From IMG/VR virus record IMGVR_UViG_3300031857_023573, positions 128,001-192,000 of that record: DNA of 64,000 nt; one strand, 5' to 3'. This document shows positions 1 through 64,000 of this stretch, piece by piece. Each line of letters starts with the position of its first letter. The first letter of the stretch is position 1. The stretch comes from a virus (Duplodnaviria; Caudoviricetes). The translations under genes and the position numbers were made by a program. The notes beneath the pieces were generated by a model. The model was not told where the DNA came from and searched no databases. It worked only from the letters and a program-made list of their open reading frames with translations.

Positions 1-3000
1 TTAAATTTATTTGATGAGAAGTTCACAATTTCTGAGTATCGAACTAGTTTTAAGTATAAAAGTTCATCGGGCTCATCAGTGGCATCAAGATCTTTTTCCA
101 ACATATTGGTATATTTATCATCAAAAGATGAGAATATTAAGACAACTTCAAAATTTGATATCAGTGCTAATAGTCTTGTTACAAATACAAAAACTGTCAG
201 GCCTTCTATAGATGTTTATTTTAAATTTAATGCTAGTTCGTATAGGAGGCTTGACTATTTAAATTTTAATTTAAGAGAGGTCATAATACCAACTGGACCT
301 TACAGATTCAATATAGAAGGATTTACCGAGGCCACTTCTTGGGGTGGCCAAACCGCATCTTTAGTTGAAGTGTTCACATCTATTTCAAGTTTCACTTTTT
401 CGGGAGCTACATCAAGTTTGAATCTATACACAAGTCTTCAGTCTCTGGGTATTGGTACTTGGACCTACAGTGGTGATATCTTTGAAGTGTCAGGGGATTT
501 CGCGTATAGAAATATGATATTTACAGATGGTACAGACGGCGAAGTTATTGAATCTGTTGGTGCTCAGTACCAGTCTGAGAACGTCGTTAGAGAATTAAAT
601 AATTTATCTGTTGATAATGCCTATATACTAGATTCTGATTTCAAAAGTGGTCTTTTTAAAGACTCTACATGGTTAAGTGGTAATCATATGAACTACGTAA
701 GAGAACATTCACTTCCCACAAATTCTGAAGTTAGATATGATGGTGACATCGAGAGTGGTGGTCCAAATTCAAATCTAATTAGCTTAAGTACAGTCTCATC
801 AAAAAGGAAAAATCTAATTGACACAAATGATGTAGCGTTTCTTAATGGATTTTACTTCGATTCAGTGCCTATATCTGGAGAGAATTTAGTAAAACTACCA
901 AACACATACAAAGTATTCGAGTATACAGATGGTGCGTCAACTCAATTATACAAAATGTATGACTTTATTAATGGAACATCATCATCGATTTATGGATTAA
1001 TTGATACAACTTCTATAATATCGCAAAGATTCTTCTTGACACCTGGTGCTGAAAATGGATTTAACTACCTACATCCAGTCAAATTCGAGAACTCAAAGAT
1101 AAAACAAGGTATTTTCAAGATGACGTATTTTGAAAATTGCTTGTTGTATAATTCAGAATTTAATAATTTGGATAGAGATCCTAAAAATTATAGAAACTGG
1201 AAAAGTTTTTTAATTAGCGATACTCTTTTTCATGATAATGGTAATACAATAAAGTCTGGATTATTTTATAACTCCTACTGGTTATCTGGATCAGACAAAT
1301 GGTTAAATGGAATATTTTACAATTCAACTTGGAATGTACAGTCGTTTTCTTATTCATTCCAGGCAGTTGGTGATGTCAGAACAACTGCAATTAATAAATT
1401 CAACGATGGTATTGTTAAACAATCAAGATGGATAGATGGAGTTTTTGCAAGCGGTCAATTTTATAAAAATAATTCTAATATAGTCTTTACTCCCTTAGTT
1501 TATAATCTTATCGTGCTAAATAATACATCGGTAAGAAGACCTTTGACATTACATAGAACAAGATACTCTTGGGCTAATGGAACTTTTGAAAATGGAATTT
1601 TTGAACAAAGTACTTTCGAAGCAGGAACATTCAAAAATGGAGAATTTTTTAAATCAACATTCTTAACTGGCGATGCTGAAGGTGGAAATTTCGGAAAAAG
1701 AAGTTTGAAATATCCAGAAACTAGAGTCGCATCTGGTTCATTTAGTAATGTAAATGTGATATCTGCTGAATTTAGAGCAGCTAATCCAAACGGCTCAGTT
1801 GTAGGAAACTTCGAAATCGATTGGAACTCGGGTGTATTCAATAACGGATTATTTGGTGTCTATGTAGATTCAGCATCTTACTCTGAATCCGGAATAAATT
1901 ACTCATTTAGATCCACCTGGCATGATGGTATTTGGCAAAACGGAGTTTTCACAGATACGGCAAGATGGAGAAATGGTAAATTTAATGGTGGTAAATTTAC
2001 CTCTTACTTTGGTTACCCATTTGTTACAGCAGCATCCTACTCTTCAGCAACTGCTGATCTTTTCGCATGGGAGGATGGTGAATTCAATGATGGTGAATTT
2101 GGCCTTGGTTCTACTGGATCTAACTCAACCTGGTACAACGGTGAGTTTAACGGTGGTATCTTTACCGGTAGGTATTGGAATAACGGAATTTTCACTAGAG
2201 GTAAATTTATAGGATCTGGAAACACATCTACTTTGCTTTATAACATACCAAATTATGTATCCCAATTCTCAAACGACTTTTATGGTCTTTGGAATTCTGG
2301 GATTGTTTCTGAAATTAAAGATAAACAAATAGCAAACAAAAAGTTTACGCAGATACCTGAAAGAGAATTTACTAAAAAGAAAATTGTTTATCAAGCTGAA
2401 ATTAGAAATGCACTCTGGAGAGGTGGTGTTTTTTCACATAACAATGGCCTTTTTAACAACTCTGTTTGGACAGATGGTATTTTTGAAAAGGGTGTTTTTG
2501 CTAATTCATCGTTCAATCCATACATAAATTATTTAGTTAATGGGAATTTCCAAGAAACTATAGACGACAATGGTATATCTCAGCCAACTCAGCTTGTGAA
2601 ATGGCAGGTAGATTATTCTGATCAGGACTCTGATGGTAATGTTATAGGTGGCCTTTATACGATACAAAACACTAACGAATACTCCGGAGATATAAAGAGA
2701 GTATTTACCTACTTAGGTACAAGTAGTATCGCAACAGTTTATCAAACAACTGGATTGATAATAGGTGAGTCTTATACCTTTAGAATGATCGTAAGAGAAA
2801 GTTATAATATGGAAGTAAGATTTGGTGATTCAACTCTTTCTCTACAGAATAGAAATTTTACTTTACACGATACAAACTGGATTATAGGCGCTACATCTCA
2901 ATCTCTTGGCACTCAGCCAACTGTAATTGTTGCTACTGGTTCTCCAGGATATATTGACTATACAGATTCAACAGCAGATGGCTCACTTTACATAATATAT

Positions 3001-6000
3001 CCAGATATACTTAGTCCTGGTAGAAATTACTATGTAAGATTCTATGCATTTAATAAGACTAATATGGACGACCCATATATTGGTTCTTGTGATAGTTCAC
3101 AGGTTACAATAGAAGATGGTTACATTTTATCAACAGCTTTTGTTGATGGTATAAATATAACATTCTCACAAGTAGGTGTTCCATCTGTAGTTGGTAGTGA
3201 ATGTTTATACGAGTCAGTTATAACTGCAGACTATTCAGATTTAATGATTAATTTCACAACTTTGAGTAGTAACTCTCAATTATCATTAAATGGGTTTATA
3301 GTCACTTCAAATACCGGATTATATACATCTGATATTTCTCAAAGAACGGCATATAGTTACACATTCAATGCAGAGGGACCAGATTTCGCGATAGAGTTAA
3401 TTCCAATAGCAGAGGTTTCAGCTAATGGTGCACAATGGAATCCAGCAACGGTATCAATAGCCGGAATCGAGCTAGTCAAAGGTGAAAGTGGCTTTAATCT
3501 AAGTCAGGATTGTCACTGGGAAAATGGTACTTTGAGAAATTCCGAATTTTATATATCTGAGTGGTATAAAGGAAAATGGGAGTCTGGTAATGCAATTGGT
3601 ATGATTTGGAAAAATGGAGTTGCTAACTACATGAACGCCTTTAATGTAATGTGGGAAGGTGGGGTTTGGAGAAATGGAAATTGGAATGGATCGCCATTTG
3701 GATATGAAAATATCACTGAAAACGGATGTCTTTTGACCTTCACCGAGTCTCAATCTGAGGGTTCTCCTTTAAATTGGCTTGAAGAAATAGTCCCTGGTGG
3801 TGATTGGAACGGACTAAACCTTTTCAATGATTCTCAACCTCCAGCTAACGCTTCAGGAGAGGCATTAATAGGCATAGTGATAAATACACCACTAACATCC
3901 GGATCATTCAATGTTAGCGTGACAGATGGTAGTAGTGCTAATACAGATTTTCCAAGTGATTATAGAGACCCAGCTCTTGATCCAGACACTGCCAATTCTT
4001 GGGTTAACACATATGGATTTCCTTTTGTGCGTGCAAATCCAATAACTCACTTAAATCTTGGTGATACATATAGAGTCACTGTAAATATTGGGTCACTTAC
4101 TGTTGCTCAGGCAATAGACAGAGAAAATGTTGGAATTCAGATAAGTCTTGGAAGACCGGGTTCTGCTGGTGCGTATGGTGAAACATCAGGTACTTATGAA
4201 GGTTCACTATACCCTCTTTTTAAAGATATAGTTTCTGCAGAGGATTTTGTGAGTCCACACAGAAGAATTATAGATTTAGAAGGTCACACTGGTGCACTAG
4301 TTGATAGTGCTGTTATACCAGGAATTGATGGCTGGATTGGTAGTGGTGGGCAAATGACTGAAACTCTTATAGCAAGAGATAATGCGACTCTCTACTTACA
4401 CTTCAATCTATATGGAGTATCACAACTTACAATTGATAGTATTGTTGTAGAAAGAGTAATTTGTACAACTGCTGCTGAAATAAACGAGGGATATACTTCA
4501 GATATTATCACAAATATTGCGAAATACAGACAATCAATTGGTGATACATCTTATCAAGAAATATTTATAAATAATGCATTTACTTTTAGTATAGATGCTA
4601 GCTATCCAGATATTACTGGATCACCTGATGTTGATTCAACTACATTTACACAATCAAGCACTGTAGCAGAAACTTGGGAGTTTTTGAATAATTATACATA
4701 TTATCCAGTTCGACAAAGCTACGCAGTATCTTCGGGTGGTGCAAAAGGTGGTGGTGTATCATATATTCAAGTCAACAATGCATCAAGTGTTCAAACAGAT
4801 GGTCCAATTTGGCGATCTTTTTCACCAGCTACCAATTGGCTATATGTTGTTGATGAAAATTCAAGTATAGATATTTTTACAGCATCTGGTGAGTATGAAA
4901 TCACTTTTAGATATAGTTTTGGATGGTCAGATCCCAATGAGACACCAACTCAAACAAGTTATGGTGTGAAATTTAGAGTAGAAATAGGATATATTGAAGT
5001 TGGTGGTGTTCCTTTTGATAATGGTGGTATAAGAGAGCAATTTGATTCAGATGTTATTCCACTACCTGTAGCATCAGTCAGTGGTCCAAACATTTTGGGA
5101 TTTTTCACTGTTAATCCGACTGCTCAATATTATGCAGATGGTATGATAAGAACTTACACTACAATATTCAATCCCTCTGTGATAACAGAGACTTCTGACT
5201 CTACAAAATGGATGAGATTTAAAAAAATGAATATTGGAGGCATTGGTAGTCGAGTTGATGTAAGAATACATGGAATAACAATTACTAAAAAATCAACGCA
5301 GTATGACAATCAGTTTAATAATGCGACATATTCTTTATTAGCTGTTGATCCATCTTATGATGACGTATTAACATTGCCAAATTACTCTAAAACTGGTGTA
5401 GCTACCAATGGATATGTTGTATCAACAAGATTTGGAAACGGACTGTTCGTATCAGGAACTGGTTCTGCTCCGTCCTCTATTTGGGAGAATGGGGTGTGGA
5501 ATGATGGTTTAAGATATGACAAAAATGTTGTTGTGTTTACAGATTTGAGTAAATTATCCGGCAGTGATAAATCTGATGCAAGACAAGCAGAGTTTGAAAT
5601 TAAAGGAACTAGAGTTGGTACTATTCCGAATACTCGAGATGATAATTTCTCAAGAGTGAAATATTCTACAAAAAATTGGTTAATAACACTTGATGCTGCT
5701 GAGGGATATATTCAATTTGAAAACTCGTTAATTGACCAAAGTGGTCTAAATATAAATTATTACTTTAATGTTGGTGATAAAGTAAGTGTTGGTAATATTA
5801 TCTCAGTAGATATAAATGGAAAAAGAAAACTAATCAGAGATTATTTTACAGTTGTCGCGATAACAAGAACAACAAAAACTGATACAATTAACCCAGTTTG
5901 GCAACTTATACTTAGTATTTCAATAAACTTTCCTATAAGGACAATAGAAAGGGATTCTGTAAATCATCCAATCTATGTTTCAAAAAATATTTGGCTGAAT

Positions 6001-7734
6001 GGGGCTTACTTAAACGGAACATTTAGAGGTATATGGACAAACGGACTTTTCAAAGGTAGACCTTACCTAACAAAAATGATTGATAGTCAATGGATAGATG
6101 GTCGATTTGATGGTGGTCACTTTAGAGGAAAAACAGCATCTATTATCGATAATATACTATCAGATACGCCTGAAGTTGAAGTATTCCCGTCTGGACTAAT
6201 ACAGAATTTTATATTTAAAGATAATAATATATCAGGTCGACCTTTTGGATTTCTTTATAACTCTTGGTTAGAACTAAATTATATCACGACACAAGCCGTT
6301 AATCTCGGGAAAAATGAACTGATTTCGAATGTTTCAACTAGAGTAGATAGAATAAATTACGGTATCCGAGTGCCAAAATCAAATACTTGGTCTATAAATA
6401 ATTACTACGGATATCCGACAAAAGATATCTTATCTAGTATTTCATATTTCAGAAACGGTGACGATCTAAATATACAGGCCTATAGTCTAGGTTGGAAATT
6501 TAAAAGATATGAACAATTTATACCAGATAATGGTGAGTTTTTGAATCCATTCGACAATTATGAAGAAACGAGAACCGTTACCTCTGAAGGTATTGCTGTA
6601 CAGGAGCAGGGTGTCTCCGAATATCCGGGTATGAAAAACTTTTTTGATCAAGGATGGACTTTTTCTACTAGATTAAATCAGCTCGGGTGGCGTACCGAAA
6701 TACCCGGTGGTGATTCTAGGACACTTTATAGATTTTCTTCTAATACAGAACAACCCTATCCAATAAATGAAAGTGGAGGGTATTACGGAGTTCCGGACGA
6801 ATCAGGCTATAACTTATCAAAAATGGTAGTGCAATTAAATAATCCAATTTTAGCTTTTGATGGATACGCCGATGATATCGAGTCTGAAGTGGGTCAAATA
6901 AGGCTTGATAATACTTACACAAAACTGCCAAGGAATAAGTATACAATTTTAGAATTCAAACTAGACTTCAAAGGAGCTACATTCTCTAATGATTTATTTT
7001 ATTATCCACTTAGTATATACCCACCAGGTACCCAATCAAGTGCCCCTAGAAATTATAACTTACTTGATGATTTTACATATCTGGGTACTACATTTAGTAG
7101 AGAAGGTTATACACTACAAGATGGAACTTTTGTAAACTACGAAATATTACCTACCGGAACAAGTCCATATACTTGGCCCATAAATCACTTAAATAATTTT
7201 GAATCTGTTAAAGTTGAATATTTCTATAACAAACCGGATATAAGTTTTTACTTCTATGAAGATATTGACAACACCGGACCAAATAACAAAAGATATTATT
7301 TTGATTTCATAAGATATACAGAAGTTGATATGATTCCGTTCTTTAGATACGCAACTGGATCTAGAATTACATCTTATCCACAATCACCACTTTCATCAGT
7401 TGCTCCATTTATAGACTATACAAATTCAGAATTTTCACTCATTGATAATATCAATATTTCAGAAGCTAACTTCTCTATTGAAGACAATGTGGTGAGTCTT
7501 GTAAGTTCTAGTGGATTTAAATTTTCCGCAGATGAAGAAGCTTCGCCTGCAAGTACCTATGCTGAGTTTCTACAAGATATAGAAGAAACTAATAGTCTTC
7601 TCAATTTAGGTAATACTCAGGATATATTTTCATCAGCTGGCGGAGGAGGATTATCAAGTGGTGATACTAGTGGTGGGATATCTACTGGAGACACTATACC
7701 ACAAAGTAGTAAAGGAACAAGTAAAGGTGCTTAA
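1..7734 (+). CDS. Giant (>2,570 aa, 5'-truncated) pentapeptide-repeat protein, probable virion/tail-associated protein
   Basis: Frame 1 is open from base 1 (LNLFDEKFTISEY...), so the track's GTG start at 79 is internal. Clusters of G-x-(W/F)-x-x repeats (e.g. WHDGIWQNGVFTDTARWRNGKFNGGKF) alternate with beta-rich globular segments, and the C-terminus is Ser/Gly/Thr-rich. Structural role is inferred. Confidence 0.6.
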   Translation, partial: LNLFDEKFTISEYRTSFKYKSSSGSSVASRSFSNILVYLSSKDENIKTTSKFDISANSLVTNTKTVRPSIDVYFKFNASSYRRLDYLNFNLREVIIPTGPYRFNIEGFTEATSWGGQTASLVEVFTSISSFTFSGATSSLNLYTSLQSLGIGTWTYSGDIFEVSGDFAYRNMIFTDGTDGEVIESVGAQYQSENVVRELNNLSVDNAYILDSDFKSGLFKDSTWLSGNHMNYVREHSLPTNSEVRYDGDIESGGPNSNLISLSTVSSKRKNLIDTNDVAFLNGFYFDSVPISGENLVKLPNTYKVFEYTDGASTQLYKMYDFINGTSSSIYGLIDTTSIISQRFFLTPGAENGFNYLHPVKFENSKIKQGIFKMTYFENCLLYNSEFNNLDRDPKNYRNWKSFLISDTLFHDNGNTIKSGLFYNSYWLSGSDKWLNGIFYNSTWNVQSFSYSFQAVGDVRTTAINKFNDGIVKQSRWIDGVFASGQFYKNNSNIVFTPLVYNLIVLNNTSVRRPLTLHRTRYSWANGTFENGIFEQSTFEAGTFKNGEFFKSTFLTGDAEGGNFGKRSLKYPETRVASGSFSNVNVISAEFRAANPNGSVVGNFEIDWNSGVFNNGLFGVYVDSASYSESGINYSFRSTWHDGIWQNGVFTDTARWRNGKFNGGKFTSYFGYPFVTAASYSSATADLFAWEDGEFNDGEFGLGSTGSNSTWYNGEFNGGIFTGRYWNNGIFTRGKFIGSGNTSTLLYNIPNYVSQFSNDFYGLWNSGIVSEIKDKQIANKKFTQIPEREFTKKKIVYQAEIRNALWRGGVFSHNNGLFNNSVWTDGIFEKGVFANSSFNPYINYLVNGNFQETIDDNGISQPTQLVKWQVDYSDQDSDGNVIGGLYTIQNTNEYSGDIKRVFTYLGTSSIATVYQTTGLIIGESYTFRMIVRESYNMEVRFGDSTLSLQNRNFTLHDTNWIIGATSQSLGTQPTVIVATGSPGYIDYTDSTADGSLYIIYPDILSPGRNYYVRFYAFNKTNMDDPYIGSCDSSQVTIEDGYILSTAFVDGINITFSQVGVPSVVGSECLYESVITADYSDLMINFTTLSSNSQLSLNGFIVTSNTGLYTSDISQRTAYSYTFNAEGPDFAIELIPIAEVSANGAQWNPATVSIAGIELVKGESGFNLSQDCHWENGTLRNSEFYISEWYKGKWESGNAIGMIWKNGVANYMNAFNVMWEGGVWRNGNWNGSPFGYENITENGCLLTFTESQSEGSPLNWLEEIVPGGDWNGLNLFNDSQPPANASGEALIGIVINTPLTSGSFNVSVTDGSSANTDFPSDYRDPALDPDTANSWVNTYGFPFVRANPITHLNLGDTYRVTVNIGSLTVAQAIDRENVGIQISLGRPGSAGAYGETSGTYEGSLYPLFKDIVSAEDFVSPHRRIIDLEGHTGALVDSAVIPGIDGWIGSGGQMTETLIARDNATLYLHFNLYGVSQLTIDSIVVERVICTTAAEINEGYTSDIITNIAKYRQSIGDTSYQEIFINNAFTFSIDASYPDITGSPDVDSTTFTQSSTVAETWEFLNNYTYYPVRQSYAVSSGGAKGGGVSYIQVNNASSVQTDGPIWRSFSPATNWLYVVDENSSIDIFTASGEYEITFRYSFGWSDPNETPTQTSYGVKFRVEIGYIEVGGVPFDNGGIREQFDSDVIPLPVASVSGPNILGFFTVNPTAQYYADGMIRTYTTIFNPSVITETSDSTKWMRFKKMNIGGIGSRVDVRIHGITITKKSTQYDNQFNNATYSLLAVDPSYDDVLTLPNYSKTGVATNGYVVSTRFGNGLFVSGTGSAPSSIWENGVWNDGLRYDKNVVVFTDLSKLSGSDKSDARQAEFEIKGTRVGTIPNTRDDNFSRVKYSTKNWLITLDAAEGYIQFENSLIDQSGLNINYYFNVGDKVSVGNIISVDINGKRKLIRDYFTVVAITRTTKTDTINPVWQLILSISINFPIRTIERDSVNHPIYVSKNIWLNGAYLNGTFRGIWTNGLFKGRPYLTKMIDSQWIDGRFDGGHFRGKTASIIDNILSDTPEVEVFPSGLIQNFIFKDNNISGRPFGFLYNSWLELNYITTQAVNLGKNELISNVSTRVDRINYGIRVPKSNTWSINNYYGYPTKDILSSISYFRNGDDLNIQAYSLGWKFKRYEQFIPDNGEFLNPFDNYEETRTVTSEGIAVQEQGVSEYPGMKNFFDQGWTFSTRLNQLGWRTEIPGGDSRTLYRFSSNTEQPYPINESGGYYGVPDESGYNLSKMVVQLNNPILAFDGYADDIESEVGQIRLDNTYTKLPRNKYTILEFKLDFKGATFSNDLFYYPLSIYPPGTQSSAPRNYNLLDDFTYLGTTFSREGYTLQDGTFVNYEILPTGTSPYTWPINHLNNFESVKVEYFYNKPDISFYFYEDIDNTGPNNKRYYFDFIRYTEVDMIPFFRYATGSRITSYPQSPLSSVAPFIDYTNSEFSLIDNINISEANFSIEDNVVSLVSSSGFKFSADEEASPASTYAEFLQDIEETNSLLNLGNTQDIFSSAGGGGLSSGDTSGGISTGDTIPQSSKGTSKGA

Positions 7735-8462
7735 TCCTTTTTAAGCTTTAGAATTAAATCTCCGACTTTGCCCGGCTCATTTTTAGAAAAATGACCCATG
7801 TGTTTTATAATAGTCTCGTCTTTCTCTTTTTCCAATTTAATTTTAGTAAGTTTTTGCTTGCCTAAAATTCTTTTATCTCCTTTACAGGTTTGACAGTCTT
7901 TGCTTCCTAATTTTCCTTGACCGAAACAGAAAGAACATTTATTACCAAATGGATCTTTTCCAGATCCTTCGCAAAAATCACATCCATCATCAGAATCGAA
8001 GATCCCCTTAACATTGCCTTCATCATCTTTAATAACAAATTTGCTTTTTAAGTCTTTTCCTGTGCCATTACAAGTTTTACAAATGACCCATCTTTGATAT
8101 TCTATTGTTCCAGAGAAATTATTATCAACTATCTCAACTATGTTCAAAACTTGATTCTTTTTGAAATCTTCGTATTTTTTATTCTCCTTATCAAAATCAA
8201 AATCAACTGAAACTACATAAAGTTCTTCTAGTTCATTGTAGTCTTTTCCCCATTTACTCTTTCTATCATATTCAATCCTAAGTTCACTATTTGATAAGAC
8301 ACTATAAGCTTCAGAAATAGAGTTAAAAAGTTCAGTATCAACACCAGAATTTTTATCCGGATGATATTCAAAAGATAGTTTGTAGTAGGCCTTTTTTATT
8401 TCTACATCAGTGCTTTGATGTTTGACTCCTAAAACTTTATAATAATTAGTTTGTAAATTCAT
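7731..8462 (-). CDS. Truncated DnaJ-like co-chaperone (J domain + Zn finger, no G/F region, short C-terminus)
   Basis: N-terminal J domain with HPD (YHPDKN); four Cys repeats CKTCNGTG, CDFCEGSG, CSFCFGQG, CQTCKGDK; ends at PGKVGDLILKL. Confidence 0.85.
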   Translation of the reverse strand: MNLQTNYYKVLGVKHQSTDVEIKKAYYKLSFEYHPDKNSGVDTELFNSISEAYSVLSNSELRIEYDRKSKWGKDYNELEELYVVSVDFDFDKENKKYEDFKKNQVLNIVEIVDNNFSGTIEYQRWVICKTCNGTGKDLKSKFVIKDDEGNVKGIFDSDDGCDFCEGSGKDPFGNKCSFCFGQGKLGSKDCQTCKGDKRILGKQKLTKIKLEKEKDETIIKHMGHFSKNEPGKVGDLILKLKKD

Positions 8463-8857
8463 TTTTCAAATTCTCCTTCGATCAGATGAATGCAGAAATT
8501 ACACATAAGATCAAATTTACCAGAAATTGTTTGAGGTATATCTATGGGTCTAAAAAACTCAATACAAAGTTGAACATCTAACCAGCTTGGATTATTTTTA
8601 AGGTTAATTAATACGTTGGATATGTTTTCTTTGTTAAATTCGCTTGTGTCTGGAAAACTCGAAGATAGTTCATATTTTTCAATAACTTCTTTTCTTACTG
8701 TTTGATAAGACTGCCAATTATTGTCATATTTATCGACAAATTTCTGAGACCAATCATCTAAAAATAAAGCATCTGCATTAAATAAAGAATCTAAGTCCTC
8801 AAAATTTTTACACAATAAAATTGAATCTTTAGTAATAAATCTTTTGTGAAATCCCAT
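8459..8857 (-). CDS. Hypothetical protein
   Basis: 132-aa ORF tightly packed in the operon between bS21 and the DnaJ-like gene. Confidence 0.6.
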   Translation of the reverse strand: MGFHKRFITKDSILLCKNFEDLDSLFNADALFLDDWSQKFVDKYDNNWQSYQTVRKEVIEKYELSSSFPDTSEFNKENISNVLINLKNNPSWLDVQLCIEFFRPIDIPQTISGKFDLMCNFCIHLIEGEFEK

Positions 8858-8858
8858 T

Positions 8859-9056
8859 TTAAAACTCCTCTTCTTGTCTTTTCTTTTTTTCTAAATAAAT
8901 TGCCTTTTTAACTTCGTCTCTTCTTTGTACAGATTTTTTTGTATAACTCTGTCTGTTTCTAAGTTCCCTAAGAACTTTAGTGCTATCAAATTTTCTTTTG
9001 AATTTTTTTAAAGCTCTTTCAATAGTATCTTTACCAGTAACTTCAATTATTATCAT
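8859..9056 (-). CDS. rpsU: 30S ribosomal protein bS21, Bacteroidota-like
   Basis: 65 aa, basic; IERALKKFKRKFD...LRELRNRQSYTKKSVQRR matches the bS21 pattern; start overlaps the upstream stop (ATGA). Confidence 0.93.
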   Translation of the reverse strand: MIIIEVTGKDTIERALKKFKRKFDSTKVLRELRNRQSYTKKSVQRRDEVKKAIYLEKKKRQEEEF

Positions 9057-9325
9057 AAGATTGTTTTTAATTTTATATCTCTAATTAGTTGATTTCTTTC
9101 TGCTTCTGACATTTTTTTAAAGTCTTCAAATTTTATATCAAATCCTAGTGCAGCCAGTACAATCTCAAAAAAACTAGTAAGATCCTTATCGATAGATATA
9201 TTAGTGTCCCAAGTTCCTCCTCCACTTGAGTACACCAAATGACTCCCAGACGTGAGCGTTGTTCCACTTATAACCCCGGTGTTTATTGAACTAGCAATAT
9301 TTATATTATTATAGGTATTTGACAT
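9053..9325 (-). CDS. Hypothetical protein with C-terminal IRDIKLKTIL motif
   Basis: 90-aa ORF; its TGA stop overlaps the rpsU ATG. Confidence 0.65.
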   Translation of the reverse strand: MSNTYNNINIASSINTGVISGTTLTSGSHLVYSSGGGTWDTNISIDKDLTSFFEIVLAALGFDIKFEDFKKMSEAERNQLIRDIKLKTIL

Positions 9326-9333
9326 AAGTATTT

Positions 9334-9342
9334 TATATATTA
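9334..9342 (-). promoter_or_regulatory. Putative late-promoter motif TAATATATA (bS21 operon)
   Basis: Exact motif 8 nt upstream of the 9325 start; recurs upstream of structural genes. Confidence 0.4.
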
Positions 9343-9347
9343 TATTT

Positions 9348-9617
9348 TCACTTAAAGTTCAAAACTTGCTCAAGTTTTAAATTTCTCAAGTTTTCCTTGA
9401 TATTTATAACAAATAGATTCATAGAATCAACTTTGGATACGCCACGATATGTCATTTTAATTATTTTACTATCAAAACTTTTTATAATCGGGTAGGTATC
9501 TTCAGGTAGTTGTTCAACTGTCCATATTGGCAACATTTTATCAATATCAAATCTGATATTATAGTCTGTGTATTCTACAAACCTACCATCTATACTATAT
9601 TTTACAAGCACCTCCAT
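9348..9617 (-). CDS. Hypothetical protein with C-terminal LRNLKLEQVL motif
   Basis: ORF-track frame; ATG at 9617 (MEVLVKY), immediately after the SbcC stop, is preferred to the longer overlapping start. Confidence 0.6.
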   Translation of the reverse strand: MEVLVKYSIDGRFVEYTDYNIRFDIDKMLPIWTVEQLPEDTYPIIKSFDSKIIKMTYRGVSKVDSMNLFVINIKENLRNLKLEQVLNFK

Positions 9618-9618
9618 T

Positions 9619-11322
9619 TTATTGCTCTTCGATATGCAATTCTTCAATAGTTGAAAATACTTCTTTGTTAACTCTAATTATTCTATCGAACATCTCTTGA
9701 TTCAATACAGCGTGATGTACTACAAAGATATTAACGTTATATTGATTTGAGAATGATTTCAAAAGACCAAGTATTTTTTGAATATTTTCTAAGTCAACAC
9801 TTGAAAATACTTCATCTAAAAACAAGATGTTAATATGTTTTTTTGTTCTAATAAGCATTAAGTAAGCAGTTAAAATACAAATATTGGTGAGTTTCTGCTC
9901 ACCTGTACTTAGACTCTCAGAGTCAATTACAGAACCAAGATGTTTGATTTCAGCATTAAAAGTCTCATCAAGTGAAACTTCAAAATGCATACCCATTTTC
10001 TTAATATTTTCATTAATGAAGAAGTTAATAGGCTTAATTATTCCTGCAATAATTGATTTTTTGACACCATCTTCACCAAATATTCTGTTTAGTTCTTTAT
10101 AATAAAGCTCTTTATCTTTACAAAGAGATGAATTATTCGAAGATACTTTTTTCTTTTCACTAAGTTCGTTTATCGCATTTTCAAATTCTTGAACATTCTC
10201 TGATGCCTTACCGTCTTCTCTTAATTGTTTGTTTTGTAATTTTTCAATCTGTAACTTACAATTTTTCAAATAATAAGTCATATCATTAAATGCTTTAAGA
10301 GCATTGTCTGATATTGGTTGTAATTTGAGTTGTTTTTCTTTTATAGATTTTATATTTGATTCGAGTTCTACTTTGATATTTTCTAAAGACTGTTTTTTCT
10401 CTAAAAGAGTTCCCCTAAGTGCGATAAAATGTTCAGAGTCAAAATCTGTTTTACACATTGGGCACTTTCCAGAATCAAAAAGATCAATTTCTTTTTGGAT
10501 TGATTTAATATCAGTCTGTAAAATAATATACTGACTTTTCTCTTGATCTATTTCTTCTTTTAATTCTATATCTTTAGATTTTATTTTTTCAATTTTTTCT
10601 TTAAGTAGTTTATATTCTTCTTTTTTGGACTCCATATCCGATTTGATCTTGTCAATCTCTACTTGAGTATTCTCTTTTTCCTTCTCAATTGCTTTAGTTA
10701 TTGAATTCTGAATTGATTGAATAGACTCATTAAGTGTGGATATCTCTGAATCTAGAGATGCCATTCTAATTTTATTATTCTTATTTAACTCTTTTAATAT
10801 AGAATTTAAAATATTGATTACTTCTAAATTGAATAGTTTATCTAAAAGAAGTTGTTTTTCTTCATTTGACAATGAGATAAAGTTCTTGAACGAGTCAACA
10901 CTCATAGACATGAAAGACTTGAATGTTTCAATATCCATTCCAATATAGTCTTCTATCTTTTCATCAATATTAGATTTTCCAGCTCTTTCATTTAATACAC
11001 CGTTCTCCCAGATTTCTAGAACATTTGGAGAGATTCCTCTTTTAACTTCAATATTAGTTCCTTTAGATTTAAATTTTATGTCTATCAACATCTCACCACC
11101 ATTAATCCTGTTTGGTAAAGTTGAAAGAGTTGCCCACTTTTTTTTTGATCCTGAACATTTACCATACAAAGAGAAGTCAACTGATCTTAGTAATGTTGAC
11201 TTTCCAGCACCATTTTGACCGACTAATAATACTAAATCCCCTTTTTCAGTATTAAGCTTTATAGATTGTCTAGAGTTTCCAAAAGATTTGAAGTTCCTTA
11301 TTCCAATTTCTTCTATTAACAT
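9619..11322 (-). CDS. SbcC/Rad50/T4 gp46-like recombination ATPase
   Basis: Walker A GQNGAGKST, long coiled coil with CPMC zinc hook, signature LSTGEQ, Walker B LFLDEVF, terminal H-loop VVHH. Confidence 0.92.
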   Translation of the reverse strand: MLIEEIGIRNFKSFGNSRQSIKLNTEKGDLVLLVGQNGAGKSTLLRSVDFSLYGKCSGSKKKWATLSTLPNRINGGEMLIDIKFKSKGTNIEVKRGISPNVLEIWENGVLNERAGKSNIDEKIEDYIGMDIETFKSFMSMSVDSFKNFISLSNEEKQLLLDKLFNLEVINILNSILKELNKNNKIRMASLDSEISTLNESIQSIQNSITKAIEKEKENTQVEIDKIKSDMESKKEEYKLLKEKIEKIKSKDIELKEEIDQEKSQYIILQTDIKSIQKEIDLFDSGKCPMCKTDFDSEHFIALRGTLLEKKQSLENIKVELESNIKSIKEKQLKLQPISDNALKAFNDMTYYLKNCKLQIEKLQNKQLREDGKASENVQEFENAINELSEKKKVSSNNSSLCKDKELYYKELNRIFGEDGVKKSIIAGIIKPINFFINENIKKMGMHFEVSLDETFNAEIKHLGSVIDSESLSTGEQKLTNICILTAYLMLIRTKKHINILFLDEVFSSVDLENIQKILGLLKSFSNQYNVNIFVVHHAVLNQEMFDRIIRVNKEVFSTIEELHIEEQ

Positions 11323-11339
11323 TTATAATAACTTATTTT

Positions 11340-11348
11340 TAATATATA
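11340..11348 (+). promoter_or_regulatory. Putative late-promoter motif TAATATATA
   Basis: Exact motif 28 nt upstream of the small Zn-finger ORF at 11377. Confidence 0.35.
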
Positions 11349-11376
11349 CCTTATATAACATTTAAAATGCTTTGTT

Positions 11377-11529
11377 ATGAAGATTTGTATCAAATGTAAT
11401 CTAGAAAAATTAGAATCAGATTTTAAAAAGAAATCCAAAAAGTGCATCGAATGTTATAAGTCTTATCAAGCTAATTATCGTTTTATAAAATATGATTATT
11501 CTTCAGAAGTCTCAATATCTTGCAATTGA
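11377..11529 (+). CDS. Small CxxC...CxxC zinc-finger ORF (50 aa), possibly a homing-endonuclease N-terminal remnant; not in the ORF track
   Basis: Hand translation: MKICIKCNLEKLESDFKKKSKKCIECYKSYQANYRFIKYDYSSEVSISCN*. The last 34 nt overlap the convergent gene. Confidence 0.55.
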   Translation: MKICIKCNLEKLESDFKKKSKKCIECYKSYQANYRFIKYDYSSEVSISCN

Positions 11530-11777
11530 TCAACCATGTTTTCAAAAGGTTCACACTGTTCTATTATAGACTTCATAAGTGGTAGATAATCTGAGTGTTC
11601 TTCTATATATGACCCAAGAGCTTTTATTAGACTGTCATCAACGGTCAATAACATTTTATCAGCAGTATAGTAGAAAATCGAGTCATGATATGTGTCTCTA
11701 TACATCAAACCAATAGATACTAAAATCCCACCTTCGAACTTTCCAATATAATCAATTATTGATCCGGTTATTTCCAT
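11496..11777 (-). CDS. Hypothetical protein
   Basis: 93-aa ORF in a co-directional run. Confidence 0.6.
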   Translation of the reverse strand: MEITGSIIDYIGKFEGGILVSIGLMYRDTYHDSIFYYTADKMLLTVDDSLIKALGSYIEEHSDYLPLMKSIIEQCEPFENMVDQLQDIETSEE

Positions 11778-11982
11778 CTAAAATAAGACCTAATTTTTCA
11801 TCTCGGATATTTTTTAAATATCCATTATTGTTTAATGTGTTGAATAAAGATGTAGATATACCTTTTCTGCCCTCTTCATGTGTGTAAATCATATCTCGAT
11901 AATAATCATGTATTTTATTCGCAGTTTCTTTATCTAAAGAGTTTATCTTTTCTAAATCTAAGTAGTATTGTGTTAAATCCAT
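11752..11982 (-). CDS. Hypothetical protein with IRDEKLGLIL motif near the C-terminus
   Basis: 76-aa ORF in a co-directional run. Confidence 0.6.
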   Translation of the reverse strand: MDLTQYYLDLEKINSLDKETANKIHDYYRDMIYTHEEGRKGISTSLFNTLNNNGYLKNIRDEKLGLILDGNNRINN

Positions 11983-11987
11983 TCTTT

Positions 11988-12260
11988 TTAATCTAAATAA
12001 AATTCTAACTTCTTAAATTTATCATCCAAATCAGTGAAAACTATAGATATTTTCTCTGGTTTTCTAATTTCTTCAGCCTCACCTTTGACTTCATTCAAAA
12101 TAACATCTTTCTTGTATTGAATTTCAATGCCCGGTTCTTCACCAAGAAACTTTCTCATATCTTCTTTAATTATCGAAGTTTTCCAATCCTCTCTTGTGAA
12201 ATCTATATTTAGAATATATTCTCTAATTGCATTTTCTTTCATTGAAGCCATAATTTTCAA
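11988..12260 (-). CDS. Hypothetical protein
   Basis: About 90 aa; alternative ATG starts at 12251 and 12242. Confidence 0.6.
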   Translation of the reverse strand: MKIMASMKENAIREYILNIDFTREDWKTSIIKEDMRKFLGEEPGIEIQYKKDVILNEVKGEAEEIRKPEKISIVFTDLDDKFKKLEFYLD

Positions 12261-12300
12261 TTATATTTTAATTTATATATCTTATTGATATATTAGTTCA

Positions 12301-14556
12301 TTACTGATATGGAAAAAACGGAAGTGTAATTTTAGTATTTGCGTTATCAGCAAACACCAAATACTTAGAATCATCAGCAATAATATATTGATTAAGGATC
12401 TTATTATGTTCTGATACAGGTATTACTTCAGAGAACAATCTGATATTAGTCATCTTCATATCTGAAGCAAATATTTGAGTATCGATTCCTACCAACTCAA
12501 AATCAACTGGTACAAAAGTTTGACTATCATAATAAACCTTTTCTAACACGGTTGAAGAAAGGAATTTAGCCTCTTCTTCTGCATCAATCTCTACATTACG
12601 CTTATAAATCCACTGATTTAACTTTCTATTTCTTTGATCCACATTCAATACATAGCAATACCAAACATTTTCATATAAGTCAGATGTTGAATAAGTTGAC
12701 CCAGTAAAACTAAACGTATAAGTATCCGAATTAATGTTTAAAGAAATATTATCATTTTTCAAGTTAACTTGCCAACCCAAATTATTCACTGTATCATAAT
12801 TTGTAAGGAAATTATAACTTTCATCTGTCACATAATTATTCAAATTGAACCACATATAAAATCCAATATTGTCCGATACCTTTATTCTTGAATCAACTGA
12901 TTTATAAGTGATCGCAGTTATAGACTGTGTTGCCAATTGGAATCCATTATAGAGTAGATTAGAAAAATCATAATGTTGCTTAGACACAATTGTAGTCGAG
13001 TTTTCAATTAATTCTTTCACAATTTCAGCCTTATACTGAAGTCTAATTGGATCTCTAGTAAGTGGTTGAAGTTGTGGTTTGTTTGCAATCGAGTCTTTAT
13101 CTTGTCTGTTTTCAACTCCGAATAACTCATCAATAGTCGTATTCTTCGTGAGTTCCTTTATCCTATCATTAATTTCATTAGTTGCTGCGATAACATTTGC
13201 AGATTTGTTGTATTTCTTCAATACAACTTTATAATAAATTGCGGCATTATTGAAATTTCTGAACTGTTGAGCATGATCAACAATAAACATTCTATTGATG
13301 TCACAGAAGTAAATTAGGTCTTCTTTTGATGGTCTTCTTTGAACACCAAAAGCTGCCTTAAATGATTCTTTGGTAATATGTATTTCAAAAGAGTCAAAAA
13401 GAGTTAGGTCAAACTGGTTCATTACAATTTGATTATCCGGAAACTGGTTATTTTCAACTGCAACCTTGATTTCCTCTTCACAGACAATATTAAATAGTTG
13501 AAATTCATGAAGAGTATAATCTATACCTTTACCATCTGGATCTGTTACAAAGTATTTAACTCTCCACCCAAATATTTCAATCGAATCATTACTTAGTCTA
13601 TTAAGTAGATTCATAGCTTGTGTTTGTTGGTAAGGATTATATAGCTTAGACTTTTCATCTGCAGTCATTGGTTTTAAAATATTACCAGTTGTACAAGATT
13701 GAGCATCTAACACACCGGTAGTGTTTGCAATCAAGTTACCATTTTCGTCTAAAACTCCATTTGATGTTCCAAGTAAATAAGATTGGCAGCAATCTCTTAT
13801 ACCATAAAGATTAGTCTTTGAATAATCTTGTGTAACATTTTGAAAGTCTCCTATTAAGTTAATATCTTGAATTTTAACACTTGAAGCAGAATTATTTACT
13901 ATTAGATATTCAATTTGAAAAAATCTAATTGGATTAATTCTTTTAGTCGAAATGTTTTCTTTTGTGAATGGTTCCCATTCGGTCCAATTTCTTGAATTAT
14001 CTTGTGAAAATCTGTATAAAAAGTCAACTCCAGATAAATTGTTTGGTGATATTATTTCTATATCAGTTATTGAAAATACTTTGTATATAAATGGTGGTTT
14101 TATTATTCCTTGCTTACCACTTCCAATAATTACATTCTCATTTGATGTGTCTTGTAGAAGTTTACCATTTAGTTCGAATGAAGTAAGTCTTATCTCTCCG
14201 TCTGTTTTTGTACCACTTCTTATAAACTTTATATCGATCCACATTTTATCAAGTGGATCAAAAGGTGGGAAATTTGTTATTTGCTCTTTAAGTTCTAACC
14301 AACTAGTCCAGGTATTCCCATTTCTAGAAATTCTATACTGTGTTTCAAGATATCTTGACTCTAAAACACCAGTTGCTACATAAGAGAAGTTAGTAAACTC
14401 TTCAACCTTTTCTAATTGTATAAAAGAAATAACATACTCATCACCTACTTCATAAAAGTATGGAGTTGCATCACTAGCCGTTGAACCTGCTAAAGTATTA
14501 TAGGACTGAGAAATAATAATACTTCCAGTAGTAAAATCATTTGTAACTTGTGACAT
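12301..14556 (-). CDS. Neck/head-completion protein: T4 gp14-like domain fused to an N-terminal extension and a C-terminal LamG/ConA-like domain
   Basis: Central FDSFEIHITKESFKAAFGVQRRPSKEDLIYFCDINRMFIVDH resembles gp14 (PKEGDLIYFP...LFEI). C-terminal IGFYMWFN...WYCYVLNV...MTNIRLFSEVI has the LamG pattern. Confidence 0.65.
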   Translation of the reverse strand: MSQVTNDFTTGSIIISQSYNTLAGSTASDATPYFYEVGDEYVISFIQLEKVEEFTNFSYVATGVLESRYLETQYRISRNGNTWTSWLELKEQITNFPPFDPLDKMWIDIKFIRSGTKTDGEIRLTSFELNGKLLQDTSNENVIIGSGKQGIIKPPFIYKVFSITDIEIISPNNLSGVDFLYRFSQDNSRNWTEWEPFTKENISTKRINPIRFFQIEYLIVNNSASSVKIQDINLIGDFQNVTQDYSKTNLYGIRDCCQSYLLGTSNGVLDENGNLIANTTGVLDAQSCTTGNILKPMTADEKSKLYNPYQQTQAMNLLNRLSNDSIEIFGWRVKYFVTDPDGKGIDYTLHEFQLFNIVCEEEIKVAVENNQFPDNQIVMNQFDLTLFDSFEIHITKESFKAAFGVQRRPSKEDLIYFCDINRMFIVDHAQQFRNFNNAAIYYKVVLKKYNKSANVIAATNEINDRIKELTKNTTIDELFGVENRQDKDSIANKPQLQPLTRDPIRLQYKAEIVKELIENSTTIVSKQHYDFSNLLYNGFQLATQSITAITYKSVDSRIKVSDNIGFYMWFNLNNYVTDESYNFLTNYDTVNNLGWQVNLKNDNISLNINSDTYTFSFTGSTYSTSDLYENVWYCYVLNVDQRNRKLNQWIYKRNVEIDAEEEAKFLSSTVLEKVYYDSQTFVPVDFELVGIDTQIFASDMKMTNIRLFSEVIPVSEHNKILNQYIIADDSKYLVFADNANTKITLPFFPYQ

Positions 14557-14560
14557 GATG

Positions 14561-14569
14561 TATATATTA
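14561..14569 (-). promoter_or_regulatory. Putative late-promoter motif TAATATATA (gp14-like gene)
   Basis: Exact motif only 4 nt upstream of the ATG at 14556. Confidence 0.4.
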
Positions 14570-14623
14570 AAACTGATATATTTATAAGATATAAATAAAT
14601 TTTTGAAAATTTGTTAATAAAAA

Positions 14624-14654
14624 TTTGTTAAAAAGTTAAAATTCCTTATATTTG
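14624..14654 (+). promoter_or_regulatory. Bacteroidota-type sigma70 promoter TTTG-N19-TAnnTTTG
   Basis: TTTG at 14624-14627, 19-nt spacer, TATATTTG at 14647-14654; 33 nt upstream of the peptidase ATG. Confidence 0.65.
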
Positions 14655-14687
14655 TATTGTATTATTACCTAATATAGTTATTCTATT

Positions 14688-15893
14688 ATGAATATTAAAG
14701 AAACATTTTTACAACTAACCACACGAACTTATCCACATGGATATGAACACCAGCTTTTTGATAAGCTCCCACAAAACCTTGAAATGGATGAATTTGGAAA
14801 CCTTTTTATAAAAATTGGTGACAGTGATGTAATGTTCACTTCACACCTTGATACCGCGACTTCAGCGCTTACTACAGTTAATCACGTCTTTGAAGGAGAC
14901 ATAATCAAAACTGATGGTAAATCTATACTCGGCGCAGATGATAAAGCAGGTGTTACAATTATGCTCTATATGATCGAAAACAAGATACCCGGTCTTTACT
15001 ATTTCTTCTTAGGTGAAGAAGTTGGATGTCTTGGTTCTAAGAAAGTTGCTGAAAAACATCGTCAAGAAAAACTTGACTATATCAAAAAGGTTATTTCTTT
15101 TGATCGTAGGGGTACAGATTCAGTAATAACATTTCAATCAAGTTCAAGATGTTGTTCTGAAAAATTCGCAACAGAACTCTCTACTCAGCTTAACTTGGTC
15201 AATGATGGTTTTAAATACAAGAATGATCCAACTGGTATCTACACAGATTCTGCACAATTTGTATCAATATATCCTGAATGTACCAATATTTCAGTGGGTT
15301 ACTACTCAGAGCACACACACAGTGAGCGTCAAGATATTGCTCACTTAGAGAAACTTGCAAAAGCATGTTTAAAAGTTGATTGGTCTAGTCTACCTGTAGA
15401 AAGAGATCCCGGAAAAGTTGAATACTCTTCAAGTAGTTATTCTGGTTATGGATACGGATGGGGATCTTGGGAAGACTATTCTTCTGGATATCGATATGAA
15501 GAAAAGACATATACGTCAACTAAAAAAGATGATCAAAAAGTTACTTTCTATGATGAAGAATATAGATATGTAAGTGATATTACAATTAATACATCAACTG
15601 GTGATATCAAAGATGTAAATCTTGCACCGGAAAGAGTTCAAGAAGAAAGAAGACTCATTTCTAATTTCTTGGAAGATCTAGAACTTGAGTATACTAGTTT
15701 TATTTGGAATGGTCTTAAGCTCTCAGTTTATTATAAAGACGGAAGAGTAACTGATGCAAGTAGACTTGAATTGGAAGAGTATATCAGTGAACTTGATGTC
15801 ACTAAATTAATTGATAGTTGTGATGAAAAAGAGTATCAGAACAATCTGAGACTTTCTGACAGAGATTGGTCTGATCTTGAATATTGGTATTAA
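14688..15893 (+). CDS. M28/M20-type zinc metallopeptidase with C-terminal extension
   Basis: Metal-ligand motifs SHLDT, GADDKAG, GEEVG, DRRG and terminal EHT; followed by an S/Y/G-rich linker and an acidic C-terminal domain. Confidence 0.8.
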   Translation: MNIKETFLQLTTRTYPHGYEHQLFDKLPQNLEMDEFGNLFIKIGDSDVMFTSHLDTATSALTTVNHVFEGDIIKTDGKSILGADDKAGVTIMLYMIENKIPGLYYFFLGEEVGCLGSKKVAEKHRQEKLDYIKKVISFDRRGTDSVITFQSSSRCCSEKFATELSTQLNLVNDGFKYKNDPTGIYTDSAQFVSIYPECTNISVGYYSEHTHSERQDIAHLEKLAKACLKVDWSSLPVERDPGKVEYSSSSYSGYGYGWGSWEDYSSGYRYEEKTYTSTKKDDQKVTFYDEEYRYVSDITINTSTGDIKDVNLAPERVQEERRLISNFLEDLELEYTSFIWNGLKLSVYYKDGRVTDASRLELEEYISELDVTKLIDSCDEKEYQNNLRLSDRDWSDLEYWY

Positions 15894-15922
15894 AATAATT
15901 TAAAAAATTATTCCTAAAATAA

Positions 15923-15951
15923 AAACTTTTTTATATATTAGCGATACTATA
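15923..15951 (+). promoter_or_regulatory. Putative promoter AAACTTT-N15-TACTATA for the tRNA
   Basis: Same bipartite pattern as upstream of several other genes; ends 14 nt before the tRNA. Confidence 0.4.
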
Positions 15952-15965
15952 GAGACACAATTTTT

Positions 15966-16039
15966 GGACGAGTAATTCAGTTGGTTAGAATGCGACACTC
16001 ATAATGTTGAAGTCGGGGGTTCGAATCCCTCCTTGTCCA
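15966..16039 (+). tRNA. tRNA with CAT anticodon (elongator Met, or Ile2 if lysidine-modified); CCA not encoded
   Basis: Acceptor GGACGAG/CTTGTCC+A; D arm ATTC/GAAT; anticodon stem CGACA/TGTTG with loop CTCATAA; T arm GGGGG-TTCGAAT-CCCTC. Lacks the initiator GGG/CCC anticodon stem and the 1:72 mismatch. Confidence 0.93.
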
Positions 16040-16047
16040 CTTTAGAG

Positions 16048-16070
16048 ACCCAGATTTATTCTGGGTTTTT
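16048..16070 (+). terminator. Rho-independent terminator after the tRNA
   Basis: ACCCAGA-TTTAT-TCTGGGT hairpin followed by a T run. Confidence 0.75.
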
Positions 16071-16854
16071 ATTTTTTCTTTTTACCCATCCAATATCCAA
16101 TAAACCAAGTAACAAGTGGTAAAACTAGCTTTTCAAAAATCCACTTCCAATTAGTAGACCAAAAATCTTTTATTTGAGCTTTTGGATTAGCCTTTACAAA
16201 GATTTCATCTGAGTAACTTACTTGTTTCAAATCTTCGTTTAAAAATATTGAAACTACAAGGTCTAATCTATTTGTTCCGGATTTAATAGGTTGTACGTTG
16301 AATTTCCACTCTGTATAAGTTGAATCAACTAACTGCTTACTTGAATTTACACTTGTAATATTAAAGCAATCTTTCTGTGGATCTATTAGTTCAACTTGCA
16401 TTTTTGATGTAGTCTTTATTTGTTCAGTTTTTACCTTATACTTTCTTTGTATATTTTGGGATATTGTAGTTTGTGAATTCGATTTCGATATTCTAATTAC
16501 AATTTCATAATTTTTCATTACCAGCATTGTATCTGGAACAACATAAAGTATTCTTCCATTATCTATGATATATGAGGTATTAGATTCATTTTGCAATTTT
16601 GGCTTAACGTAAACACTGTCTTCTTGTTTAGACTCAGTGGGTGGTGGACTTGTTGTTAAAACTTCTTCCTCTTCTGTTGTTCCACTAGAACCAACACCAG
16701 TCTTATTTTCATTCTCACCTTCAAATAGGTTATCATCTTTTATGAGTGTAGAATCAACTAAAACCTCCTTATGATCTTCAGTAATAACTGGTAGTTGTTG
16801 TTTTTGACAACCAAATAAAACTATAAATAATATAAAATAATGAAATTTTTTCAC
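16069..16854 (-). CDS. Lipoprotein with a C-terminal transmembrane segment (u-spanin-like topology)
   Basis: MKK + hydrophobic stretch + lipobox-like LFG-C; low-complexity linker; beta-rich domain; C-terminal WKWIFEKLVLPLVTWFIGYWMGKKKK. Confidence 0.6.
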   Translation of the reverse strand: MKKFHYFILFIVLFGCQKQQLPVITEDHKEVLVDSTLIKDDNLFEGENENKTGVGSSGTTEEEEVLTTSPPPTESKQEDSVYVKPKLQNESNTSYIIDNGRILYVVPDTMLVMKNYEIVIRISKSNSQTTISQNIQRKYKVKTEQIKTTSKMQVELIDPQKDCFNITSVNSSKQLVDSTYTEWKFNVQPIKSGTNRLDLVVSIFLNEDLKQVSYSDEIFVKANPKAQIKDFWSTNWKWIFEKLVLPLVTWFIGYWMGKKKK

Positions 16855-16887
16855 ATCTTATATATTTTTTTTATTATATTTACTACT

Positions 16888-17175
16888 ATGGATTCTTTTA
16901 AGAATATTTTAATTTTTAAGATATTATCAAAATATCGTAGTATGAGAGAAACTTACGCACATCAAGGGTTCTTTTATTTTGAATCAAATATTTCAAAAAT
17001 AGATAGAATCGGTAATGGTTTTTTATATAATCATGAAGAGATTCCACCTCTCGACTGGAGAAAACTAAAGGGTAAAGAACTTTATAAAGTATATCGAGAA
17101 TTATCAAATCGAAATTTCTATTTTTATAGAAACATAAACGGTAAATTCTACAAAACAAGACCGAAAAAAACTTGA
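16888..17175 (+). CDS. Hypothetical protein
   Basis: ORF-track frame; ATG at 16888 (MDSFKN) avoids overlap with the divergent lipoprotein gene. Confidence 0.55.
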   Translation: MDSFKNILIFKILSKYRSMRETYAHQGFFYFESNISKIDRIGNGFLYNHEEIPPLDWRKLKGKELYKVYRELSNRNFYFYRNINGKFYKTRPKKT

Positions 17176-17891
17176 TAAAATTAAATTACACATATAGTCT
17201 AGAATATGATTACCTCATGACTTACTCCTGTGAGACCAATGGCTGTAACGAAGAAGGTATTTGTAGGTGTGGTAAAATCGTAGATGAACATGTTGTATCT
17301 GTCGACCTTTCCTTAGTAACAGATGAAATTTACGACCAGTTATACCCAAGAGATAATAAATCTAGCAAAAGAGAAAATAAACTGTCTGAAATATTCTATG
17401 GAGGTGAGAAAGTAGATAAGTACTGTATCTATAGAATTCTTGTACAAAATAAGGCATATGACACAGAAAATTGGAGAGTAAATATCTCAAGTGGCTACTA
17501 CGGTGATGAAATTGAAGATGTCACTATGGATTTTGAAATGTACAAAAAGATTGATGATCAATGTCAAAAATTAAAAGAATTTACAACTTTAAAAGATAAA
17601 ATAGACTATGTCCTACTTTTAGAATATGGTCACCTATTAGAAGATCTAAAGGATGTTGATTATGAACTTATAGCAATTTATAAAAACCATATTGATTTTA
17701 AAAAACTTAATCAAAATCATATTAAAAATGTTAAGATGAAGGATTTGAATCACTATTCTTATACTAATTACATTCTACCAAGAGGTATTGTACGTGGTGA
17801 CACTGACAACTATAAAATAGTAGACGGATATCATAGAATTATTGCTAGTGATAGTAAAATTCCTTTTCTAGTCTTCCGGGTAAAAAAATAA
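17172..17891 (+). CDS. Hypothetical protein with Cys-rich N-terminus and ParB/Srx-like C-terminal motif
   Basis: CETNGCNEEGICRC near the N-terminus; PRGIVR...YKIVDGYHRI matches the ParB-N DGxHR motif. Confidence 0.55.
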   Translation: MIKLNYTYSLEYDYLMTYSCETNGCNEEGICRCGKIVDEHVVSVDLSLVTDEIYDQLYPRDNKSSKRENKLSEIFYGGEKVDKYCIYRILVQNKAYDTENWRVNISSGYYGDEIEDVTMDFEMYKKIDDQCQKLKEFTTLKDKIDYVLLLEYGHLLEDLKDVDYELIAIYKNHIDFKKLNQNHIKNVKMKDLNHYSYTNYILPRGIVRGDTDNYKIVDGYHRIIASDSKIPFLVFRVKK

Positions 17892-17918
17892 AATTCAAAA
17901 AGTATATATACACTCAGA

Positions 17919-18419
17919 ATGATGAGTGAACCGTGTACTTCTTGTACGGCTAGATGTTGTAAAAATTACGATGTGTTTATAGATCACGAAGATCTAAAAA
18001 TTAAAAGTGGTCGAGACTTTATCAAAAAGATAGAGTATTCTAAATCTTTTGGTTATGTACCAAGCTTTACTCTATTTGAAGGTGATCAAAAAAAGAAATG
18101 GGTATTGTGTTTAAATAACCCAGATAAAACTTGTCAATTTTTAGTAGATAATAAGTGCTCAGTTTATGAAAAAAGACCTTTAATCTGTAAAACTTACCCA
18201 CATTATGTTGATAAAGACAAGGTCAAAACTATGAAAAATCTTTGTCCAGTAAAATGGAATTTATCTCAAGAACAGAAGGAGGAATTAAGACAGAACTATG
18301 AAACTTTACTTGTCAATTTCTTAGCATTTGAAACAATATGTGATCAGTGGAATTTAATAGTTGATAGATCTAAGACTTTAGATGATTTCTTAAACTATGT
18401 TGAAAATTATAAATTTTAA
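17919..18419 (+). CDS. YkgJ-family cysteine-cluster (CxxCxxxCC) protein
   Basis: CTSCTARCC at the N-terminus and CQFLVDNKCSVYEKRPLICKTYP. Confidence 0.85.
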   Translation: MMSEPCTSCTARCCKNYDVFIDHEDLKIKSGRDFIKKIEYSKSFGYVPSFTLFEGDQKKKWVLCLNNPDKTCQFLVDNKCSVYEKRPLICKTYPHYVDKDKVKTMKNLCPVKWNLSQEQKEELRQNYETLLVNFLAFETICDQWNLIVDRSKTLDDFLNYVENYKF

Positions 18420-18443
18420 TGTTGATATTTTCGAAAATATCCT

Positions 18444-18451
18444 TATATTTA
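18444..18451 (+). promoter_or_regulatory. Variant -7 element (TCCTTATATTTATA context)
   Basis: Near-copy of the TTCCTTATATTTGTA elements at 14642 and 18943; 14 nt upstream of ATG 18466. Confidence 0.4.
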
Positions 18452-18465
18452 TAAAAAATTACAAC

Positions 18466-18759
18466 ATGATGAACAACCTTAATAACAATCTTCCAAGTTT
18501 TTCAAAAGCTCTTTCTCTTTTGGTAATTTTTGTAATTATACTTGCGCTTCTTTTTAGTGGATTATTCGTTTCTGTTGCAATTTTAGCAGCATTAATCGTT
18601 CCTTTAACTTGGATATGGGGTGTGCTGACCGGTCAGTCCTATGATAGAGTTTGTGACAATTCAGAGATTGTCTACCGACTTAATCAATTAGGTAAGTGGA
18701 CTCTAGTGATTGGTGCAGCAATCGGTCTAATTACAATTTTATTCGGTCTGTTTTTCTAA
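18466..18759 (+). CDS. Small membrane protein
   Basis: Two to three hydrophobic segments; ATG at 18466 lies just after the promoter-like element. Confidence 0.6.
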   Translation: MMNNLNNNLPSFSKALSLLVIFVIILALLFSGLFVSVAILAALIVPLTWIWGVLTGQSYDRVCDNSEIVYRLNQLGKWTLVIGAAIGLITILFGLFF

Positions 18760-18896
18760 CGACCTTGTCCTTTGTATGGTTTTTTATAATTCTTAGAAGT
18801 CTTATTTTTAGACTCTTTTTTCTTTGAGTGTTTACCGAGTTTCTTTTTAGTCTTTTTTAAAAAAGTCTTTAAATTAGACGTTGTTGTTTTTGCCAT
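18756..18896 (-). CDS. Very basic 46-aa protein; not in the ORF track
   Basis: Hand translation: MAKTTTSNLKTFLKKTKKKLGKHSKKKESKNKTSKNYKKPYKGQGR*. It fills the intergenic gap exactly, with an A-rich leader and an AAATATATA motif upstream. Confidence 0.75.
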   Translation of the reverse strand: MAKTTTSNLKTFLKKTKKKLGKHSKKKESKNKTSKNYKKPYKGQGR

Positions 18897-18942
18897 TTCT
18901 TCTTCTTAAATTTTAAGTATATATTTTTAATTTTTCATAAAT

Positions 18943-18957
18943 TTCCTTATATTTGTA
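18943..18957 (+). promoter_or_regulatory. Bacteroidota-type -7 element TAnnTTTG (TTCCTTATATTTGTA)
   Basis: 15-mer identical to the one upstream of the peptidase; TATATTTG at 18948-18955; start codon at 18970. Confidence 0.6.
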
Positions 18958-18969
18958 AAAATAAGCAAA

Positions 18970-19317
18970 ATGGATACTATCACATTAAACCCAAAAAACT
19001 TTAAACTTATCGCCGGTGATTTTATTTCTGAAGATTCCTTTGCAGATAAGATTTACGAAGAATCTGGTTCATTTTGTGACAATGCTCAGTGGATGAGCTT
19101 TAAGTGTGGTGAATTAACAATTGATGTTAATTATGAAATTAGTGTAAGTGGTTCAATTTTTGAAGATTCTGGTGACTACTGGACACCTCCAAGTTGTGAT
19201 GTAGATGTTGATGATGTAGATGTAACTATTTCTTCTGTTTCGATAAATGAGGATGATGTTGAATTAAGTGATGATCTTAAAAAAATATTTCTTAAAGTAG
19301 TCAATAATAATTTATAA
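18970..19317 (+). CDS. Acidic hypothetical protein
   Basis: 115-aa ORF directly after the promoter element; GDYWTPPS...DVDVDDVDV. Confidence 0.65.
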   Translation: MDTITLNPKNFKLIAGDFISEDSFADKIYEESGSFCDNAQWMSFKCGELTIDVNYEISVSGSIFEDSGDYWTPPSCDVDVDDVDVTISSVSINEDDVELSDDLKKIFLKVVNNNL

Positions 19318-19320
19318 TAT

Positions 19321-19563
19321 ATGGGATTCAAAACTAAAATTAAAGGTCTTAGTGAAAATGAGATAAAAAAATTTGTTAAAATTTCTATTATTAGTGGGTA
19401 TTCTAAAAGGATTCTAAAATCAAAGTCCTTAAAGAAAAATAGTTATCTTCAAGAGATAGTTGAAGAGGCCACAATTGAACTTGAAGATTTTATGAATTTT
19501 ATAGATAATAATATTGATTGTCCAGAGGAAAAATTAACATACTTATATAATCATCTAAAATGA
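19321..19563 (+). CDS. Hypothetical protein
   Basis: 80-aa ORF, tightly packed. Confidence 0.55.
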   Translation: MGFKTKIKGLSENEIKKFVKISIISGYSKRILKSKSLKKNSYLQEIVEEATIELEDFMNFIDNNIDCPEEKLTYLYNHLK

Positions 19564-19769
19564 TAAATTATCCAGAACCTGATAAAACTTATCGACATTA
19601 TAAGGGTGGACTTTATAAAGTCTTGTTTTTATCAAAACATACTGAAAATTCTGAAATTTTGGTAAACTACCAATCTTTACTTTTTGGTTCTTACTACTCA
19701 AGGCCTTTGGAGTCTTGGAATCAATTGACAGAAGATGGTGAGAAAAGATTTACACAAATTGAAAATTGA
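19560..19769 (+). CDS. DUF1653-like protein
   Basis: YRHYKGGLYKVLFLSKHTENSEILVNYQSL...YSRPLESW. Confidence 0.8.
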   Translation: MINYPEPDKTYRHYKGGLYKVLFLSKHTENSEILVNYQSLLFGSYYSRPLESWNQLTEDGEKRFTQIEN

Positions 19770-19773
19770 CATC

Positions 19774-20286
19774 ATGAATATAAAACTTGAAAAAATTATT
19801 ACCCCTGTTTTTGAAGATAATAGGGGATGCTTTGCACCAATTGAATTATCAAAAAATTGGATTCAATCTAATATCAGTATAAACGATAATCCCTATACAT
19901 TTAGGGGAATGCACTTACAAATTGGTAAGTATAGTCAGACAAAAAAAGTATCTGTAATTAGAGGATCAATAATTGATTTTGTCGTTGACTTGAGACCAGA
20001 AACTTTTGGAAATACATATGAATTTTTACTAGAATCTGGTCAGACTCTATTAGTTCCAAACAATTTTGCACATGGATTTCTAACACTTGACCCATCGACG
20101 ATTATAAATTATCTAGTTGATAATGTCTATCATAAAGATAGTGAAATTTCAATTCGATGGGATTCTGTTTCATCAGTTAAAGAGTCGATAAATAAATATT
20201 TAAATAATGATAGTTCAAAATTAGTAATTAGTGAGAAAGATAAAATTGGATTGACACTTGAGGAATTTAAAATTCAATTTGTCTGA
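19774..20286 (+). CDS. rmlC: dTDP-4-dehydrorhamnose 3,5-epimerase-like cupin
   Basis: FEDNRGCF, TFRGMHLQ, IIDFVVDLR, VPNNFAHGFLTL, INYLVDNVY; ATG at 19774 preferred. Confidence 0.85.
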   Translation: MNIKLEKIITPVFEDNRGCFAPIELSKNWIQSNISINDNPYTFRGMHLQIGKYSQTKKVSVIRGSIIDFVVDLRPETFGNTYEFLLESGQTLLVPNNFAHGFLTLDPSTIINYLVDNVYHKDSEISIRWDSVSSVKESINKYLNNDSSKLVISEKDKIGLTLEEFKIQFV

Positions 20287-20400
20287 CTATAAAATAAACT
20301 TTTAAAAAATTAATAATAAAATGTATGTGTTGTTTTTGAATGTAGTAAGTTGTATATCGTTATCCATTATCTTCTTCTCAAAAATTTGCTACATTCTGGG

Positions 20401-20430
20401 AAAGACCCTTCTTTTTGAGGGGTCTTTTAT
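20401..20430 (+). terminator. Rho-independent terminator
   Basis: AAAGACCCTTC-TTTTT-GAGGGGTCTTT stem (11 bp, one G-U pair) followed by a T-rich tail. Confidence 0.7.
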
Positions 20431-20471
20431 CTTTTCTAAACTGTACTAATTACAAATACAAATACTTTAAG

Positions 20472-20975
20472 ATGAAACTAGAAATAGAAAGAAAGTTTTT
20501 ACTAAAAAGTCTTCCTAAAATTCAACCCACTCAGTCAATTAATATAGATCAATATTATTTTAAAAATTCATCTGGTATATGGGAACGTGCTCGTACCTGG
20601 GAAACTGATGATGGTGAAATAAAATATATTCATACTATTAAAAAAAGTGTATCTAAAGGGGTAAACATTGAAGATGAATATGAGATGTCGGAGTCTGACT
20701 ATGGTAAATTTGTATCAACTTGTCGCAAGTCTGTAGTTGATTCAAAATTTATTAAAAAAACCAGATATATATATCCAGATGGAGAGTTAAAATGGGAAGT
20801 TGATCTATTTCACGGTGATTATAAATTAATTATCGCAGAAATTGAAATCCCAAAAAAAACTTACAAATTAACAGTACCTGATTTTATAAAAGATGTTAGT
20901 CTTTTAGAAGTCACTGGATTAAAACAATTTAATAACAGAAGTCTATCTATTAAGATTGATAAAAATGCAAATTAA
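20472..20975 (+). CDS. CYTH-domain (triphosphate tunnel metalloenzyme) protein
   Basis: N-terminal EIERKFLL motif, KTRY, WEVDLF, IAEIE; ATG at 20472. Confidence 0.85.
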   Translation: MKLEIERKFLLKSLPKIQPTQSINIDQYYFKNSSGIWERARTWETDDGEIKYIHTIKKSVSKGVNIEDEYEMSESDYGKFVSTCRKSVVDSKFIKKTRYIYPDGELKWEVDLFHGDYKLIIAEIEIPKKTYKLTVPDFIKDVSLLEVTGLKQFNNRSLSIKIDKNAN

Positions 20976-21312
20976 AGTCTTAAATAAAATTTTTGATTGT
21001 ATAGATGGTTCGGTTCAACTTTCATTTGGATCACATGCTACTATAGATTTGAATTTTGATATAAATCAATGTCAATGTTATGACCATTTTATTAAAATTT
21101 ATGAATCAAACGCTAAATTTGAAATTGAGTCTAAAACCTTTTTAGGAAAGGGTTGTCACATCAAAGCTTTTGATATTGACTACAATCAAAATAGGATGAA
21201 TATTTCAATACATTGTGATTTACTCAATCCTATCGACTTGCAAATAAGACGAGAAGATTTTTTGAACGATATACTTACTAAAACTTTTATTAATAAAGAC
21301 GATATAAATTAA
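20956..21312 (+). CDS. Hypothetical protein with IRREDFLNDIL motif near the C-terminus
   Basis: About 118-aa ORF between CYTH and ClpC. Confidence 0.55.
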   Translation: MIKMQIKVLNKIFDCIDGSVQLSFGSHATIDLNFDINQCQCYDHFIKIYESNAKFEIESKTFLGKGCHIKAFDIDYNQNRMNISIHCDLLNPIDLQIRREDFLNDILTKTFINKDDIN

Positions 21313-21329
21313 ACAAAAATACTATTATT

Positions 21330-23453
21330 ATGGATAAAATCATTTCTGATGAAAATTACATCAAAGAAAATTACGATATCAAAAACGCCTTGAGTGATGA
21401 TGACGACGATATCGATGATAGTTTTAAAGCTAAGAAAAATCAAGGATCTAGTAAGACTCCTATACTCGACTCTTATAGTAGAGATCTAACCAAGTTCGCT
21501 GAAGAAGGAAAACTTGACCCAATTGTTGGTCGACTAAAAGAAATAGAACGAGTTTCTCAAATTCTTTCTAGAAGAAAGAAAAATAATCCAATTTTAATTG
21601 GTGAGCCTGGAGTTGGTAAGTCTGCTATAGCAGAGGGTCTTGCTCTGAAAATAGTTCAAAGAAAATGTTCTCGAGTTCTTTTTAACAAGAGAATTGTTAC
21701 TCTCGATCTAGCATCGATGGTGGCTGGTACTAAATATCGTGGTCAGTTTGAAGAGAGAATTAAAGCTCTTATGGCTGAACTTGAAAAAAATCCTGATATT
21801 ATACTATTCATCGATGAAATTCATACGATGATTGGAGCAGGTGGCGCTTCGGGATCACTTGATGCTTCAAATATGTTCAAACCAGCTCTAGCACGAGGAG
21901 AGATACAAATCATCGGCGCAACTACGATTGATGAGTACAGAAAACACATCGAAAAAGATGGCGCTCTTGAGCGTCGTTTTCAAAAAGTTATGGTAGAACC
22001 GGCAACAGTTGAAGAGACTTATCAAATTCTTAATAACATTAAAGATAAATATGAATCACATCACAATGTAAACTATACTGAAGAGGCTATTAAAGCATGT
22101 GTTGAATTAACATCAAGATATATGTCAGATAGATTTCTACCAGATAAGGCTATCGACGCTTTAGATGAGGCCGGATCAAGAGTGCATATTTCAAACATTG
22201 TTGTTCCTAAAAGTGTTACAGATATTGAACAAAAACTAGTAGATATCAAAGACAAAAAACAAGAAGTTGTAAAAAGTCAGCGATATGAGGAAGCCGCTAA
22301 ACTACGTGATGTTGAAAAACAACTTCAAAAATCACTTGAAGAAGCTCGTAAGAAGTGGGATGAAGATTCAAAAGAAAATCGTCAAACCGTTAATGAAGAG
22401 AATGTTGCGGAAGTTGTTTCTATGATGACTGGAATTCCTCTAACTAAGGTATCACAGAATGAAAATCAAAAACTTGCCAAAATGTATGACTCAATGTCCG
22501 GTAAGGTTATTGGACAAGATGATGCTGTGAAAAAAGTTGTTAAGGCAATCCAGCGAGGTAGAGTTGGAATGAAGGATCCTAATAAACCGGTATTTTCTGG
22601 TATTCTTATTGGAAACTCTGGCGTTGGTAAAACTGAACTCGCAAAACAACTAGCTAAATATCTTTTTGACTCAGAAGACGCACTTATTCGACTTGATATG
22701 TCTGAGTATATGGAAAAGATTTCTTTGACTAGAATTCAAGGTTCAGCTCCTGGTTATGTTGGATATGAAGATGCCAACGTTCTTGATAAAATCAGAAGAA
22801 AGCCATATTCTGTTGTACTTTTTGATGAGATTGAAAAAGCTCATCCTGATATTTTTAATTTATTTCTTCAAATGCTTGATGAAGGTCATGTAACAGATTC
22901 ACACGGTAGAAAAGTTAATTTTAAAAACTGTGTTATCTTGATGACTTCTAATGTTGGTACTAAGGTAGTTAAAGAATTTGGTTCTGGTGTTGGTTTCTCA
23001 ACAAAATCAAAGCAAGACTCTAAAGACTCTGATGTTAAAGATATTTTAGAGAAAGAACTTAAAAAGAAATTTGCCCCTGAGTTTATCAATCGTCTTGACG
23101 AGATCATTTACTTCAGAGATTTAGGTAAGGAGGAAATACTAAAAATAGTCGAACTAGAACTTACAAAAACGATCGCGAGAGCAAAAGAACTTGGATTTGA
23201 ACTTGAAATTACTGATGAATTAAAGACGCAACTTGTTGAAGTTGGATATGATCCTCAATATGGAGCAAGGCCATTAAAAAGAGCTTTACAAAAATGGATT
23301 GATGATTACGTCACAGAATTCATTATTGAGAATAATCCTAAACAAGGTTCGATACTAAAAATCAATTATGATTCTGAAAGCGATAAGACTATCGTGACTA
23401 ATGAATTCTCTAAATTAGAAACTAAAACTTCAAAAAGGAAGAAAAAAGAATAA
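21330..23453 (+). CDS. clpC: ClpC-like Hsp100 ATPase lacking the N-terminal Clp-repeat domain
   Basis: Two AAA+ modules ([15 protein letters not shown]; [17 protein letters not shown]), UVR-type middle coil ([11 protein letters not shown]), ClpP-docking loop [11 protein letters not shown]. Confidence 0.9.
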
Positions 23454-23473
23454 AATTAAAAAATAATTTTGAA

Positions 23474-24220
23474 ATGGAAGAAAAAATATCTAATTGGCTA
23501 AAAGAATATTTAGAGAAAAATAATTTAGATTGCTTTGTTGTTGGTATAAGTGGTGGAATAGATTCATCACTTACTTCAACACTATGTGCCATGAGTGGAA
23601 TAAAGACAATTGTTGTCAGTTTACCAATTCATCAATTCAAGGATCAACTACAGAGAGCACATAATCACATAAAATGGCTCAAAGATAGATATCAGAATGT
23701 AGAAGATTTTGAATTTGATCTTAGTGAAACTTTTGAAGTATTCAAAAAATTATTCAATGATTCAAATGACTTGGCACTAGCTAACTCTCGTTCAAGACTT
23801 AGAATGGTCACTCTGTATCAAATTTCCGGTATGAGAAACGGATTAGTTGTTGGAACCGGTAACAAGATCGAAGATTTTGGCATCGGATTTTTTACAAAAT
23901 ATGGAGACGGTGGGGTTGATATATCACCTATAGCCGATTTCACTAAAACTGAAGTTAGAACTATGTCTAAAAATTTAGGAATTTTAAATGAAATAATATT
24001 AGCCAGTCCAACGGATGGTCTTTGGGATGATTGTAGAACAGATGAGCAACAGATAGGAGCGACCTATGAGGAATTAGAATGGGCCATGAATGTAAAATTA
24101 ACTTCTGATGATGATAAAAAAATACTATCTGATAGACAAAAAGAAGTACTTTCTATTTATACAAAGCTAAACAGCGCCAATAGACATAAAATGACACCCT
24201 TACCAATCTTCAAAAGATAA
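23474..24220 (+). CDS. nadE: NH3-dependent NAD+ synthetase
   Basis: VGISGGIDSS PP-loop, ANSRSRLRMVTLY, VVGTGNKIE, FFTKYGDGGVDISPIAD, PTDGLW. Confidence 0.93.
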   Translation: MEEKISNWLKEYLEKNNLDCFVVGISGGIDSSLTSTLCAMSGIKTIVVSLPIHQFKDQLQRAHNHIKWLKDRYQNVEDFEFDLSETFEVFKKLFNDSNDLALANSRSRLRMVTLYQISGMRNGLVVGTGNKIEDFGIGFFTKYGDGGVDISPIADFTKTEVRTMSKNLGILNEIILASPTDGLWDDCRTDEQQIGATYEELEWAMNVKLTSDDDKKILSDRQKEVLSIYTKLNSANRHKMTPLPIFKR

Positions 24221-24244
24221 TTGTTCCTATTCAAATGATTAACT

Positions 24245-24271
24245 AAATACAATCGTCTAAGATTTGTATTT
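24245..24271. terminator. Possible hairpin between the convergent nadE and glycan-island transcripts
   Basis: AAATACAATC-GTCTAA-GATTTGTATTT; AT-rich with one bulge, so weak. Confidence 0.3.
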
Positions 24272-24331
24272 TAATCTAGTCTAAATTTACTTTAGTTTCA
24301 CCACCTCCACTTATCCAGAAAAGTAAACTTC

Positions 24332-24928
24332 TTAATTGATTGTTTTGAAAATTTCTAGTTGTGTTAAATCCGGCCAGTCATTTATGTGCCACTGCCTTGG
24401 ACTAGTTGTTATGGCGATAGGAAGTTTTTCTAGACCAAGCTTCGCTGTTTCAGGTGTCATATAATAATGATATCCAATTGTATCAATATTCTGATCTCTC
24501 CAAGGTTTGTCAGGTGTTCTTCCATCATATGACATCTTTTTAAGTAAAATTGATTTTTCATAATTATCAGTTAATATTATACCTCCTCTTCCTAAGGAGA
24601 GATGTTTTTGATATTGAAAACTGAGACACATGAAAGTACCTTGTATGTATGACTTTTTCTTCCACAAAACAGCAGCATCTATGACATTATCTGTTAGATA
24701 ATAATAATCTATCCAATTTTCATCTTTCCACTTTAGATTAATATTCAATTTATTAGATAGAAACGGTATAGAAAGATATGTTCTTTTAGGAACACTTATT
24801 TCTTTAGCATTTGTCATACGAAGACACAATTCAACTCCATGTGTGCAACTGTCAGTTGCTATTGCATAGGAAGCTCCAAAAAAATTAGCTACCTCAATTT
24901 CAAATTCTTTTATTATTTCAAAACTCAT
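24332..24928 (-). CDS. Short DegT/DnrJ/EryC1-type PLP aminotransferase-like protein
   Basis: AIATDSCTHG, IDAA, LSFQYQKHLSLGRGGIILTD (PLP lysine), GYHYYM; only 198 aa. Confidence 0.75.
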   Translation of the reverse strand: MSFEIIKEFEIEVANFFGASYAIATDSCTHGVELCLRMTNAKEISVPKRTYLSIPFLSNKLNINLKWKDENWIDYYYLTDNVIDAAVLWKKKSYIQGTFMCLSFQYQKHLSLGRGGIILTDNYEKSILLKKMSYDGRTPDKPWRDQNIDTIGYHYYMTPETAKLGLEKLPIAITTSPRQWHINDWPDLTQLEIFKTIN

Positions 24929-25442
24929 AACCTAATTTTTTTGCATTTTTTAAAATTTTTTTACTATCTATTTTTTTTACTAATTTTGCAGGATTACCTT
25001 TGTAGACTCCCCACTCTTCCGTATCACCCATTAATAGACTACCTGCTGATAATAAAACTCCTTTTCTAAGTATAGACCCTGGTAGTACTATTGAATTCGT
25101 GCCAATATTTGAGAATTCTTCCATAATTACCGGGTTTGTAATTTGCCTACCTTTCAATTCTTTTGGAATTAAAGCACCGAATAAACCACTATCATCAAAT
25201 CTGTCAGATGAACAAATAATTCTAGCGCCTGTCATTATATTATTAAATCCTTTACAAATCAATTTTGAATTTTCACCACCAATGCATGTGACATAGGGAG
25301 ATATATGTATATAGTCACCTATCTCTATTTGTGTAGTACAATAGAACCCTTTATCAATTGCGACCCTGTTTCCTATTTTACAAAGATTTGGATTTTTAAA
25401 CTCCACATCTGAATGTATTATAACATCAGTTCCTATTGTCAT
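24918..25442 (-). CDS. Hexapeptide-repeat (LbH) acyltransferase
   Basis: IGNRVAID, IGDYIHIS, NIGTNSIVLPGSIL...GVYKGNPAKLVK. Confidence 0.85.
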   Translation of the reverse strand: MTIGTDVIIHSDVEFKNPNLCKIGNRVAIDKGFYCTTQIEIGDYIHISPYVTCIGGENSKLICKGFNNIMTGARIICSSDRFDDSGLFGALIPKELKGRQITNPVIMEEFSNIGTNSIVLPGSILRKGVLLSAGSLLMGDTEEWGVYKGNPAKLVKKIDSKKILKNAKKLGYEF

Positions 25443-26364
25443 TTGTTATACTTTTTTTATCTTTAAAATTTTCACTATTAAAATAGTCTGATAGTTCATT
25501 TATACCAGATTTTAAATCAAATTTAATTTTATAGTCAAGTTTTGATTTAATTTTAGAAAAATTAACTTTATAATCTCTAGGATCATCCCAGTCAACTTTA
25601 TTAACTTTAAAATTTTTAAAAGATAAAAGCTCATCAATTATTTCCCTTTTAGTATAATTTAAACTTTCATCCCCTAAATTGTAAACACCTGTCAAATTTT
25701 TTTCTAAAGAAAGTATAATCATATTACAAGCATCTTCAATGTGAACATATGGTCTCCAAGCTTGCTCACCATAGAGACTGATCTCACCGTCTTTATAAAT
25801 TTCATAAATAAATTGATTAATTGTTAAATCTACCCTCATTCTATGAGAAACACCAAATAATGTAGAACATCTTAAAATTAAATAGGATTTAACATTCTCT
25901 ATTATAAAATTTTCAGCTTTTATTTTAGAAGATGAGTAAATACCTAAGGGGTTTAATTCCGAAGTCTCATCAACAATTAAATCATTTTTCCCATAATTAG
26001 AACAAGTACTCAAAAATAAAAATTGTTTATTTTGATCATCACAAATCTTTGCTAAAAAGATAGCAGCATCTGAGTTTACTCTATATGACTCTTCTTTGTT
26101 AATTTTACAAATGGGCTCACCTACATAAGCAGCTAAATTTATTATAATATCATTTTTGGCAACTATTGATTCTAATTTTACATAGTCCATTACACATCCT
26201 TTTATAAACTGATAATTACTATTATTTAAAAATGGTTTAATACCATCATCTCCAAAATAAAGAATATCATATACTGTGACATTATATCCATTTTCTAAGA
26301 GCTTTTCACTTAACTTAGAACCAAAAAATCCAGCACCTCCGGTGATGAGAACATTTTTACTCAT
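25426..26364 (-). CDS. NAD-dependent sugar epimerase/dehydratase (extended SDR)
   Basis: ITGGAGFFGS, INLAAYVG, STCSNYG, YSSSK (YxxxK), RPYVHIED; ATG at 26364 preferred. Confidence 0.9.
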   Translation of the reverse strand: MSKNVLITGGAGFFGSKLSEKLLENGYNVTVYDILYFGDDGIKPFLNNSNYQFIKGCVMDYVKLESIVAKNDIIINLAAYVGEPICKINKEESYRVNSDAAIFLAKICDDQNKQFLFLSTCSNYGKNDLIVDETSELNPLGIYSSSKIKAENFIIENVKSYLILRCSTLFGVSHRMRVDLTINQFIYEIYKDGEISLYGEQAWRPYVHIEDACNMIILSLEKNLTGVYNLGDESLNYTKREIIDELLSFKNFKVNKVDWDDPRDYKVNFSKIKSKLDYKIKFDLKSGINELSDYFNSENFKDKKSITNDNRN

Positions 26365-27607
26365 ATAAAGAATCTCCAATTTTTATTAATTTAATACCAT
26401 CTTCTTTATTAAGATATCTCCATGGATCAATTACTACTGAACCCTTTGGAAATTTATAATTCAGGAACAAATCGTGATTTGTTCCAATAAAAAATATCGA
26501 ACTATCTATAATTGGGGGATTAGTATCATCTATCCAAGGATCATACATTAATACTTCAATGCCTTTTTCCTCTAGAATGTTTCTAAGTAATATTGATGGA
26601 CTACCAACTGTAAGATTTGTTTCTTTTTTAAATGTTTTACCCAAAATAACTATTGGTAAATTAGTTTTATTTTTTTCCTCGATAATTATATTTGCGAGCC
26701 ACTCAGTCTGATATTCTCTACAATACATCAAACTCTCATACCAGTCATAACTAAGATTTACTTTTTTAGCGAGCCAAGAGAGAGCTATATTATCTCTTGG
26801 GTGACATCCACCACCATCTCCCATGCCACCTGATAAATATTTTGGACTCATTAGTCTCTCATTAGATAATGTGAGAGCCTTCATAACATTATCACAATTT
26901 ATATTATCTAACTTATGTGATAGCTCCATGACAGTATTGGCCAAACATATTTTCATCGTGATATAAGTATTGTATGTCACTTTTATCATTTCTGCTTCTT
27001 CTATTGTGCATTTAAAAACCGACTTATTATGTAATGTAGAATAAAACTTCTTAGTTTTTATGTATGCTTCGTTATCATCTACACCAAAAAGTATAAACTC
27101 TGGGTTTATAAAATCTCTTATTGTTGTACCCATGGCAATAAAAAATGGATTATAACAAAGTTTTACAAACTCATTTAAAAGAGGTTTTATCTCGTTTCTT
27201 ATTGTACCAGGTAGAACTGTTGATATAATTATCACAATTTTTTCTTTTCCTTGTTTCAGAATCTCATCGGAAAGTGTTTTTACTCCAGACTTTAGATATG
27301 TATAGTCAAAATCAACTCTATCTTCAGGAAGTCTTGTTATACCCTCATATTTCTCAGAGTGTGGAGTCTGGATTGGCACAAATATGATATCAGACTTTTC
27401 AACAACTTTTTCAACAGAAGACCAGTTTATTTTACTCTTATTTAAGAGTTCTTGTGCACCTTCTTCTTTGTATGGAAGAATTTTTGTGTCTAAAATTTTT
27501 TTAACTTCTAAATTTATATCATATCCAAATATTTCATGACCAGCATTTTCAGTAGCTAGCGCACAAGGAAGACCAAGTTTTCCTAAACCTATAAATCCTA
27601 TATTCAT
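26357..27607 (-). CDS. UDP-glucose/GDP-mannose 6-dehydrogenase family protein
   Basis: [36 protein letters not shown] (catalytic Cys), LGKTFK. Confidence 0.9.
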
Positions 27608-28419
27608 AAACTGTTATTTTTTTTTGAGATAACTAACCAATGCCAACCTAATTTAGAGCTTAACCATTTGAAAATATTATTCGGCATTATTCTGAAGAAC
27701 CATCTTTTTTTATATTCTTTTTTTATATACTTACTTATAATATAAGGAAAAATATGAAATTTGTTTATTTTAATTATATTAAAATCTCTAAATAAATTTT
27801 TTATCTCTTTCTTATTATAAGTATGAGCTATTGGACATCCTAATTGAGCTTCCGCATAATATTGAATTGATTTTCTTGGATTAAAGAGGAATCTCCAGCC
27901 ATTTGTAAATAATGATTCTAACATTTTATATGAAATGAATGAGTAGACCATTATTCTAACTTCTGTATCATCGTGGCAATATTGTACCAAAGATTTCATG
28001 ATTTTATATGGTTTTGGTGAGTGATGTATCACACCAAATGAATATATCAAATCAAATTTTTCATTTTCAATATACTCATAAATTTCTTCAGCGTTACAAA
28101 GTATGAATCTCGCATTCAAACCATAAACTTCAAATCTTTTTTTACAAATTTCCAGAGATTCTTCTGAGAGTTCTACACAAGTCAGTTCAGCTCCTGCTTT
28201 CGCGAATCTTATAGAGTCTGTTCCTATTCCACATCCCAATTCTAGAACTTTTTTACCACTCCATTTATGAAATTCTGCAAATTCAAGAATATGAGGCTCT
28301 ACAAAATATCTTCTCTTGTCGACTTCTTCAAAGTACTCAATAGTTCCTATTTTTTTATCAGAGTGTTTTATGTTACAGGGTCTTCTGTTCCAATAATCTT
28401 TAACAATTTCAATATTCAT
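27604..28419 (-). CDS. Class I SAM-dependent methyltransferase
   Basis: VLELGCGIG motif [13 protein letters not shown]. Confidence 0.85.
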
Positions 28420-28421
28420 AA

Positions 28422-29255
28422 TTAGTTTAAATTTAAATTTTCTTCAATTAATCCCCAATTATCAGGATTGGCTTTAAAATGATTAGCATGTATATTTTGA
28501 TTTCCACCAGATTGACCACCCCACTTTATACTATGATGATCTATGTGAAAAAAACAAGAATCATTGATATCTTCCAAATCACCAAGACAAGTGTACCTCC
28601 TCGATAATCTCGCATTAAGTTCTATATCTAACCATCCCCATTTGTTTAGTTCTTCAAACCAACAAGTGCTTTCTTCGCATATATTTCTACTCAAAAGTAG
28701 TCCCATAGCCGCCCCGGAAAAATTGTTTAGACTAATTTTTTCATGTCTCCAACTATTTTTTTTAAGCGACCAGTTTGATATAGCATCATCTAAGACCAAA
28801 CTATCTTGTGTGAATTGATAAATTTCAAGAGGTATATGATATCTTGAAGCCCAATAAAATGTTTTAAGTTTATCGGAATTTTTAATTAAATTATATAAAT
28901 TAATGAAGGATTGTGTTGGAATATAACTGTCACCATCGATAAAAAAAACAAAATCTCCAAAACTTCTTCTATAACCGGCATTCATAGCTTTCGAGTATGA
29001 AAATATCGAATCTGGACTATATTTAGAACATATTTCTTTCGGTACGTGGTAAAAACGCGTAAATTGAAATTTAGACGTATCAAGAACATCGTATAATTTT
29101 TTATCACTTCCCCAATCCACGACTATTATTTCTATCTGATTAGTCTTCAATTCTCTTATGTTATCTTCTAATTTTGACAAATTAAATTGAATTCTTTGTA
29201 AGAAGTTACCCGCATATTCGTCATTCTTTCCGCAAGTTATTATTGAAAGTATCAT
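28422..29255 (-). CDS. GT-A glycosyltransferase (GT2/GT7-like)
   Basis: [20 protein letters not shown] (DxD), WGWLDIE, FHIDH. Confidence 0.75.
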
Positions 29256-29322
29256 TAAATATTTTATTTTTATATAGTCATTCTATTCGTTCTGATTAAT
29301 AAAACACTCTTACATATATTAA

Positions 29323-30243
29323 TTAGTAGATTGATTGAGATTCTTGTTTTTTTGATATTTTTTTCAAATCTTTAAAAATTGAGTTTATTCTCGTCTCTAA
29401 GATTTCAAATTTTGAACCTAGTTGTATTTCTTGTTCATACTTCCCATGCCAATGCCAAGTAAAAGCTCCTTCAAATAGAGAGTTTTTTTCATTTTTATTG
29501 AAAGGATCATTTACGGCACCTTCAAATCCCCACTCAGAGTCAAACCAGACACAAGGAAAAATCCAGATATCATTTTTTAACCTCGAATACATAGAATGTC
29601 CCCAGGAAGTAGAATTTTTCTGAGGAGCGATGGTCTTTAGAATTTCTAAATATTCTTTAGAAGCTGGTGAATTTTTATCTAACCTCATTATAGCACCATT
29701 AAAAGTCATAGTAGGTTCGGCCTGATTATGTCCACTTGTACCCCATTGATATAAAAATTCGAAATCATTAAGGGGTGACATGTCTTGCAATACTAAAGCA
29801 TCCATGTCTATATAAAAACCACCATACTTATTCAGTATTAATAATCTGAAAAGATCTCCTTCCAACCAACAAAAATCATCTTTAACTGATTCTTCAGATT
29901 TTAGATAGAAACAATCCTCCAAGATGGTTCCTTTTATTTCGTTTTTTAAATCCCATATTTTAAAGTTCACAAATTCTCTCACTTCTTGAAAATATTCGTT
30001 TGATGTTAAATCCACATTGGACCACAAAAATATTTCGAGATCTTTTAGTCTATTTTGATGTGCCGCTATAATAGATTTAATAACAGCTGACTGCTTTCTT
30101 CCGAAATTTCTTGGAACTCTCCAAAAACAGTGAAAAACTAATTTTGAATTTTCACTTGATTTCATATTTTTTGCAAAATTTAGAGATTTCTCATAGTAAA
30201 TCTTCTCGCTTTTATAAAGCTCTTCACTCAAAAGTTTAAACAT
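29323..30243 (-). CDS. GT32-like DxD glycosyltransferase
   Basis: GDLFRLLILNKYGGFYIDMD, typical of the Gly_transf_sug/GT32 group. Confidence 0.8.
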   Translation of the reverse strand: MFKLLSEELYKSEKIYYEKSLNFAKNMKSSENSKLVFHCFWRVPRNFGRKQSAVIKSIIAAHQNRLKDLEIFLWSNVDLTSNEYFQEVREFVNFKIWDLKNEIKGTILEDCFYLKSEESVKDDFCWLEGDLFRLLILNKYGGFYIDMDALVLQDMSPLNDFEFLYQWGTSGHNQAEPTMTFNGAIMRLDKNSPASKEYLEILKTIAPQKNSTSWGHSMYSRLKNDIWIFPCVWFDSEWGFEGAVNDPFNKNEKNSLFEGAFTWHWHGKYEQEIQLGSKFEILETRINSIFKDLKKISKKQESQSIY

Positions 30244-31033
30244 AATTTATTATTTTTTTTATAAAATCTTCCCAGAAAGAAAGTTTTAATTTATTCAAAT
30301 TCCATTCTTTATTTATTATTTCGTCATATTTCTCATCTAATAACTTCTGATTAACTTCAGTCCAGTCTTTTACAAAAAGTATTGGTAAATCAGTAAATAA
30401 GTGATGTGTATTTTCATACTTCACGATTGGAATTGATCCCATATATAAAGTTTCCCACAACCTATGTGTGTCGATTCCATTACCTCTTGGACAAAAAACA
30501 AACTTTGATGATCTAATTTCTTCTAAATATTTTTTTCTACCGTTCATAGTAGATTCTATATCACCGGATTTTACCCACTTCTCTTTTAAAAAAAGATGAC
30601 TTACTATATTTCTTTCCGATGGATAATTCGATATATTAAAATTCAAATAGGCAAGATGACTTTTATTAACTACTTTCTCAAAAGTGTCAATCATGATATC
30701 TAGATTACCATAAATAGGATGTAGTTCTGAATCATTACAATCATTTGTAATTCCAAGTGGAATGCCATAAACATTTTCTTCCTCTGTGAATCGGTTTATA
30801 CAGAATATTTTATCAAAATATTTTGATATTTGACCAGTTATGGGGTAATCTGAATGTCCGACTACAATTTTTCTGTCAATTTTTTCTGGATGAATATTTC
30901 CTCTCCAGATAAATTTACCAGTATAAAAAAAGTCTGTTTTTATATAGCAAATATTATTTCGATTACAAAATTCTAAATAACCATCAGTAGTAATTATATC
31001 ACTTTTTGTATATGTAAAATCTTTAAGTTTCAA
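30236..31033 (-). CDS. Exostosin/GT47-like glycosyltransferase
   Basis: SKFVFCPRGNGIDTHRLWETLYMGSIPIV. Confidence 0.75.
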   Translation of the reverse strand: MKLKDFTYTKSDIITTDGYLEFCNRNNICYIKTDFFYTGKFIWRGNIHPEKIDRKIVVGHSDYPITGQISKYFDKIFCINRFTEEENVYGIPLGITNDCNDSELHPIYGNLDIMIDTFEKVVNKSHLAYLNFNISNYPSERNIVSHLFLKEKWVKSGDIESTMNGRKKYLEEIRSSKFVFCPRGNGIDTHRLWETLYMGSIPIVKYENTHHLFTDLPILFVKDWTEVNQKLLDEKYDEIINKEWNLNKLKLSFWEDFIKKIINYV

Positions 31034-31079
31034 TTTAAAATAATTTCATTTTAAGAAAAATCAACTTCTTCTGAAGAAG

Positions 31080-32108
31080 TTAAATGATATTCAATTTTTT
31101 GAAAACTGGTTTATTATTTTCAATCCAGTCGAACATCAAACTTACTCCTTCACTTGTATTTATCTTTGGTTCCCATCCTATGTCCTGCTTAATTTTACCT
31201 ATATCACTAATGTATATTTTCTGATCGCCTGGTCTCCAGTCGGAGAAATCAAAATTTACTCTTTTTTCTAACCTGTGTTCAATTAAATCTATAAGTTCTA
31301 AAAGTGATAAAGTATTATTTATACCACCTCCGATGTTATAAACATTACCTGAACATTTGTCAATTTTGTGCAAAATTTGTTCATAGCAATTTATTAGATC
31401 TTTAACGTGTAGAACGTCTCTAACTTGTTTACCATTACCATAAATGGTAAATTTAGAGTCAAATATTGAAGAAATGCTGAACCAAGAGACCCATCCTTGA
31501 TCTTCTATACCGAATTGGTTTGGACCGTAAATACATGACTGTCTTAGTACAACAGATTTCAAATTAAATATTCTACTGTAATCTTTAACATATTGGTCAG
31601 CAGTTCCTTTGGAACAACCATATGGTGAATGAAAATCAAGATTTTGATTCTCATTAATACCTGAAATCAAATCGGTGTAGAAGTATCTTTTATCATTCTC
31701 ATCTATCTGAGACTTAAATTCCCCATAAACTTTATTAGTTGATGAATAAATTATAGCGCAATCTGGTAAATACAATCTTAGGCATTCTAGTATGTTAAAT
31801 GTCCCCAAAGCATTAATCTCGAAGTCTTCTCTTGGATTCCTGACGGAATAAGTAACGGCTACTTGTGCGGCCAAATGTATTACCGCATCAAAACTATTAT
31901 TTTTAAAGATGTTCTCTATATCAAAGAAATTTCTAATATCTTTGTTCCAGAAAGTGAATTTAATTAGTTTTTCCAGAGTATTAAAATTCTCTATATTACC
32001 TTTTCTGCTAAGATTATCTAATATGAAGATTTCATTACCTTTTTCAAATAGTTCAATTGCGGTATTTGTTCCTATGAATCCTAAACCACCTGTTATTAAT
32101 ATTTTCAT
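31080..32108 (-). CDS. rfbE: CDP-paratose 2-epimerase (RfbE)-like extended SDR
   Basis: ITGGLGFIG, LDNLSRKG, HLAAQVAVTYS, SSTNKVYG, LDFHSPYGCSKG, EDQGWVSWF, WRPGDQKIY. Confidence 0.8.
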   Translation of the reverse strand: MKILITGGLGFIGTNTAIELFEKGNEIFILDNLSRKGNIENFNTLEKLIKFTFWNKDIRNFFDIENIFKNNSFDAVIHLAAQVAVTYSVRNPREDFEINALGTFNILECLRLYLPDCAIIYSSTNKVYGEFKSQIDENDKRYFYTDLISGINENQNLDFHSPYGCSKGTADQYVKDYSRIFNLKSVVLRQSCIYGPNQFGIEDQGWVSWFSISSIFDSKFTIYGNGKQVRDVLHVKDLINCYEQILHKIDKCSGNVYNIGGGINNTLSLLELIDLIEHRLEKRVNFDFSDWRPGDQKIYISDIGKIKQDIGWEPKINTSEGVSLMFDWIENNKPVFKKLNII

Positions 32109-33181
32109 CTATTTTCAATTTTATTTTTTATTAATTGGCTCCACATCTCATAAATTTTTGATTTTCTTTTCATGTTGAATTCCTTCATTTGATTTGAAAT
32201 TTTATGCACATCGACTGTTTCTACTAATTTATTTAATTCTTCGAATGATGAAAAATAAGTGATGTAAGGCATCCAATTTTGATCATAAAAATCTGAGAAT
32301 TGTAGCCAATGTTCAACAGCATCTAAATTGTTGTAGTCATTTGGGTCAAATTTTTCTTTGTAATCTATAAAAGATTTATTAGCTAGACCAAAGTAGTTGT
32401 TCCAAGATACTTCTTTTAAAACACTATATTTTTTTTCTTTGTAAATGTCCATCAAAAATTCTTTTGTTGGAAAAAATAATGGTATGTTTGAAGTATATTG
32501 TTCAAATATCGACATATAAGAAATTTGATATGGAATATGTATGATGCCTTTAAACTTTATTAAGTCGTTATGTGTGTGTGATTTAAATATTTCGTCTTTG
32601 TGTTTTATTTTATCACCTTTTATTTCTGATATTTTATCTCTAGAATAATAAATGAAGTAATTATCATTTGGCTCATAATATGAATTATAATAATCACAAA
32701 TACTTGGTATGTGTTCAACTTCTCTCTCTATGAAATGTTCCATATAGTATTTGTCGTAGAGGTTATTAGCGACTAATATTATTTTACCGGAGTCGACTCC
32801 TTTCCTTAGGAATTCGTTAAATAAATTCCAATCTTCTTTTCTGAATGAAAAAGGCCACTCATATCTTATTGGATTGTTGATAATTATGGGCTTTTCAAAT
32901 TTTTCATATAAAAGTGAAAAAGTTGGAGGGTAAGTCACAATGAAGGCGTCAACTGAATTTAGTTGATCTTTATAATAAAAGTGAAACTCCTCTGAAAATT
33001 GTTTAGGTGACAAATGCATCCATCTGCCATTATCAAGCATCGGAACACTGTCTTTTTTTCGGTTGAAGACCCATGTGTGTTCTGATAAAGATAAGTCCTG
33101 AACTTGATGTCCAAGTTCAGTAAATATTTTTTTCATATCCGCAATTATAGATATATGTAAATCGATATTAAAAAAGTTCAT
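32105..33181 (-). CDS. Putative GT-B glycosyltransferase
   Basis: C-terminal KGIIHIPYQISYMSIFEQYTSNIPLFFP resembles a GT-B nucleotide-binding helix; island context. Confidence 0.5.
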   Translation of the reverse strand: MNFFNIDLHISIIADMKKIFTELGHQVQDLSLSEHTWVFNRKKDSVPMLDNGRWMHLSPKQFSEEFHFYYKDQLNSVDAFIVTYPPTFSLLYEKFEKPIIINNPIRYEWPFSFRKEDWNLFNEFLRKGVDSGKIILVANNLYDKYYMEHFIEREVEHIPSICDYYNSYYEPNDNYFIYYSRDKISEIKGDKIKHKDEIFKSHTHNDLIKFKGIIHIPYQISYMSIFEQYTSNIPLFFPTKEFLMDIYKEKKYSVLKEVSWNNYFGLANKSFIDYKEKFDPNDYNNLDAVEHWLQFSDFYDQNWMPYITYFSSFEELNKLVETVDVHKISNQMKEFNMKRKSKIYEMWSQLIKNKIENR

Positions 33182-33870
33182 TAAATGAGATTTATTTTTT
33201 CGTATTGCAAAATTATTTTCCAGTATTCTGGATGCCTTTGATCATTTTCATCGAAAATATCACCGACATATTCATAATTATTTCTTATAGTTGGAAAATT
33301 TCTTATTTCTCCTCCAAATTTCAAATTAAATTCAGAATGTTCCATACAATTATCTATGACTAAAGGATAGATACAACTTCCCAAAAAATCTTGATCTATT
33401 CCCTTTTTTTGGAACTTTCCCCATTTTTCAATCAATTTTATTAGACCAATTTTTCTCATAAGTCCGTTTCTACAACCCCACATTCCTCCTAGTATAGGCA
33501 CTGTGTGATATGGATGATCTCTCATAATATGAAAATCTTTATCAGATTCTATCCATTCTTTAATAGCATAGATTTCCCTATCCGAGAATCTTGAGTCACA
33601 ATCTCTTGATAAGAAAATATTAACATCTGAATCTTCAGCTGTCCAGAATCTCCAGAACATTCCATGAAAATCGTCTTTTGGACTTACTAGTTCTATTTCT
33701 ACATTATCTCCCTTGATAGTCTCTATAAGTTTTTTATCACACTTTTTGTCTATAAAAAACTTACAGATCCATCCTGGGAAATACTTTTTTGCAAGTTCTA
33801 TATTTCTAATAGCCCCAACCCAATACATAGGGTGATCTCCCCAGAGACTGAAAGATATTATATTTCTCAT
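33181..33870 (-). CDS. Putative GT-A glycosyltransferase
   Basis: ISFSLWG, GMFWRF, SRDCDSR (DxD), MRDHPYH, ILGGMWG, DQDFL; island context. Confidence 0.55.
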   Translation of the reverse strand: MRNIISFSLWGDHPMYWVGAIRNIELAKKYFPGWICKFFIDKKCDKKLIETIKGDNVEIELVSPKDDFHGMFWRFWTAEDSDVNIFLSRDCDSRFSDREIYAIKEWIESDKDFHIMRDHPYHTVPILGGMWGCRNGLMRKIGLIKLIEKWGKFQKKGIDQDFLGSCIYPLVIDNCMEHSEFNLKFGGEIRNFPTIRNNYEYVGDIFDENDQRHPEYWKIILQYEKINLI

Positions 33871-34508
33871 AAATAAGTTGTATTTTTGAAAGTTTCATTC
33901 TCAACTATTAGATATCCACATCTATCATTTAATTCATCTAATAATATTGTATATCCTTCTCTATTAATTAACTCTTCACGTATTTTTTGACACTTTAACT
34001 GATTGGTGTCATCTAAAATTATAAATCTAGCTCTGTGTCCTATCTTTAAATACTCAGGATATGTTGTAAACTCACCACCATCTAAAATAAGTAAATCAAT
34101 TCGTTTAGGTATCAAGTCAATTTTATTCTCAACCAATCTGAGATTATATAAATCCTCATTTAGCCATTCTCTCTTACTACCAGCGTGATAGTATCCTTCA
34201 GGGCTGTTAAAATATTCATCCCAATTCATCCAGTTTAGATCATCTTCGTCTATTATTCTACCGAGAATTATGTTGAAATTTTTAGGAAATTCTCTTTGAA
34301 TAGCCTGATAATACATCTTTTCATTCGTCTCTAAGGAATATACTGTGTAGTTTTCTTTGTTATTATCAACTATAGATTTTCTGATACATTCAGTTGAACC
34401 GTAACCATTCCAGGTTCCTATTTCAACTATGTTATTTATATCTTTTCTAGAAACTAGATCATATATATACTTTCCAAGTTTTGAATCTAAATTTATTTGT
34501 CCTTGCAT
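33867..34508 (-). CDS. Class I SAM-dependent methyltransferase-like protein
   Basis: IVEIGTWNGYGST, IDLLILDGG, IILDD. Confidence 0.7.
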   Translation of the reverse strand: MQGQINLDSKLGKYIYDLVSRKDINNIVEIGTWNGYGSTECIRKSIVDNNKENYTVYSLETNEKMYYQAIQREFPKNFNIILGRIIDEDDLNWMNWDEYFNSPEGYYHAGSKREWLNEDLYNLRLVENKIDLIPKRIDLLILDGGEFTTYPEYLKIGHRARFIILDDTNQLKCQKIREELINREGYTILLDELNDRCGYLIVENETFKNTTYL

Positions 34509-34515
34509 AATATTT

Positions 34516-35187
34516 CTAAATATTTTTTATGTAGATTTGATATGGCATTCCATTTTCACCTATTCCCGGTCTTGAAGTAGTTTGACCATAAAATATAGGT
34601 ACGTCGTCAACAATATTTTTGAAATTTAAATCATTATCTTTTAGAATGTTGTATATTTCTAACCAGTCTTTTGCGAAATGACATTCAATTACTGCAAATT
34701 TACAATTTTTTAAGGTTTTTAATCCTCCTTTTATGACTTTTAATTCAGCTCCTTCTACATCTATTTTGATATAATCTACTTTTTTTCCTTCAAAATATTC
34801 ATCCAGTGAAACCGATTTAATATTACCGATCAGATTCATTTTACGATAAGCAGTGTCGTGTCCAACAATATTAGATGTATGATTTCCAGAGTTTAGACTA
34901 TCACCATAAATATCAACTTGACCTGAACTTTCAGATACTGCAACATTTTCTATTATGCAGTTTTCAGATTGTAGATATTTAATTGTTTCAAAATTATATG
35001 GATTTAATTCAAAAGAAAAAACCTGGCCGTTCCTACCAGCTAATCTTTTGAAAAGTCTTGTGATGACACCATTACAGGCACCAACATCACAAAAAACTCC
35101 ACCAGTTGACGTATTTTCTTCGAATTTGATAGACAACAAGGTGTCCCAATCGTTTATTTGTATTCTATATTTCTCCCAAGCTTCCAT
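34516..35187 (-). CDS. FkbM-family methyltransferase
   Basis: FCDVGACNG, FELNPYN, VSLDEY, DYIKIDVEGAELKVIKG. Confidence 0.88.
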   Translation of the reverse strand: MEAWEKYRIQINDWDTLLSIKFEENTSTGGVFCDVGACNGVITRLFKRLAGRNGQVFSFELNPYNFETIKYLQSENCIIENVAVSESSGQVDIYGDSLNSGNHTSNIVGHDTAYRKMNLIGNIKSVSLDEYFEGKKVDYIKIDVEGAELKVIKGGLKTLKNCKFAVIECHFAKDWLEIYNILKDNDLNFKNIVDDVPIFYGQTTSRPGIGENGMPYQIYIKNI

Positions 35188-35206
35188 TTTTTTTATTTAT
35201 TTTTTT

Positions 35207-36037
35207 TTACCAATAAGTTGAACCTTCTACTACAGAATGGTTTCGTGTTTTTTCAGTGTCATAGGGTCTTTTCCAATATTGATTATAATATTTGTTGACA
35301 GCTGGCATATTATCCCATCTATTTCCCTTTATACCAAACATAATTTGCAATCCACCACCAACATGGATTACGGGCTTACTCATTTTTTTTATTTGATTAC
35401 ATATTGGTAAACCGTAAGCACCGCATCCAACAAGGGCAACATCGAATTCCACATTCGAGATTCTCTCTACCATATCTTCATAGCAAACATTCCAAGGTAT
35501 ATCAGTGTCTCCTCCCCCGTGTGTTTGATATGTTTTTAGAGTTATTAGATCAAAATCAGGCAAAATTGTTTTGTCTTCAAATAATAATTCTTTTCTTGAG
35601 TATTGTTCACGTATAGATGCCTCAAATGGATGAACAACTAAAACTTTTTTATCTTTTAAGTATTTACTCCAGGGATTTTCATGATAAAATGGCTCCAAGG
35701 ATTGTAATCCAGAAATGAACTCAGCATTCCTACAAAAGTATCTAGAGATAGTAAATTCTTCGGAATTGATATTTTCTGGAAACCAAATTGTTAGAAGATC
35801 AATATTGGATAGTGCATCTATGTACTCTTTTATAAAGTAATTCAATATATAATCTGATGGTGGAGTTATTCCTGCGTGATTTGATGCATGCCATCTTAGC
35901 GAATCATCCCAATTCCTCTTATAAAGAAAGTATTTTACAATCTGTTGTTCTACTGCTCCCATTTTTCCGGCTATAAATGGTGTAGACGAAGATATAAGTT
36001 CTCCTATTTTTAAATTACCTTGTTCTATTGATATCAT
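35207..36037 (-). CDS. Conserved glycan-locus protein, possible glycosyltransferase
   Basis: KKVLVVHPF, FDVALVGCGAYGLP, IHVGGGLQIMFGIKGNRWD; function inferred from context only. Confidence 0.5.
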   Translation of the reverse strand: MISIEQGNLKIGELISSSTPFIAGKMGAVEQQIVKYFLYKRNWDDSLRWHASNHAGITPPSDYILNYFIKEYIDALSNIDLLTIWFPENINSEEFTISRYFCRNAEFISGLQSLEPFYHENPWSKYLKDKKVLVVHPFEASIREQYSRKELLFEDKTILPDFDLITLKTYQTHGGGDTDIPWNVCYEDMVERISNVEFDVALVGCGAYGLPICNQIKKMSKPVIHVGGGLQIMFGIKGNRWDNMPAVNKYYNQYWKRPYDTEKTRNHSVVEGSTYW

Positions 36038-36041
36038 TTTT

Positions 36042-37268
36042 TTAAATTATTTTAATTTCTGGTATTAAAACGATATATTTACCATCGTAATAACCCTTTA
36101 AAGATTCTATTATATGTTCTGTAAAATTATGAGCTAATATTAAGATATAGTCAGGTTTTCTCTCTTTTAATATTTCTCTACTTTTAACTTCTATACCTGT
36201 TCCTGGAATGAATTTATTTTGCTTTAAATCTGTATCGTCTATAACAAATTCTATGTGATTGTAATTAATTTCCATTGAGTTTAGGTAAATGCATCCTTTT
36301 GCTGCCGCACCGAATCCATATATCACCTTATTATCACTAATAATATTTTTTATGAAATTTGATGATCTATCAATATGATTTCTAACACTCACACCCCAAT
36401 TTATGTGAAAATCAGAATCGTAATTTTTTTCATACTTTATAAAGTCTTCAATAGTCATGTCAGATTCCAAATTAGAAATATTTTTTACAATAACAAGTCT
36501 TAAAGTACCACCGTGAATGGCCTGATTTGTAACGTTAATAATTCTCATATTATGTTTTTCCATCATCATTTTCATAGGTCTTACCGAGTGATAATACATA
36601 TGTTCGTGATATATTTGATCAAATTGATTGGTCTTCATGTCATGAATCCAATATGGAAACTCTAAAATCCAAATTCCATCGTCTTTTAATATATTATTAA
36701 TCCCTTGTACAAATGAATCCAAATCTTGAAGATGTTGAAAAACATTTGTCGATGTTACTATATCAGCCTTTTCTGATATATTAAGTGAAAGATCATATGT
36801 GAAGAAATCATTTATGCATCTTATGTCTTTATTCTCACAAATTTCACATAGGTTTTTTGATGGATCTATATTTAGTAGTGACATTTCAATATCACTTGCA
36901 CTTCTAAAGGCATCGAGTAATGTACCATCGTTACCTCCGATATCTATCACTTTCAAATCGCTAATACTATTGATATAATTTTTAGAAAAATTAAACATTT
37001 CTTGACAGTGTTTATAGTATGGCTTATTTACTTCTGATTTAAATAAATAATGTGAAAATAATAAATCACCATTAATAGCTATACTGAGAGAAGACTCACC
37101 GGAAATTGGATAGTAAATAATTTCCAACGGAAATCTCTCTGCATTAAGAGATTCTTCCCTACTATTAAGTAAATTATTTACTAAGGGAACTCTTCCAAGA
37201 TCAAAATATTTTATTCTATTAGTATCTTGAGTAATTGGGCATTTATCTATCACTTTATAGTTTTTCAT
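36042..37268 (-). CDS. NDP-hexose C-methyltransferase family protein
   Basis: FDLGRVPLVN, IDIGGNDGTLL, NVFQHL, FDQIYHEH, IHGGTLR, YGFGAAAKG, ILILAHNF: three-domain C-MTase layout. Confidence 0.85.
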   Translation of the reverse strand: MKNYKVIDKCPITQDTNRIKYFDLGRVPLVNNLLNSREESLNAERFPLEIIYYPISGESSLSIAINGDLLFSHYLFKSEVNKPYYKHCQEMFNFSKNYINSISDLKVIDIGGNDGTLLDAFRSASDIEMSLLNIDPSKNLCEICENKDIRCINDFFTYDLSLNISEKADIVTSTNVFQHLQDLDSFVQGINNILKDDGIWILEFPYWIHDMKTNQFDQIYHEHMYYHSVRPMKMMMEKHNMRIINVTNQAIHGGTLRLVIVKNISNLESDMTIEDFIKYEKNYDSDFHINWGVSVRNHIDRSSNFIKNIISDNKVIYGFGAAAKGCIYLNSMEINYNHIEFVIDDTDLKQNKFIPGTGIEVKSREILKERKPDYILILAHNFTEHIIESLKGYYDGKYIVLIPEIKII

Positions 37269-37929
37269 ACTTTTCTAAATTTAGACTAAAGTTTTTTTTC
37301 TCTTTCAAGAATACTTTTTTAACAAGATTATTTCTTTTATACGCATAATCAAATATTGTTTTTGGTTCGGTACCAATATTTAAAACTCCATTAATATTGG
37401 ATTTAGCAGCCTTTAGTATCTTAGGAGCAATAATATCAATATAATCTTTGCTCACAATTTGATTTCCCCATGCTTGGTCATATGGAAATACATTAGGTCC
37501 AAAACTAGTTCTAATTATTAAGTGATTTTTTACCATTCGAACTGAACACTCACCGCCCAATTTTGTCCAAGCGTATTCATTTACTGGTAAAACAGGATCT
37601 GACTCTTTGTAATTACCATCAAGTCCTGGATATACATAGTCAGTAGAAATATATATCAATCGTTTATTATTCAATAAACAATATTCTGATATGTTAGCAC
37701 TACCAATTATGTTGGTTTTAATTGAAAGAATTGGCTCTTTAATTATAACTTTAGAATCAGTTATAGCAGATGAGTGAATTATAATATCAGGATTAATAGT
37801 GTTTAATTTTGATATTATACTTAACTTTGTAATATCATAGTATTCCTTAGAAAGTCCTAGAATTGTATCGTCTATTTTTTGTAACTCAGATGTTAAAAGA
37901 CCATGTTTGCCAGTCACTACTACTTTCAT
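37255..37929 (-). CDS. dTDP-4-dehydrorhamnose reductase (RmlD)-like SDR
   Basis: VTGKHGLL, IYISTDYVY, PVNEYAWTKLGGE, IIRTSF. Confidence 0.8.
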   Translation of the reverse strand: MKVVVTGKHGLLTSELQKIDDTILGLSKEYYDITKLSIISKLNTINPDIIIHSSAITDSKVIIKEPILSIKTNIIGSANISEYCLLNNKRLIYISTDYVYPGLDGNYKESDPVLPVNEYAWTKLGGECSVRMVKNHLIIRTSFGPNVFPYDQAWGNQIVSKDYIDIIAPKILKAAKSNINGVLNIGTEPKTIFDYAYKRNNLVKKVFLKEKKNFSLNLEKYEKL

Positions 37930-38679
37930 TTAAGATTTATATTTATTATAGACATCCATCATTTCATGTGGTTTTATGTAATGAAAGCTCATAGGTCTTT
38001 TAAGAGCCTCTGTAAGTGGAATTGGAAAATTAACATACCACTTTGTGTTTTCATCCCCCGAAATAGCACCCAAATAATGTGATGGTGGCTGACCAAGGAG
38101 ATAAGGCATATTAGTTAATCTTATGTTTAAATATTTGAATACCATATAGGCAAACGCTACATCTGAATAGGGATAATTTGGTCCGGAAATTCTAATCCAA
38201 TTTTCATTAAAACTGTCAATTATTTGGTAGCATTTTTTCATAAGTGAGTTACTAATAAAAAATCCGCCTCCTCCGGCTATAGCTGTAAATGAATTATCTG
38301 ATGGATTATCTATCGCATGGAAGTAGGGTGTATCGGTCCAAGTTCCACATGCAAGAGCTAATAAAAAATCTTGGTTATGATCGTATTTATAGATTTCATT
38401 CAAAGTTGAATTCTTGAATAATATCGCGTCACAACTTGTCATACAGTACCAATCAAAATTAGGATTCTTTTCAAACATGTACTTGAACCCTAATTGTTGT
38501 TTTAAAAAATGACTGTTGTAGTCTTCGCCTGCTTGACTTATTGAGATGAGATTGTCATCTTGTAAATATCCACCAAAGAAAAAAACATTTTGAAAATCTT
38601 TAGACCAGGTGTTTTTACAAGCCATGTATCTTTCCTTTAGTCTTGTAGAGGTTACAACTCCTACTCCAATATTATCCAT
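37930..38679 (-). CDS. Fringe/GT31-like glycosyltransferase
   Basis: CKNTW, WYCMTSCD, GGGGFFIS, SDVAFA, MSFHY. Confidence 0.6.
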   Translation of the reverse strand: MDNIGVGVVTSTRLKERYMACKNTWSKDFQNVFFFGGYLQDDNLISISQAGEDYNSHFLKQQLGFKYMFEKNPNFDWYCMTSCDAILFKNSTLNEIYKYDHNQDFLLALACGTWTDTPYFHAIDNPSDNSFTAIAGGGGFFISNSLMKKCYQIIDSFNENWIRISGPNYPYSDVAFAYMVFKYLNIRLTNMPYLLGQPPSHYLGAISGDENTKWYVNFPIPLTEALKRPMSFHYIKPHEMMDVYNKYKS

Positions 38680-38685
38680 TTCTAA

Positions 38686-39351
38686 TTATAAATTATTTTT
38701 TACAAAAATTGAATCCCATTGAATGTTTCCGAGTAGTTTATAACCTTTGTTTGAAAGAAACTCAATTTCTTTATTTAGTCCGTAATTATTTTCTATTAGA
38801 AAAACATCAATATCGACTTTATCGAAGTTTATAGAGTTTAAAACTTGTGATTCAGCCCCTTCAACATCGATTGACAAGAGATCAATTTTTTTTATCCCAT
38901 GTTTGTCAAATAGTGTCTCTAGTCGGACAGCCTTCATTGGTATTTCTTCTTTACGTGAGTAAAGGTCATGACCTTGAGGATAATTTTTGTACATTTCTAA
39001 TTCCTTGTTTATTCTATCTAGATGTTGAGGATTATAGAATTCTATAATTCCACTTAGAACATTACAAGGTCCTTCAATAGATAAAAAATTTATATCTTTT
39101 TCAATATCTGAAATCGCACAATTTTCAAAAACCGATTTTGGACGCGGATGTTGATGTCGTTTTTCAAACTCTATTGGATTAGGTTCTATCAAAAGACCAG
39201 ACCAATTTCTTTCCATTTCAAAAAACCAAGTATTGGATGCTCCAAAACCATCTAATGCACCAACTTCAACAAAGAATCCATTTGTTTTATTTTTGAAAAC
39301 TTGTTCATCGAGAATCAAATCTTGATGTATTTGTGACTTACTATTTTCCAT
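38686..39351 (-). CDS. FkbM-family methyltransferase
   Basis: GFFVEVGALDG, SNTWFFE, LLIEPN, IDLLSIDVEGAE. Confidence 0.9.
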   Translation of the reverse strand: MENSKSQIHQDLILDEQVFKNKTNGFFVEVGALDGFGASNTWFFEMERNWSGLLIEPNPIEFEKRHQHPRPKSVFENCAISDIEKDINFLSIEGPCNVLSGIIEFYNPQHLDRINKELEMYKNYPQGHDLYSRKEEIPMKAVRLETLFDKHGIKKIDLLSIDVEGAESQVLNSINFDKVDIDVFLIENNYGLNKEIEFLSNKGYKLLGNIQWDSIFVKNNL

Positions 39352-39405
39352 TAATATTTTTATAATTTTATTTTGTTTTGTTTAGTTGTGAACAGACTTT
39401 TATCA

Positions 39406-40242
39406 TTAATTATTTGAAGTAAAAATTTTATATAAAAAGTGTTTTATATTTTCTATTCTATTTTCTTCTATGATTTTATTATCGATTATCCAATGTATTT
39501 TCAACATTTCTAAATATAGAGAGTTGTTTTGGTCTAAATCAATTATACTTTGGATCAAGTCATCTAAATTATTAAAATCATAAAAATTAATAAATGATTT
39601 AGTATTGAATTCTCTGTATATTAATGGATTACCCCAATATATTGGAATTGAATTCACGGTCATTGGTTCCATAATTTTCTCAGTTGTATACCCGGGATGT
39701 TGAGGTCTGTAAGCGTTATTTTCGAATGCAATTGAAAACTTATACTCAGACTGAAATTTTCTCTTGTCTGTGACTGCATATCCAATATTATTCATCCATC
39801 TTCCACCACAATCTACTTTTTTATATTTAGATAACTGATGAACAAAATCATTTCGTTCCTTACAGTTTCCGTTAGATGCAACGAAATTACAAAATTTTCT
39901 ATTTACCAGTGATTCATCAATTATTTTAGGCCTGCTTAACTCATAATAACCGTCATAAAGAAGATAATGTGGTAATCTATAGTTTCTTGAATCATCTAAA
40001 TAATCAAAAGAGAATGACCACTGACAATATCCTAATGGAGGTGCGACATTTTCACCAGTATAAAATATCTTAGTACATTTATAATTCTGATGATTATTTC
40101 CAAATACTGAAAAGAATAAATAATCTGGGTTATTGGATATTTCAACCTCAAATTCCTCTATTAGAAGATTATAGAAATAGTTATTTGTTTTGTCAAATCC
40201 TCCCCAGAAGTCTGAGAAATCTATTCTAATTTTATTTTTCAT
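39406..40242 (-). CDS. GT10 alpha-1,3/4-fucosyltransferase-like protein
   Basis: IFYTGEN, KFCNFVASN, YKFSIAFEN...GYTTEKI, IPIYWGN. Confidence 0.88.
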   Translation of the reverse strand: MKNKIRIDFSDFWGGFDKTNNYFYNLLIEEFEVEISNNPDYLFFSVFGNNHQNYKCTKIFYTGENVAPPLGYCQWSFSFDYLDDSRNYRLPHYLLYDGYYELSRPKIIDESLVNRKFCNFVASNGNCKERNDFVHQLSKYKKVDCGGRWMNNIGYAVTDKRKFQSEYKFSIAFENNAYRPQHPGYTTEKIMEPMTVNSIPIYWGNPLIYREFNTKSFINFYDFNNLDDLIQSIIDLDQNNSLYLEMLKIHWIIDNKIIEENRIENIKHFLYKIFTSNN

Positions 40243-40940
40243 ATACTAACTTTTAATCTTTCTTCTAAACTTAGTTTTTTTCTCAATTCCCAAGTCTTTT
40301 TATCTTTTTCGAAATTATTATAATATGACTGATCATTTTGATCAGCTTGTCTTTTTCCTGATGACCAGTGATGGTGTTCAAAAATGTAATTTATGTCATT
40401 TGCTCTTTCGTCAATTATTAGATTCATTTCTTTTAAATTCAAAAAGAGCTCAGCATCTGAACAAAGATGTGTATATACTGGGTTATAAATAATTTTATTT
40501 AATTTGACTAAACAATCAAATGTCATGACAGGTATACTAAAAATAGGCTCTGCCATATTTGAAAAATCTAAAGCTTGATAACCATCATTTACGAGAAGAG
40601 CTCCTGTTTTGTTTTGTAATTTATTAATTAAGTATTCATCCCAATTTTGGGGTGGTGTAAAATCGTCAGATCCGAATATCACAACATCTGATTTTTGAGC
40701 TTCTAAACTAGATGAAAGTTTATAACTTGGTAGGCAAACACCTCTATAAGGAGGATCAAATACAACTATTCTATTAGAAAGATTTAGACTTTGAAAATAA
40801 TTTTCTAAGAATACTTTTTCATTTTCAGTTGATACTAAAACGTGTGTATGAAATTTTTTATATTTTGACCTAGTAAGCCAATGATTGAATATATTTGGAA
40901 AATTTCCTGTTCTGATAGTGCACCATAGTAAATGTATCAT
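40239..40940 (-). CDS. GT2-like glycosyltransferase
   Basis: VIFGSDDF (DxD-like), LLVNDG, IYNPVYTHLCSDAE, FEHHHW. Confidence 0.65.
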   Translation of the reverse strand: MIHLLWCTIRTGNFPNIFNHWLTRSKYKKFHTHVLVSTENEKVFLENYFQSLNLSNRIVVFDPPYRGVCLPSYKLSSSLEAQKSDVVIFGSDDFTPPQNWDEYLINKLQNKTGALLVNDGYQALDFSNMAEPIFSIPVMTFDCLVKLNKIIYNPVYTHLCSDAELFLNLKEMNLIIDERANDINYIFEHHHWSSGKRQADQNDQSYYNNFEKDKKTWELRKKLSLEERLKVSI

Positions 40941-40997
40941 AAATTATCTTTACTTTTTTATTATATTGATAATTTATACGGTGGTTTTCAAAAATAA

Positions 40998-41594
40998 TCA
41001 AATCTTCTGAATAATTTGAGGTACTGTACCGAGCTCAAGAACTTTACTTCTATCTAGTAGGAATTCTACTTCATAAAAATTGAAGTGAAAAGTCATTGTA
41101 AATTCTTTTGATGAGATTTTCTGTTGTGCATAATCAAACTTATTATCACTCAAATTCTTTAAAATTATCTCTTTGAATATGATTCTGTAAATCCCATCGC
41201 GGTGAATATCGACAGCTGTAATTGTAAATGGATTCAAATACAAATTATCGACATCTAAATAGTGCTTAGATACTATATCAAAAACAATCCAGTAGTTGAT
41301 ATCAGCGTCTACGGACGCAAAAGTAATAGTAATATCATGACCAACAATATCTTGAATGTTTTTAGCCGGCTTATATTGTCTTTCTTTACCACGAATAAGA
41401 TATTGCATAGGTAGTTCAAAAGATATACCAGGAAAACTAACGGCCTTAATTGTTGAGTTAAGATAGTCAATTACATTTTCATACTGAATCCAGTTTTTAT
41501 CTAAAATAGGTGTGTATGAATTAAGTACCTCAGGTGGTACGAAATTTGCCGGTAGGTTAAATACAAATTGACTCGATTGTGAACTTAAACGCAC
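40998..41594 (-). CDS. Tail-tube-fold protein, T4 gp3 (tail terminator)-like
   Basis: IKAVSFPGISF, DITITFASVD...NYW and terminal FTMTFHFNFYEVE parallel gp3 (QSVPIPGI, LIVRFIVDE, ATIPYTYFQVE). GTG start, with GAATATATA 25 nt upstream. Confidence 0.6.
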   Translation of the reverse strand: MRLSSQSSQFVFNLPANFVPPEVLNSYTPILDKNWIQYENVIDYLNSTIKAVSFPGISFELPMQYLIRGKERQYKPAKNIQDIVGHDITITFASVDADINYWIVFDIVSKHYLDVDNLYLNPFTITAVDIHRDGIYRIIFKEIILKNLSDNKFDYAQQKISSKEFTMTFHFNFYEVEFLLDRSKVLELGTVPQIIQKI

Positions 41595-41627
41595 TTCTTA
41601 TTTTTATTTTTATTATTATTATATATT

Positions 41628-43703
41628 CTATCTACCACCTGTCTTAGTCTGTCTATTAGTATTGTTTAGAGCGCCCTTTGCAGTACTAACTGTTTCAGAT
41701 TTTCCAGAAGCCGGTACTTTTCTTCTGGTTACTATTGCGATCTCTTGTTCACTTGGTGGTGATATAATACTTGGTTCGGCACTGATTGGTAATCCAGTAT
41801 CGGTAGGAGTACTTAGACTGTTTAGTAAGTCTTGTATGTTTCCAGCACCGAGACTCTGTGCGGTATCAAGAACAGTATATAAACCAGCATAAATTACATT
41901 TGTCATACCTTGCGCGGTATTGGTTATGTAAAAAATTGGAAATCCCTGATTAAAAGTCTGTTTGATATCTAAAAATCTAGTCTCTGGAATCTTGAACTGA
42001 CAAGCTCCCAATCTTGCAACAGTTTCAGAAGTTATAATTTGAGGAAATTCGTACACTTTGTCATCGGTTTTAATTACTAGTTTAACATCATTACAATTTG
42101 TAAGATCAAAGGGTTCTAGTTGAGTCTCATCTTTTGATTTATTAGCGAGTAAAAACTTAAAAATATTATCAAACGGTTTGATTGCTATTTTTAATTTACC
42201 AATTAAATGATAATTGTCTATTTTGGCTGGTCTGACTACATTTAGTGCCTGTTGTGAAAATGCTGAAATCTGTGATTCACCACCGGTTATCGCAGTGAAT
42301 TCTGGAACTGATACATCGATTTTTGATACTGGATTTCCTCTATTATCTTCTGTGACTGATGCGACTCTTCCGGGTTGAGTGAGTGATCCTGATGATAATG
42401 AGTATGGTACTAGTGAGCCTGGTGATCCTGGTGATCCTGGTGCTAGTGAGCCTGATGTTGAACCATTTGTAGATAATTCTGATCTGCTACCTTCTCTACC
42501 AGTCGTTATAGAGTCCGGAGATTTACCAAGCGTGTCAATTGGCCATCTGTTGTACTGATTTTTGACATAAATTTTAGGTTTAAATGTGTCTCTGACATTG
42601 ATTTTCTTAGTATTTAGAAGATATTTAGATAACTGATCTGGCTTCATACCATAAGATGACTTTCTAGTAACAGTATTGCCACCATCTTTATTGATTAGTC
42701 TCATTTCTACATCAATTATAGCCTTGGTGGTAGAGTATTTAATTATTGGTCTAAATTCTATAATTTCAGTGAAATCGTATTCAATTTTATAAGTATACGT
42801 CTTGGCCTTTATATTTTCTTCAAAAACTGTTACGTCAAATTCTAGATAGTAATCTTTTCCCAATTTTACAGAATTATCGTTGAATATTACAAAATTCTCA
42901 AATCTTCCTTGATAAGTTGGGTATATTTCAAAGTAGTCACCACTTTGCGACTCACCAACAAACAATTGTAAGTCTTCTAACTGTGGTATCTGTGGAATTT
43001 GAAATGTTGACTTTCTTGAAGTAATGTAGTTCTTAGTTCCTGATACTTGAACTATTTTAGTAATAAATCTAAAATCTACAAAAATAGGAGCTGTCTGTGA
43101 TAAGCCTCTAAAATCTGTTAAGTTGTTATTTATAGATCCTAAACTAGGAGCACCACCTTGTCTCTGTCTAGAAAGAGCATAAACAGATGGAATATTTAAT
43201 TCAATATATTTATTCCATAAAATATTTTGATATAAAAGTGGTGATACAGCTGAACTAAGTAAGTTAGATGTAGAAGTATCCGTTGCATCGAAAAAGAAAT
43301 TAGAAAGATCAAAAAACTTTTTATTTTGATAGTCGTAGGTGTAAATTCTTAGATAGATACCTTGATATTCACCGAAATTATAATTAGCTGGAAAATATAT
43401 TCTTGCTCTGTCGTGTCTAACTGCAGCGCTTGGTACATAATCAAAATAACTTAAAAAGTTATACTTTTTACCTTTAGTAGTTGAACTTGTATCTACTTTA
43501 GCATATTTACCTAATGTTGCATCCAGGACAAATAATTGATTCTCTTGAGAATTATTTGTTATTGTAGATTCAAAAGCTTCATATGAATTAATTAAGCCCT
43601 TTGAGTTTTTGATAACTCTATACGGCTCAAGAATTAGATTTGACTTGTCATATCCCCATTCAAGTAGTACATCTCTATGTAGTTTTTTTATTTCGGTTTT
43701 CAT
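41628..43703 (-). CDS. Large hypothetical, probably structural, protein; paralogue of the adjacent gene
   Basis: Shares many aligned blocks with 43733-46369 (see findings); S/G/P-rich internal linker. Confidence 0.6.
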   Translation of the reverse strand: MKTEIKKLHRDVLLEWGYDKSNLILEPYRVIKNSKGLINSYEAFESTITNNSQENQLFVLDATLGKYAKVDTSSTTKGKKYNFLSYFDYVPSAAVRHDRARIYFPANYNFGEYQGIYLRIYTYDYQNKKFFDLSNFFFDATDTSTSNLLSSAVSPLLYQNILWNKYIELNIPSVYALSRQRQGGAPSLGSINNNLTDFRGLSQTAPIFVDFRFITKIVQVSGTKNYITSRKSTFQIPQIPQLEDLQLFVGESQSGDYFEIYPTYQGRFENFVIFNDNSVKLGKDYYLEFDVTVFEENIKAKTYTYKIEYDFTEIIEFRPIIKYSTTKAIIDVEMRLINKDGGNTVTRKSSYGMKPDQLSKYLLNTKKINVRDTFKPKIYVKNQYNRWPIDTLGKSPDSITTGREGSRSELSTNGSTSGSLAPGSPGSPGSLVPYSLSSGSLTQPGRVASVTEDNRGNPVSKIDVSVPEFTAITGGESQISAFSQQALNVVRPAKIDNYHLIGKLKIAIKPFDNIFKFLLANKSKDETQLEPFDLTNCNDVKLVIKTDDKVYEFPQIITSETVARLGACQFKIPETRFLDIKQTFNQGFPIFYITNTAQGMTNVIYAGLYTVLDTAQSLGAGNIQDLLNSLSTPTDTGLPISAEPSIISPPSEQEIAIVTRRKVPASGKSETVSTAKGALNNTNRQTKTGGR
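42412..42453 (-). repeat. Short in-frame 9-bp tandem repeats encoding GSL/SPG
   Basis: + strand reads agtgagcct ggtgatcct ggtgatcct ggtgct agtgagcct. Confidence 0.7.
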
Positions 43704-43732
43704 TCTTTATTTATTATTTTAATTACTAACCA

Positions 43733-46369
43733 TTATCTACCTCTAAATGAGTTACCACTCATTCCTGATGTTGACGTATTGGGTGATGTCATAATTGGTG
43801 GGGATTGTAAGATAGCCTTAGTAGCATCCCTTGGTTTTGGAACTGCCTCATATATTTGATTATTCTTGATCTTTTCAATTTCTCGTTTATCGAGTGGTAA
43901 AAATTCTCCAACTCTAACTTCACTTTCTACTAATCCAATTCCTTTCCCACTTGCTGTTTTTTTATTAGTCTTACCAGATAAAATGTATTCATCTAAATCT
44001 TGTTTGAATGTTTCCTTTCCACGAACAATAGAGAGATTATCGACCAATACGGAAAACTTACCTATTTTTTCAGTCATAACTCCCGGATCATATTGTCTCG
44101 AAGTGCCTCTCAGGTCACCAAGATAAAGATCTCTTAGTCTATCTGGAGTCAATTTTAGATTTAAACCTTTGAAATATCCGAGTATTAGTTGGAATGTTTT
44201 ATCTGTTTGATCTGACTTATCAACAGCAACTGCTGTTGCAAATCCTTTAGATTTATTTTTAAATTTATTGACTAGGCTAGATAAGTTTTCTTTCTTAGTT
44301 AAACCTAAATCAAGCATCATCTGGGTTAATGCCTTTGTCGGGAGAACTTTTTCGTAGTCTCTTGAAGAATTACCAAGTAAAATTGATTGGGCATAAGCCT
44401 TCCATCTAGGCGCGAAATTAAAGCTTGCTCCAGAGAACCCAGAAGATTTACTAGTTTGATTTGTAGTAGATGTATTTACACCTTTAGGTTTACTTTGACC
44501 TTGTAGAATTGCGTCTCTTACGTCAGTTGTTATGTCAACAGGTTCTTGAACTGTCTTTGTTTGGTTTCTTGCGCTATCCTCGGCTGCTCTATAGTCAGCT
44601 TCTAACTTATTAATATTAGTGACAGAATCAAATGGTAAGAAAAATGCACTATAAACTATAACTTTATTTCCATCTTCGTCTAGTCCGTTAATATAAAAAA
44701 GATCAAATCCTTGATTACTCAATTTTTTTATATCTAAATACGAACCCTGTGGAATTTTGAAAATTACTTTTCCATTTTCTAAGTCATTATATGATGACTC
44801 TCTATAGATACCAAAAGATAGGTCTTTGTTGTCACTTTTAATTGTAATTTTTAAGTCTGTCAGTAGACTGAGATTGTATGGTACTTCTTTAAACTCATCA
44901 GACGTAAGTATTTTAAAAGTAATTAAATTATCAAATGGGTAAATATATGTTATTGCACCATTATTTGGCTGATAAGCTAACCGACCGAAATTTAAAGGAC
45001 CTGGGCCATCATTCACAAAAAAACTATCACCAAAAACACTATAAGGTGACTTAACAAGTTCTAGAATAGGTCTTGTGCCAAATGGATCATCACCAGTAGT
45101 TGACAACATTATAGTTTTCAAACCTATTATTTGTGGTTTTTTTGCTCCTTTTAAGTTTATTTTAGATAGACTTCTAGCATATTTCGAAATATCACCAGCT
45201 CCACCAGAGAAATTACCAGTACCAAGTCTATCGTTAGGTTCTGAACCCATTTTTTGACCACCTCCTTGTAATAATCCGTAAGATGCCTTTCTTGTTATTG
45301 TTGTACCATCAGTAAAATCTATTACCTTCATAGTAACGTCGATCACCGCAGTTGTTGTGGTGAATTTCAATATTGGTCTAAATTCAATTTCTTCACCAAA
45401 GTCATCAAGTAATACAAAATTAGTAGTCTTTGTCTTGACGTTTTTCTCATAAACATCAATCACAAATTCAACGTAATATTTATTACCGTAATAATAAGAC
45501 TCGTCAATCCAATTTTCAAATTCTGCGAGTGTTCCATTATATGTACCATAAATTAAGAAGAAGTCTCCCTGAGAAGATTCATCAATTACTACTCCTAAGT
45601 TTTCAAAGTCTGGTGTTTGTGGAACAACTACAGTTTTCTTGTCGAATAAATTAAAAAATTTACCACCATTTACAGTGTCTATGCTTTCTATAAATTGAAA
45701 ATCTATAAAGACCGGAGCATTTTTAGAGAGTCCAATCCCTCCTGTTAAATTCCAGTTTATTGTATTTTCTTTTGTTACGTTTTGCACCCTCTGGTCTGAA
45801 ATTTTTGTAACGGAGGGTACCTGAATTTCTAAATATTTTCCCCAGGATTTTTCATTCTGATACAACAAAGGAGATGAGAATTCAAGTTTATAATTTTGCT
45901 CAACATCAGTCATATCAAAATAGTAATTAGATATTTCATACTGAAACTTGTCATTAAAATCATAGGTATATACTCTTAGAGCGAATCCTTTAAGTTCACC
46001 AAATGTATAGTCAACCGGAATATGAACCTTTATTTTATCATACCTTATAGGTACAGAAGTTGGGTAATTTTGAATCTGTAAAAACGAGGTCTTCTCTGTG
46101 TCAATAGTATTATCCTGGGATGAAGATGCCGGAACCTTTCCATATCTTGCATTCACTGCATCAATTCTATATAATTGATTATAAAGTGTATTATTAGTTT
46201 GTTTAAACCCTCTTCTAGGTGGATTCTGCTCATCAGCGGAAATAAAACACTTAAACCCATTCACCGTATTTGTGAGGATGTTATAGGGTTCTCCTATTAA
46301 ATTTGCGTCGTCATAGATATATTCTAATAAAATATTCTCATTAATAGTAACGAATTTCGAAGCTCTCAT
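43733..46369 (-). CDS. Large hypothetical, probably structural, protein; paralogue of the adjacent gene with an extra basic C-terminal region
   Basis: 878 aa; preceded by TAATATATA; next to the tail-tube-fold gene. Confidence 0.6.
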   Translation of the reverse strand: MRASKFVTINENILLEYIYDDANLIGEPYNILTNTVNGFKCFISADEQNPPRRGFKQTNNTLYNQLYRIDAVNARYGKVPASSSQDNTIDTEKTSFLQIQNYPTSVPIRYDKIKVHIPVDYTFGELKGFALRVYTYDFNDKFQYEISNYYFDMTDVEQNYKLEFSSPLLYQNEKSWGKYLEIQVPSVTKISDQRVQNVTKENTINWNLTGGIGLSKNAPVFIDFQFIESIDTVNGGKFFNLFDKKTVVVPQTPDFENLGVVIDESSQGDFFLIYGTYNGTLAEFENWIDESYYYGNKYYVEFVIDVYEKNVKTKTTNFVLLDDFGEEIEFRPILKFTTTTAVIDVTMKVIDFTDGTTITRKASYGLLQGGGQKMGSEPNDRLGTGNFSGGAGDISKYARSLSKINLKGAKKPQIIGLKTIMLSTTGDDPFGTRPILELVKSPYSVFGDSFFVNDGPGPLNFGRLAYQPNNGAITYIYPFDNLITFKILTSDEFKEVPYNLSLLTDLKITIKSDNKDLSFGIYRESSYNDLENGKVIFKIPQGSYLDIKKLSNQGFDLFYINGLDEDGNKVIVYSAFFLPFDSVTNINKLEADYRAAEDSARNQTKTVQEPVDITTDVRDAILQGQSKPKGVNTSTTNQTSKSSGFSGASFNFAPRWKAYAQSILLGNSSRDYEKVLPTKALTQMMLDLGLTKKENLSSLVNKFKNKSKGFATAVAVDKSDQTDKTFQLILGYFKGLNLKLTPDRLRDLYLGDLRGTSRQYDPGVMTEKIGKFSVLVDNLSIVRGKETFKQDLDEYILSGKTNKKTASGKGIGLVESEVRVGEFLPLDKREIEKIKNNQIYEAVPKPRDATKAILQSPPIMTSPNTSTSGMSGNSFRGR

Positions 46370-46393
46370 CTAGAAAAAAGTACACGTTTTGAA

Positions 46394-46402
46394 TATATAT
46401 TA
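46394..46402 (-). promoter_or_regulatory. Putative late-promoter motif TAATATATA
   Basis: Exact motif 24 nt upstream of ATG 46369. Confidence 0.45.
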
Positions 46403-46415
46403 AAAAACTCCCTTT

Positions 46416-46814
46416 TTAAGAGAGTTTTAATTTGTGTATATAGTCTTGAATTTCACTTTTTATTTGAGAGTCGGATAGTTCGGGATATCTTTGTTTAATA
46501 TCTCTGAACAAGGTAAGCTCATCTTTTTTAAGATGTTCTATTTTGTCTTCAACATTACCTATAGAACTACTTGTTTTATTATATTCGTTTTCTAGGTTAA
46601 CAAATATTTCTAGCAAGTCTTGCTTAGCTTTTTCTGGGTCTGATAGAGCATTGCTGTTTAATCTTTCTAAAAAATCCTCAACATTATTAGATGTGTTGTC
46701 GATCATTTTTACAAACCCATTCAAGGCTCTTTCGTAATTATTAGCTTCTTTTTGAATAGACAAAAACTCCTTTCGGATATTTGCAGCTCTTTTTAAAAAA
46801 ATCTCTTGAATCAT
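46416..46814 (-). CDS. Hypothetical coiled-coil protein
   Basis: 132 aa, helical heptad character. Confidence 0.6.
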   Translation of the reverse strand: MIQEIFLKRAANIRKEFLSIQKEANNYERALNGFVKMIDNTSNNVEDFLERLNSNALSDPEKAKQDLLEIFVNLENEYNKTSSSIGNVEDKIEHLKKDELTLFRDIKQRYPELSDSQIKSEIQDYIHKLKLS

Positions 46815-47756
46815 TTACTCAGATACATTTTTTTTTCTCGTTGAAGTTCTTTTTGTTGACTTTTGCGCAGTAGTCTTTTCAACTTCAACTGAATTCGAAG
46901 TGTCTTTTGGTTGAGAGTTCTTTTCAATCATAGACTTTATCTCTTGTATAATCTTGTTTCTTATCTCAGAAGGATCATTTAAAATATTTCTAGTAAATTC
47001 GTCAGCTAGATATTCGATAATCGATATCTCATAAGAATCTTCCATCATTTCAATAAAATCAAGTCGTGGGATTTTTCCATTGACCTTGAAGCTAAGGTTA
47101 AAATTTGTATTTCTTTTAACGTTTTTGAACATTTGTGTTACAGGATCTAAAGCTTCGATTCTTTGAATAGTTTCATTTTGTGGCATAGTTGATTGGATAT
47201 TTTCTACTTGAAAGTTATTTTGAACTGGTGTATCTCTCTGTACCTCAACTCTTTCAACTTGTTCAGTTGCAGTCTCATCTTGGAAAAATCTAGCAAAACT
47301 CTCATTTTGTTTTTGTATACTTGAGTCTACCGAGGTAGCTCCATATTTTCTTTTTAATTCTTCAATTTCATCTTCAGGATCAGACATTATAATTGCACTT
47401 TCGTTAGTTGCTATCGGTAAATTACCGTATGAATCAGGCATTTTAATTGAACTATTAGTGTCTTCAAACGGAACTTTATCAAGTGGTAGTTTTTTAATTT
47501 GATCGGCAAATGCGTTATAAGTAGTTTGACTGCTAAAGAACTTGTTAGGGTCAACTGAATCGTCTTTTATATTTCTCATAGATTCGTTTATTGATTTTGG
47601 AGGAGTACCAACAGGTATAAAAAACTTTTCATCTGCTAGTAAATTTGTATTAATTTTCTCTTTATTTGATGTTATTGCAATATTTTGATACACATCTATT
47701 ATTTGAAAGATATCACCAGTAACTCTATTCTTAAATGTTTTATTCAAATATTCCAT
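46815..47756 (-). CDS. Hypothetical protein
   Basis: 313 aa; abuts the downstream gene. Confidence 0.65.
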   Translation of the reverse strand: MEYLNKTFKNRVTGDIFQIIDVYQNIAITSNKEKINTNLLADEKFFIPVGTPPKSINESMRNIKDDSVDPNKFFSSQTTYNAFADQIKKLPLDKVPFEDTNSSIKMPDSYGNLPIATNESAIIMSDPEDEIEELKRKYGATSVDSSIQKQNESFARFFQDETATEQVERVEVQRDTPVQNNFQVENIQSTMPQNETIQRIEALDPVTQMFKNVKRNTNFNLSFKVNGKIPRLDFIEMMEDSYEISIIEYLADEFTRNILNDPSEIRNKIIQEIKSMIEKNSQPKDTSNSVEVEKTTAQKSTKRTSTRKKNVSE

Positions 47757-47781
47757 TTTTAAAAAATATATTTTTATACAC

Positions 47782-47811
47782 TATTTATAATTTGATTAGT
47801 GCTGAAAGTTT
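47782..47811 (-). promoter_or_regulatory. Putative promoter AAACTTT-N15-TATAAATA
   Basis: Minus strand reads AAACTTT CAGCACTAATCAAAT TATAAATA, upstream of ATG 47756. Confidence 0.45.
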
Positions 47812-47827
47812 ATAGTTTTATTTCAAT

Positions 47828-47852
47828 AAAAAAACCCACCGAAGTGGGTTTT
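47828..47852 (-). terminator. Rho-independent terminator with cUUCGg tetraloop after the SSB gene
   Basis: Minus strand AAAACCCAC-TTCG-GTGGGTTTT followed by a T run. Confidence 0.88.
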
Positions 47853-47873
47853 ATATTTTAGATGATTTGTTTA

Positions 47874-48839
47874 TCACATATCTGCGAAGAAATCATCCTC
47901 ATCTTCTGCCTTACTCGAAGAAGATGACGAAGAAGAAACAATTGATTCTTCAAAGTCAAAATCATCTGAAGTTGGTTTTGATTCAGTCTTAGAAGATACG
48001 AATCCTTGTGAAGACTTACCTGTCATAAAACCGATAATCTCATTGATTTTTCCCTGTTGAGTTTCGTCAAGTCTCTTAGGACCGAAATCTTCTAAATCGT
48101 GATCACGATCAACCAAGAAATCTTTAACCATAGTTTGAGCCTTAGCATCAATTTTACCATCTACGAGAGGTGCATTTTTGAAAATACCCTTTTCTTTGAA
48201 GTAAATTGGAAGAGAAGAAGCCTCTGGTTTAAACATAGACATTTTATAGTCTGGATATGTTTCATCACCAGTTTGAATTTCTTTTACCAAAAGAACAAAA
48301 TCCTTACCAGCTGAAAGATCAAATACATTACAAGAAACTCCTGAAATTTCTCCATTCTTTTCTGCTGAAATTTTATCTTTAATAGTCTTTCCGTATTGGA
48401 AAATCATAATTTTACCAACTAATTCAGGTTGTTGCTCGTCTTCAAGTACAAGTACATAAGAGTAATACTTTTTAGAGTATTTCAACATTTTTGCTCTTTC
48501 TTGAAGAATAGCATTTTTAGAATTAGTCAATTGGTAGTAAAGATCACTAAGAGCACACTTTTCACCAAAGTTCTTTGGACTATCAAAATATCCACAAAGT
48601 TCTTTTTGGTTTTTAATGTCTACATAGTGACTAATTTTTTCAAGAGCAAGTTGACCAACTTTACCTTCTTTTGTCAAATTTGGTAGGAATCGAACTACCG
48701 ATCGATATCCCTTTTTCTTGTCTTTTACTTTTGACAAATCAATACGATAGATACCATCAGTATTTGTTTTTGTCTGTTCATTCAAAAAATCCATTTTTGA
48801 ATCTAAATTGCCGAATAAATCATCATTCATTTCTGCCAT
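47874..48839 (-). CDS. Single-stranded DNA-binding protein, T4 gp32-like
   Basis: VVRFLP, EKCALS, KKYYSYVLVLED...GKIMIFQYGKTIKDKI, FDLSAGKDFVL, YPDY; acidic tail SSSSSSSKAEDEDDFFADM. Confidence 0.85.
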   Translation of the reverse strand: MAEMNDDLFGNLDSKMDFLNEQTKTNTDGIYRIDLSKVKDKKKGYRSVVRFLPNLTKEGKVGQLALEKISHYVDIKNQKELCGYFDSPKNFGEKCALSDLYYQLTNSKNAILQERAKMLKYSKKYYSYVLVLEDEQQPELVGKIMIFQYGKTIKDKISAEKNGEISGVSCNVFDLSAGKDFVLLVKEIQTGDETYPDYKMSMFKPEASSLPIYFKEKGIFKNAPLVDGKIDAKAQTMVKDFLVDRDHDLEDFGPKRLDETQQGKINEIIGFMTGKSSQGFVSSKTESKPTSDDFDFEESIVSSSSSSSSKAEDEDDFFADM

Positions 48840-48887
48840 AAATTGCCGTTAATTTTTAAATATTGAAACTTTATTATTTCAATTAAG

Positions 48888-48916
48888 ATTTATATCTTAC
48901 CCTATTGAAAAAGTTT
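48888..48916 (-). promoter_or_regulatory. Putative promoter AAACTTT-N15-TATAAAT for the SSB gene
   Basis: Minus strand reads AAACTTT TTCAATAGGGTAAGA TATAAAT. Confidence 0.45.
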
Positions 48917-49507
48917 AGTCAAAGTTGGAGTCAAACTTCCTTGTTCAAAAATTTGACAAAGTTTTCTATACTCATCATCGGAAACTCTCACAAAGGTTCC
49001 TTCAAATCCACATCGTGTCACTGCTTCGCCGGATTTTTCATCGATCCAATCTTCTGTCCACAGAGATTTTACTGGTCTAAATTCAGTTTGTGAGTACAGA
49101 GTTTTTAAACAATCTATTAGAATTGGTAATTTTTCTTTTTTAAATAGATATTCTTCAAAGTGTATGAATAAGAATTCATAACCGGATTCTTTACCAGATT
49201 CAATTAATTTTATTTTGCTTTCAGAGTCTAGATTAATTCTTATAAGTTTCGGACGTGTCGACAAGAAATCCGAACAATACTCTAATCGATGGTTACTTGT
49301 TTCAGTATCTAAAATATTTATCAATTTGTTGGTAGCACTTGACCAGTGCGTATCTTTAAAATAAAGATATCCATAGTCATAATCATCGATAAATGTGTCT
49401 ACTTCATCAGTAAAATCATAAAAGTAACTTTTAATTTCCTCTAAGTCAGGAAATTTGTCACTAAAGTTTTCAGATTCAAAAAGGTTAAATTTTTTTATAA
49501 TCATCAC
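48902..49507 (-). CDS. Hypothetical protein with N-terminal KKFNLFES motif
   Basis: 201 aa; member of the N-terminal motif set. Confidence 0.65.
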   Translation of the reverse strand: MMIIKKFNLFESENFSDKFPDLEEIKSYFYDFTDEVDTFIDDYDYGYLYFKDTHWSSATNKLINILDTETSNHRLEYCSDFLSTRPKLIRINLDSESKIKLIESGKESGYEFLFIHFEEYLFKKEKLPILIDCLKTLYSQTEFRPVKSLWTEDWIDEKSGEAVTRCGFEGTFVRVSDDEYRKLCQIFEQGSLTPTLTKLFQ

Positions 49508-50367
49508 ATTTTAAGTAAAATTTTTAAATCATAATCGTTAATATTTGGCAAATCTGCCTTCCATGGCCAAATTACGTCTTCATAGTCAAGTTCAGATAGA
49601 AGTGAAGGCATAACTTCTTCAAATCGAGTAGTTAATTCTTTTCCATCAATCTGATTATCATAATAAGCACTTATTCCGATATAAATTCCTGGTCTATAAA
49701 GTTCAAGTGAATTTTCTAAGTTATATTTCTGTTTATCATCTAGAAATCTACTAAGAGCTGATTGTGAGATTTTATCAATCTCTTCAATTTTAAATTTAAT
49801 CTTAGATATATTTTTCATAGACCACTTTGGTGAAGTTACATATACTTCATCATATGTTGTTCTTGATAGAAAAGTTCCTGATCTGGCACCTGCACTTGGT
49901 CCTTGTGCAATAAAAAGAGTTGATGAGAGTAAGCCTACCAAAAAATGTGAAATTAAAGACAGTTTCTCTGAGTTATCAATATTTTTACAGGTTATTAATC
50001 CGTTATATCTTCGTAATATATTCGACACATGAATGTCAACGTCAGCATATAGTGTACAAAGTGTCACAAATTTTGATTCCACAAATAGATATTCATCAAA
50101 TATATCTAATAATTTATCCTTTATAAAATCTAAATCGACATTTCCTAAACTTTGAACCAATTTTGTAAAATGACTGTCTATTTTACTCCACTCACCTTCT
50201 CCTAAAAAATGATTTACTTGGTTTTTTAGGTCTGACTCATTAATAGTCGAATTTAACATATATTTTTTGAGTGTATTAAACCACTCATATATAGAACCAA
50301 ACTCTGTATCAGTTCTATCTTGCCACATATCTGACTCTAAGAATGAATTATATTTTTTTATTTTCAT
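49504..50367 (-). CDS. Hypothetical protein with N-terminal KKYNSFLES motif
   Basis: 287 aa; member of the N-terminal motif set. Confidence 0.65.
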   Translation of the reverse strand: MKIKKYNSFLESDMWQDRTDTEFGSIYEWFNTLKKYMLNSTINESDLKNQVNHFLGEGEWSKIDSHFTKLVQSLGNVDLDFIKDKLLDIFDEYLFVESKFVTLCTLYADVDIHVSNILRRYNGLITCKNIDNSEKLSLISHFLVGLLSSTLFIAQGPSAGARSGTFLSRTTYDEVYVTSPKWSMKNISKIKFKIEEIDKISQSALSRFLDDKQKYNLENSLELYRPGIYIGISAYYDNQIDGKELTTRFEEVMPSLLSELDYEDVIWPWKADLPNINDYDLKILLKM

Positions 50368-50906
50368 ATTTCTATGGTTAGATCTGTATTGTTCGGTCTA
50401 GTATAAATAACTTTATTTACATTATTAAAATTATACTTATAATTTGGATCACAATATTTCTTTCCACATCCTGGTTTAGTATAAGCAAGTGTTATATGTG
50501 GATTATATTCTGGATACTTATCACTATTTGGAATACTAGACTTTAACTTATTATGTAAGTTAAGTAGATTATCATTTCGATCAACATTGAATTTTACAAC
50601 ATCATATTTAGGATTTTCAAAAAGGTCTATACCGTTAATATTCACTTCTAACTTATCTTTTAGAACTTCTCTTAAAATCGATTCTACTTCACTAACATCA
50701 ACGACACTTGTCACTGGGTAAAGTAGAGTCAAATGTGGGTGTTCTTGAATGCCATAGTTGTCACCTTCAGTTTCTTGATATAAATCATCTGGATTTATTT
50801 GTGATGTCAAGTCTTTCCAATTTTCGACTGGTACATGAACCATCACACATCCGTGATCATATCCTTGTGACTCTAGAAATTTTTCATATTTTAATAAAAA
50901 CTTCAT
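50364..50906 (-). CDS. 2H phosphoesterase (Acb1/T4 57B-like or LigT-like) with N-terminal KYEKFLES motif
   Basis: Two HxT motifs: HPHLTLLY and YNPHITLAY. Confidence 0.8.
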   Translation of the reverse strand: MKFLLKYEKFLESQGYDHGCVMVHVPVENWKDLTSQINPDDLYQETEGDNYGIQEHPHLTLLYPVTSVVDVSEVESILREVLKDKLEVNINGIDLFENPKYDVVKFNVDRNDNLLNLHNKLKSSIPNSDKYPEYNPHITLAYTKPGCGKKYCDPNYKYNFNNVNKVIYTRPNNTDLTIEI

Positions 50907-50907
50907 A

Positions 50908-51420
50908 CTATTTTAATTTAGTTTTGAAAGGACTCTTCAGGTGTTTAAGATTCCATCCAGGAATAAAATCTTTATTCTTTTTTTCAAAATCTTCATAAGA
51001 TTCAATTCCACTATCTACACAGTTTCTCTCGTATCCTAAGTTTGCTCCTTTTAATTTTGGAACACGGTCATCAATAGTAGTTGATTTTGTTGCTTTTCTT
51101 ATTTTTTCTAACTGCTTTACAGTTGATTCTCTCGGAAGTGCGCCTTCATTTTCTGACATAACAACTTCAATTGTACCATCTTCTTTAAATTTAGCGAAGT
51201 GAAATCTATCAACTATTGGTAATACTTTACCGACTAATTCTGATTCAATACTTTCTGGGCCAAAAGATTTAATAAATTTTCTACCGTTATCGTCTATAAC
51301 GAAGTCAAAATCTTGACCTGGATTTTTTTCAATAAGTGCTTTTATTCTGCTTTTTATTGATATAAACTCGTCAACTTTAGCTCCTTTGTAAGCTTTAAGT
51401 CTTGCTCTGATAATTTTCAT
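50908..51420 (-). CDS. Hypothetical basic protein
   Basis: 170 aa; first gene after a TAATATATA motif. Confidence 0.6.
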   Translation of the reverse strand: MKIIRARLKAYKGAKVDEFISIKSRIKALIEKNPGQDFDFVIDDNGRKFIKSFGPESIESELVGKVLPIVDRFHFAKFKEDGTIEVVMSENEGALPRESTVKQLEKIRKATKSTTIDDRVPKLKGANLGYERNCVDSGIESYEDFEKKNKDFIPGWNLKHLKSPFKTKLK

Positions 51421-51445
51421 TTTAAAAATATAATTTTAATTAGTT

Positions 51446-51454
51446 TATATATTA
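51446..51454 (-). promoter_or_regulatory. Putative late-promoter motif TAATATATA
   Basis: Exact motif 25 nt upstream of ATG 51420; heads the run containing three N-terminal-motif proteins. Confidence 0.45.
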
Positions 51455-51466
51455 AATGGTCTCTTC

Positions 51467-51494
51467 AAACTTTCTCACATCTTAAACTATAAAA
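51467..51494 (+). promoter_or_regulatory. Putative promoter AAACTTT-N14-TATAAAA
   Basis: Upstream of ATG 51517 and guaC. Confidence 0.4.
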
Positions 51495-51516
51495 TAGGTC
51501 TAAATATTTTATCAAA

Positions 51517-51831
51517 ATGAAAAGTGAAATTAAAATAGAATTTTCAAATAAAAAAGAACTGAAAAAACTTATCGATAAAGCTTACTTCGAGAATGGATAT
51601 AAAGGTAAACTTCTTACAAGTGAAAATTTTATTGAAATTACTCCAGAGGTAGACGATGTTCTTTACTCAGTAATTAAAGGTCTCAATAACGCAACAATTA
51701 AAGTCTCAAATTTAGATATAATCGACGGTAACTGTAGATTTATCGTAGATGATACAGGAGAAAATCCTAAAATCTATCCCATATCGATGTATTGTATTAT
51801 TGATGATAATAAAAAATATATCTTTTATTAA
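51517..51831 (+). CDS. Hypothetical protein
   Basis: 104-aa ORF upstream of guaC. Confidence 0.6.
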   Translation: MKSEIKIEFSNKKELKKLIDKAYFENGYKGKLLTSENFIEITPEVDDVLYSVIKGLNNATIKVSNLDIIDGNCRFIVDDTGENPKIYPISMYCIIDDNKKYIFY

Positions 51832-51834
51832 AAT

Positions 51835-52794
51835 ATGAAAAAATTTGATTTCGAAGAGGTTAACCTCGTGCCTAAAAAATGTGTTGTTGAGTCAAGAAGC
51901 GAGTGTGACTGTGGAGTAAATTTTGGAAAATTTACCTTCAAGCTTCCGATTGTTCCTGCAAATATGGAATGTGTGATCAATGAAGAAATCGCAATAAAAC
52001 TCGCAAAATCCGGATACTTTTATATCATGCACAGATTTGGAACTAATCCAGTTTCATTTACCGAAAAAATGAAAGAGTTAGGATTAGTTAGTTCAATCTC
52101 ACTTGGTGTCAATATCGACTCTTATGATACAATCGATGAAATTCACCTGGCAAATCAAGTAACTGGCTCAGACTATAGTCCAGATTTCATTACAATCGAT
52201 ATAGCACACGGCCATTCCATAAAAATGGAAAAAATGATTAAATATATCAAAGAAAAATTACCGAACACATTTATTATTGCTGGAAATGTCGCCAGTCAAG
52301 AAGCAATTAAAGATTTAGAAGAGTGGGGAGCAGATGCAACAAAGGTTGGAGTGGGTCCTGGTAGTGCATGTACAACTTGGCCTACAACTGGATTTGGTTC
52401 TAGAAATTGTCAAGCCTCAACTGTATATGAATGTTCACTTGTTGCTACAAAACCAATAGTTGCAGATGGTGGAGTTAGAGTTCCAGGTGATATTTCAAAA
52501 TCTCTAGTACTAGGAGCAACTATGGTAATGATAGGAGGAATGATGTCAGGATTCAAAGACTCTCCTGGCCATCTAGTTGATGTAAATGGGACTATAAAGA
52601 AAGAATTCTGGGGATCAGCCTCAAAGTTTCAAAGCGGTAAGACAAATAGAATTGAGGGAAAGAAAGTACTAATTGACTACAAAGATCGATCTATCTTAGA
52701 TGAAATGAAATACATCGAAGAGTGTCTTCAAAGTTCAATATCTTATGCTGGTGGTAAAGACCTGTCAGTTTTTAATACGGTAAAGTGGATTTAA
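51835..52794 (+). CDS. guaC: GMP reductase
   Basis: LPIVPANMECVI, YFYIMHRF, ITIDIAHGHS, IAGNVA, KVGVGPGSACTT (catalytic Cys), ADGG, EFWGSAS. Confidence 0.9.
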   Translation: MKKFDFEEVNLVPKKCVVESRSECDCGVNFGKFTFKLPIVPANMECVINEEIAIKLAKSGYFYIMHRFGTNPVSFTEKMKELGLVSSISLGVNIDSYDTIDEIHLANQVTGSDYSPDFITIDIAHGHSIKMEKMIKYIKEKLPNTFIIAGNVASQEAIKDLEEWGADATKVGVGPGSACTTWPTTGFGSRNCQASTVYECSLVATKPIVADGGVRVPGDISKSLVLGATMVMIGGMMSGFKDSPGHLVDVNGTIKKEFWGSASKFQSGKTNRIEGKKVLIDYKDRSILDEMKYIEECLQSSISYAGGKDLSVFNTVKWI

Positions 52795-53030
52795 ATCATG
52801 TTCCACAACTCAGTTTCGATATCTTTGTCAATTAAAGAATTATCAGAGTTGATCAATTCGAGTAAGTTGCTCATTTTAGTTTCTAAAATTGACCACTCTT
52901 TAGAAGTATAGATCTCAGAGAGATCATCATTATGTCTAATTGAGTCAAAAGGAAATTGAAATCCATCAGGAGTGACAAAAATTTGTGAGCAAATTTCTAC
53001 AAAAGATTCTTTTAACTTTTCTTCATTCAT
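52791..53030 (-). CDS. Hypothetical protein
   Basis: 79-aa acidic ORF. Confidence 0.55.
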   Translation of the reverse strand: MNEEKLKESFVEICSQIFVTPDGFQFPFDSIRHNDDLSEIYTSKEWSILETKMSNLLELINSDNSLIDKDIETELWNMI

Positions 53031-53065
53031 TCTTCTAATATACTAAAATTTTAGAGATTGTCAAC

Positions 53066-53563
53066 CTAAATATCAATAATTTTTATAACATCTAGTCCCT
53101 TTCTACCCGGTAATACTGTTATAATATTAATTTCATATTCATTCTTTAACCATTTTTCTAAGTTAAATTCGAAAATTATAGAAATATTATATTCTATTGA
53201 ATAAATTGAATATCTACCAGTATTAAGAACATCTTTTCCTAAATAGTCTGGAAAGATTATGTTTACCGTTTCTCTAAAGAAATTATTAAACTCCTCAACT
53301 GTCCTAAAAGTGGTTCTATCAGATATTCTTTTCTTTAAATCATGTTTAGATGTATCATTCCAATTTATTTTAAATTGAACTTTTTTATTATTAACTCTTT
53401 TTTTCAGAGTAATAAACTTTACTAGATTTTTGTCAAAATCAAAAGTAACATCTTTTAATTTCTGTATTTCAGAAGAAACATTATCATCTTTTGAGGACTT
53501 GATATTAAGTACATCACTTAATCTTACCTCATTGAACTTTTTGAATTTATATAGATGTTTCAT
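53066..53563 (-). CDS. Hypothetical protein with N-terminal MKHLYKFKKFNE motif
   Basis: 165 aa; directly downstream of the gp13-like gene. Confidence 0.65.
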   Translation of the reverse strand: MKHLYKFKKFNEVRLSDVLNIKSSKDDNVSSEIQKLKDVTFDFDKNLVKFITLKKRVNNKKVQFKINWNDTSKHDLKKRISDRTTFRTVEEFNNFFRETVNIIFPDYLGKDVLNTGRYSIYSIEYNISIIFEFNLEKWLKNEYEINIITVLPGRKGLDVIKIIDI

Positions 53564-53584
53564 TGTATTAAGTATCCATCCAGT

Positions 53585-54364
53585 TCACTTTTTCACAAGA
53601 TAAAAGAAACTTGAATTCGATTGTCCTTTAATTTCCTCCTCTGCTTCCTTAATTTCGTCTTTTCCTTGAGACATAATGTCAGCTGAATTGATTTTTACGC
53701 CACCTGGCAAAACGTAATCATAACGACCAGTCAAATTAGCATATTGAACTTTTGCCCATCCAGTAACATATTTTACAAAAAGATCGTCTTTAAACAAATA
53801 TTCAGCTGGAATATTCGCATAAGCCTCAAGGATCACATCGTATTTTACATTAGTAAGTATGTGAAGTCTGTGATGTAATTGATTAAAATGATATTTGAGA
53901 GTGTACTTATTCAACTGATTCATCATATCACTCATTGAATCAAGTATAGTTTTATATACTCCGAGTTCACCGATTGTTGTTACATATGATGATAAATAAG
54001 GCTGATTTGTAACCCCTAAATTTACTGATAAGTTAGGTGTATTAATACCGAGTTGAAATAAACTTTCACCTCTTGCTTCGTAGAGATAAACAACACTTTG
54101 TATTTCACAAGGTACAGTAACGTATCTATATTTTGTAAATTCTTCAGTTTGAAAGGCTTCTTTGTGAACTAGAAAATACATTTTTTGTACTGAATACTGG
54201 TAATTACGGTAGAAGTATGGTAGAGCTCTAGTCTCAATAATTCTTCTGATTTCAGAATCTGGTAAAACTTTTGGAAGTGCGCATCCTACTGTTAGTTCAT
54301 TTTGAACAAAGTCTATAAACTCTTCTATTGTGTAACCACTTTGATAAGGTACGTAATCAGACAT
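53585..54364 (-). CDS. Neck/head-tail adaptor protein, T4 gp13-like
   Basis: C-terminal FVKYVTGWAKVQYANLTGRYDYVLPGGVKINSADIMSQGKDEI parallels gp13 (WVKDYATALAK...MLPGGVTID). Confidence 0.75.
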   Translation of the reverse strand: MSDYVPYQSGYTIEEFIDFVQNELTVGCALPKVLPDSEIRRIIETRALPYFYRNYQYSVQKMYFLVHKEAFQTEEFTKYRYVTVPCEIQSVVYLYEARGESLFQLGINTPNLSVNLGVTNQPYLSSYVTTIGELGVYKTILDSMSDMMNQLNKYTLKYHFNQLHHRLHILTNVKYDVILEAYANIPAEYLFKDDLFVKYVTGWAKVQYANLTGRYDYVLPGGVKINSADIMSQGKDEIKEAEEEIKGQSNSSFFYLVKK

Positions 54365-54382
54365 TTAGTTATTAATTTTATT

Positions 54383-54391
54383 TATATATTA
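54383..54391 (-). promoter_or_regulatory. Putative late-promoter motif TAATATATA (gp13-like gene)
   Basis: Exact motif 18 nt upstream of ATG 54364. Confidence 0.45.
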
Positions 54392-54453
54392 GATTTATAA
54401 ATCAAGAAACAAATCACCGACATTTTATATATAACAATAAATGTTAAAAATCT

Positions 54454-56259
54454 ATGAGAGACCTAATTATTGAAATGGCGAATAGAAATATAGGATCTTT
54501 AGTTTTATTTTTAAAAAATCCTAAAAATCATCTTTACATAGAGTATATAAATAAAAATATACCTATTGAGGTACAAGATTTACAAACATCAGAAAAAATA
54601 TATTACTTTGTTAATGATTTAAAGAGTATACATCTCTGTAGTTGCGGGAAACACAAGTCTTTCATTGGATTCAAAAATGGATATCGACAAACTTGTGGTG
54701 ATATGAAGTGCACAGTTAATAAAAGGAGAGAAACATGTATTCAAAAATGGGGTGTGGATAATCCGAAAAAATCTAAAGAGGTTATTGATCGTGAAAAACA
54801 GAATATTTTAGATAAATGGAATGGTGATCATTACATGAAAAATGAACAAGTGAGAAAAAAGTTCAATAGTACAATGGTTGAAAGATGGGGTGTCGAATGG
54901 GCTCAACAATCTGAAGAGATATCAAATAAAAGTAGAGAGACTTTTGAGAATAATGATAATAGAGAACAAATAATTGAAAATAGAACCAGTTCACTAATTA
55001 ATAAATCGAAATCAGAAAAGAAACAAATAGAGCAGAAGAAAAAGAAGACAATAGAAGATAAATTTGGAAGTTACGATAATTTTGTAAATTTTAGAAATGA
55101 TAAAATAAGACAAAAATCTTTGAAAAATTGGGGAGTTGATCATCACTTGAAAAGTAAAGAGATCATTGATAAACGTATTGAGTCTTATAAATTCAATATT
55201 GTTTCGAAAATTAAAGAGAACTTACCAGAAAATATCATCTTTATTGACAAGCGGGAAAATCTAAATAAGACTGATTCAGTTTTAAGATTTATGTGTAATA
55301 ACTGTTCAAATGAATTTGAAATGAATAGACAATTGTTTCAATTCAGAAAACTATCTAAAGAAGAAATTTGTATTAACTGTAACCCAATATTGGTTGGAAA
55401 ATCAAAGAAAGAAGGAGAAATTTTCGAATTTATTAGTCAGGTCTATAGTGGTATAGTTCTAAGAAATCATAAAGGTATAATTTCTAAAGAGCTCGATATA
55501 TACATACCTGATTTGAAGTTATCATTTGAATTTAATGGACTTTATTGGCACTCAGAGCTTTATCGAGATAAAAATTATCATCAAGAAAAGTCTAAAGAAT
55601 GTATTAATAATGGTATAGAACTAGTACACATCTGGGAAGATGAGTGGGACTTCAAAAGTGAAATAATTAAATCGATGATACTAAATAAATTAGGATCATC
55701 GAAAAAGATATGGGCGAGAAGTTGTGAAGTCAAAGAAATTGAAGATAACAAATTAATTACTGAATTCTTAAATAAAAATCATATCCAAGGAAGTGTCGGG
55801 TCCAAATATAAAATTGGTCTATTTTATAATGATGAATTGGTCTCGTTGATGACATTTGGTAATCTAAGAAGATCATTAGGCCATAAATCTAAGACTGATC
55901 ATTATGAATTAATTAGGTTTTGTAACAAATTAGGAGTGAGCGTTATCGGAGGTGCTTCTAAATTACTGAGTTATTTTATAAAAAAATATAATCCAGTAGA
56001 ACTACTAAGTTACTCAGATAACTCAAAAGGTCTAGGTGGTCTTTATGAAAAACTTGGATTTGAACTAGTAGGTGAAACTGAACCAAACTATTATTGGGTA
56101 GTGGATGGCTTTAGAAAACATAGATTTAACTTCCGAAAAGACAAGTTAGTCAAAAATAACTTTGATAAAAATAAGTCAGAAGTTCAAATTATGACAGAGA
56201 TGGGATATTATAGAATATTTGATTGTGCTAGTAAAAAATGGTCAAAAAAAATAATTTAA
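54454..56259 (+). mobile_element. Free-standing homing-endonuclease-like gene (Hef/Vsr-like nuclease domain with WGVxx DNA-binding repeats)
   Basis: Repeats KWGVDNP, RWGVEWA, NWGVDHH; CSCG and CxxC...CxxC Zn motifs; ELDIYIPDLKLSFEFNGLYWHS...LVHIWEDEW nuclease core; C-terminal domain ending RIFDC. Confidence 0.75.
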
Positions 56260-56307
56260 ACAAACCATATGAATTGTGTCTATAAATAATAAAAATATAC
56301 CCAAAAT

Positions 56308-57420
56308 ATGAAAACTATTGGTCTATGTATGATTGTAAAAAATGAGGCTCACGTTATCACAAGATGTATTGAGTCAGTAAAAAGAATCATAGACTATGTT
56401 TTAATTGTCGATACTGGTTCAGACGATGGAACTCCTGAGACAATTCAGAATTGGTTGGTAGAAAATAATTTTCCTGGACAGGTGGTAATTGAACCTTGGC
56501 AAAATTTCGCCTATAATCGTTCTTTCGCACTTGCAAAATTAAGAGAAGTCGAGCATATTGATTACGCATTAATGATTGATGCTGATGAGATATTGGTTTT
56601 CAATGAAGACTTTAATCCTGAATCTTTTAAAGAGTCACTTTGGGCGGATATCTATGACATTACCACTAATATGGGTGGTTTCATTTATAAAAGGCCTCAG
56701 CTTACTTCAAATCGTAGAATGTCGAAATATGATGGTGTAGTTCATGAGTTTTTATCACTTGAGGATGGTGGGTCAAGAGACCATGCAAATGGATTTCACA
56801 ATAGTCCAATTCAAGATAGTGCAAGAAACAGAAGTGGAAATAAATTTGAAAATGATGCTAAACTTCTTGAAGAAGCTCTGAAGGGTGATATTTCAGATTG
56901 GTTCAGATCAAGATATACCTTTTACTTAGCACAGTCTTATAGAGATTCTGGTAGACCTGAGTTGTCATTAGAAAAATATTTAGAAAGAGCAGACCAAGGT
57001 TTTTGGAATGAAGAAATTTATGTGAGTCTATATAACGCTGGAAATATCATGAAAGGTCTAAACTATCCGAAGGATCAAATTCTTCAGACTTATTTAAGAG
57101 CGTATGAGGTTTGTCCTCATAGAGTTGAAGTTCTTCACGCGGCCGTACAATATTGTAGAATTCACGGTATGAATCAGCAAGGATATATGATCGGAAAACA
57201 TGGTATAACAATTCCCCTTACTGATACATCTCTTTTTGTTGAGTCATGGGTTTATGATTATGGACTACTTGATGAATTTTCGATTGTTGCTTTTTGGGCA
57301 GGTCATTTTGAAGAGTCTAAAACTGCCTGTGAGAGACTCTTAAACGAAGGTAAAATCCCGGCACATTACATGGACAGGGTTAAATCAAACCTACAATTTG
57401 CCATTGACAGGCTTAGTTAA
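56308..57420 (+). CDS. GT2 glycosyltransferase with C-terminal TPR-like repeats
   Basis: [40 protein letters not shown] (DxD), [17 protein letters not shown]. Confidence 0.88.
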
Positions 57421-58465
57421 AATTCTCTGATTCTTTTAGAGACATTAGAATTTCCCTCTCATTATCATTAATTTGTTGAGGAACTTTCAAATTCATTTTA
57501 ATGAATAAATCTCCTGTTTGACTATTGAAATTTAAGTCGGGTACTCCTTTTCCAGTAACTCTGAGCACTTTTCCGTGAGTTGTTCCTGGTTGAACAGAGA
57601 ATTTGATATCACCTTGAGGTGTTTTCAAGAAAACTTCTTTTCCTAGAATAGCATCGACAATATTGATATCTTGTTCATAGACAAGATTATTATTCTCTCT
57701 CTTGAAATTTTGATCTGGAATTTCTTCTACGGTGACTAGAAGATCACCCGGTATACCACCTTTCACAGCATTTCCAAACTGATTTAAATTAAATGTTGCC
57801 CCATTAAATGATCCTTTTGGTATTTGAATATCTACGGTTTCTTCTTTTGGTATAACACCTTCTCCTCTACAGTTATTGCAGTTTGTTCTTACAATTTGTC
57901 CAGCTCCGTTGCAAGAATTACAAACAACTATTTGTTGAATTACACCAAATGGTGTATTTTGAACAATTTTTCTTTGACCAGAACCATGGCATACTCCACA
58001 AGTGGTTAAATCTTTTCCTCCGACACCATCACACATTGTGCAACTGGTGTGTCTGTTGTATTTAACTTTTTTTGAAAGACCGTTTATTACATCTTGTAAA
58101 GTAACGGTAACTTTCACTCTTAGATCTTGACCTTTTCTAGTCTGTGGTCTTTGACGGCCTCCTCCGCCAAATCCAAAAAAGTCTCCAAATCTAGAGAATA
58201 TATCATCCATACCAAATCCAGAGAACGGATTGCCTCCTCCGTGATTATCACCAACTGTTCCATAAGTATCATATTGTTGTTTTTTCTGAGGATTTGACAA
58301 AACGTCAAATGCCTCAGCACACTCTTTGAACTTTTCTTCAGATTGAGCGTCTCCAGGATTTTTATCTGGATGATATTTCATAGCTTGTTTTCTATAAGCC
58401 TTTTTAATATCATCAGCAGATGCTGATCTGTCAACTTCTAATATTTGATAGTAATCTTTACTCAT
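57413..58465 (-). CDS. dnaJ: Canonical type I DnaJ chaperone
   Basis: J domain with HPD, G/F region ([10 protein letters not shown]), four CxxCxGxG repeats, full C-terminal domains. Confidence 0.95.
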
Positions 58466-58506
58466 ATTATAAACTTTTTATTAAATTTTATTCAAAAACT
58501 ATACCA

Positions 58507-59067
58507 TTATAGACCTAAATGATTATTGAGTTTAGTATCTCTTATTTCACTTTGAATATCACTATTGGTCTTCTCTAAGGCATATTTTAATTTCCCTGCA
58601 ACATAATTTTCAACTATTAGTGTCATTATTTCAGTAGTTGAGTCTAAATTTTCAAAGTCATTTAGTGCCTTTGAATTCTTTTTAAACTTATCAGATAGTT
58701 CTGTTAGGAATTCTTCTAAGTTAAATTGTAACTGATAGAGTTCGAGTCGTAAGTCTTTTACAGTTTTTAAATACTGGTTTGTAGGATTGAATAATCCGGG
58801 TAAATCTATAAAAAATTTAGAATAAACTTTTCTTACAGTGGGTAAGACATATTCGAGTCTATTATTTCCTTCTGGATTTATCTCAGTTTTATTTATTGTT
58901 TTAGTAAATAACTTATGTTCAAAAAGTCTGTAATGAGTATTAATTGTTTCTTTAAAGAACTTTCTCAGAGAGATCGAATCTTGCTCGTTTTTTAATCCTC
59001 TTAATAGTGTATCTAATAAAACAACATTATCTAAATCTTTAAGTGATTTTGGATTTGAAAAAATCAT
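58507..59067 (-). CDS. Hypothetical protein with C-terminal IRDTKLNNHL motif
   Basis: 186 aa; lies between grpE and dnaJ. Confidence 0.65.
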   Translation of the reverse strand: MIFSNPKSLKDLDNVVLLDTLLRGLKNEQDSISLRKFFKETINTHYRLFEHKLFTKTINKTEINPEGNNRLEYVLPTVRKVYSKFFIDLPGLFNPTNQYLKTVKDLRLELYQLQFNLEEFLTELSDKFKKNSKALNDFENLDSTTEIMTLIVENYVAGKLKYALEKTNSDIQSEIRDTKLNNHLGL

Positions 59068-59567
59068 TTAGATAGTATAATTTTTGGATATCTAAAAGGT
59101 TTCCCATCTATTGTATACCCTTTAGATATAACATCAATTATTTTTTCCTCACCGGTTTCTAGAACTGATATTACTTCGTGTAAATCGGAATCATAAGTCT
59201 CGGTTTGAATTTCCTCAATTCCTTCATTTTTAAGAAACGTACTAACTTTATTTAAGATAATATTTAATCCTTCTGAGTCAGAGATAGATTTTCTAGCAAT
59301 AGATAGGTCGGAATCTAAATCTAAAATTGAGTTAAGTGTTTTAATTTTAGTATTTAAAATAAGTTCACTTTTTTCTTTTTGAACTCTTTTTTTAAAATTT
59401 TCAAATTCAGCATAAAGTCTTACATAGGAATCATGTCCTTTTTTCTCTGCAAATTCATCAAGTAGGTCATTTAAAACTATTTCACTATCTTCTCCAAGTG
59501 AAATTTTGTAGACCATTTCTTCATCTTGTAGTAACTTTTTTTCTTTTAAAAATTCTTTTGTGTCCAT
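59064..59567 (-). CDS. grpE: Nucleotide exchange factor GrpE
   Basis: YVRLYAEFENFKKR, LHEVIS, DVISKGYTIDGKPFRYPKI. Confidence 0.88.
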   Translation of the reverse strand: MDTKEFLKEKKLLQDEEMVYKISLGEDSEIVLNDLLDEFAEKKGHDSYVRLYAEFENFKKRVQKEKSELILNTKIKTLNSILDLDSDLSIARKSISDSEGLNIILNKVSTFLKNEGIEEIQTETYDSDLHEVISVLETGEEKIIDVISKGYTIDGKPFRYPKIILSK

Positions 59568-59568
59568 A

Positions 59569-60054
59569 TTAATAATTAAATGATAGTAATTTTTTTACGT
59601 TATTTGATACAACGAATTCATAAGTTCCGAATTGATCTGAGACTTTAAATATCTCTAAATCTTCAATTTTAACTTTAAATTCTTCAATATAGTCGATTAA
59701 TTCTGTTAAAGACTTTTTATAGATAGCATCTGGTACCCAATAGTCTGGAAACTTATCTATGAATTTATCAACAAAAATCTCTAAAGTCTTTTTTCTTATT
59801 AGTACTTGTTGATTGTTGTTTATTGAACGATTTGATAAAAAATCTACTATATGTGTATTGAACTTATGAATTAAGTTATCTGTTTCAATAACTTTCAGTA
59901 TTCCAATTACAAGCGCATCTCTTTCAGAGATTTCTACTTCTTTGTTTTCCTTTAGGATCTTTTCACCTTCTTTGTCACTTCCAACTACATAGTAGACGAA
60001 ATGATCCCATACACATCTTCGCACTAAATCCTCAGGAAAAATTGTAATTTTCAT
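59569..60054 (-). CDS. Hypothetical protein
   Basis: ORF-track frame; ATG at 60054 (MKITIFPED) preferred. Confidence 0.6.
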   Translation of the reverse strand: MKITIFPEDLVRRCVWDHFVYYVVGSDKEGEKILKENKEVEISERDALVIGILKVIETDNLIHKFNTHIVDFLSNRSINNNQQVLIRKKTLEIFVDKFIDKFPDYWVPDAIYKKSLTELIDYIEEFKVKIEDLEIFKVSDQFGTYEFVVSNNVKKLLSFNY

Positions 60055-60217
60055 TCTTGAAATATATTTTATTTTTATAAGTAAAAATAGTGTCAAAGTT
60101 TATATTATACTGTCAAAAACAAAAACTAACTTTTTTTAAAAAATAACGTTTTTTAAATATAGAAATGGTATATATACGTTATTATAAAAAATAACAAAAA
60201 AATAACTATTTAATGAA

Positions 60218-60466
60218 TTGAAAGACCTCATCCAAACTGAGATTGACACACCTGACGGTGTCGCTCTACTTGAACAAATTTACATAACAGAACTAGGTCA
60301 CGTAATGGCGAGAGTTTATTATAAGAAAAAAGGAATCAGAATAAATAAACGATTGACAAATTTAGAGGAATTACTCCAAAATACCGGACTCAGTGTTAAA
60401 GATGAGGAAACAATGAAGTTAAAGAAGTTAAGAGCAAAAAGAGTTTACAAAACAACTTATGGCTGA
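60218..60466 (+). CDS. Hypothetical protein
   Basis: 82 aa, TTG start, preceded by GTATATATA. Confidence 0.55.
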   Translation: MKDLIQTEIDTPDGVALLEQIYITELGHVMARVYYKKKGIRINKRLTNLEELLQNTGLSVKDEETMKLKKLRAKRVYKTTYG

Positions 60467-60488
60467 CTGACAAATCAAAACTTAAACA

Positions 60489-60497
60489 TAATATATA
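60489..60497 (+). promoter_or_regulatory. Putative late-promoter motif TAATATATA
   Basis: Exact motif 21 nt upstream of ATG 60519. Confidence 0.45.
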
Positions 60498-60518
60498 CTT
60501 TAAATCACGAACTTGAAA

Positions 60519-61754
60519 ATGTATAAATTTAAGGAGTTTTTAATTGAAAAGTCTTTAGAGAGTTTGATTCTAGAATCTAGAATTTCATTTTCTAAAGACT
60601 TTTTTAGATTACTTTCTAGTATAAAAAATCCTCTTGCTAAAAAAATTCTTAAACTACAGGGTGAAGATATAGATACTACTTATAACTACATAGATATAAC
60701 TGATCAAAATGATATGGTTAGTTTCACACCAGATAGAAGAGCTCAAGATTTTATAAAAGACAAAGAAGAACTTTATGAGGTTGTAATGGATAATAAGTAT
60801 TTAACAAACTCTCAAAGTAATCAGTCCGTATTCGATAGACTTGGGCATGAAAGAGTAGAAAATGTATGGCAGCCAAGAATGGGCACTTTAGGAAAAATAG
60901 TATCAACTACTTATGGCAGCAGTGGTAAAATTTATGTACTATTTCAGGGTATAGGTGAAAATTCTGATAAAAAGACAGTTTTGAACTTTGTGGCTATCAA
61001 ACCAATAAATGAGGAGTTTGTTAAAATTTGGCAGACTTCAAGAAATAACATTAAAGTAGGTAGAATAATCAAGGCTCTTGTAAAGAGTTTAGATATTGAT
61101 GTTTCAGATTCAGAAATTGAAAAGTTTGTAAATGAATACAAATCTCTTATGGAGATTATGAAAGACGCATTTAAGAAATTTGATGTTGTTGAAGGTGATG
61201 ATATTGCTAGATTTTATAAAATCGAAAACTATGCTGATCAAAATAAAGGCACACTTGCCAACTCTTGTATGGCTGAGAGACCTGAAAGTACTTTCTACAT
61301 ATATGTGAATAATCCAGAATCTTGTAAACTTCTTGTACTATATGCAGATGGTGGTGAAGTAAAAGATGGGAAATACAAATCAAATAAAATTGTTGGAAGA
61401 GCAATTCTTTGGACCACTAGAAGTGGAGATAAATTCTTAGATAGAATCTATACAAATAATGATAGTGATGTGGATTTATTTAAAAAGTTTGCTCAAGAAA
61501 ACAATTGGTGGACTAAACAAAGACAAGACTCAAGTAACGAATTTAAAGTTGAAAGAGGTGGTGAATTAAAACCCGCTAAATTTATAGTTGATTTACAAAA
61601 ATGGGATGAAGAGTTTCCATATTTAGACTCACTTTCTTTCTTTAATCCAGTCACTGGTGAATTAAGTAATCAAGCGAGAACTATAAATGCAAAATGGGAA
61701 CTTCTTTCGACAAGCGGAGATTATAATGAATTATGGATTGAGGACGAAGACTAA
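60519..61754 (+). CDS. Hypothetical protein with N-terminal KFKEFLIE motif and a C-terminal SCM...GRAILW...DRIY domain
   Basis: ATG 60519 (or TTG 60513); no family can be assigned confidently. Confidence 0.65.
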   Translation: MYKFKEFLIEKSLESLILESRISFSKDFFRLLSSIKNPLAKKILKLQGEDIDTTYNYIDITDQNDMVSFTPDRRAQDFIKDKEELYEVVMDNKYLTNSQSNQSVFDRLGHERVENVWQPRMGTLGKIVSTTYGSSGKIYVLFQGIGENSDKKTVLNFVAIKPINEEFVKIWQTSRNNIKVGRIIKALVKSLDIDVSDSEIEKFVNEYKSLMEIMKDAFKKFDVVEGDDIARFYKIENYADQNKGTLANSCMAERPESTFYIYVNNPESCKLLVLYADGGEVKDGKYKSNKIVGRAILWTTRSGDKFLDRIYTNNDSDVDLFKKFAQENNWWTKQRQDSSNEFKVERGGELKPAKFIVDLQKWDEEFPYLDSLSFFNPVTGELSNQARTINAKWELLSTSGDYNELWIEDED

Positions 61755-62125
61755 TTATCTTTCATTAAAACCACTCCTCTGATTCTCAATATTAAGAATT
61801 CTTCAGTTCTACAGAAATAATCAATAGTAATAGATTTGTTAATTGGTCCTTCTTTTTTAGTGTCGTATTTAACAACTAGACTAGTAGTTTTATCTGGTTC
61901 AATTTCTAAAATTGGACAATTCACACTTACAATACTACCACTAGGTTTACACTGAAATATTACAATAGTAGTATCTGATGTGTTTTTTAAAGTGAAAGTT
62001 GATGAAATATCTTCTCCATATTTTACTTCACCAAAATCATAGACAAGTCTATCTGAAATCAGTGACTGGCTTTCACCAGTCACTGACACAAATAGAAAAA
62101 ATAACAAAGATAAAAATCTAAGCAT
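61751..62125 (-). CDS. DUF1573-like secreted Ig-fold protein
   Basis: Signal peptide; YDFGEV, FTLKNTSD, IEPDKTTSLVVKYDTKKEGPINKSITI. DUF1573 is common in Bacteroidota. Confidence 0.75.
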   Translation of the reverse strand: MLRFLSLLFFLFVSVTGESQSLISDRLVYDFGEVKYGEDISSTFTLKNTSDTTIVIFQCKPSGSIVSVNCPILEIEPDKTTSLVVKYDTKKEGPINKSITIDYFCRTEEFLILRIRGVVLMKDN

Positions 62126-62133
62126 TTTTGTTT

Positions 62134-64000
62134 TTATTTTACTTCTTCAAAAGCTACGTCTTCTGCTGCCTGTTCCTGTGGATTTTGACTCACTGGTTCT
62201 TCAGTCTGAGTTTGTGAGTAAAGTTTAGTAGAAATTTTACTCCAAACTTCATTCAATTTAGTCATTTGTTGGTCAATTAACTCTAAATTCTGTTCTTTAT
62301 GTGCAGTTTTTAGTTCATCCAAAACAGAATTTAATTCTGACTTATCTTCATCAGTCAACTTTTCTCCAAACTCTGACATTTGTTTTTCAGTTTGAAAAAT
62401 AATATTATCTGCCTGATTAAGCTTATCAATTTTTTCCTTTTCGATTCTATCGGATTCAGCATTTGCTTCAGCATCTGCTTTCATTCTTTCGATTTCTTCT
62501 TTAGAAAGCTGTGACCCACCTTCAATTCTGATTTTATTCTCTTTACCAGTTGCCTGATCTTTTGCAGTTACTGAAAGAATACCGTTAGCGTCGATATCAA
62601 TTGTACACTCAATCTTTGGAACACCACGAGGAGCTGACATGATACCATCTAGGTGGAATCGACCAAGTGATCGGTTATCACGAGACATTGGTCTTTCGCC
62701 TTGAAGTACGTGAATTTCTACAGATGGTTGGTTATCAGATGCAGTTGAGAAAACCTCTGATTTACGAGTTGGGATTGTTGTGTTGGCCTCAATCAATTTT
62801 GTAAAAACACCACCCATAGTTTCAATTCCAAGTGAAAGTGGAGTTACGTCGAGAAGGAGTACATCAGTAATATTACCAGTCAAAACTGCTCCTTGAATTG
62901 CTGCTCCAATTGCTACAACTTCGTCAGGATTAACCGATTTGTTTGGTTTTTTACCGAAGTTCTTTTCAATAGCTTCTTGAATTGATAGAATACGTGTAGA
63001 TCCGCCAACTAAGATAATTTCATCAATGTCTGCAGATTTAATGTTTGCTTTTTTCAAGGCTGTTTTTGCACATTCAATTGCTCTATCAACAAGTGATGAA
63101 GTCAATTGATCAAACTTTGAACGTGTAAGTTTCTTTACAAAGTGAAGTGGCATACCATCCTTAGCGGTAATATACGGAAGATTGATTTCGCTCTCTGTTG
63201 TAGAACTTAGTTCAATTTTAGCCTTTTCTGCGGCCTCTTTCAATCTTTGAAGAGCCATAGGATCTTTAGAAAGATCCATAGAGTTTTCTGATTTGAATTC
63301 ATCAACCATCCAGTTAATAATCGCGTTATCAAAGTCGTCACCACCAAGATGAACATCACCATCAGTAGATTTAACTTCAAATACACCATCTCCGATTTCA
63401 AGAACTGATACATCATGTGTACCACCGCCGCAGTCAAATACTAGGATTTTAGCGTCTTTATTTTTCTTGTCTAGACCATATGCCAAAGCCGCAGCTGTTG
63501 GTTCGTTGATGATACGTTCTACTTCAAGTCCAGCGATTTTGCCGGCTTCGATGGTAGCGGTTCTTTCGGCGTCTCCGAAGTAAGCTGGTACAGTAATAAC
63601 CGCTCTTTTTACCTCAAATCCAAGATAGTCTTCGGCGGTTTTCTTCATTTTCTGAAGAATCATAGCTGAAATTTCTTGAGGGGTATATTTTCTATCATCT
63701 ACTTCAACTGCCGGAACATTTGAGTCGGTAGATACTACTTTATAAGGTACTCGCTTAACTTCATCTTTACAGTTATTGAAATCTTTTCCAATAAATCTCT
63801 TAATTGAGTAAACTGTTTTTGTTGGATTGGTCACTGCTTGTCTTTTTGCAGGATCTCCAATTTTTCTGTCTTTGTCTGTGAATCCGACAACTGATGGAGT
63901 TGTACGTTTTCCCTCTGAATTACTGATGATAATTGGTTCACCATTTTCAACAACAGCTACCGCTGAGTTTGTGGTTCCAAGATCAATTCCTAAAATTACA
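62134..64000 (-). CDS. dnaK: Hsp70 chaperone DnaK (start just beyond the window edge)
   Basis: Frame is open to the edge: [12 protein letters not shown]...GKRTTPSVV; [16 protein letters not shown], linker [13 protein letters not shown]; C-terminus [10 protein letters not shown]. Confidence 0.97.

Follow-up and report, generated by a model that had tools for sequence, protein, structure and literature searches.

The window analysed here is a 64,000-nt stretch of DNA whose source phage is described as huge and freshwater. A scan of all its six frames with the strict pattern [IL]R[DN].KL..[IVLH]L returned four matches, all of them in real minus-strand ORFs and separated from the stop codon by 0, 3, 8 and 2 residues in the proteins called here P1, P2, P3 and P4, respectively. 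P1 (90 aa, 9053..9325) carries IRDIKLKTIL at 9056-9085 and ends with SEAERNQLIRDIKLKTIL, so that the motif is flush with the stop, and its gene overlaps the start of the gene for ribosomal protein S21 (rpsU, 8859-9056). P2 (9348..9647) carries LRNLKLEQVL at 9360-9389 and ends with NIKENLRNLKLEQVLNFK; its ORF would encode 99 aa, but translation probably starts at the 11th codon, giving a likelier length of 89 aa, and the ESM Atlas carries the protein from residue 11 onward. P3 (76 aa, 11752..11982) has IRDEKLGLIL at 11779-11808 and ends with GYLKNIRDEKLGLILDGNNRINN, whereas P4 (58507..59067), an all-helical protein of 186 aa encoded between grpE (59064-59567) and dnaJ (57413-58465, with its HPD motif), has IRDTKLNNHL at 58516-58545 and ends with DIQSEIRDTKLNNHLGL. 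The recurrent C-terminal motif announced in the preliminary description is therefore borne out, since all strict matches lie within 0-8 residues of a stop, and the neighbours that it had named (S21, GrpE, DnaJ and a ClpC-like ATPase) were confirmed together with their coordinates.

A looser version of the motif, RREDFLNDIL (21247-21276), is found 11 residues before the stop of P5 (118 aa, 20956..21312, plus strand), and ranks third in the window by position-weight score. The gene lies just upstream of that for a ClpC-like AAA+ unfoldase (707 aa, 21330..23453, plus strand), which has no Clp N-domain but keeps a UVR middle domain and a ClpP-docking VGF loop at 554-556. In a related phage known from a 381-385-kb genome (hereafter, the relative), the P5 orthologue likewise precedes a ClpC-like gene and ends with RRDEIIDELLNNKTSENKTI, including RRDEIIDELL; as the orthologue keeps the motif, P5 can be taken as a real, looser member, in agreement with the weak fifth case originally proposed. 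A possible sixth and degenerate member is the 90-aa product of the minus-strand ORF 11988..12260, which ends with DDKFKKLEFYLD (11994-12020; C-terminus DKFKKLEFYLD) and has orthologues ending with NRFKKIEFIIDEKL, RFKKIEFILGEKI and DKFKKLEFIVGQKL. Its membership is uncertain because it lacks the invariant R.

Comparison with orthologues delimited the motif. The P1 proteins of related loci end with IRDIKINRILC, MRNHRLDNLLKNKE and IREMKINKIID, and the genes of relatives at the P2 position encode the C-termini IMRAKKLNDLGI and REIKLKQLGIK. Among 27 aligned homologues of P3, the R is kept in at least 90% while K and L are invariant; in 22 homologues of P4, down to 36% identity, K is invariant, and R and the final L are kept in at least 90%. 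The leading I/L, included in the motif as first described, is not kept by orthologues, and the conserved core begins at R and reads R-[DN]-x-K-[IL]-x-x-[IV]-L (hereafter, the tag), as a rule with 0-8 polar residues between it and the stop.

The position of the tag departs strongly from chance. With genes taken as simple longest-ORF calls, a slightly generalised pattern gave three C-terminal and no internal matches in the 74 called genes of the window, in comparison with 0.01 and 0.26 after shuffling residues within each protein. In the relative there were 27 C-terminal matches on 26 of its 491 proteins, where shuffles expect 0.10 and reversed sequences gave none, which amounts to a C-terminal enrichment of about 200-fold and bears out the enrichment over background that the first observation called for. 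A search blind to the motif, covering about 120,000 four-residue C-terminal patterns, ranked the tag first in the relative (37 vs 3.8 expected, p = 5e-24), and the equivalent search in the genome LR756504.1 found 73 vs 7.5 expected (p = 1e-45). Copies also occur inside proteins of the relative (10 vs 1.3 by chance), and one of its proteins ends with two tags in tandem, RDYKIDYIL-RNEKIKNIL-K. The recurrence first reported is thus confirmed as real, and it is stronger than first stated.

Carriers of the tag are otherwise dissimilar, as had been claimed. The bodies of the window proteins stripped of the motif give no BLAST match to one another, the carriers of the relative likewise show no similarity among their bodies, and matches between carriers without the tag were restricted to orthologue pairs. 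All 32 tagged proteins of the relative measure 73-249 aa, and none above 250 aa was found in that genome. AlphaFold models of P3 and P4 differ in size and in the layout of their secondary structure, with the tag as a terminal helix on both, whereas other carriers show zinc-ribbon cysteines, membrane segments or a P-loop. In one weakly homologous pair, a single member has an extra 30-residue tail, and this tail bears the tag. Searches of the tagged proteins against Pfam and PHROGs detected no significant family, the nearest being phrog_9965, a PHROG without known function, on the P1 tail (E = 0.003). A likeness of this same tail to a GrpE helix (11 of 25 residues identical) was put down to a chance resemblance of amphipathic helices. 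For P2 the ESM Atlas offered no usable feature match; the model was poor, and its structural neighbours were weak and ubiquitin-like. A Foldseek search of the PDB with the P4 model gave nothing at E <= 0.001. Many small accessory proteins, evolving fast and with no other relationship to one another, carry the tag.

A closer view of the tag indicates that the peptide is what selection maintains, because codon use at the tag is the same as in the genome. Synonymous codons vary, R being written as AGA, CGT or CGA and L as TTA, CTA, CTT, CTG or TTG. All 27 instances have I/V/L at position 8 and L/I at position 9, with D/N/E at position 2, whereas the positions upstream of the tag are poor in information (0.6-1.1 bits). 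A helical projection brings the conserved R, K, I, I/V and L to one face along with D/N, leaving the three variable positions opposite; the hydrophobic stripe comprises only two or three residues, small for a stable interface, and positions 2 and 6 are often acidic. In the AlphaFold model of P3 the tag is shown partly exposed, its helix (residues 59-70) having a pLDDT of about 61 beside a mainly helical core of 58 residues with values above 90. A prediction of the P3 homodimer (two copies, 27-row alignment) scored 0.02 against a mark of 0.42 and carries weight neither way on binding. In P4 (pLDDT 88) the tag belongs to a confidently modelled last helix (167-183, pLDDT 81-90) and the family has H at position 8, so that in this protein the tag may be partly structural.

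Three lineages of huge phages use one version of the tag each, RDxKIxxIL, RKxKIExL and RTxLIDxML, with R invariant in position and common to all three. Counts of the version proper to each genome (C-terminal/internal) were 3/0 for version D1 in the window, 20/4 for D1 in the relative, 51/3 for D2 in LR756504.1 and 17/1 for D3 in LR756501.1, and hardly any genome uses the version of another lineage. Carriers amount to 26-59 per genome. The version called W01 often misses the last hydrophobic residue, and in a 735-kb phage, where at least 17 proteins are tagged, there is also a second tag, DPYGEExW, unrelated to the first. On the other hand, the tag is absent from LR756500.1 and Lak-A1. Megablast against GenBank phages gave no match, and tblastn with a tagged 97-aa protein recovered one close relative only. 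When the tag was searched as a DNA pattern, 18 of 19 matches in viral contigs coincided with the end of a real ORF (76-226 aa), as compared with 1 of 21 in 596 Gb of genomes from bacteria and archaea. The tag is therefore virus-specific, and bacterial proteomes do not show it. A scan for promoter words upstream of the tagged genes disclosed no timing class.

Small unrelated proteins sharing the same end helix, in a version proper to each lineage, suggest an address label for one shared partner, and the reading that we prefer, with a probability of roughly 0.5, is that of a portable docking tag for a single co-evolving reader. The conserved helix face would dock into a groove on this reader, which would bring about 5-9% of the phage proteins together at one machine or site. 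As the tags of a genome change together from one lineage to the next, the reader would evolve along with them and is probably encoded by the phage. A broader proposal, which we advance tentatively and hold to be more doubtful, is that the Mahaphage group of huge phages has a C-terminal addressing system spanning the proteome, in which a phage-encoded, co-evolving reader recognises a 9-residue helix on 5-9% of the proteins; it would explain both the separate version of each lineage and the second tag of the 735-kb phage. Uniformity of the version could also come from a tag-coding segment spreading between the genes of one genome, a process that needs no reader. With regard to the protein-addressing code of the preliminary description, its portability, about 200-fold enrichment, unrelated bodies, peptide-level constraint and versions changing in step stand, whereas none of the partners that it had named emerged as the reader.

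Several molecules were considered as this reader. The ClpC-like ATPase, present in all three tag-bearing lineages and missing from LR756500.1 and Lak-A1, is the least weak candidate and still an improbable one; a presence/absence screen over just five lineages found that it co-occurs with the tag, in four comparisons between lineages, together with 40 other proteins, and 41 are too many to single out a reader. For DnaK, DnaJ and GrpE, the suggested link comes from the position of one gene. The C-terminal domain of a gp45-type clamp (PF09116) was unmatched in the relative at E <= 1, in a contig that may be incomplete. BRCT was rejected as a general reader, being confined to the end of an ORF of 623-632 aa (a putative LigA-like ligase, taken as such by protein size) and being absent from LR756504.1 and LR756501.1. 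The profile of the tag matched in the PDB only single heptads of designed coils.

Other explanations have to be weighed against a docking tag. The tag could be a degradation or unfolding signal by which the ClpC-like unfoldase, with a ClpP from host or phage, removes small early proteins on schedule. The ATPase of the window has indeed a VGF loop for ClpP and a missing N-domain, its gene occurs in the tag-bearing lineages and not in the two tag-less ones, a gene with the looser tag sits directly upstream of it in both the window and the relative, and peptidase genes are frequent among the proteins co-occurring with the tag. However, ClpP was not found either in the 735-kb phage or in the relative, no tagged gene adjoins the ClpC-like gene in LR756504.1 and LR756501.1, and the co-occurrence of the ATPase is common to the 40 other proteins. 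Internal copies and tails of 0-11 residues do not suit a degron that requires a free end, and the internal copies tell against the degron suggested at the outset; altogether we consider this signal unlikely. We find it still harder to accept that the carriers descend from one old family as diverged paralogues, with the tag as an inherited last helix of no common function. Many carriers do lie in tandem arrays, several look SH3-like (a small beta domain followed by F/Y-x-x-x-E and then the tag) and LR756501.1 has a few weak paralogue pairs, but the sole segment common to the carriers is the tag, the bodies range from the all-helical 186-aa protein and the 58-residue, mainly helical core to zinc ribbons, membrane proteins and a P-loop protein, and there are both a tandem double tag and a homologue pair with and without tag. 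The least probable explanation, which we regard as very remote, places the conservation in the DNA or RNA, with an A-rich gene end aiding the translation start of the next gene and the peptide as incidental. Tag codons are A/T-rich, ATA (Ile) and AGA (Arg) are somewhat over-used in them and many tagged genes abut the next gene; against this, the position-specific residues survive synonymous and conservative changes, the tag is always in the coding frame, it also occurs inside genes and, in the window, before gaps of 22-41 bases, and its composition differs among the three versions.

Two further alternatives dispense with a separate protein reader. In the first of these, an amphipathic helix of the MinD/FtsA type would bring the small phage proteins to the inner membrane. 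The tag is terminal, short and helical, has basic residues next to a hydrophobic stripe and is seemingly transplantable, given its presence on unrelated proteins. The invariant R of the three versions and the fixed polar residues are nonetheless unlike known membrane helices, the hydrophobic face has two or three residues only, positions 2 and 6 are often acidic, some carriers have membrane segments already, and versions changing in step would be purposeless against a lipid surface, so that we give this option a small probability. A similarly low one is assigned to the possibility that tags bind one another, by self- or cross-association, forming oligomers or mixed assemblies. A uniform version per genome is also expected if tags must fit each other, and K-I-E-Q-I-L recurs as one heptad in a PDB structure, a designed coiled coil with five helices, although this match is not significant (E = 0.51). 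As judged from the sequence, the tag offers a single hydrophobic heptad (I5, I8 and L9) with the invariant R and D/N at the core positions of the preceding one, which makes it too short for an autonomous coiled coil, and the W01 version often loses the last hydrophobic residue.

The genes of huge phages are for the most part small and without known function, and a common tag would class dozens of them together in function. The peptide provides an experimental handle, either as bait for the reader or in reporter fusions revealing location or lifetime, and the lineage versions are natural specificity swaps for any candidate reader. Should the true reader be a phage machine such as an unfoldase, a packaging scaffold or a replication hub, the virus would own a protein-sorting code, and in the literature searched none of such scale is known for phages. 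A membrane anchor or a structural helix would be a more modest result that still organises many orphan genes.

Short peptides read by a common partner are known from several systems. In phage T4, gp43, gp33 and gp55 have C-terminal clamp-binding tails, through which one hub reads several unrelated proteins. The tag is likewise short and terminal on proteins unrelated to one another, but T4 has a handful of such carriers, which are replication and transcription factors, as opposed to 26-59 accessory proteins of 73-249 aa per genome. The 566-aa family-B polymerase ORF of the relative ends with IDEIKQLEAEL and has no tag, and homologues of gp33 and gp55 were not located in this genome; with the polymerase untagged and no carrier above 250 aa there, the T4 analogy initially drawn is not supported. 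The PIP-box, Q-x-x-[ILM]-x-x-[FY]-[FY], is mirrored by the tag in spacing ([DN]-x-x-[IL]-x-x-[IV]-L) and only in spacing, as its aromatic pair has no counterpart in the tag, where positions 8 and 9 are always aliphatic. The degrons of AAA+ proteases, such as the ssrA tag, MuA and SspB-type docking peptides, are also C-terminal and mark many proteins for one machine. However, ssrA-type degrons need a nonpolar free end, and the tag forms a helix after which come 0-11 residues, mostly polar; as compared with AAA+ degrons, it also has internal and tandem copies, and ClpP is patchy among the phages bearing it. MinD and FtsA resemble the tag in having a short, transplantable amphipathic helix with basic residues at the extreme C-terminus, but membrane helices of this type keep their character and not their sequence, whereas the tag has a fixed sequence (R invariant, K nearly so), a tiny hydrophobic face and its own version in each lineage. 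An autonomous coiled coil takes at least three heptads with hydrophobic a and d positions, and the tag has one. To our knowledge, the sequence of the tag is unlike the targeting peptides of the T4 capsid, encapsulins or microcompartments, and that of the T4 capsid is N-terminal and cleaved off. Nevertheless, these cargo-targeting peptides are terminal, have about 10-18 residues, often form an amphipathic helix and occur on unrelated carriers, which they direct to one assembly, and the tag is in the same way a terminal peptide on unrelated proteins.

The strict pattern [IL]R[DN]xKLxx[IVLH]L, which describes the short C-terminal helix called here the tag, is matched exactly four times in the six frames of the window, and all four matches belong to real minus-strand genes, in which 0, 3, 8 and 2 residues separate them from the stop. 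Among the 74 called window proteins, a generalised pattern gave three C-terminal matches against 0.01 expected from shuffles, and no internal match against 0.26. Moreover, the five window sites that score highest with a position-weight matrix derived from the relative, a 385-kb IMG/VR phage contig, are all C-terminal, and they include RREDFLNDIL (21247-21276; ORF 20956-21312 (+)), regarded as a weak case in the preliminary description, whose orthologue ends RRDEIIDELL. The recurrent C-terminal motif originally noticed in the window was confirmed and extended. As a separate observation, the last 25 residues (9056-9130 (-)) of the tagged protein at 9053-9325 (-) share 11 of 25 positions, when aligned, with the long helix of the GrpE encoded at 59064-59567 (-); both are amphipathic helices, and the likeness is probably due to chance.

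With a G+C content of 28-35%, the window is AT-rich; it encodes, besides GrpE, a gp46/SbcC-like nuclease (9619-11322), a gp32-like single-strand-binding protein (47874-48839), S21 (8859-9056), two J-domain proteins (7731-8462 and DnaJ, 57413-58465) and DnaK (62134-63999). Lying among the chaperone genes are also a 124-aa protein with a DUF1573/Ig-like domain (61751-62125 (-)) and, adjoining grpE, a 175-aa protein with no family assigned (59569-60096 (-)), which is conserved in LR756501.1 and whose homologue was looked for and not found in LR756500.1 and Lak-A1. The closest GenBank records by gp46 are LR745206.1 and LR756502.1 ('uncultured phage', 634 and 642 kb, 66-67% identity), and the gp46 of the relative is 68% identical to that of the window; for remoter phages the values are 43% (LR756504.1), 31% (LR756501.1, 735 kb), 30% (LR756500.1) and 31% (Lak phages). 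The relative (381 of its 385 kb analysed) and four GenBank genomes served as comparators. The four largest genomes of the study by Al-Shayeb et al. (2020) were assigned to the Mahaphage clade, with Bacteroidetes as predicted hosts (PMC7162821).

The core R-[DNEQ]-x-[KR]-[LIMV]-x-x-[ILVM]-[LIM] is found in the relative 27 times within 10 residues of the C-terminus, in 26 of 491 proteins, against 0.10 in shuffles and none in reversed sequences, while internal copies number 10 against 1.3 expected. A motif-blind search with a reduced alphabet, which covered about 120,000 patterns of four residues and set the last 16 residues against the protein bodies, ranked the tag first among the C-terminal signals of this genome (37 vs 3.8, p = 5e-24). 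Carriers there span 73-249 aa, and about 18% of the proteins of 60-100 aa are tagged. Their bodies comprise cysteine-rich zinc ribbons, membrane-segment proteins, a P-loop protein and several small beta-rich proteins, and once the tag is removed the only BLAST matches among carriers are orthologue pairs between genomes. For 32 tagged proteins of the relative, no homologue exists in LR756501.1, LR756500.1 or Lak-A1, against 28% of all its genes with a match in LR756501.1; the tagged proteins belong to an accessory pool that evolves fast.

The tag is a module. An 83-aa cysteine-rich protein of the relative (G001:C1:261549-261800 (+), in locus L029) ends with it in tandem, RDYKIDYIL-RNEKIKNIL-K-stop; more sequence continues after the internal copies; and in one weakly homologous pair the difference is a 30-residue tail carrying the tag. 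In the AlphaFold model of the protein at 11752-11982 (-), a 58-residue, mainly helical core with pLDDT above 90 is followed by a tag helix at about 61, which suggests that this helix is not packed against the rest of the protein. The model of the protein encoded between grpE and dnaJ (58507-59067 (-)) is all-helical (185 residues, pLDDT 88), with the tag in a confident last helix and a histidine at position 8 kept across the family, so that here the tag may be partly structural. Placed on a helix from the sequence, R1, D/N2, K4, I5, I8 and L9 fall inside about 160 degrees of arc, with the variable positions 3, 6 and 7 on the opposite side, a layout that would form a single recognition face.

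The tag occurs in lineage versions, counted as C-terminal when a genome's own version lies within 12 residues of the C-terminus and as internal elsewhere. D1, R[DN]xK[IL]xx[IV][LI], gave 3 C-terminal and 0 internal matches in the window and 20 and 4 in the relative; D2, RKx[KR]I[EDN]x[LIV], gave 51 and 3 in LR756504.1; and D3, R[TS]xL[IM]Dx[MIV]L, gave 17 and 1 in LR756501.1. All three share R1 and are hydrophobic at positions 5 and 8, and almost no genome uses the version of another. LR756500.1 has one D1-type case only, and the version patterns found none in Lak-A1. Such in-step change over unrelated genes would be expected from a shared, co-evolving reader, the presumed partner of the tag, and could also come from a tag-coding segment spreading within a genome. 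At the DNA level, R is encoded among tag instances by AGA, CGT and CGA, and L by TTA, CTA, CTT, CTG and TTG, codon use at tag positions being that of the genome, with ATA and AGA modestly over-represented. In the families of the proteins at 11752-11982 and 58507-59067 the tag K is invariant and R is present in at least 90% of sequences, down to 36% identity. Selection on the tag is thus at the peptide level. Nor is the tag a signal of the host. One of its common forms, followed by one codon and a stop, was written as a degenerate DNA pattern, which had 19 matches in IMG/VR, 18 of them ending ORFs of 76-226 aa, and 21 in bacterial and archaeal genomes (596 Gb), where a single one lies at the end of an ORF of more than 40 aa.

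Other C-terminal signals were observed in the compared genomes. About 40 otherwise varied proteins of LR756501.1 (55-843 aa; for example L037:5464-6261 (-)) close with DPYGEE[DEN]W and a further 1-3 acidic or polar residues. This pattern ranks first among the C-terminal ones of LR756501.1 (41 vs 2.75 expected, p = 2e-33) and is a second tag of this phage, with no relation to the helix. The sequence NADDFG[FL][FLI]DN (13 vs 0.04 expected) forms the end of about 15 proteins, possibly paralogues and 127-369 aa long, in LR756500.1 (462 kb, loci L080-L104). The motif-blind search returned no significant C-terminal tag of any kind in Lak-A1 (MK250016.1, L105-L133), where reading through TAG raises ORF coverage from 75% to 93%, in agreement with reports of recoding in Lak phages.

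Returning to the shared reader, presence and absence over lineages singled out no protein: 41 candidates of the relative occur in both other tag-bearing lineages and in neither of the two tag-free ones (LR756500.1 and Lak-A1). They include a ClpC-like unfoldase, an M16 peptidase, two M28 peptidases, a small metallopeptidase, a NusG-like protein, thioredoxin, two tRNA synthetases and about twenty proteins without assigned function. The ClpC-like ATPase (window 21330-23453 (+)) carries, instead of the Clp N-domain, an acidic stretch about 60 residues long at its N-terminus, and has a UVR middle domain and a ClpP-docking VGF loop; ClpP itself is patchy, with genes found in LR745206.1 and LR756504.1 and not in some other relatives, and a tagged gene adjoins the ClpC-like gene only in the window's own lineage. 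This unfoldase is a candidate and no more. The M16 peptidase (relative, G001:C1:210181-211299 (-), in L027) is compact (372 aa), with an intact HLMEH zinc site and 45-52% identity across tag-bearing lineages, and several nearby genes begin with a K(F/Y)xxF N-terminal tag.

No published description of the tag was found in the literature, and 'C-terminal' does not occur in the main text of the genome paper (PMC7162821). The tag does not show the defining features tested for a clamp tail, a PIP-box, an ssrA-type degron and an autonomous coiled coil. The earlier proposal of a protein-addressing code with one common partner is supported as to its kind, a portable tag on unrelated carriers; the partner itself is putative. 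In its behaviour, the tag resembles known classes of terminal address peptides.

Follow-up and report, generated by a model that had tools for sequence, protein, structure and literature searches.

A modular glycan-biosynthesis cassette beside a tail-tube-fold gene in a Mahaphage-clade megaphage

Results

Gene content of the cassette

The window, meaning the whole stretch of DNA that was analysed, is 64,000 nt long (positions 128,001 to 192,000 of IMG/VR record IMGVR_UViG_3300031857_023573). It is phage DNA, because its gp32 protein is 77–78 % identical to those of the 634–642 kb uncultured phages LR745206 and LR756502. The source is a freshwater Mahaphage-clade megaphage from lake metagenomes, and its host is probably a freshwater member of the Bacteroidota. 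On the minus strand, 20 ORFs (24332–40940) overlap or are spaced by no more than 67 nt, forming a block of approximately 17 kb, and a 21st ORF (40998–41594, minus strand) lies 57 nt upstream. A preliminary description had reported 20 co-directional, closely packed genes, about nine of them glycosyltransferase (GT)-like and five encoding methyltransferases. The packing was found as described; Pfam, AF2/Foldseek and Atlas evidence supports seven GTs and two candidates, drawn from at least six families, and the count of five methyltransferases stands by Pfam, with one weak match (33867). Six nucleotide-sugar enzymes are also present. The glycan genes do lie inside the interval originally given, but an RmlC-like epimerase of the same chemistry lies outside it, on the plus strand.

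All cassette genes described below are on the minus strand. The gene at 40239–40940 encodes a GT-A-fold glycosyltransferase of a family without a Pfam domain; its AF2 model (pLDDT 92.5) was matched by Foldseek to the fucosyltransferase WrtF, PcManGT, TarS/TarP and WbbL (E 1e-7 to 1e-5). None of its more than 210 homologues has a Pfam domain or an informative name, and S91-D92-D93 is invariant in the family. A pattern scan of 185,579 species genomes gave no relative, and all known members of the family come from metagenomic and large phage-type contigs. A homologue occurs in two of five related genomes, only in the slot between the gp3-like and ClpC-type genes described below, and where the family is present its gene is usually transcribed before the other cassette genes. 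Next to it is a GT10 alpha-1,3-fucosyltransferase-family enzyme (39406–40242), with FucT_N (3.5e-27) and C-terminal Glyco_transf_10 (4e-20) domains both above the Pfam cut-offs. Matches above cut-off also identify a Fringe-like GT31 enzyme (37930–38679; PF02434, 4e-8), a GT47/RXYLT1-like enzyme (30236–31033; RXYLT1_C, 2.7e-10, with Exostosin_GT47 at 4e-8) and a GT32-type DXD enzyme (29323–30243; Gly_transf_sug, 7e-9). A GT2 enzyme is encoded at 28422–29255 (Glyco_tranf_2_2, 2.5e-8; Glycos_transf_2, 7.8e-8). Candidate GTs are a GT-D-like enzyme (35207–36037; PF22882, 7.6e-5, below cut-off), with copies 70–82 % identical in relatives L007 and L014, and a possible hexosyltransferase (33181–33870) that has no Pfam match and leads through the Atlas only to 'Hexosyltransferase'/GT8 clusters. 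The latter is 48 % identical to two genes of the Bacteroidota glycocin-like loci described below, L063:11085-11702 and L065:12348-12965. Its neighbour at 32105–33181 is a putative enzyme without a Pfam domain or PDB match, and none of its 393 homologues has a Pfam domain.

An NDP-hexose C-methyltransferase-like enzyme (36042–37268) has Methyltransf_14 (4e-29) and a class I methyltransferase domain; the L014 copy is 70 % identical and adjoins the same reductase and GT31 genes. In addition, there are four O- or other methyltransferases: two of the FkbM family (38686–39351, PF05050, 8e-18; 34516–35187, PF05050, 2e-20), a class I SAM methyltransferase (27604–28419; Methyltransf_31/25/11, 1e-14 to 5e-17) and a possible methyltransferase (33867–34508; Methyltransf_24, 0.0057, below cut-off).

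The sugar-nucleotide genes fall into two lines. A 6-deoxy/C-methyl-hexose line comprises the C-methyltransferase, an SDR-type NDP-hexose 4,6-dehydratase/epimerase (31080–32108; GDP_Man_Dehyd, 6e-54; Epimerase, 1e-42; best NCBIfam match dTDP-glucose 4,6-dehydratase, 2e-58, below cut-off), a short RmlD-like NDP-4-keto-6-deoxyhexose reductase of 224 aa (37255–37929; RmlD_sub_bind, 1e-27; TIGR01214, 7e-25, below cut-off) and the outlying RmlC-like NDP-4-keto-6-deoxyhexose 3,5-epimerase (19735–20286, plus strand; dTDP_sugar_isom, 1e-30; PHROG 8784; TIGR01221, 7e-26). An amino/uronic line comprises an NDP-sugar 6-dehydrogenase with all three UDPG_MGDP_dh domains (26357–27607; TIGR03026, 9.5e-57, above cut-off; 75 % identical to the LR756502 copy), an SDR epimerase/dehydratase (25426–26379; Epimerase, 3.6e-33), a hexapeptide-repeat sugar acyltransferase (24918–25442; Hexapep, 7e-7, with NeuD/PglB/VioB and WcaF subfamily matches), to which the SDR counterpart is fused in LR756502, and a miniature DegT-like protein of the PLP aminotransferase family (24332–24928, 198 aa; DegT_DnrJ_EryC1, 1.8e-15). 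This last gene had been called an aminotransferase. It is DegT-like, aligns with residues 39–90 and 170–247 of perosamine synthetase 3bn1 and keeps the SFxxxK PLP-lysine motif, but it is a miniature without the C-terminal domain of 3bn1; its counterpart in LR756502 is 196 aa long.

No 19-residue window exceeds 1.4 on the Kyte–Doolittle scale in any of the 20 proteins, in agreement with the earlier view that the GTs have no obvious membrane anchors. Likewise, of 233 cassette ORFs from 25 relatives, none has more than one predicted membrane segment. Bac_transf, Glycos_transf_4, Polysacc_synt (Wzx) and Wzy_C are absent throughout five related genomes, of which three reach a completeness of at least 91 %. 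The reported lack of a flippase, Wzy or initiator extends from the 20 proteins to 25 cassettes and five genomes, in which no initiating phosphoglycosyl transferase, flippase, polymerase or membrane protein was found. HMM and structure searches (Pfam, AF2, Foldseek), together with the hydropathy scan, support a soluble, cytoplasmic glycan-building gene set.

The tail-gene neighbour and the insertion slot

The 198-aa protein encoded at 40998–41594 has neither a Pfam nor a PHROG match, and an Atlas lead points to Phage_TTP_2/gp19. The top Foldseek PDB matches to its AF2 model (pLDDT 62) are all tail tube, tube-terminator or Hcp chains (E from 3e-4). In hhalign it aligns over 125 columns with T4 gp3 (E 0.015), against 22 columns with gp19 (E 0.32), a better alignment that is in line with the initial label of gp3-like. 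The AT-rich 57 nt spacer (40941–40997, minus strand) contains no hairpin in a terminator scan, as had been noted; terminators with a GC stem and T-run are clear elsewhere in the window, in the gaps 46370–46415 and 47757–47873. The nearest late-type promoter-like motif upstream of the cassette is TAATATATA (46394–46402, minus strand), which precedes the gene at 43733–46369; at least eight relatives have this motif immediately in front of the orthologous gene. Eight exact copies occur in the window, six of them within approximately 25 nt upstream of a same-strand start codon, and none between 24332 and 46390. For the adjoining 691-aa and 878-aa paralogues, a structural role could not be demonstrated.

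Across 33 relatives, the gp3-like protein is 52–86 % identical and is the conserved anchor on one side of a slot that runs to a ClpC-type ATPase gene and holds cassettes ranging from approximately 1 kb, without glycan genes, to 24 kb, with shuffled modules. Relatives refill this slot with differing module combinations in either orientation. For example, relative L014 has a backbone only 34–76 % identical to that of the window phage, yet ten cassette genes are common to both at 33–81 % identity (nine at 49 % or more), in a different order and orientation. In relative L004 the backbone is closer (up to 91 % identical) and the cassette is mostly different. The block is best explained as a glycan-biosynthesis cassette that is built of modules and exchanged horizontally.

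The slot always adjoins the gp3-like gene and is flanked by two units that converge on it, a tail-type unit whose last gene is the gp3-like one and a ClpC-ATPase/NadE unit. About three-quarters of the relatives have the cassette on the other strand, where it follows the ClpC-type ATPase gene, converges with the tail gene and mostly lacks a late-type motif. Co-transcription with the tail gene is therefore local to the subclade of the window phage and is not the rule, although neither a promoter motif nor a terminator separates cassette and tail unit here. A co-directional cassette, in L013, itself carries the TAATATATA motif. Because of the opposite orientation in most relatives, and because the slot of L023 is free of glycan genes, the position next to the tail gene looks like the use of a permissive slot.

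Bacterial homologues

The 32105 family was found at 23 cellular loci. Homologues 37–40 % identical occur in Pedobacter and Chitinophaga; in every case a 33181 homologue follows further down the locus, in Pedobacter as the immediate neighbour. The two genes are partners both in phages and in Bacteroidota loci of peptide-glycosylation type, sharing a locus in all five Bacteroidota isolate genomes (Chitinophaga/Pedobacter). Each of the five loci further encodes a Peptidase_C39-ABC exporter, thioredoxin-type proteins and one to four Cys-rich peptides with double-glycine leaders; those with Pfam context read add an HlyD-like protein and GT2/FkbM or GT10. This combination of genes is that of glycocin loci, and the Bacteroidota loci are glycocin-like in this respect. 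Glycocins are O/S-glycosylated RiPPs (PMC12457901). Outside the Bacteroidota, the 32105 homologue lies beside lone GT or SDR genes without peptide context. Since 32105/33181 homologues sit in glycosylated-peptide-type loci, a putative polypeptide acceptor for the phage glycan gains independent support from comparison of these sequences.

Discussion

The best reading is that the cassette builds a strain-specific glycan on a polypeptide, most likely one or more virion proteins, with a probability of roughly 0.45. It rests on the enzyme content, the absence of membrane segments and of Wzx, Wzy and initiator genes, the slot beside a tail-tube-fold gene, the lack of any further promoter motif or terminator from TAATATATA at 46394 through to the end of the cassette, the mosaicism seen with L014 and L004, and the peptide-locus homologues. 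There is a precedent in mycobacteriophages, whose capsid and tail-tube subunits are reported to carry glycans (Freeman 2023, as cited in PMC12619734). Against this reading, only two of the 20 cassette genes link to peptide loci, and no Ser/Thr-rich mucin-like or repeat protein that could be an acceptor was found within the window. Of the virion glycosylation first suggested for this locus, the soluble gene set, the tail neighbour and a polypeptide acceptor are supported; late co-expression is not supported as a rule.

A serious rival, though a less probable one, is that the soluble enzymes extend an undecaprenyl-phosphate-linked intermediate which the host initiates, flips and ligates in its O-antigen, capsule or general Bacteroidota protein O-glycosylation pathway, so that the surface of the infected cell is altered. 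This would block superinfection or keep progeny from adsorbing to debris. Soluble GTs also act on undecaprenyl-linked intermediates, so a lipid-linked route through host initiation and export stays compatible with the gene set, and the palette of uronic/amino sugar, fucosyltransferase, O-methylation and deoxyhexose resembles Bacteroidota surface glycans. In their hypervariability and exchange of modules the cassettes are like O-antigen loci, about three-quarters of relatives transcribe the cassette with the ClpC-ATPase/NadE unit rather than with tail genes, and remodelling of the host surface is the published reading of polymorphic NDP-sugar/GT clusters in jumbo phages (PMC7824862). However, initiator, flippase, polymerase and membrane protein are missing from all 25 cassettes and five related genomes, the Bacteroidota homologues of 32105 and 33181 are in peptide-export and not polysaccharide loci, and the scan of cellular genomes gave no member of the GT-A family of the first gene. 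Up to nine GTs would make a whole new glycan, needing acceptance by the host Wzx, Wzy and ligase, whereas the seroconverting phages that are known bring in one to three genes.

It is unlikely that the acceptor is a non-virion polypeptide, that is, a phage or host cytoplasmic protein or peptide such as injected cargo, a secreted peptide or a host factor. The bacterial homologues do belong to loci that work on small exported peptides, and no structural acceptor was found in the window, but neither a double-glycine peptide nor a C39 exporter is present in the window or the 33 phage loci, and a surface under selection would account more readily for a glycan that is hypervariable and specific to the strain. 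Still less probable is a free, lipid-linked or small-molecule-linked glycoconjugate, synthesized during infection as a glycolipid or a glycosylated natural product: Methyltransf_14, RmlD-like and DegT-like enzymes for C-methyl and deoxy-amino sugars are typical of glycosylated natural products, but the window has no aglycone pathway (PKS, NRPS, terpene), and the usual role of GT31, GT10, GT32 and GT47-like enzymes is to lengthen glycans carried by proteins or by other glycans.

DNA can receive a variety of glycans from phage GTs (Pyle 2024, as cited in PMC12619734), and hypermodification, with the glycan on hydroxymethyl-pyrimidine or another modified base to evade restriction, was an alternative in the preliminary description. 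It is the least probable reading, given that no base-modifying enzyme was found by Pfam in the cassette or its neighbours, that the one Thymidylat_synt-family gene per related genome (199–332 bits) looks like an ordinary ThyA, that a separate conserved candidate DNA-modification pair lies at 54454–57420 (a Mom-family protein and a GT2 of approximately 390 aa, the latter with a same-sized counterpart in all five relatives), and that the known DNA systems do not resemble a set with up to nine GTs, C-methyl and amino-uronic pathways and turnover at the level of strains.

On the favoured reading, the enzymes would assemble a methylated hetero-oligosaccharide, specific to the strain, in the cytoplasm of the infected cell; its acceptor would be a polypeptide, most probably one or several proteins of the virion. 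In the window phage, transcription starting at the late-type promoter of the tail unit would read through into the cassette, and the 40239 GT-A enzyme is a candidate to carry out the acceptor-proximal step. Such a variable glycan would alter the particle surface, affecting adsorption and shielding from recognition by hosts or grazers, much as an O-antigen locus diversifies a cell surface.

Gene content of the cassette

The stretch carries a soluble glycan-building cassette in a slot that adjoins a gene with a tail-tube fold. On the minus strand at 24332-40940, 20 ORFs overlap or are separated by gaps of no more than 67 nt, and a 21st ORF (40998-41594, minus strand) lies 57 nt upstream of them. 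Pfam matches identify a GT2 glycosyltransferase (28422), a GT32/DXD glycosyltransferase (29323), a GT47/RXYLT1-like glycosyltransferase (30236), a Fringe/GT31 glycosyltransferase (37930), and a GT10 fucosyltransferase (39406-40242), as well as a GT-D-like candidate (35207) with a match below threshold. The GT10 protein scores above the cut-off for both the FucT N-terminal domain (PF18025, 95 bits) and the catalytic domain (PF00852, 72.6 bits). Further Pfam matches are to a class I methyltransferase (27604), two FkbM methyltransferases (34516 and 38686), a sugar C-methyltransferase-type enzyme (36042), an NDP-sugar 6-dehydrogenase (26357; also above the NCBIfam cut-off), two SDR epimerase/dehydratases (25426 and 31080), a short RmlD-like reductase (37255), a hexapeptide acyltransferase (24918), and a DegT-like protein of 198 aa (24332); 33867 is a possible methyltransferase, based on a weak Methyltransf_24 match. 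An RmlC-like epimerase on the plus strand (19735-20286), outside the interval of the preliminary description, completes the deoxyhexose line of the cassette. The DegT-like protein aligns with perosamine synthetase in two pieces, with the PLP-lysine motif kept and the C-terminal domain absent, and the copy in the related phage LR756502 is of equal size. No genes for GDP-fucose synthesis were recognised among the window ORFs using Pfam and NCBIfam, and the GT10 enzyme would need a host supply of its presumed donor, GDP-L-fucose.

Two gene arrangements differ in relatives. In LR756502 (27468-28919 of its locus, plus strand), the SDR epimerase and the hexapeptide acyltransferase form one 483-aa ORF; these are separate genes in the window. 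In L030 (12527-15079, minus strand), and likewise in L031, the NDP-sugar dehydrogenase homologue is present as 378-aa and 192-aa ORFs with a 266-aa ORF between them, which may be due to a mobile insertion or a split gene.

None of the 20 cassette proteins has a 19-residue hydrophobic window above 1.4. The enzyme inventory of the preliminary description proved accurate, based on the Pfam and NCBIfam assignments, the fold of 40239, and this absence of membrane segments. Family and structure searches, which it had proposed, assigned most ORFs, including the GT-A fold of 40239, but found no Pfam or PDB match for 32105, either as a single protein or as a family profile. The structure model of 40239, built with 25 homologues, has a pLDDT of 92.5 and Foldseek matches to the WrtF fucosyltransferase, PcManGT, TarS/TarP, and WbbL (E 1e-7 to 1e-5), and an S-D-D motif is invariant in the family; on this model, 40239 is a predicted GT-A glycosyltransferase. 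Whichever way the cassette is oriented, the homologue of 40239 takes first or second place among its genes; as just two of five related genomes have it, it is regarded as a frequent module and not as a universal core gene. For 33181, the sole lead is a language-model match to hexosyltransferase/GT8.

Variation of the cassette between related phages

No near-identical DNA was found among GenBank phages. The gp32-like SSB at 47874 is 77-78 % identical to those of the uncultured phages LR745206 and LR756502 (634-642 kb); the genomes of more than 634 kb in the study of these phages belong to the Mahaphage clade, with predicted Bacteroidetes hosts (PMC7162821). Lake and freshwater metagenomes spanning 2017-2025 repeatedly contain the window DNA.

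Comparison with 33 IMG/VR loci, retrieved via the gp3-like protein (40998-41594), and two GenBank genomes shows that the block of gp32, the 43733-family gene, and the gp3-like gene is syntenic throughout the relatives. The slot beyond it, up to the ClpB/ClpC-type ATPase gene, ranges from approximately 1.3 kb without a glycan gene (L023) to approximately 24 kb (LR756502). Only the closest subclade (the window, L004-L007, L013, and a short ORF run in L022) has the cassette in the same direction as the gp3-like gene. Some 19 further distinct loci carry it on the other strand, in a position downstream of the ATPase gene and mostly without the motif TAATATATA. Synteny thus supports a slot fixed beside the gp3-like gene, but not a shared direction, since most loci carry the cassette on the other strand. 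No inverted repeats flanking the cassette were found beyond imperfect AT-rich pairs; the difference in orientation is treated as an evolutionary rearrangement and not as a switch.

The cassette is hypervariable and has been exchanged between lineages. In L014, where the backbone is just 34-76 % identical to that of the window, ten cassette genes are common to both, at 33-81 % identity (nine of them at 49 % or more) and in a different order; in L004, the backbone is much closer and the cassette is largely different. Pfam searches of 46 ORFs from four unrelated-looking cassettes found GDP-mannose dehydratase, UDP-galactopyranose mutase, nucleotidyltransferases, GT2, GT11, GT47, FkbM, and HAD phosphatases. 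None of the 233 cassette ORFs of the relatives has more than one predicted membrane segment. Contigs from four datasets, compared over 23000-42999, were fragmentary, with short-sided joints as is usual for AT-rich metagenome assemblies, and do not count as evidence; one 4.3-kb contig (X19) matches 39777-40940 at approximately 97 % and then becomes unlike the window, which hints only weakly at variant cassettes within populations.

The ATPase gene that bounds the slot (21330-23453, plus strand) encodes a ClpB/ClpC-type double AAA+ ATPase and not Lon. Together with two DnaJ-type proteins and an Hsp70 (7731-8462, 57413-58465, and 62134-63999, minus strand), it makes up a chaperone set that is unusually full for a phage. 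At the start of the window, 1-7734 (plus strand) is an open-ended ORF of >2,550 aa without any Pfam match.

Tail-gene side of the slot and expression

There is no Pfam or PHROG match for 40998-41594. A medium-confidence structure model (pLDDT 62) was built from 22 homologues, and the 50 Foldseek PDB matches listed for it are all virion or contractile-injection-system entries, nearly all of them tail-tube, tube-terminator, or Hcp, including the T4 neck-tail complex, P1 inner tube, PVC/AFP tube, and Hcp; with a model of this pLDDT, the best E is 2.7e-4 and TM is 0.3-0.49. Using hhalign, the family profile aligns with T4 gp3 over 125 columns (22 % identity, E 0.015, probability only 3 %) and with gp19 over 22 columns (E 0.32). 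The name 'gp3-like tail gene' is thus reasonable, if unproven by sequence: the modelled fold agrees with the tail part of the name, and the gp3 part has the low-probability profile match. The distant gp3-like relatives in Tenacibaculum phage PTm1 and Sphingomonas phage PAU are annotated merely as 'hypothetical protein'.

Upstream of this gene, 41628-43703 (691 aa) and 43733-46369 (878 aa), both on the minus strand, are tandem paralogues that are 33 % identical overall. The family is conserved beside the gp3-like gene, in single copy in most relatives and duplicated in the subclade of the window, and has the consensus motif ETAxVTR (...IAIVTRRK... in 41628), which in many members is near the C-terminus, with short variable tails after it. 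Searches gave neither a fold nor a family match. The paralogues are not called sheath proteins because Pfam, PHROGs, PDB sequence search, Atlas, and comparison of the family profile with T4 gp18 all failed to support this. Their variable C-terminal tails are 9-47 % Ser+Thr; such tails are also present in L023, which has no glycan genes in the slot, and therefore are not evidence of an acceptor. No Ser/Thr-rich (mucin-like) candidate acceptor was found in the window.

The motif TAATATATA has eight copies in the window, six of which are just upstream of a same-strand start codon. One copy (46394-46402, minus strand) is upstream of 43733, and there are none from there to the end of the cassette. 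At its sites, which in relatives include L004 5518 and 9988, L014 7719, and L018 7824, a start codon follows at 15-30 nt. Because it is kept ahead of the 43733 orthologue in at least eight relatives, TAATATATA behaves like a promoter element of the phage lineage; we infer that it may be a 'late' promoter, with late expression of the cassette in this phage. Clear terminators, each a hairpin with a T-run, are at 46370-46415 and 47757-47873, with none in the 57-nt spacer and none that is convincing within the cassette. As no TAATATATA or terminator separates the two, transcription of the cassette by read-through from the tail unit is plausible in this phage. The linkage to the tail gene proposed in the preliminary description may hold here, where the spacer has no terminator, but does not extend to the opposite-strand loci. 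A scan for sigma-70-type promoters returned counts equal to the shuffled expectation and was therefore uninformative.

Homologues in Bacteroidota

The 32105 family profile identified 23 cellular loci. Five are from cultured Bacteroidota (Chitinophaga deserti, C. eiseniae, C. hostae, Pedobacter steynii, and P. nutrimenti), with homologues of 37-40 % identity where scored. In all five, a 205-aa protein starting MKK(I/V)ISFSLWG, like 33181, is encoded downstream of the 32105 homologue; it was scored in two loci and shares 48 % identity with 33181 there. Each of the five (L049, L054, L061, L063, and L065) also encodes small Cys-rich peptides, between one and four per locus, whose double-glycine leaders have the form MKKLKL...LTRxQLKNVLGG; they were recovered by a regex scan of all small ORFs, and the same scan found none in the window or the phage loci. 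The P. steynii locus (L063 7492-20906) contains a GT2 and an FkbM methyltransferase and the C. eiseniae locus (L065 4125-20297) a GT10 enzyme. These two, for which gene context was read, encode thioredoxin/VKOR-type proteins and a Peptidase_C39-ABC exporter with an HlyD-like partner. The cassette and the phage loci of relatives have neither a C39 exporter nor an ABC gene. In other phyla, the cases read have the 32105 homologue beside a lone GT47-like, SDR, or GT2 gene, never in a polysaccharide-export locus.

In glycocin loci, peptide glycosylation takes place in the cytoplasm and precedes export. The Bacteroidota loci look like this type of layout, with the putative attachment of more than a single sugar, and to our knowledge such multi-sugar loci have not been described in Bacteroidota. 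The presence of 32105 and 33181 homologues in peptide-glycosylation-type loci suggests, as contextual support from two of the 20 genes, that the chemistry of the cassette may run on polypeptides.

Comparison with known systems

Virion glycosylation is reported for the mycobacteriophages Che8, Corndog, and Myrna, in which the modified proteins include the tail tube subunit (Freeman et al., 2023, as cited in PMC12619734). Soluble glycosyltransferases, along with methyltransferases, are encoded by these phages near structural genes; here also, the cassette glycosyltransferases and methyltransferases adjoin a structural gene, on the other strand in most relatives. The mycobacteriophages have a few such genes, against 20 in the cassette, which also encodes nucleotide-sugar pathways of its own. 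The two differ in host phylum, and here the slot is hypervariable and inverted in most relatives, and no acceptor was identified.

Giant viruses have autonomous glycosylation machinery, producing the capsid N-glycans of chloroviruses and encoded in the fibril glycan clusters of Mimiviridae. Likeness to these is in gene content: virus-encoded 4,6-dehydratase, aminotransferase, and acetyltransferase, many cytoplasmic 'eukaryote-like' glycosyltransferases, sugar methylation, and clade-specific content. Unlike them, this is a bacterial virus, and no fibril or capsid glycoprotein was identified.

Glycocin-type RiPP loci of the sublancin/glycocin F class (PMC12457901; PMC6405829) are similar through the 32105 and 33181 homologues in the L063 and L065 layout, however the cassette has no precursor peptide, C39 exporter, or thioredoxin genes and just two of its 20 genes are common. 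O-antigen and capsule clusters likewise combine nucleotide-sugar, glycosyltransferase, and modifying genes, with module exchange and serotype-like diversity. In the cassette, however, there is no initiating transferase, Wzx/Wzy, or ABC exporter, and the initiating transferase and Wzx/Wzy are also absent from the related genomes.

Phage glycosyltransferase cassettes near structural genes, as in mycobacteriophages, and polymorphic jumbo-phage sugar clusters (PMC7824862) are already known; the words glycosyl and glycan do not occur in a 2026 jumbo-phage review. New here are the scale in a Mahaphage-clade genome, with 20 genes, up to nine glycosyltransferases, and five methyltransferases; a slot that stays in place while its modules are exchanged and its orientation differs; two large enzyme families that lack a Pfam domain, namely GT-A (>210 members) and the 32105-type of unknown fold (>390 members); and the link to Bacteroidota multi-glycosyltransferase peptide loci.

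Nature of the acceptor

A polypeptide acceptor is somewhat favoured. That this is specifically a virion protein, as the preliminary description proposed, is a tentative reading that we hold less readily. In the fullest form of this reading, to which a probability of roughly 0.3 is given, the cassette would be a recombining, orientation-flipping 'glyco-serotype' locus for the phage's own particles, a counterpart of bacterial O-antigen loci. Its enzymes, from families common to a so far undescribed class of multi-sugar peptides of Chitinophaga and Pedobacter, would attach a methylated oligosaccharide specific to the lineage directly to virion proteins within the cytoplasm.

The main rival, possible but doubtful, is that the cassette alters the glycans of the host envelope, with initiation and export left to the host. 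Similar clusters have been interpreted in this way: the polymorphic NDP-sugar/glycosyltransferase clusters of jumbo (cyano)phages are read as capsular or O-antigen modification systems (Iyer et al., 2021; PMC7824862). Those clusters resemble the cassette in being sporadic and polymorphic, in their sugar-nucleotide enzymes, several paralogous glycosyltransferase families, and O-methyltransferases, and in belonging to very large phages (PMC7824862), and the orientation of the cassette in most relatives fits such a role. No initiating phosphoglycosyl transferase (Bac_transf, Glycos_transf_4) was found in the window or among the genes of five related phages (genomes at least 91 % complete in three cases), and Polysacc_synt (Wzx-type) and Wzy_C are absent from these five genomes. 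On these four families genome-wide, and on the lack of multi-helix proteins among the cassette ORFs, the lineage is taken to be without initiation or export machinery. In contrast to the host-surface assignment in PMC7824862, the fixed slot beside the tail gene, the absence of export functions across the lineage, and the peptide-locus homologues point more towards a polypeptide acceptor.

Glycosylation of DNA by the cassette, also raised in the preliminary description, is very improbable: DNA chemistry is better assigned to a candidate Mom-family/GT2 pair at 54454-57420, and no base hydroxymethylation or activation gene is present in the cassette. The first gene of this pair (plus strand) encodes a 601-aa protein with DUF7487 and a Mom-family domain, and the next a GT2 of 370 aa; the two may be conserved and act, apart from the variable cassette, in modifying DNA or another macromolecule. 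Each of the five related genomes has at least one GT2 of approximately 390 aa, and the related genomes have one strong ThyA-like gene each, for which score alone does not separate ThyA from hydroxymethylase.

For the polypeptide reading, the multi-glycosyltransferase peptide loci are in culturable Bacteroidota, in which the function of the enzymes is directly testable. Should the glycan be carried by the particle, then the sugar coat of the largest phages known would be swappable and of a genetic complexity comparable to that of giant eukaryotic viruses. Such a coat, if true, would bear on host range, on escape from recognition by hosts and grazers, and on the classification of uncultured phages.

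Follow-up and report, generated by a model that had tools for sequence, protein, structure and literature searches.

A portable N-terminal tag resembling the T4 capsid-targeting sequence on otherwise unrelated proteins of a T4-related phage and its Mahaphage-type relatives

Why five otherwise dissimilar proteins of one phage should begin with nearly the same ten or so residues is the question raised by the 64-kb stretch of DNA analysed here (hereafter the window). The original prediction read this shared start as a packaging tag of the kind found on T4 internal proteins. The five N-termini were located where it had placed them, namely M(M)IIKKFNLFES, MKIKKYNSFLES at 50367 (-), MKFLLKYEKFLES at 50906 (-), MKHLYKFKKFNE at 53563 (-) and MYKFKEFLIEKSLES at 60519 (+), and the sole small correction concerns one start codon. 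The likelier start of the 200-aa ORF is the ATG at 49504 (MIIKKFNLFES), rather than the GTG at 49507, because the ATG overlaps the upstream stop as TGATG. The starts of the 411-, 165- and 180-aa ORFs agree with public gene calls on the same DNA.

Four of the tagged genes lie on the minus strand. The tag MIIKKFNLFE (49475-49504) opens ORF 48902-49504 (200 aa, no known family), with a cut predicted after E10 (L-F-E/S, the slash marking the cut), and MKIKKYNSFLE (50335-50367) opens ORF 49504-50367 (287 aa, no known family), with a cut predicted after E11. The third tag, MKFLLKYEKFLE (50871-50906), begins ORF 50364-50906, a LigT-type 2H phosphoesterase of 180 aa, whose catalytic domain starts a few residues past the predicted cut after E12. 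This protein scores 50 bits against Pfam 2_5_RNA_ligase2 (PF13563; cut-off 27), has both 2H motifs (HPHLTL and NPHITL), reaches 23.7 bits against the Acb1 profile PF23474, under its cut-off of 27, and keeps the tag in all of its full-length relatives. The fourth, MKHLYKFKKFNE (53528-53563), belongs to the orphan ORF 53066-53563 (165 aa), directly downstream of a gp13-like neck gene, and here cleavage is predicted after E12. On the plus strand, ORF 60519-61754 (411 aa) carries the longer leader MYKFKEFLIE/KSLESLILE/S (60519-60575), in which E19-S20 is invariant across 34 homologues and is therefore a second candidate cleavage site; an AF2 model renders this leader as a low-confidence N-terminal helix (residues 4-17).

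A chance origin of the five tags is excluded. A position-specific scoring matrix (PSSM) trained only on another genome, the 634-kb Mahaphage LR745206.1, was applied to the window, and this profile scan placed the five predicted ORFs exactly in the top five of 66. Their scores were 9.7-17.1, the next-ranked N-terminus (6.3) being a lipoprotein signal, and only 3 of 18,878 internal positions scored 10 or more. Shuffled N-termini of the window yielded a mean of 0.6 tags (maximum 3 in 200 shuffles) against the five observed. The same control gave 75 tagged proteins observed vs 4.8 expected in LR745206.1, and 37 vs 2.3 in the independent genome G001. Within LR745206.1, scores above 10 were found at 46 of 942 N-termini and in 14 of 168,910 internal windows, an approximately 600-fold N-terminal enrichment. 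Nor is the tag an effect of composition: PTm1, an equally AT-rich T4-like phage of Bacteroidetes, has just 2 matches in 331 ORFs. The position of the Glu is likewise restricted, to residues 10-12 in the five window tags and to residues 10-13 in 94 of 126 pattern matches of LR745206.1. Synonymous codon usage within the tags equals that of the genome, and W, Y and F replace one another at the aromatic positions; the constraint therefore acts on residues, not on RNA, and points to selection on the tag peptide.

The phenomenon is confirmed and is much larger than first described, since in relatives the tag is present on about 8-9% of ORFs, or 40-85 proteins per genome. Two sub-consensus forms were distinguished, MKYLKxYK[IL]FE/S and MIKK[YW]xQFI[NK]E/S. 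The portability that had been proposed holds throughout LR745206.1, where 95 tagged ORFs fall into 88 BLAST-unrelated clusters once the tags are removed and span diverse enzyme folds. Most tagged proteins are fast-evolving orphans and a few are nucleotide- or RNA-acting enzymes; the set includes 2H, RNA ligase 1, PolyA_pol-head, methyltransferase, NFACT-R and PPK2 proteins. As for the claim that the bodies are unrelated, it stands for the five window proteins, which without their tags show no mutual BLAST similarity (all E > 0.9), and goes too far for part of the MKYLKxYKIFES class in relatives. There, about 14-20 of 33 small proteins have a second motif in common, D[IM][LF]xEL.D.G[FY], and are probably diverged paralogues, so that their shared N-terminus could partly reflect common descent. 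The motif had also been expected not to be equally common on early and metabolic genes, and it proved to be mostly missing from the core genes of replication and structure: among 24 T4-core homologues in LR745206.1, only RNA ligase 1 is truly tagged.

The tagged genes evolve quickly and behave as cassettes. Between the window and LR745206.1, tagged orthologues are 28-48% identical, whereas their neighbours gp32, gp13 and DnaK are 76-79% identical. The tagged orthologue of ORF 48902-49504 is 28% identical in its body and that of ORF 49504-50367 is 29% identical, in comparison with 79% for the gp13-like protein. The slot behind gp13, occupied in the window by the tagged ORF 53066-53563, is filled in LR745206.1 by a tagged ORF with no relation to it (MNHLIEFKVFE). 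In IMG/VR contigs, as many as 8 tagged genes stand in one array.

The resemblance to the T4 capsid-targeting sequence (CTS) is largely borne out at the positions that have been functionally defined in T4. Mutagenesis of the IPIII leader assigned targeting to residues 4 and 7 and processing to residues 8 and 10 (PMC9026906). The tags keep these four determinants or close variants of them, namely a pair of aromatics spaced three residues apart, then I/L at P3 and a Glu at P1. In the window, the aromatic pair [FY]-x-x-F and the P1 Glu are present in every one of the five tags; at P3, two have L (L-F-E, L-I-E) and three have F (F-L-E twice, F-N-E). Across the clade, 90 of the 126 pattern matches carry I, L or F at P3, and the T4-derived pattern aromatic-x-x-aromatic-[ILV]-x-E is 7-11-fold enriched at the N-termini of LR745206.1 and G001. 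In the reverse direction, when the PSSM trained on LR745206.1 is run on T4, IPIII, IPII and gp22 come within the five best-scoring true N-termini.

A further link, to the prohead protease and its scaffold, comes from relatives, as does the evidence on portal and capsid; the window itself holds T4-like gp13 and gp32. The LR745206.1 protease domain matches T4 gp21 with 95.7% probability (hhalign, E 1e-8) and retains the NRNxRxY, GExxHP and SSRGxG motifs, while the Pfam Peptidase S77 scores of the relatives' protease, at 18-26 bits, are just under the cut-off. Head genes of LR745206.1 score 88.7 bits for Gp23 and 194.7 bits for Portal_T4. In 7 of 7 Mahaphage-type relatives examined, protease and scaffold form one fusion, in which the scaffold part repeats [YF]xxY[ILV][AG]E (YSEY[IL]AE) 10-14 times at a 14-residue period. 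The tag, the scaffold repeat and the T4 gp23 cleavage site are the same heptad. Among the 52,209 residues of T4, the repeat pattern occurs just 15 times, three of them at known gp21 sites (IPII, IPIII and gp23 E65), and T4 gp22 contains SIFE/S and ELFE/S, which resemble the tag ends. These sequence matches support a tie, in relatives, between the tag and a gp21-family protease-scaffold.

The tagged genes had also been placed in runs behind a promoter-like box, TAATATATA, and boxes were indeed found 25, 18 and 21 nt upstream of the first genes of these runs. One box (51446-51454, minus strand) lies 25 nt upstream of ORF 50908-51420, which leads the run ORF170 / 2H / ORF287 / ORF200 with its three tagged genes. 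Another (54383-54391, minus strand) stands 18 nt upstream of the untagged gp13-like gene (53585-54364, minus strand), with the tagged ORF 53066-53563 next. The third (60489-60497, plus strand) precedes the tagged ORF starting at 60519 by 21 nt. The identity of the gp13-like neck protein was upheld by Pfam (Phage_T4_gp13 on record) and PHROG (head-tail adaptor), and the gene is a marker of a T4-type virion module. Downstream of the tagged run lies an untagged gp32-like ssDNA-binding protein gene (47874-48839, minus strand; Pfam gp32), followed by a terminator-like hairpin (47831-47852). The T[AT]ATATATA form of the box is upstream of 48% of tagged vs 17% of untagged genes (p 7e-10), or 73% vs 31% when counted by gene run. 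Of the verified T4-like structural genes, 6 of 7 have the box upstream, vs 3 of 15 replication genes (p 0.007), and TAATATATA is found before the head and tail genes of LR745206.1 too.

Taken with the T4 match, these observations make it probable that the tag is a portable prohead-targeting leader of the T4 CTS kind, removed by the prohead protease. The leader would be a short amphipathic helix with two aromatics three apart, followed by (I/L/F)-x-Glu. By mimicking one unit of the head-scaffold repeat, it may draw the protein behind it into the prohead core during assembly, where a gp21-family protease would cut after the Glu while dismantling the scaffold, leaving the mature protein in the head. 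Ejection of the tagged proteins with the DNA would be a further step. The device appears to have expanded to about 8-9% of ORFs in a huge, AT-rich, T4-related, Mahaphage-type clade, whose heads may hold dozens of different packaged proteins. The predicted hosts of this clade are Bacteroidetes. A wider proposal is possible, and is offered tentatively: that a T4-derived scaffold-mimic leader loads 40-85 proteins (about 9% of the proteome; e.g. 2H/Acb1-like, NUDIX, RNA-ligase, CCA-adding and methyltransferase proteins), which would be injected with the DNA as a counter-defence and RNA-repair "starter proteome". No virion proteomic data for these uncultured phages were found in the literature.

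Several observations count against the prohead-leader reading. At P3, three of the five window tags carry F in place of I/L, and a CTS-like start is seen as well on T4 gp61.1, a protein not known to enter the head. The box is not exclusive to structural genes, since it is also upstream of PhoH-, SbcC- and sigma-like genes. The tagged set is mostly acidic (median pI 5.0), unlike the basic internal proteins of T4, and in relatives includes enzymes whose work during infection would be expected to be cytoplasmic (PPK2, a CCA-adding-type nucleotidyltransferase, RNA ligase 1 and methyltransferases). Finally, we know of no precedent for 40-85 such proteins per genome.

The cytoplasmic substrates of many tagged enzymes would suit a docking helix for some other shared partner with no relation to the capsid; this could be the phage Hsp70 system, an unfoldase of the AAA+ type or a phage compartment inside the cell. 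Aromatic and hydrophobic residues flanked by Lys resemble generic Hsp70-binding peptides, and the window encodes DnaK, DnaJ and GrpE (57.4-64 kb) as well as a ClpA/Lon-like ATPase (21330-23453). Nonetheless, docking is unlikely. It gives no reason why the Glu is invariant and the tag ends in (I/L)-x-E, why the motif is identical with the scaffold repeat and the T4 gp21 cleavage sites, or why the structural-gene promoter-like box is preferred. The protease-scaffold link would also fit a leader that is a prohead-protease substrate without being meant for delivery, either on transient core or assembly parts or as an inhibitory propeptide that times enzyme activity; T4 degrades and loses its core proteins gp67, gp68 and gp22 (PMC9958956). 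This is quite unlikely, given that the tagged bodies do not look like coiled-coil scaffold proteins, being folded enzymes and diverse orphans instead, and that their fast evolution and cassette swapping resemble those of host-interaction genes.

The probable paralogues with the second motif, together with the tandem arrays of tagged genes, would fit a shared gene start with no targeting role, be it a paralogous N-terminal module or a 5' translation-initiation cassette in an AT-rich host that does not use Shine-Dalgarno sequences. For the internal-protein genes of T4, the older T-even literature took conserved leader DNA to aid gene shuffling. Such an inherited start is very unlikely here: tag codon usage is ordinary, with the constraint on residues and not on RNA, the tag survives when the body has diverged to 28% identity or been exchanged, clearly unrelated enzyme folds bear it, and it is missing from PTm1, whose base composition and host phylum are the same.

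Finding head-carried proteins normally takes purified virions and mass spectrometry. If the prohead-leader reading is true, a 10-residue motif would list the head-carried, delivered proteins of uncultured huge phages from metagenomic sequence alone, the T4 internal-protein device, so far a matter of a handful of proteins, would scale to dozens of cargo species, and a pool of fast-evolving candidate counter-defence proteins would come into view. To our knowledge, the binding partner of the T4 CTS in the core has never been defined, and the identity of tag and scaffold repeat offers a testable explanation for how this CTS works. The tags could also extend T4-style protein-packaging tools.

Among known systems, the CTS of T4 IPII and IPIII (MKTYQEFIAE) is the closest. 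It too is N-terminal, directly after Met and about 10 residues long, has aromatics at positions 4 and 7, I/L at 8 (matched in two of the five window tags) and Glu at 10, and is borne by otherwise unrelated, fast-evolving proteins of a phage with a T4-type head module and a gp21-family protease; residues 1-10 of window ORF 60519 (MYKFKEFLIE) correspond to it position by position. However, three to a handful of proteins carry it in T4, against 40-85 (8-9% of ORFs) here, where the tag has two sub-consensus forms, is known from sequence alone and marks mostly acidic cargo that includes enzymes, and where, in relatives, the protease is joined to a repeat scaffold built from the tag heptad. The giant phages phiKZ, 201phi2-1 and SPN3US also enclose tens of internal protein species in a large capsid, and a T4-related prohead protease cuts many of their head-internal proteins after Glu (PMC5694885), although at (S/A/G)-x-E or A-x-E motifs; phiKZ-type propeptides are mostly long (20 to >100 residues) with no shared 10-mer, and in SPN3US only 8 of about 50 head proteins are processed. 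In encapsulins, and in scaffold-mediated cargo loading of HK97-fold shells, short and portable peptides likewise send unrelated enzymes inside, but they are usually C-terminal and unrelated in sequence, with no protease removal and no co-packaging or ejection of DNA. The Dar proteins of phage P1 (DarA, DarB and Hdf) are head-packaged, ejected anti-restriction proteins whose incorporation needs head-assembly factors; there, incorporation follows an ordered protein-protein dependency, in contrast to the single leader peptide shared here.

All five tagged N-termini claimed in the original prediction are present as described, on the minus-strand ORFs 48902-49504, 49504-50367, 50364-50906 and 53066-53563 and on the plus-strand ORF 60519-61754. 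The first of them probably starts at ATG 49504, which overlaps the upstream stop codon as TGATG and yields MIIKKFNLFES. Once the tag was stripped, the five protein bodies showed no mutual BLAST similarity, in agreement with the earlier claim. A scoring matrix of 10 columns was built from LR745206.1 alone, a Mahaphage genome taken whole with crude ORF calls, in which dozens of ORFs begin MKYLKxYK(I/L)FES or MIKK(Y/W)xQFI(N/K)ES. This matrix ranked the same five ORFs as the top five among 66 window N-termini, with scores of 9.7-17.1; the next-best N-terminus, scoring 6.3, is a lipoprotein signal peptide, and 3 of 18,878 internal window positions scored at least 10. When residues 2-16 of each N-terminus were permuted, the observed and mean expected matches were 5 and 0.6 in the window, 37 and 2.3 in G001 (an independent 385-kb IMG/VR genome), and 75 and 4.8 in LR745206.1. 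The Tenacibaculum phage PTm1, which is T4-like, has a Bacteroidetes host and 29.7% G+C, gave only 2 matches in 331 ORFs; given this and the shuffle controls, the motif is not an effect of composition. Across IMG/VR, the exact degenerate DNA pattern for MK[HY]LKxYK[ILM]FE retrieved 64 stretches, all of them AT-rich, the longest contig measuring 476 kb; some hold arrays of 5-8 tagged genes. A literature search returned no report of such an N-terminal tag in huge phages.

The window has about 30% G+C, and LR745206.1, an uncultured phage of 634,780 bp, is the only GenBank phage related to it at the DNA level. The genomes named Mahaphage span 634-735 kb and have predicted Bacteroidetes hosts (PMC7162821). 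Positions 40-64 kb of the window are syntenic with 440-476 kb of LR745206.1, and window DNA is also found in several metagenome samples, on contigs reaching 221 kb. T4-type proteins of the window include an ssDNA-binding protein of the gp32 kind (Pfam) and a neck protein of the gp13 kind (PHROG, with Pfam Phage_T4_gp13 on the record). The window further carries a large sugar-modification island and a full Hsp70 system at 57413-64000 (DnaJ 57413-58465, GrpE 59064-59567, DnaK from 62134 onward) with which one tagged gene is interleaved. It also holds a 707-aa AAA+ ATP-dependent protease at 21330-23453 (PHROG 4871, E 1e-230; 70% identity to its LR745206.1 homologue), and a 601-aa protein at 54454-56259 with DUF7487 and a weak Mom-like match on record and no LR745206.1 homologue, which may be a DNA-modification enzyme. 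The gp32-like gene is separated from the gene that follows by a perfect 9-bp hairpin (47831-47852) flanked on either side by T-runs, which has the look of a bidirectional terminator.

The tag is portable. After removal of the tag, 95 tagged ORFs of LR745206.1 fell into 88 clusters (BLAST E < 1e-5), and the majority of the large ones have no Pfam family. The families found include PPK2, SMODS-associated NUDIX, PolyA_pol-head (CCA-adding type) nucleotidyltransferase, RNA ligase 1, cyclase, NFACT-R, methyltransferases, 2H/Acb1-like phosphoesterase, DEDD and DHH domains. Since the alignment of the tagged RNA ligase to T4 RnlA begins only at its residue 27, the tag is an add-on to this enzyme. Codon usage within the tags equals that of the whole genome, and the aromatic positions interchange among W, Y and F, so that constraint acts on the peptide. 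One subclass, MKYLKxYKIFES, is probably a family of diverged paralogues, because a second motif, D[IM][LF]xEL.D.G[FY], lies 10-20 residues past the tag in at least 14 of its 33 proteins. Many small tagged proteins carry this second motif, at G001 310047-316752 (locus L150) and at several loci of LR745206.1, and in protein P0126 the module follows a 2H domain as a C-terminal fusion.

Two of the tagged window proteins can be described further, the remaining three being orphans in Pfam and PHROG. ORF 50364-50906 is a 2H phosphoesterase that may be of the Acb1 kind, its score against that profile lying below the cut-off; all its full-length relatives are tagged, and in LR745206.1 it is joined to a DEDD exonuclease. 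Its Met22 (50841-50843), within GCVM just past the tag, is invariant across the 2H family and is the start in two database gene calls; translation could conceivably begin there and yield a cytoplasmic form that lacks the tag. ORF 60519-61754 (411 aa) has no Pfam or PHROG family; it is one of a set of over 300 related metagenomic proteins, constant in length, in which L-x-E-S is invariant at residues 17-20, a candidate for a second cleavage site. In its AF2 model (pLDDT 86), the leader is a separate low-confidence helix, followed by an SH3-like barrel (residues 83-164; Z 6.5, VIA-align) and a C-terminal alpha/beta domain. The latter gave only weak GNAT-like matches in Foldseek (E about 3e-3) and is also present in podophages of Cellulophaga, annotated "hypothetical protein".

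The tag is not common on core early or structural genes, which answers the refuting condition set with the original prediction. LR745206.1 encodes homologues of 24 T4 ORFs, among them polymerase, clamp loader, helicase, UvsX, UvsW, gp46/47, topoisomerase, RNR, terminase, sheath and portal; of the 24, RNA ligase 1 alone is truly tagged. The homologues of gp41 helicase and UvsX matched as well but were rejected as false positives, one reflecting an internal GTG and the other a conserved RecA N-terminal segment. The promoter-like box T[AT]ATATATA, noted earlier ahead of tagged runs, indeed lies upstream of all three such runs in the window. Within 70 nt upstream, it precedes 48% of tagged versus 17% of untagged genes (p 7e-10), or 73% versus 31% when counted per co-directional run. 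Of the T4-like structural genes that were verified, 6 of 7 have it upstream (sheath, portal, protease-scaffold, capsid, gp13 and a gp4-like gene, the terminase being the exception), compared with 3 of 15 replication and nucleotide-metabolism genes (p 0.007). The box is not exclusive, as PhoH-, SbcC- and sigma-like genes are also preceded by it. The TAATATATA box, found upstream of 146 of 942 LR745206.1 ORFs, has two preferred distances to the start codon, 4-6 nt or 17-29 nt (LR745206.1 loci L003-L034; window 14561-14569, 9334-9342 and 46394-46402); the shorter spacing would give leaderless or near-leaderless mRNAs.

In LR745206.1, a 707-aa ORF (198546-200669, locus L002) that fuses protease and scaffold lies between the genes for a T4-type portal (194.7 bits) and a capsid protein (88.7 bits). 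A fusion of the same kind, also about 700 aa, lies at G001 32744-34882 (locus L136), with further relatives at loci L158-L160. The first 170 residues of the LR745206.1 protein form a gp21-family protease, a relationship detected by profile-profile comparison: hhalign against T4 gp21 gave 95.7% probability (E 1e-8) with the motifs NRNxRxY, GExxHP and SSRGxG kept. BLAST against the PTm1 protease gave E 2e-20, Pfam S77 scored just below its cut-off, and phmmer against PDB sequences returned nothing relevant. The remainder is scaffold-like, with 11 copies of YSEY[LI]AE at a period of 14 residues, each 14-residue repeat holding an (I/L/V)-A-E site; the internal rate of such a pattern proteome-wide is 3e-4 per residue. 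Each of the seven Mahaphage-type relatives examined has the repeat, in 10-14 copies, and it is conserved even in the most distant of them (65-70% protease identity). Metagenomes contain more than 3,800 homologues of the protease-scaffold, the largest contig with one measuring 816 kb. The 735-kb phage LR756501.1 has the protease domain twice; the second copy is diverged (11437-11802, locus L161; 181-aa ORF, 40% identity) and recalls the protease paralogue described in SPN3US.

The likeness to T4 extends to both elements. In T4, the gp21 protease cuts short N-terminal peptides off internal proteins, 65 residues off gp23 and 10 off gp24 (PMC9958956); for IPIII, the first 10 residues are enough for packaging, with residues 4 and 7 serving targeting and residues 8 and 10 processing (PMC9026906). 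The tags keep the order of the T4 capsid-targeting sequence MKTYQEFIAE, namely aromatic-x-x-aromatic, then I/L(/F), then Glu, and MYKFKEFLIE of ORF 60519-61754 matches it position by position. At N-termini of LR745206.1 and G001, the pattern [FYW]xx[FYW][ILV]xE, derived from T4, is enriched 7-11-fold. In T4 itself the heptad pattern occurs only 15 times among 52,209 residues, and three of these occurrences are established gp21 sites (IPII, IPIII and FGSFLTE, ending at Glu65 of gp23). The T4 leader core YQEFIAE differs from the Mahaphage repeat YSEYIAE at two positions, and T4 gp22 contains SIFE-S, ELFE-S and EWLAE-N, which resemble tag ends. The link between tag and repeat is visible only with the T4-derived heptad pattern, since the 10-column matrix favours the Lys-rich start of the tag and so misses the repeats of the scaffold. 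On T4, this matrix placed gp61.1 (MKTFKEFIKE), IPIII, IPII and the scaffold protein gp22 in the top five true N-termini. Gene 61.1 (AF158101 18966-19130) encodes an uncharacterised 54-aa protein whose start fits the megaphage matrix better than the IPII and IPIII leaders, and for this reason gp61.1 may be an unrecognised packaged protein. A similar heptad upstream of T4 gene 61.4 was rejected as lying outside the annotated ORF.

Taken together, the original prediction stands as regards the motif and its portability, and the tag extends to relatives; packaging, cleavage and ejection with the DNA are its predicted consequences. It is reasonably likely that these tags are prohead-targeting leaders of the T4 type, cut off by the protease, and that this clade has expanded the device to about 9% of ORFs. 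The tag would be a single copy of the scaffold repeat unit, joining the core through the contacts that the repeat uses and released by the same cut; this is suggested by the heptad common to tag, scaffold repeat and T4 gp21 sites, and by PTm1, which has neither the heptad pattern in its scaffold nor a tag expansion in its genome. A complex prediction that combined two copies of the G001 scaffold-repeat region with residues 1-40 of a tagged protein from G001, run without controls, scored 0.00 and is neutral on this binding. Docking of the tag to another partner is unlikely. That tagged proteins are processed by the protease and not delivered is likewise unlikely. An inherited or translational gene start is also unlikely: the paralogous MKYLKxYKIFES subclass is the sort of case it would cover, and the unrelated enzymes that carry the tag and the constraint on the peptide point elsewhere.

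Tagged orthologues of the window and LR745206.1 share 28-48% identity, compared with 76-79% for their neighbours gp32, gp13 and DnaK, and the slot right behind gp13 is occupied by unrelated tagged genes in the two genomes. The internal-protein genes of T-even phages are known for hyperplastic behaviour, and the divergence and the swapped gp13 slot of the tagged genes are of this kind. In its size and enzyme content, the tagged set is without precedent.

Follow-up and report, generated by a model that had tools for sequence, protein, structure and literature searches.

A giant freshwater phage was found to encode an intact 2H phosphoesterase, a remote relative of the anti-CBASS enzyme Acb1, carrying an N-terminal peptide (hereafter the tag) that resembles the capsid targeting sequence (CTS) of phage T4. 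Judged from its sequence, the protein is probably a virion-carried counter-defence enzyme. The best explanation proposed here is that the enzyme bears a T4-type capsid-targeting peptide, would be transcribed late, packaged and injected, and would act against host defence; taken as a whole, this chain of events falls a little short of an even prospect. Packaging by itself is plausible and slightly favoured.

The 2H gene and its surroundings

The analysis was done on a stretch of 64,000 nucleotides (the window). The ORF at 50364-50906(-) is clearly predicted to encode a 2H phosphoesterase with an intact catalytic tetrad, as Pfam matches, AF2 fold and tetrad residues agree. PF13563 was matched with 50 bits (cut-off 27), and LigT_PEase (PF02834) was matched in one half-domain with 31.7 bits (cut-off 23.3). 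The fold matches of the AF2 model (pLDDT 85, pTM 0.81) were 2H enzymes without exception, with Z-scores of 10-13.5 over about 150 residues: Usb1 reached 13.5, LigT 12.9, Acb1 11.4 and PDE-9 10.9. An alignment of 96 homologues showed H58 in every sequence and T60, H137 and T139 in at least 90% of them. The two HxT motifs and the 2H assignment of the first-pass annotation are thus confirmed. The structure prediction against Acb1 and LigT that it had proposed returned the 2H fold without a preference for Acb1, since in Foldseek and VIA-align Acb1 could not be ranked against LigT, Usb1, YjcG or CPDase, all of which lay within about 2 Z units.

Table 1. Features of the gene run around the 2H gene (window coordinates).
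Feature	Position	Strand	Basis
2H phosphoesterase gene (tag, short linker, 2H core)	50364..50906	(-)	180-aa ORF with ATG start; Pfam; AF2 model
N-terminal tag, residues 1-13 (MKFLLKYEKFLES)	50868..50906	(-)	disordered in the model; recurs on homologues and on unrelated neighbour ORFs
First catalytic HxT motif, H58-L59-T60 (HPHLTL)	50727..50735	(-)	conservation in 96 sequences; aligns to Acb1 H44/T46
Second catalytic HxT motif, H137-I138-T139 (NPHITLAY), in the YPEYNPHITLAY block	50490..50498	(-)	conservation; aligns to Acb1 FDDYTPHITLSY
TAATATATA promoter-like motif at the head of the gene run with the 2H gene	51446..51454	(-)	motif sites and position
Upstream 170-aa ORF, first gene of the run	50908..51420	(-)	ORF call
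Downstream tagged 287-aa ORF (MKIKKYNSFLES)	49504..50367	(-)	ORF call; shares ATGA with the end of the 2H gene
Next tagged ORF (M-MIIKKFNLFES), followed by gp32	48902..49507	(-)	ORF call

The stop of the upstream ORF is separated from the 2H ORF by a single base (Table 1). Pfam and PHROG searches matched no family to this upstream ORF; its C-terminal module ('LPRxxTV..') sits between tag and 2H domain in the homologue P0049. The tagged 287-aa ORF has tagged orthologues in synteny in the relatives L001 and L002, and the content of tagged (putative cargo) genes differs among close relatives. The gp32 gene (47874-48839) was recognised by a match to PF08804 with 61.5 bits. Large window ORFs behind the promoter-like motif (43733-46369, 41628-43703 and 12301-14556) gave no family in a PHROG search. 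The sequencing runs containing this DNA, from 14 studies, were mostly lake or freshwater metagenomes, with no RNA runs among those listed. A scan of IMG/VR returned two relatives only, with 39% identity.

The first gene of the 2H run is preceded by the motif TAATATATA at a distance of 25 nt. Of eight sites counted in the window, seven precede an ATG by 4-28 nt. In LR745206, a related phage of 635 kb, 148 of 191 sites lie at most 60 nt upstream of an ORF on the same strand, and the genes behind them include those for the portal, the protease-scaffold, a gp13-like (neck) protein and a head-decoration-like protein, together with at least 39 tagged ORFs. For the putative late operon of the first-pass annotation, the late timing is what we infer from this motif, which the run has in common with head genes. 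The 'late' class is not secure, because the motif also precedes a UvsX-like gene in LR745206 and the 2H run continues into gp32. The T4 late-promoter consensus TATAAATA was present at 21 sites in the window (14.5 expected), with no enrichment upstream of genes, and 42 of its 295 sites in LR745206 lay upstream of ORFs. Many tagged ORFs of LR745206 start just 4-6 nt past TAATATATA, so that their mRNAs may be near-leaderless.

The N-terminal tag and its possible role in capsid targeting

Residues 1-15 of the modelled 2H protein lie outside the fold with pLDDT below 50, and residues 7-12 form a short helix. The peptide MKFLLKYEKFLES was present as described in the first-pass annotation, and it recurs on unrelated neighbours: similar N-termini were found on the window ORFs at 48902, 49504, 53066 and 60519 besides the 2H ORF. 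Tagged ORFs thereby number five out of 70, whereas internal 16-aa windows match at a rate of 0.9% (binomial P = 4e-4); the regular expression was derived post hoc, after inspection of the data. In LR745206, 102 of 921 ORFs are tagged (internal rate 0.86%, P ~1e-76), and among them are an Rnl1-type RNA ligase and a PolyA_pol/CCA-type enzyme. The T4 control gave 6 of 255, IPII and IPIII included. Stand-alone 2H homologues carry a tag-type peptide in 40 of 99 cases by the strict definition and in 71 of 99 by the loose one.

The tag acts at the peptide level. Synonymous codon use at the tag positions of LR745206 equals that of the whole genome, TCN as well as AGT codons serving for Ser, and a DNA-level cassette (promoter plus first codons) was consequently rejected as the origin of the tag. 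Moreover, tags come in dialects. In a 425-kb phage the 2H protein and its unrelated neighbours have a separate dialect in common (MKQRIPTLxEFINES), and a second, shorter one reads MKYLKxFNES.

The CTS of T4 was defined on the internal proteins IPI-III (Mullaney and Black, 1996; reviewed in PMC3012670 and PMC9026906) and has the sequence MKTYQEFIAE. Residues 4 and 7, both aromatic, serve targeting, and residues 8 (I/L) and 10 (E) serve processing (PMC9026906). The tag consensus K-K-Y-x-x-F-I-x-E-S keeps this spacing, and both the family consensus and the LR745206 orthologue (MKLKKYKQFIKES) satisfy all four positions. The tag of the window protein (Y7, F10, L11, E12) fails the strict T4-derived pattern, having its Glu one residue early and Phe at P3 instead of Leu/Ile.

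A search of LR745206 with the four-position T4-only pattern returned 22 N-termini against 3.7 expected. Among 49 internal matches, ten fell in one protein, the prohead protease-scaffold fusion, which carries about 14 NIAYSEYIAENLDK repeats and whose gene adjoins that of gp23. Similar scaffold repeats were seen in two other large phages. In the relatives, the S77 match of the protease domain is weak, at 20-25 bits and under the cut-off; this domain is joined to a scaffold whose repeats read Y-S-E-Y-[IL]-A-E, and gp23 is matched with 89-96 bits. Relatives, with gp32 76% identical, are the source of all this evidence on scaffold and protease. Capsid targeting, as put forward in the first-pass annotation, gains real though indirect support from the T4 spacing, the scaffold-repeat mimicry, the promoter motif in common with head genes and the genome-specific dialects; the deviation of the window tag from the strict pattern speaks against it, as does the 2H orthologue of Maribacter phage Molly, which has no tag despite a gp23-type capsid.

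Two other explanations of the peptide have to be weighed. About 11% of ORFs are tagged. By T4 standards this would make an implausibly long cargo list, with many more kinds of packaged protein than is known for any phage, and the tag may on this account mark something other than cargo. It may be a non-capsid feature of late accessory proteins, involved in sorting, turnover, chaperone action or near-leaderless translation, in which case the enzyme would act only after its own synthesis in the cell. The position of many tagged ORFs just behind the motif agrees with this proposal, and so does the tagging of enzymes which are non-virion proteins in T4, such as the Rnl1 ligase. We regard it as doubtful, however, since codon use indicates selection on the peptide and not on RNA, and mid-operon genes such as the 2H gene are tagged too. 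In addition, the conserved positions are the four that matter in the T4 CTS, internal copies of the motif are concentrated in a single protein, the scaffold, and the same 2H clade has other predicted routes into the virion (portal and polyvalent fusions). The second explanation comes from PDE-9 of Burkholderia phage BCSR5, in which residues 1-15 close on the substrate (bioRxiv 10.1101/2025.08.21.671373): residues 1-13/15 of the window enzyme could likewise be its own substrate lid, with the short helix as a possible likeness. Such a lid is highly improbable and was rejected as the main explanation, because the same peptide is common to about 100 unrelated proteins. In the 425-kb phage the dialect shifts in step with unrelated neighbours. 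Where the 2H domain is internal (P0029 and P0049), it is still the protein N-terminus that bears the tag, untagged 2H orthologues exist, and both the low pLDDT and the variable length of the tag-to-core linker argue in the same direction.

Clade membership and candidate substrates

The window 2H protein belongs to a large phage clade (3793 representatives at E<=1e-3) whose members stand alone, are fused to an RNase T-like exonuclease, follow CCA-adding enzymes or lie within 'polyvalent' injected proteins. Among the 62 multidomain members, 15 contain CCA-adding domains, and in P0064, P0112 and P0047 the 2H domain comes immediately after them. Further partners are ART-PolyVal, portal, Mom, RES, GNAT and an M78-like peptidase. 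The combination of 2H and RNase_T was found in the LR745206 orthologue and in P0022. In the tree, the window protein was placed among tagged stand-alone proteins and exonuclease fusions, and eight Acb1 sequences formed their own long branch (SH-aLRT 99%) apart from the 159-member target clade, in a quick tree made of these two groups only. For 2H domains like these, injection with the DNA and a role as RNase or immune-nucleotide degrader were predicted by Iyer, Burroughs, Anand, de Souza and Aravind (2017, J Bacteriol, PMC5512222). The fusion partners, CCA-adding enzymes and RNase T-like exonuclease, point to work on RNA 3' ends at least as much as to signal degradation.

The first-pass annotation had called the enzyme Acb1-like, a label which is weakly supported. 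By hhalign, the T4 Acb1 family was matched with 95.6% probability (E 1e-8) in an alignment that covers both HxT motifs and spans Acb1 residues 40-122 only, with Y12, E141 and W147 outside. Acb1 stacks bases on the aromatic residues Y12, W74, F107 and W147, contacts adenine by E141 and has a flexible C-terminal lid at residues 145-152 (PMC9117128). Two of the four aromatics have conserved equivalents in the window protein, the invariant F96 opposite W74 and Y131 opposite F107, which together with the hhalign match is what speaks for the label. The lid, W147, E141 and Y12 lack an alignable counterpart; the C-terminal 35 residues of the window protein form a GCGKKY loop and three strands that hhalign left unaligned to Acb1. 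The Acb1 model PF23474 scored 23.7 bits over residues 83-144 only, under the cut-off of 27, and 22-30 bits on the 2H orthologues of the relatives. BLASTP to T4 Acb1 gave E 0.003 over 28 residues. A PDB profile search ranked the archaeal LigT-like PH0099 and 2FYH best (E 1e-5; PH0099 1.5e-5), over Acb1 (7.5e-4).

Whether packaged or not, the enzyme could be a nuclease of the Acb1 type, directed against CBASS or type III CRISPR by destroying their cyclic oligonucleotide signals, as the first-pass annotation had suggested. This proposal, rather unlikely in our assessment, gains from the family match and the equivalent aromatics, and also from the 41 of 62 multidomain clade members that match the Acb1 Pfam model, some above cut-off. 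Furthermore, the 2H gene is the sole Acb1-like gene per related genome, and the fused Orn/RNase T-type exonuclease would finish linearised oligonucleotides. Viral 2H enzymes outside the Acb1 group degrade immune nucleotides as well, but two of seven purified and assayed viral 2H structural groups cut no tested messenger (bioRxiv 10.1101/2025.08.21.671373, where the group numbers run up to 8). Its other weaknesses are the sub-threshold Pfam score, the short BLASTP match, the separate branch, the unaligned lid and base contacts, and the ranking of Acb1 below LigT-like proteins in the profile search and below Usb1 and LigT in structural Z-score. Acb1 is not known as a packaged protein. An Acb1 homologue of phage G is absent from the phage G virion proteome; as phage G is of a different lineage, this has no bearing on the window protein.

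The window protein could instead be a 2',3'-cyclic phosphodiesterase that heals the 3' ends of cut tRNA or RNA so that they can be trimmed, given a new CCA or ligated, as one of a tRNA-repair set, the question of the tag being separate. The CCA-adding domains in the clade favour this possibility, which we take seriously as a minority view: in E. coli Cca, an HD phosphodiesterase occupies the position equivalent to that of the 2H domain in the clade. The closest relatives are 2H proteins fused to an RNase T-family exonuclease, and RNase T trims tRNA 3' ends. The ligase and the PolyA_pol/CCA-type enzyme in the tagged set of LR745206 would suit such a repair set, and surveys of jumbo phages assign to 2H enzymes the clearing of cyclic ends (PMC7824862). 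Against end-healing, the CCA-fused 2H domains fall mostly in a subclade of their own (8 of 10 rows), away from the target, and the hhalign match to E. coli ThpR/LigT is weak (probability 6.9%, from a shallow alignment). No ligase or kinase gene adjoins the 2H gene within the window, and Iyer et al. saw no association of such 2H domains with RNA ligases and favoured RNase or signal-degrading roles (PMC5512222). With regard to the substrate itself, RNA or tRNA 3' ends with a 2',3'-cyclic phosphate are the foremost, if tentative, candidate. Cyclic or 2'-5'/3'-5' oligonucleotide immune signals, as for Acb1, have a lesser yet considerable claim, and Usb1-like trimming of host RNA is improbable.

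Proposed mechanism and comparison with known systems

In the preferred explanation, that of a packaged counter-defence enzyme, the 2H gene would be transcribed alongside the virion genes from the late-type promoter TAATATATA. The flexible N-terminal peptide would dock on the prohead scaffold by mimicking its tandem repeats, and cleavage of the peptide by a gp21-like protease may follow, just behind the Glu (FLE|S). The 19-kDa enzyme would be retained in the head and enter the cell with the DNA, where the His-x-Thr tetrad would cut or open a ribose-phosphate linkage and thereby counter host defence. On a larger scale, the T4-related megaphages of this lineage may load about a hundred proteins into the prohead by means of N-terminal peptides which imitate the repeat of the protease-fused scaffold. 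Their cargo would include a counter-defence kit delivered before phage gene expression: the 2H phosphoesterase (elsewhere exonuclease-fused), an Rnl1-type RNA ligase, a CCA-adding-type enzyme, NUDIX enzymes and a DHH enzyme. This broader model is offered as a possibility that deserves attention rather than as the expected outcome.

If packaged, the 2H protein would be a naturally occurring example of a counter-defence enzyme, acting on nucleotides or RNA, that is delivered at injection. In 2017 Aravind's group predicted such delivery for polyvalent proteins. Mimicry of scaffold repeats may be the way in which the address peptide works; this mechanism is open to testing, and the tag could offer a readout of the injected proteome of megaphages straight from sequence. 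The clade holds thousands of uncharacterised members between Acb1 and the RNA-repair 2H enzymes, and its substrate would reveal which host defence most needs early disarming by abundant freshwater phages. Delivery of such enzymes by polyvalent proteins has, to our knowledge, never been shown. If not packaged, the 2H gene would be that of an ordinary accessory phosphoesterase. Two elements of the proposal are of known kinds, namely T4 CTS cargo and the injected 2H domains of the 2017 prediction.

Among known 2H enzymes, LigT/ThpR (E. coli ThpR; Pyrococcus PH0099, PDB 1VDX; 5LDM) has the full-size 2H fold in common with the window protein (Z 12.8-12.9), and the association of the clade with CCA-adding enzymes suggests an end-healing role. 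In contrast, the motif 2 context of the window protein is Acb1-like and not LigT-like, and its clade, specific to phages, shows fusions of a sort typical for conflict systems. Acb1 (T4 gene 57B; Erwinia phage FBB1, PDB 7T26/7T27; PF23474; Hobbs et al., 2022, PMC9117128) resembles it in fold, HxT/HxT tetrad, the [FY]P[DE]YxPHIT[LI][AS]Y block and the equivalents of W74 and F107. The Acb1 core has about 140 residues, whereas that of the window protein has about 165 with a conserved GxGKKY loop, and a lid of another kind is conceivable in place of the unalignable one of Acb1. BCSR5 PDE-9 (PDB 9Q2G/9Q2Y; Doherty et al., 2025, preprint) is likewise a viral 2H enzyme outside Acb1 with an N-terminal extension, functional in PDE-9. 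The 2H domains of polyvalent proteins (PMC5512222) belong to the same sequence clade, with members at 32-46% identity; the window protein differs in being free, with a predicted T4-type peptide route and no portal/MuF or polyvalent carrier.

The closest parallel for the tag is T4 itself. Its CTS and the megaphage tags are both peptides of about ten residues at the extreme N-terminus of unrelated proteins, and the counterparts of T4 Y4, F7, I8 and E10 in the tags are an aromatic residue and, counted from it, a second aromatic at +3, then Ile/Leu at +4 and finally Glu at +6. The window tag, known here from its sequence, is one residue short before the Glu, and about 100 genes per genome are tagged here compared with a handful in T4. 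The head module of the relatives is of T4 type, with a gp20-like portal, a weakly matched S77-like protease and gp23, but in them the protease is fused to a scaffold that carries tandem tag-like repeats.

The 2H gene and its surroundings

The window (30.7% G+C) is part of the genome of a very large phage related to T4. Three uncultured phage genomes, 635-642 kb in size (LR745206, LR756502 and LR756504), are the best relatives, and near-identical DNA was found mainly in lake and freshwater metagenomes, across 14 studies. The 2H gene belongs to a tight run of same-strand ORFs in which a 170-aa ORF stops one base ahead of its ATG, a 287-aa ORF downstream overlaps its stop (ATGA), and a 201-aa ORF overlaps in turn and is followed by a gp32 gene (PF08804, 61.5 bits). 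These three relatives keep the arrangement of genes that surrounds the 2H gene. Identity to LR745206 is 76% for gp32 but only 46% for the 2H protein.

Several further features were observed. A C-terminal module, LPRxxTVxQLxKxRK ... GIESYEDFEKxNKxFxPxWNLKHLxSPF, is common to a window ORF, two loci of related phages and the 2H homologue P0049. It lacks the tag (the short N-terminal peptide described below) in the window, is preceded by the tag and a zinc-ribbon-like segment in LR745206, lies between tag and 2H domain in P0049, and often directly follows an I-N-E-S site. The homologue P0002 (JGI contig, 156 aa) is the same as the window protein except for 24 missing residues (about 109-132, from strand 6 to motif 2), a gap that could stem from natural deletion or from faulty assembly. 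The window also encodes chaperone-like proteins and an HNH-like ORF, the latter flanked by a gp13-like gene and a glycosyltransferase-like ORF.

Coordinates of the features discussed, in the window unless another record or locus is named
Feature	Position	Strand	Description
2H ORF	50364-50906	minus	180 codons, ATG start
TAATATATA sites near ATG codons	9334, 11340, 14561, 15932, 46394, 51446, 54383, 60489
ORFs with LPRxxTV module	50908-51420; L001:3031-3666; L002:4330-4857	minus (window)	C-terminal module
Chaperone-like ORFs	62134-63663, 57413-58465, 7731-8462		one DnaK/Hsp70-like and two DnaJ-like, read from N-terminal translations
HNH-like ORF	54454-56259	plus	601 aa, homing/HNH endonuclease-like (phrog_3339, 392 bits)
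Protease-scaffold gene	LR745206 198546-200669 (L007:1522-3435, L042:3-1163)
Tagged ORF, LR745206	L042:3002-3391		129 aa, directly 3' of major capsid gene
Tandem tagged ORFs, 425-kb phage	L046:7891-9243		two of 176 aa, and a third
T4 short ORF	NC_000866 18966-19130 (L052)	minus	54 codons, starts MKTFKEFIKED
T4 Acb1 (57B)	L004:3953-4411		starts MMEFKDFSTG
T4 ipI	L004:3592-3879		starts MKTFKEFTST

Enzyme family and predicted substrate

The first-pass annotation had called the protein an Acb1-like 2H phosphoesterase with two HxT motifs. Both motifs are present, as H58-L-T60 in HPHLTL and H137-I-T139 in NPHITLAY. Pfam assigned the protein to PF13563 (50 bits, cut-off 27) and LigT_PEase (31.7 bits), and the PHROG match was phrog_755, 'RNA ligase'. 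An AlphaFold2 model (96 homologues; mean pLDDT 85, pTM 0.81) fell below a pLDDT of 50 solely at residues 1-15. Foldseek and VIA-align retrieved 2H enzymes exclusively, with no one family prominent: structural Z was 13.5 for Usb1, 13.0 for YjcG, 12.9 for E. coli LigT, 12.8 for Pyrococcus PH0099, 12.7 for plant CPDase, 12.0 for AKAP18, 11.4 for Acb1 (7T26, 131/137 residues aligned) and 10.9 for the phage BCSR5 PDE. The structural comparison with Acb1 and LigT proposed earlier upheld the 2H fold, without a preference for Acb1 over LigT. Against PDB sequences, the family profile ranked PH0099 and 2FYH (E ~1e-5) over Acb1 (7.5e-4).

The label 'Acb1-like' gained weak support. A profile-profile comparison of the 2H family with a T4-type Acb1 alignment gave a probability of 95.6% (E 1e-8) over 82 columns including both motifs; the value for enterobacterial ThpR/LigT was only 6.9%, from a shallow ThpR/LigT alignment. 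The motif-2 block, [FY]-P-x-Y-x-P-H-I-T-[LI]-A-Y, resembles that of Acb1, and Y131 and the invariant F96 align opposite Acb1 F107 and W74, respectively, two of its four base-stacking residues (Hobbs et al., PMC9117128). On the other side, the Acb1 model PF23474 reached 23.7 bits, under its cut-off of 27. Since BLASTP against T4 Acb1 gave only E 0.003 across 28 residues, the Acb1 lid, E141, W147 and Y12 could not be aligned, and eight Acb1 sequences formed a long separate branch in a quick maximum-likelihood tree (SH-aLRT 99%), the protein is, judged by sequence, a relative of Acb1 inside the 2H superfamily and not an Acb1 family member.

An exhaustive search returned 3793 cluster representatives at E<=1e-3, of which 1274 also passed E<=1e-10. 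Members are mostly stand-alone proteins of about 180 aa, and 62 of the top 161 are multidomain. Domains of CCA-adding enzymes (PolyA_pol head, RNA-binding, tRNA_NucTran2_2) occur in 15 of these 62; other Pfam partners are ART-PolyVal, ADP-ribosyl exotoxin, Mom, portal, RES, DUF3990, GNAT and NUDIX, and a recurrent adjoining domain of ~136 aa matches Peptidase_M78 (IrrE-like) weakly, under the cut-off. In the homologues P0064, P0112 and P0047 the 2H domain follows the CCA-adding enzyme without a gap, the place held in E. coli Cca by an HD phosphodiesterase domain. The LR745206 orthologue (438 aa) consists of tag, 2H domain and an RNase_T-family DEDDh exonuclease, a layout repeated in P0022. In the tree, the window protein sits in a subclade of 26 tagged stand-alone proteins and N-terminal-2H fusions, the exonuclease fusion among them; CCA-fused domains mostly form their own subclade (8/10 rows).

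Iyer et al. 2017 (PMC5512222) described this clade both within 'polyvalent proteins' and as phage genes standing alone, for which delivery together with DNA and a role as Usb1-like RNase or degrader of immune nucleotides were predicted. The 2H fold is insufficient to settle the substrate, because substrates of viral 2H enzymes are very diverse and some structural groups cleaved 0/18 tested messengers (Doherty et al. 2025, bioRxiv 10.1101/2025.08.21.671373). Healing of RNA>p ends is the likeliest role, though at less than even odds; immune oligonucleotides are a close second as substrate, and an RNase acting on host RNA is improbable.

The N-terminal tag and its carriers

The 2H protein begins with MKFLLKYEKFLES. 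The tag lies outside the modelled 2H fold, and the linker between it and strand 1 varies in length. Of 99 stand-alone homologues, 40 carry it under a strict pattern and 71 under a loose one. Some orthologues lack it, such as P0011, P0012 and that of Maribacter phage Molly. In P0029 and P0049 the 2H domain is internal and the tag still stands at the protein N-terminus. Unrelated neighbouring ORFs begin with a similar peptide, both in the window and in relatives. Across LR745206 it was found on 102/921 ORFs versus 0.86% of internal 16-residue windows (P ~1e-76); the T4 control gave 6/255 ORFs, IPII and IPIII among them. At the conserved positions synonymous codons are used as in the genome as a whole, Ser is encoded by both TCN and AGT, and Lys interchanges with Arg, so selection acts on the peptide.

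The majority of tagged LR745206 proteins have no Pfam family. Those annotated include an Rnl1-type RNA ligase, a PolyA_pol/CCA-type enzyme, two NUDIX proteins, a DHH protein, methyltransferases, a peptidase and the 2H-exonuclease fusion. In a 425-kb phage, the 2H protein and three unrelated neighbours all start with the dialect MKQRIPTLxEFINES; such co-variation within one genome is consistent with a signal adapted to a receptor that is particular to each phage. In the same phage, two near-identical tagged ORFs in tandem, MKQRIPTLDEFINES and MERRIPTLDEFINES, suggest that a cargo-like gene was duplicated recently.

Head genes and predicted packaging

Relatives carry a T4-type head module with portal (phrog_213), an S77-like protease domain (weak, 20-25 bits) and gp23 (89-96 bits). 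In LR745206 the weakly matched protease forms a fusion with a scaffold-like region of ~14 tandem 14-residue repeats, N-I-A-Y-S-E-Y-I-A-E-N-L-D-K (NIAYSEYIAENLDK), every one of which contains an I/L-x-E site of the T4 type. Next come an acidic tract and, immediately 3', the gp23 gene. Similar fusions, with repeats of the type Y-[ST]-E-x-[IL]-A-E, occur in two more large phages that carry tagged 2H genes (G001 and G002; L050, L049). A resemblance between targeting sequence and scaffold has precedent, since T4 gp22 starts MLKEQLIAEA and includes WLAEN. One tagged gene of LR745206 stands inside the head gene cluster, as it is directly downstream of the major capsid gene; by sequence its product is probably the NFACT-R RNA-binding-domain protein of the tagged set.

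The promoter-like motif TAATATATA occurs 25 nt ahead of the gene that opens the 2H run and, at distances of 4-28 nt, in front of six other window genes, one of them the gp13-like neck gene. Because this spacing is short, it implies that leaders would be very short or absent. The T4 late consensus TATAAATA showed no enrichment in the window. In LR745206, 148/191 copies of TAATATATA lie <=60 nt upstream of a same-strand ORF, zones that make up ~5% of the genome; the ORFs include portal, protease-scaffold, gp13-like and head-decoration-like genes and at least 39 tagged ORFs. The motif precedes a UvsX-like gene as well, and the 2H operon continues into gp32.

T4 IPII and IPIII begin MKTYQEFIAE and IPI begins MKTFKEF. 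The first ten residues of the T4 capsid targeting sequence (CTS) are enough to load foreign proteins into the head, and are later taken off by gp21 (PMC8442874, PMC3012670); mutational work assigns residues 4 and 7 to targeting, 8 and 10 to processing (PMC9026906). The 2H-family consensus, M-x-I-K-K-Y-x-x-F-I-x-E-S, shares the same four positions: two aromatics three residues apart, with I/L at +4 and E at +6 counted from the first of them. The window tag differs in having Glu one position early (Y7, F10, L11, E12); by the T4 rules such a tag might still direct targeting yet be cut poorly, or be cut after the E of F-L-E-S. The pattern [FY]..[FY][IL].E, derived solely from these four T4 positions, occurs at 22 N-termini of LR745206 versus 3.7 expected (P 7e-11), among them those of the 2H-exonuclease orthologue and the RNA ligase. 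Of its 49 internal matches, 10 are in the protease-scaffold protein, with at most two in every other protein. In T4, a short ORF has a near-perfect CTS-like N-terminus, and the neighbouring genes for Acb1 and internal protein I have F-K-[DE]-F-[ST]-[ST] in common at the N-terminus of their products. Acb1 itself is not known as a packaged protein.

The tag may mark something other than capsid cargo, as we know of no phage precedent for a cargo list covering ~11% of the proteome; yet its four conserved positions are the four T4 targeting and processing positions. From these sequence patterns, packaging of the tagged 2H protein into the head is judged slightly more likely than not. A packaged counter-defence 2H enzyme, being a composite claim, would be the best explanation overall, and is proposed with slightly less than even confidence.

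In the literature searched, no paper was found that connects megaphages or huge phages with a capsid targeting sequence. CTS cargo of T4 and the prediction from 2017 that 2H domains are injected were already known. Added here are the assignment of the gene to the polyvalent-protein 2H clade, alongside its CCA-adding and exonuclease partners; a putative promoter-like motif that would link tagged genes to head genes; and the apparent identity of the tag motif with the repeat unit of the protease-scaffold protein, a scaffold and protease seen in relatives only.
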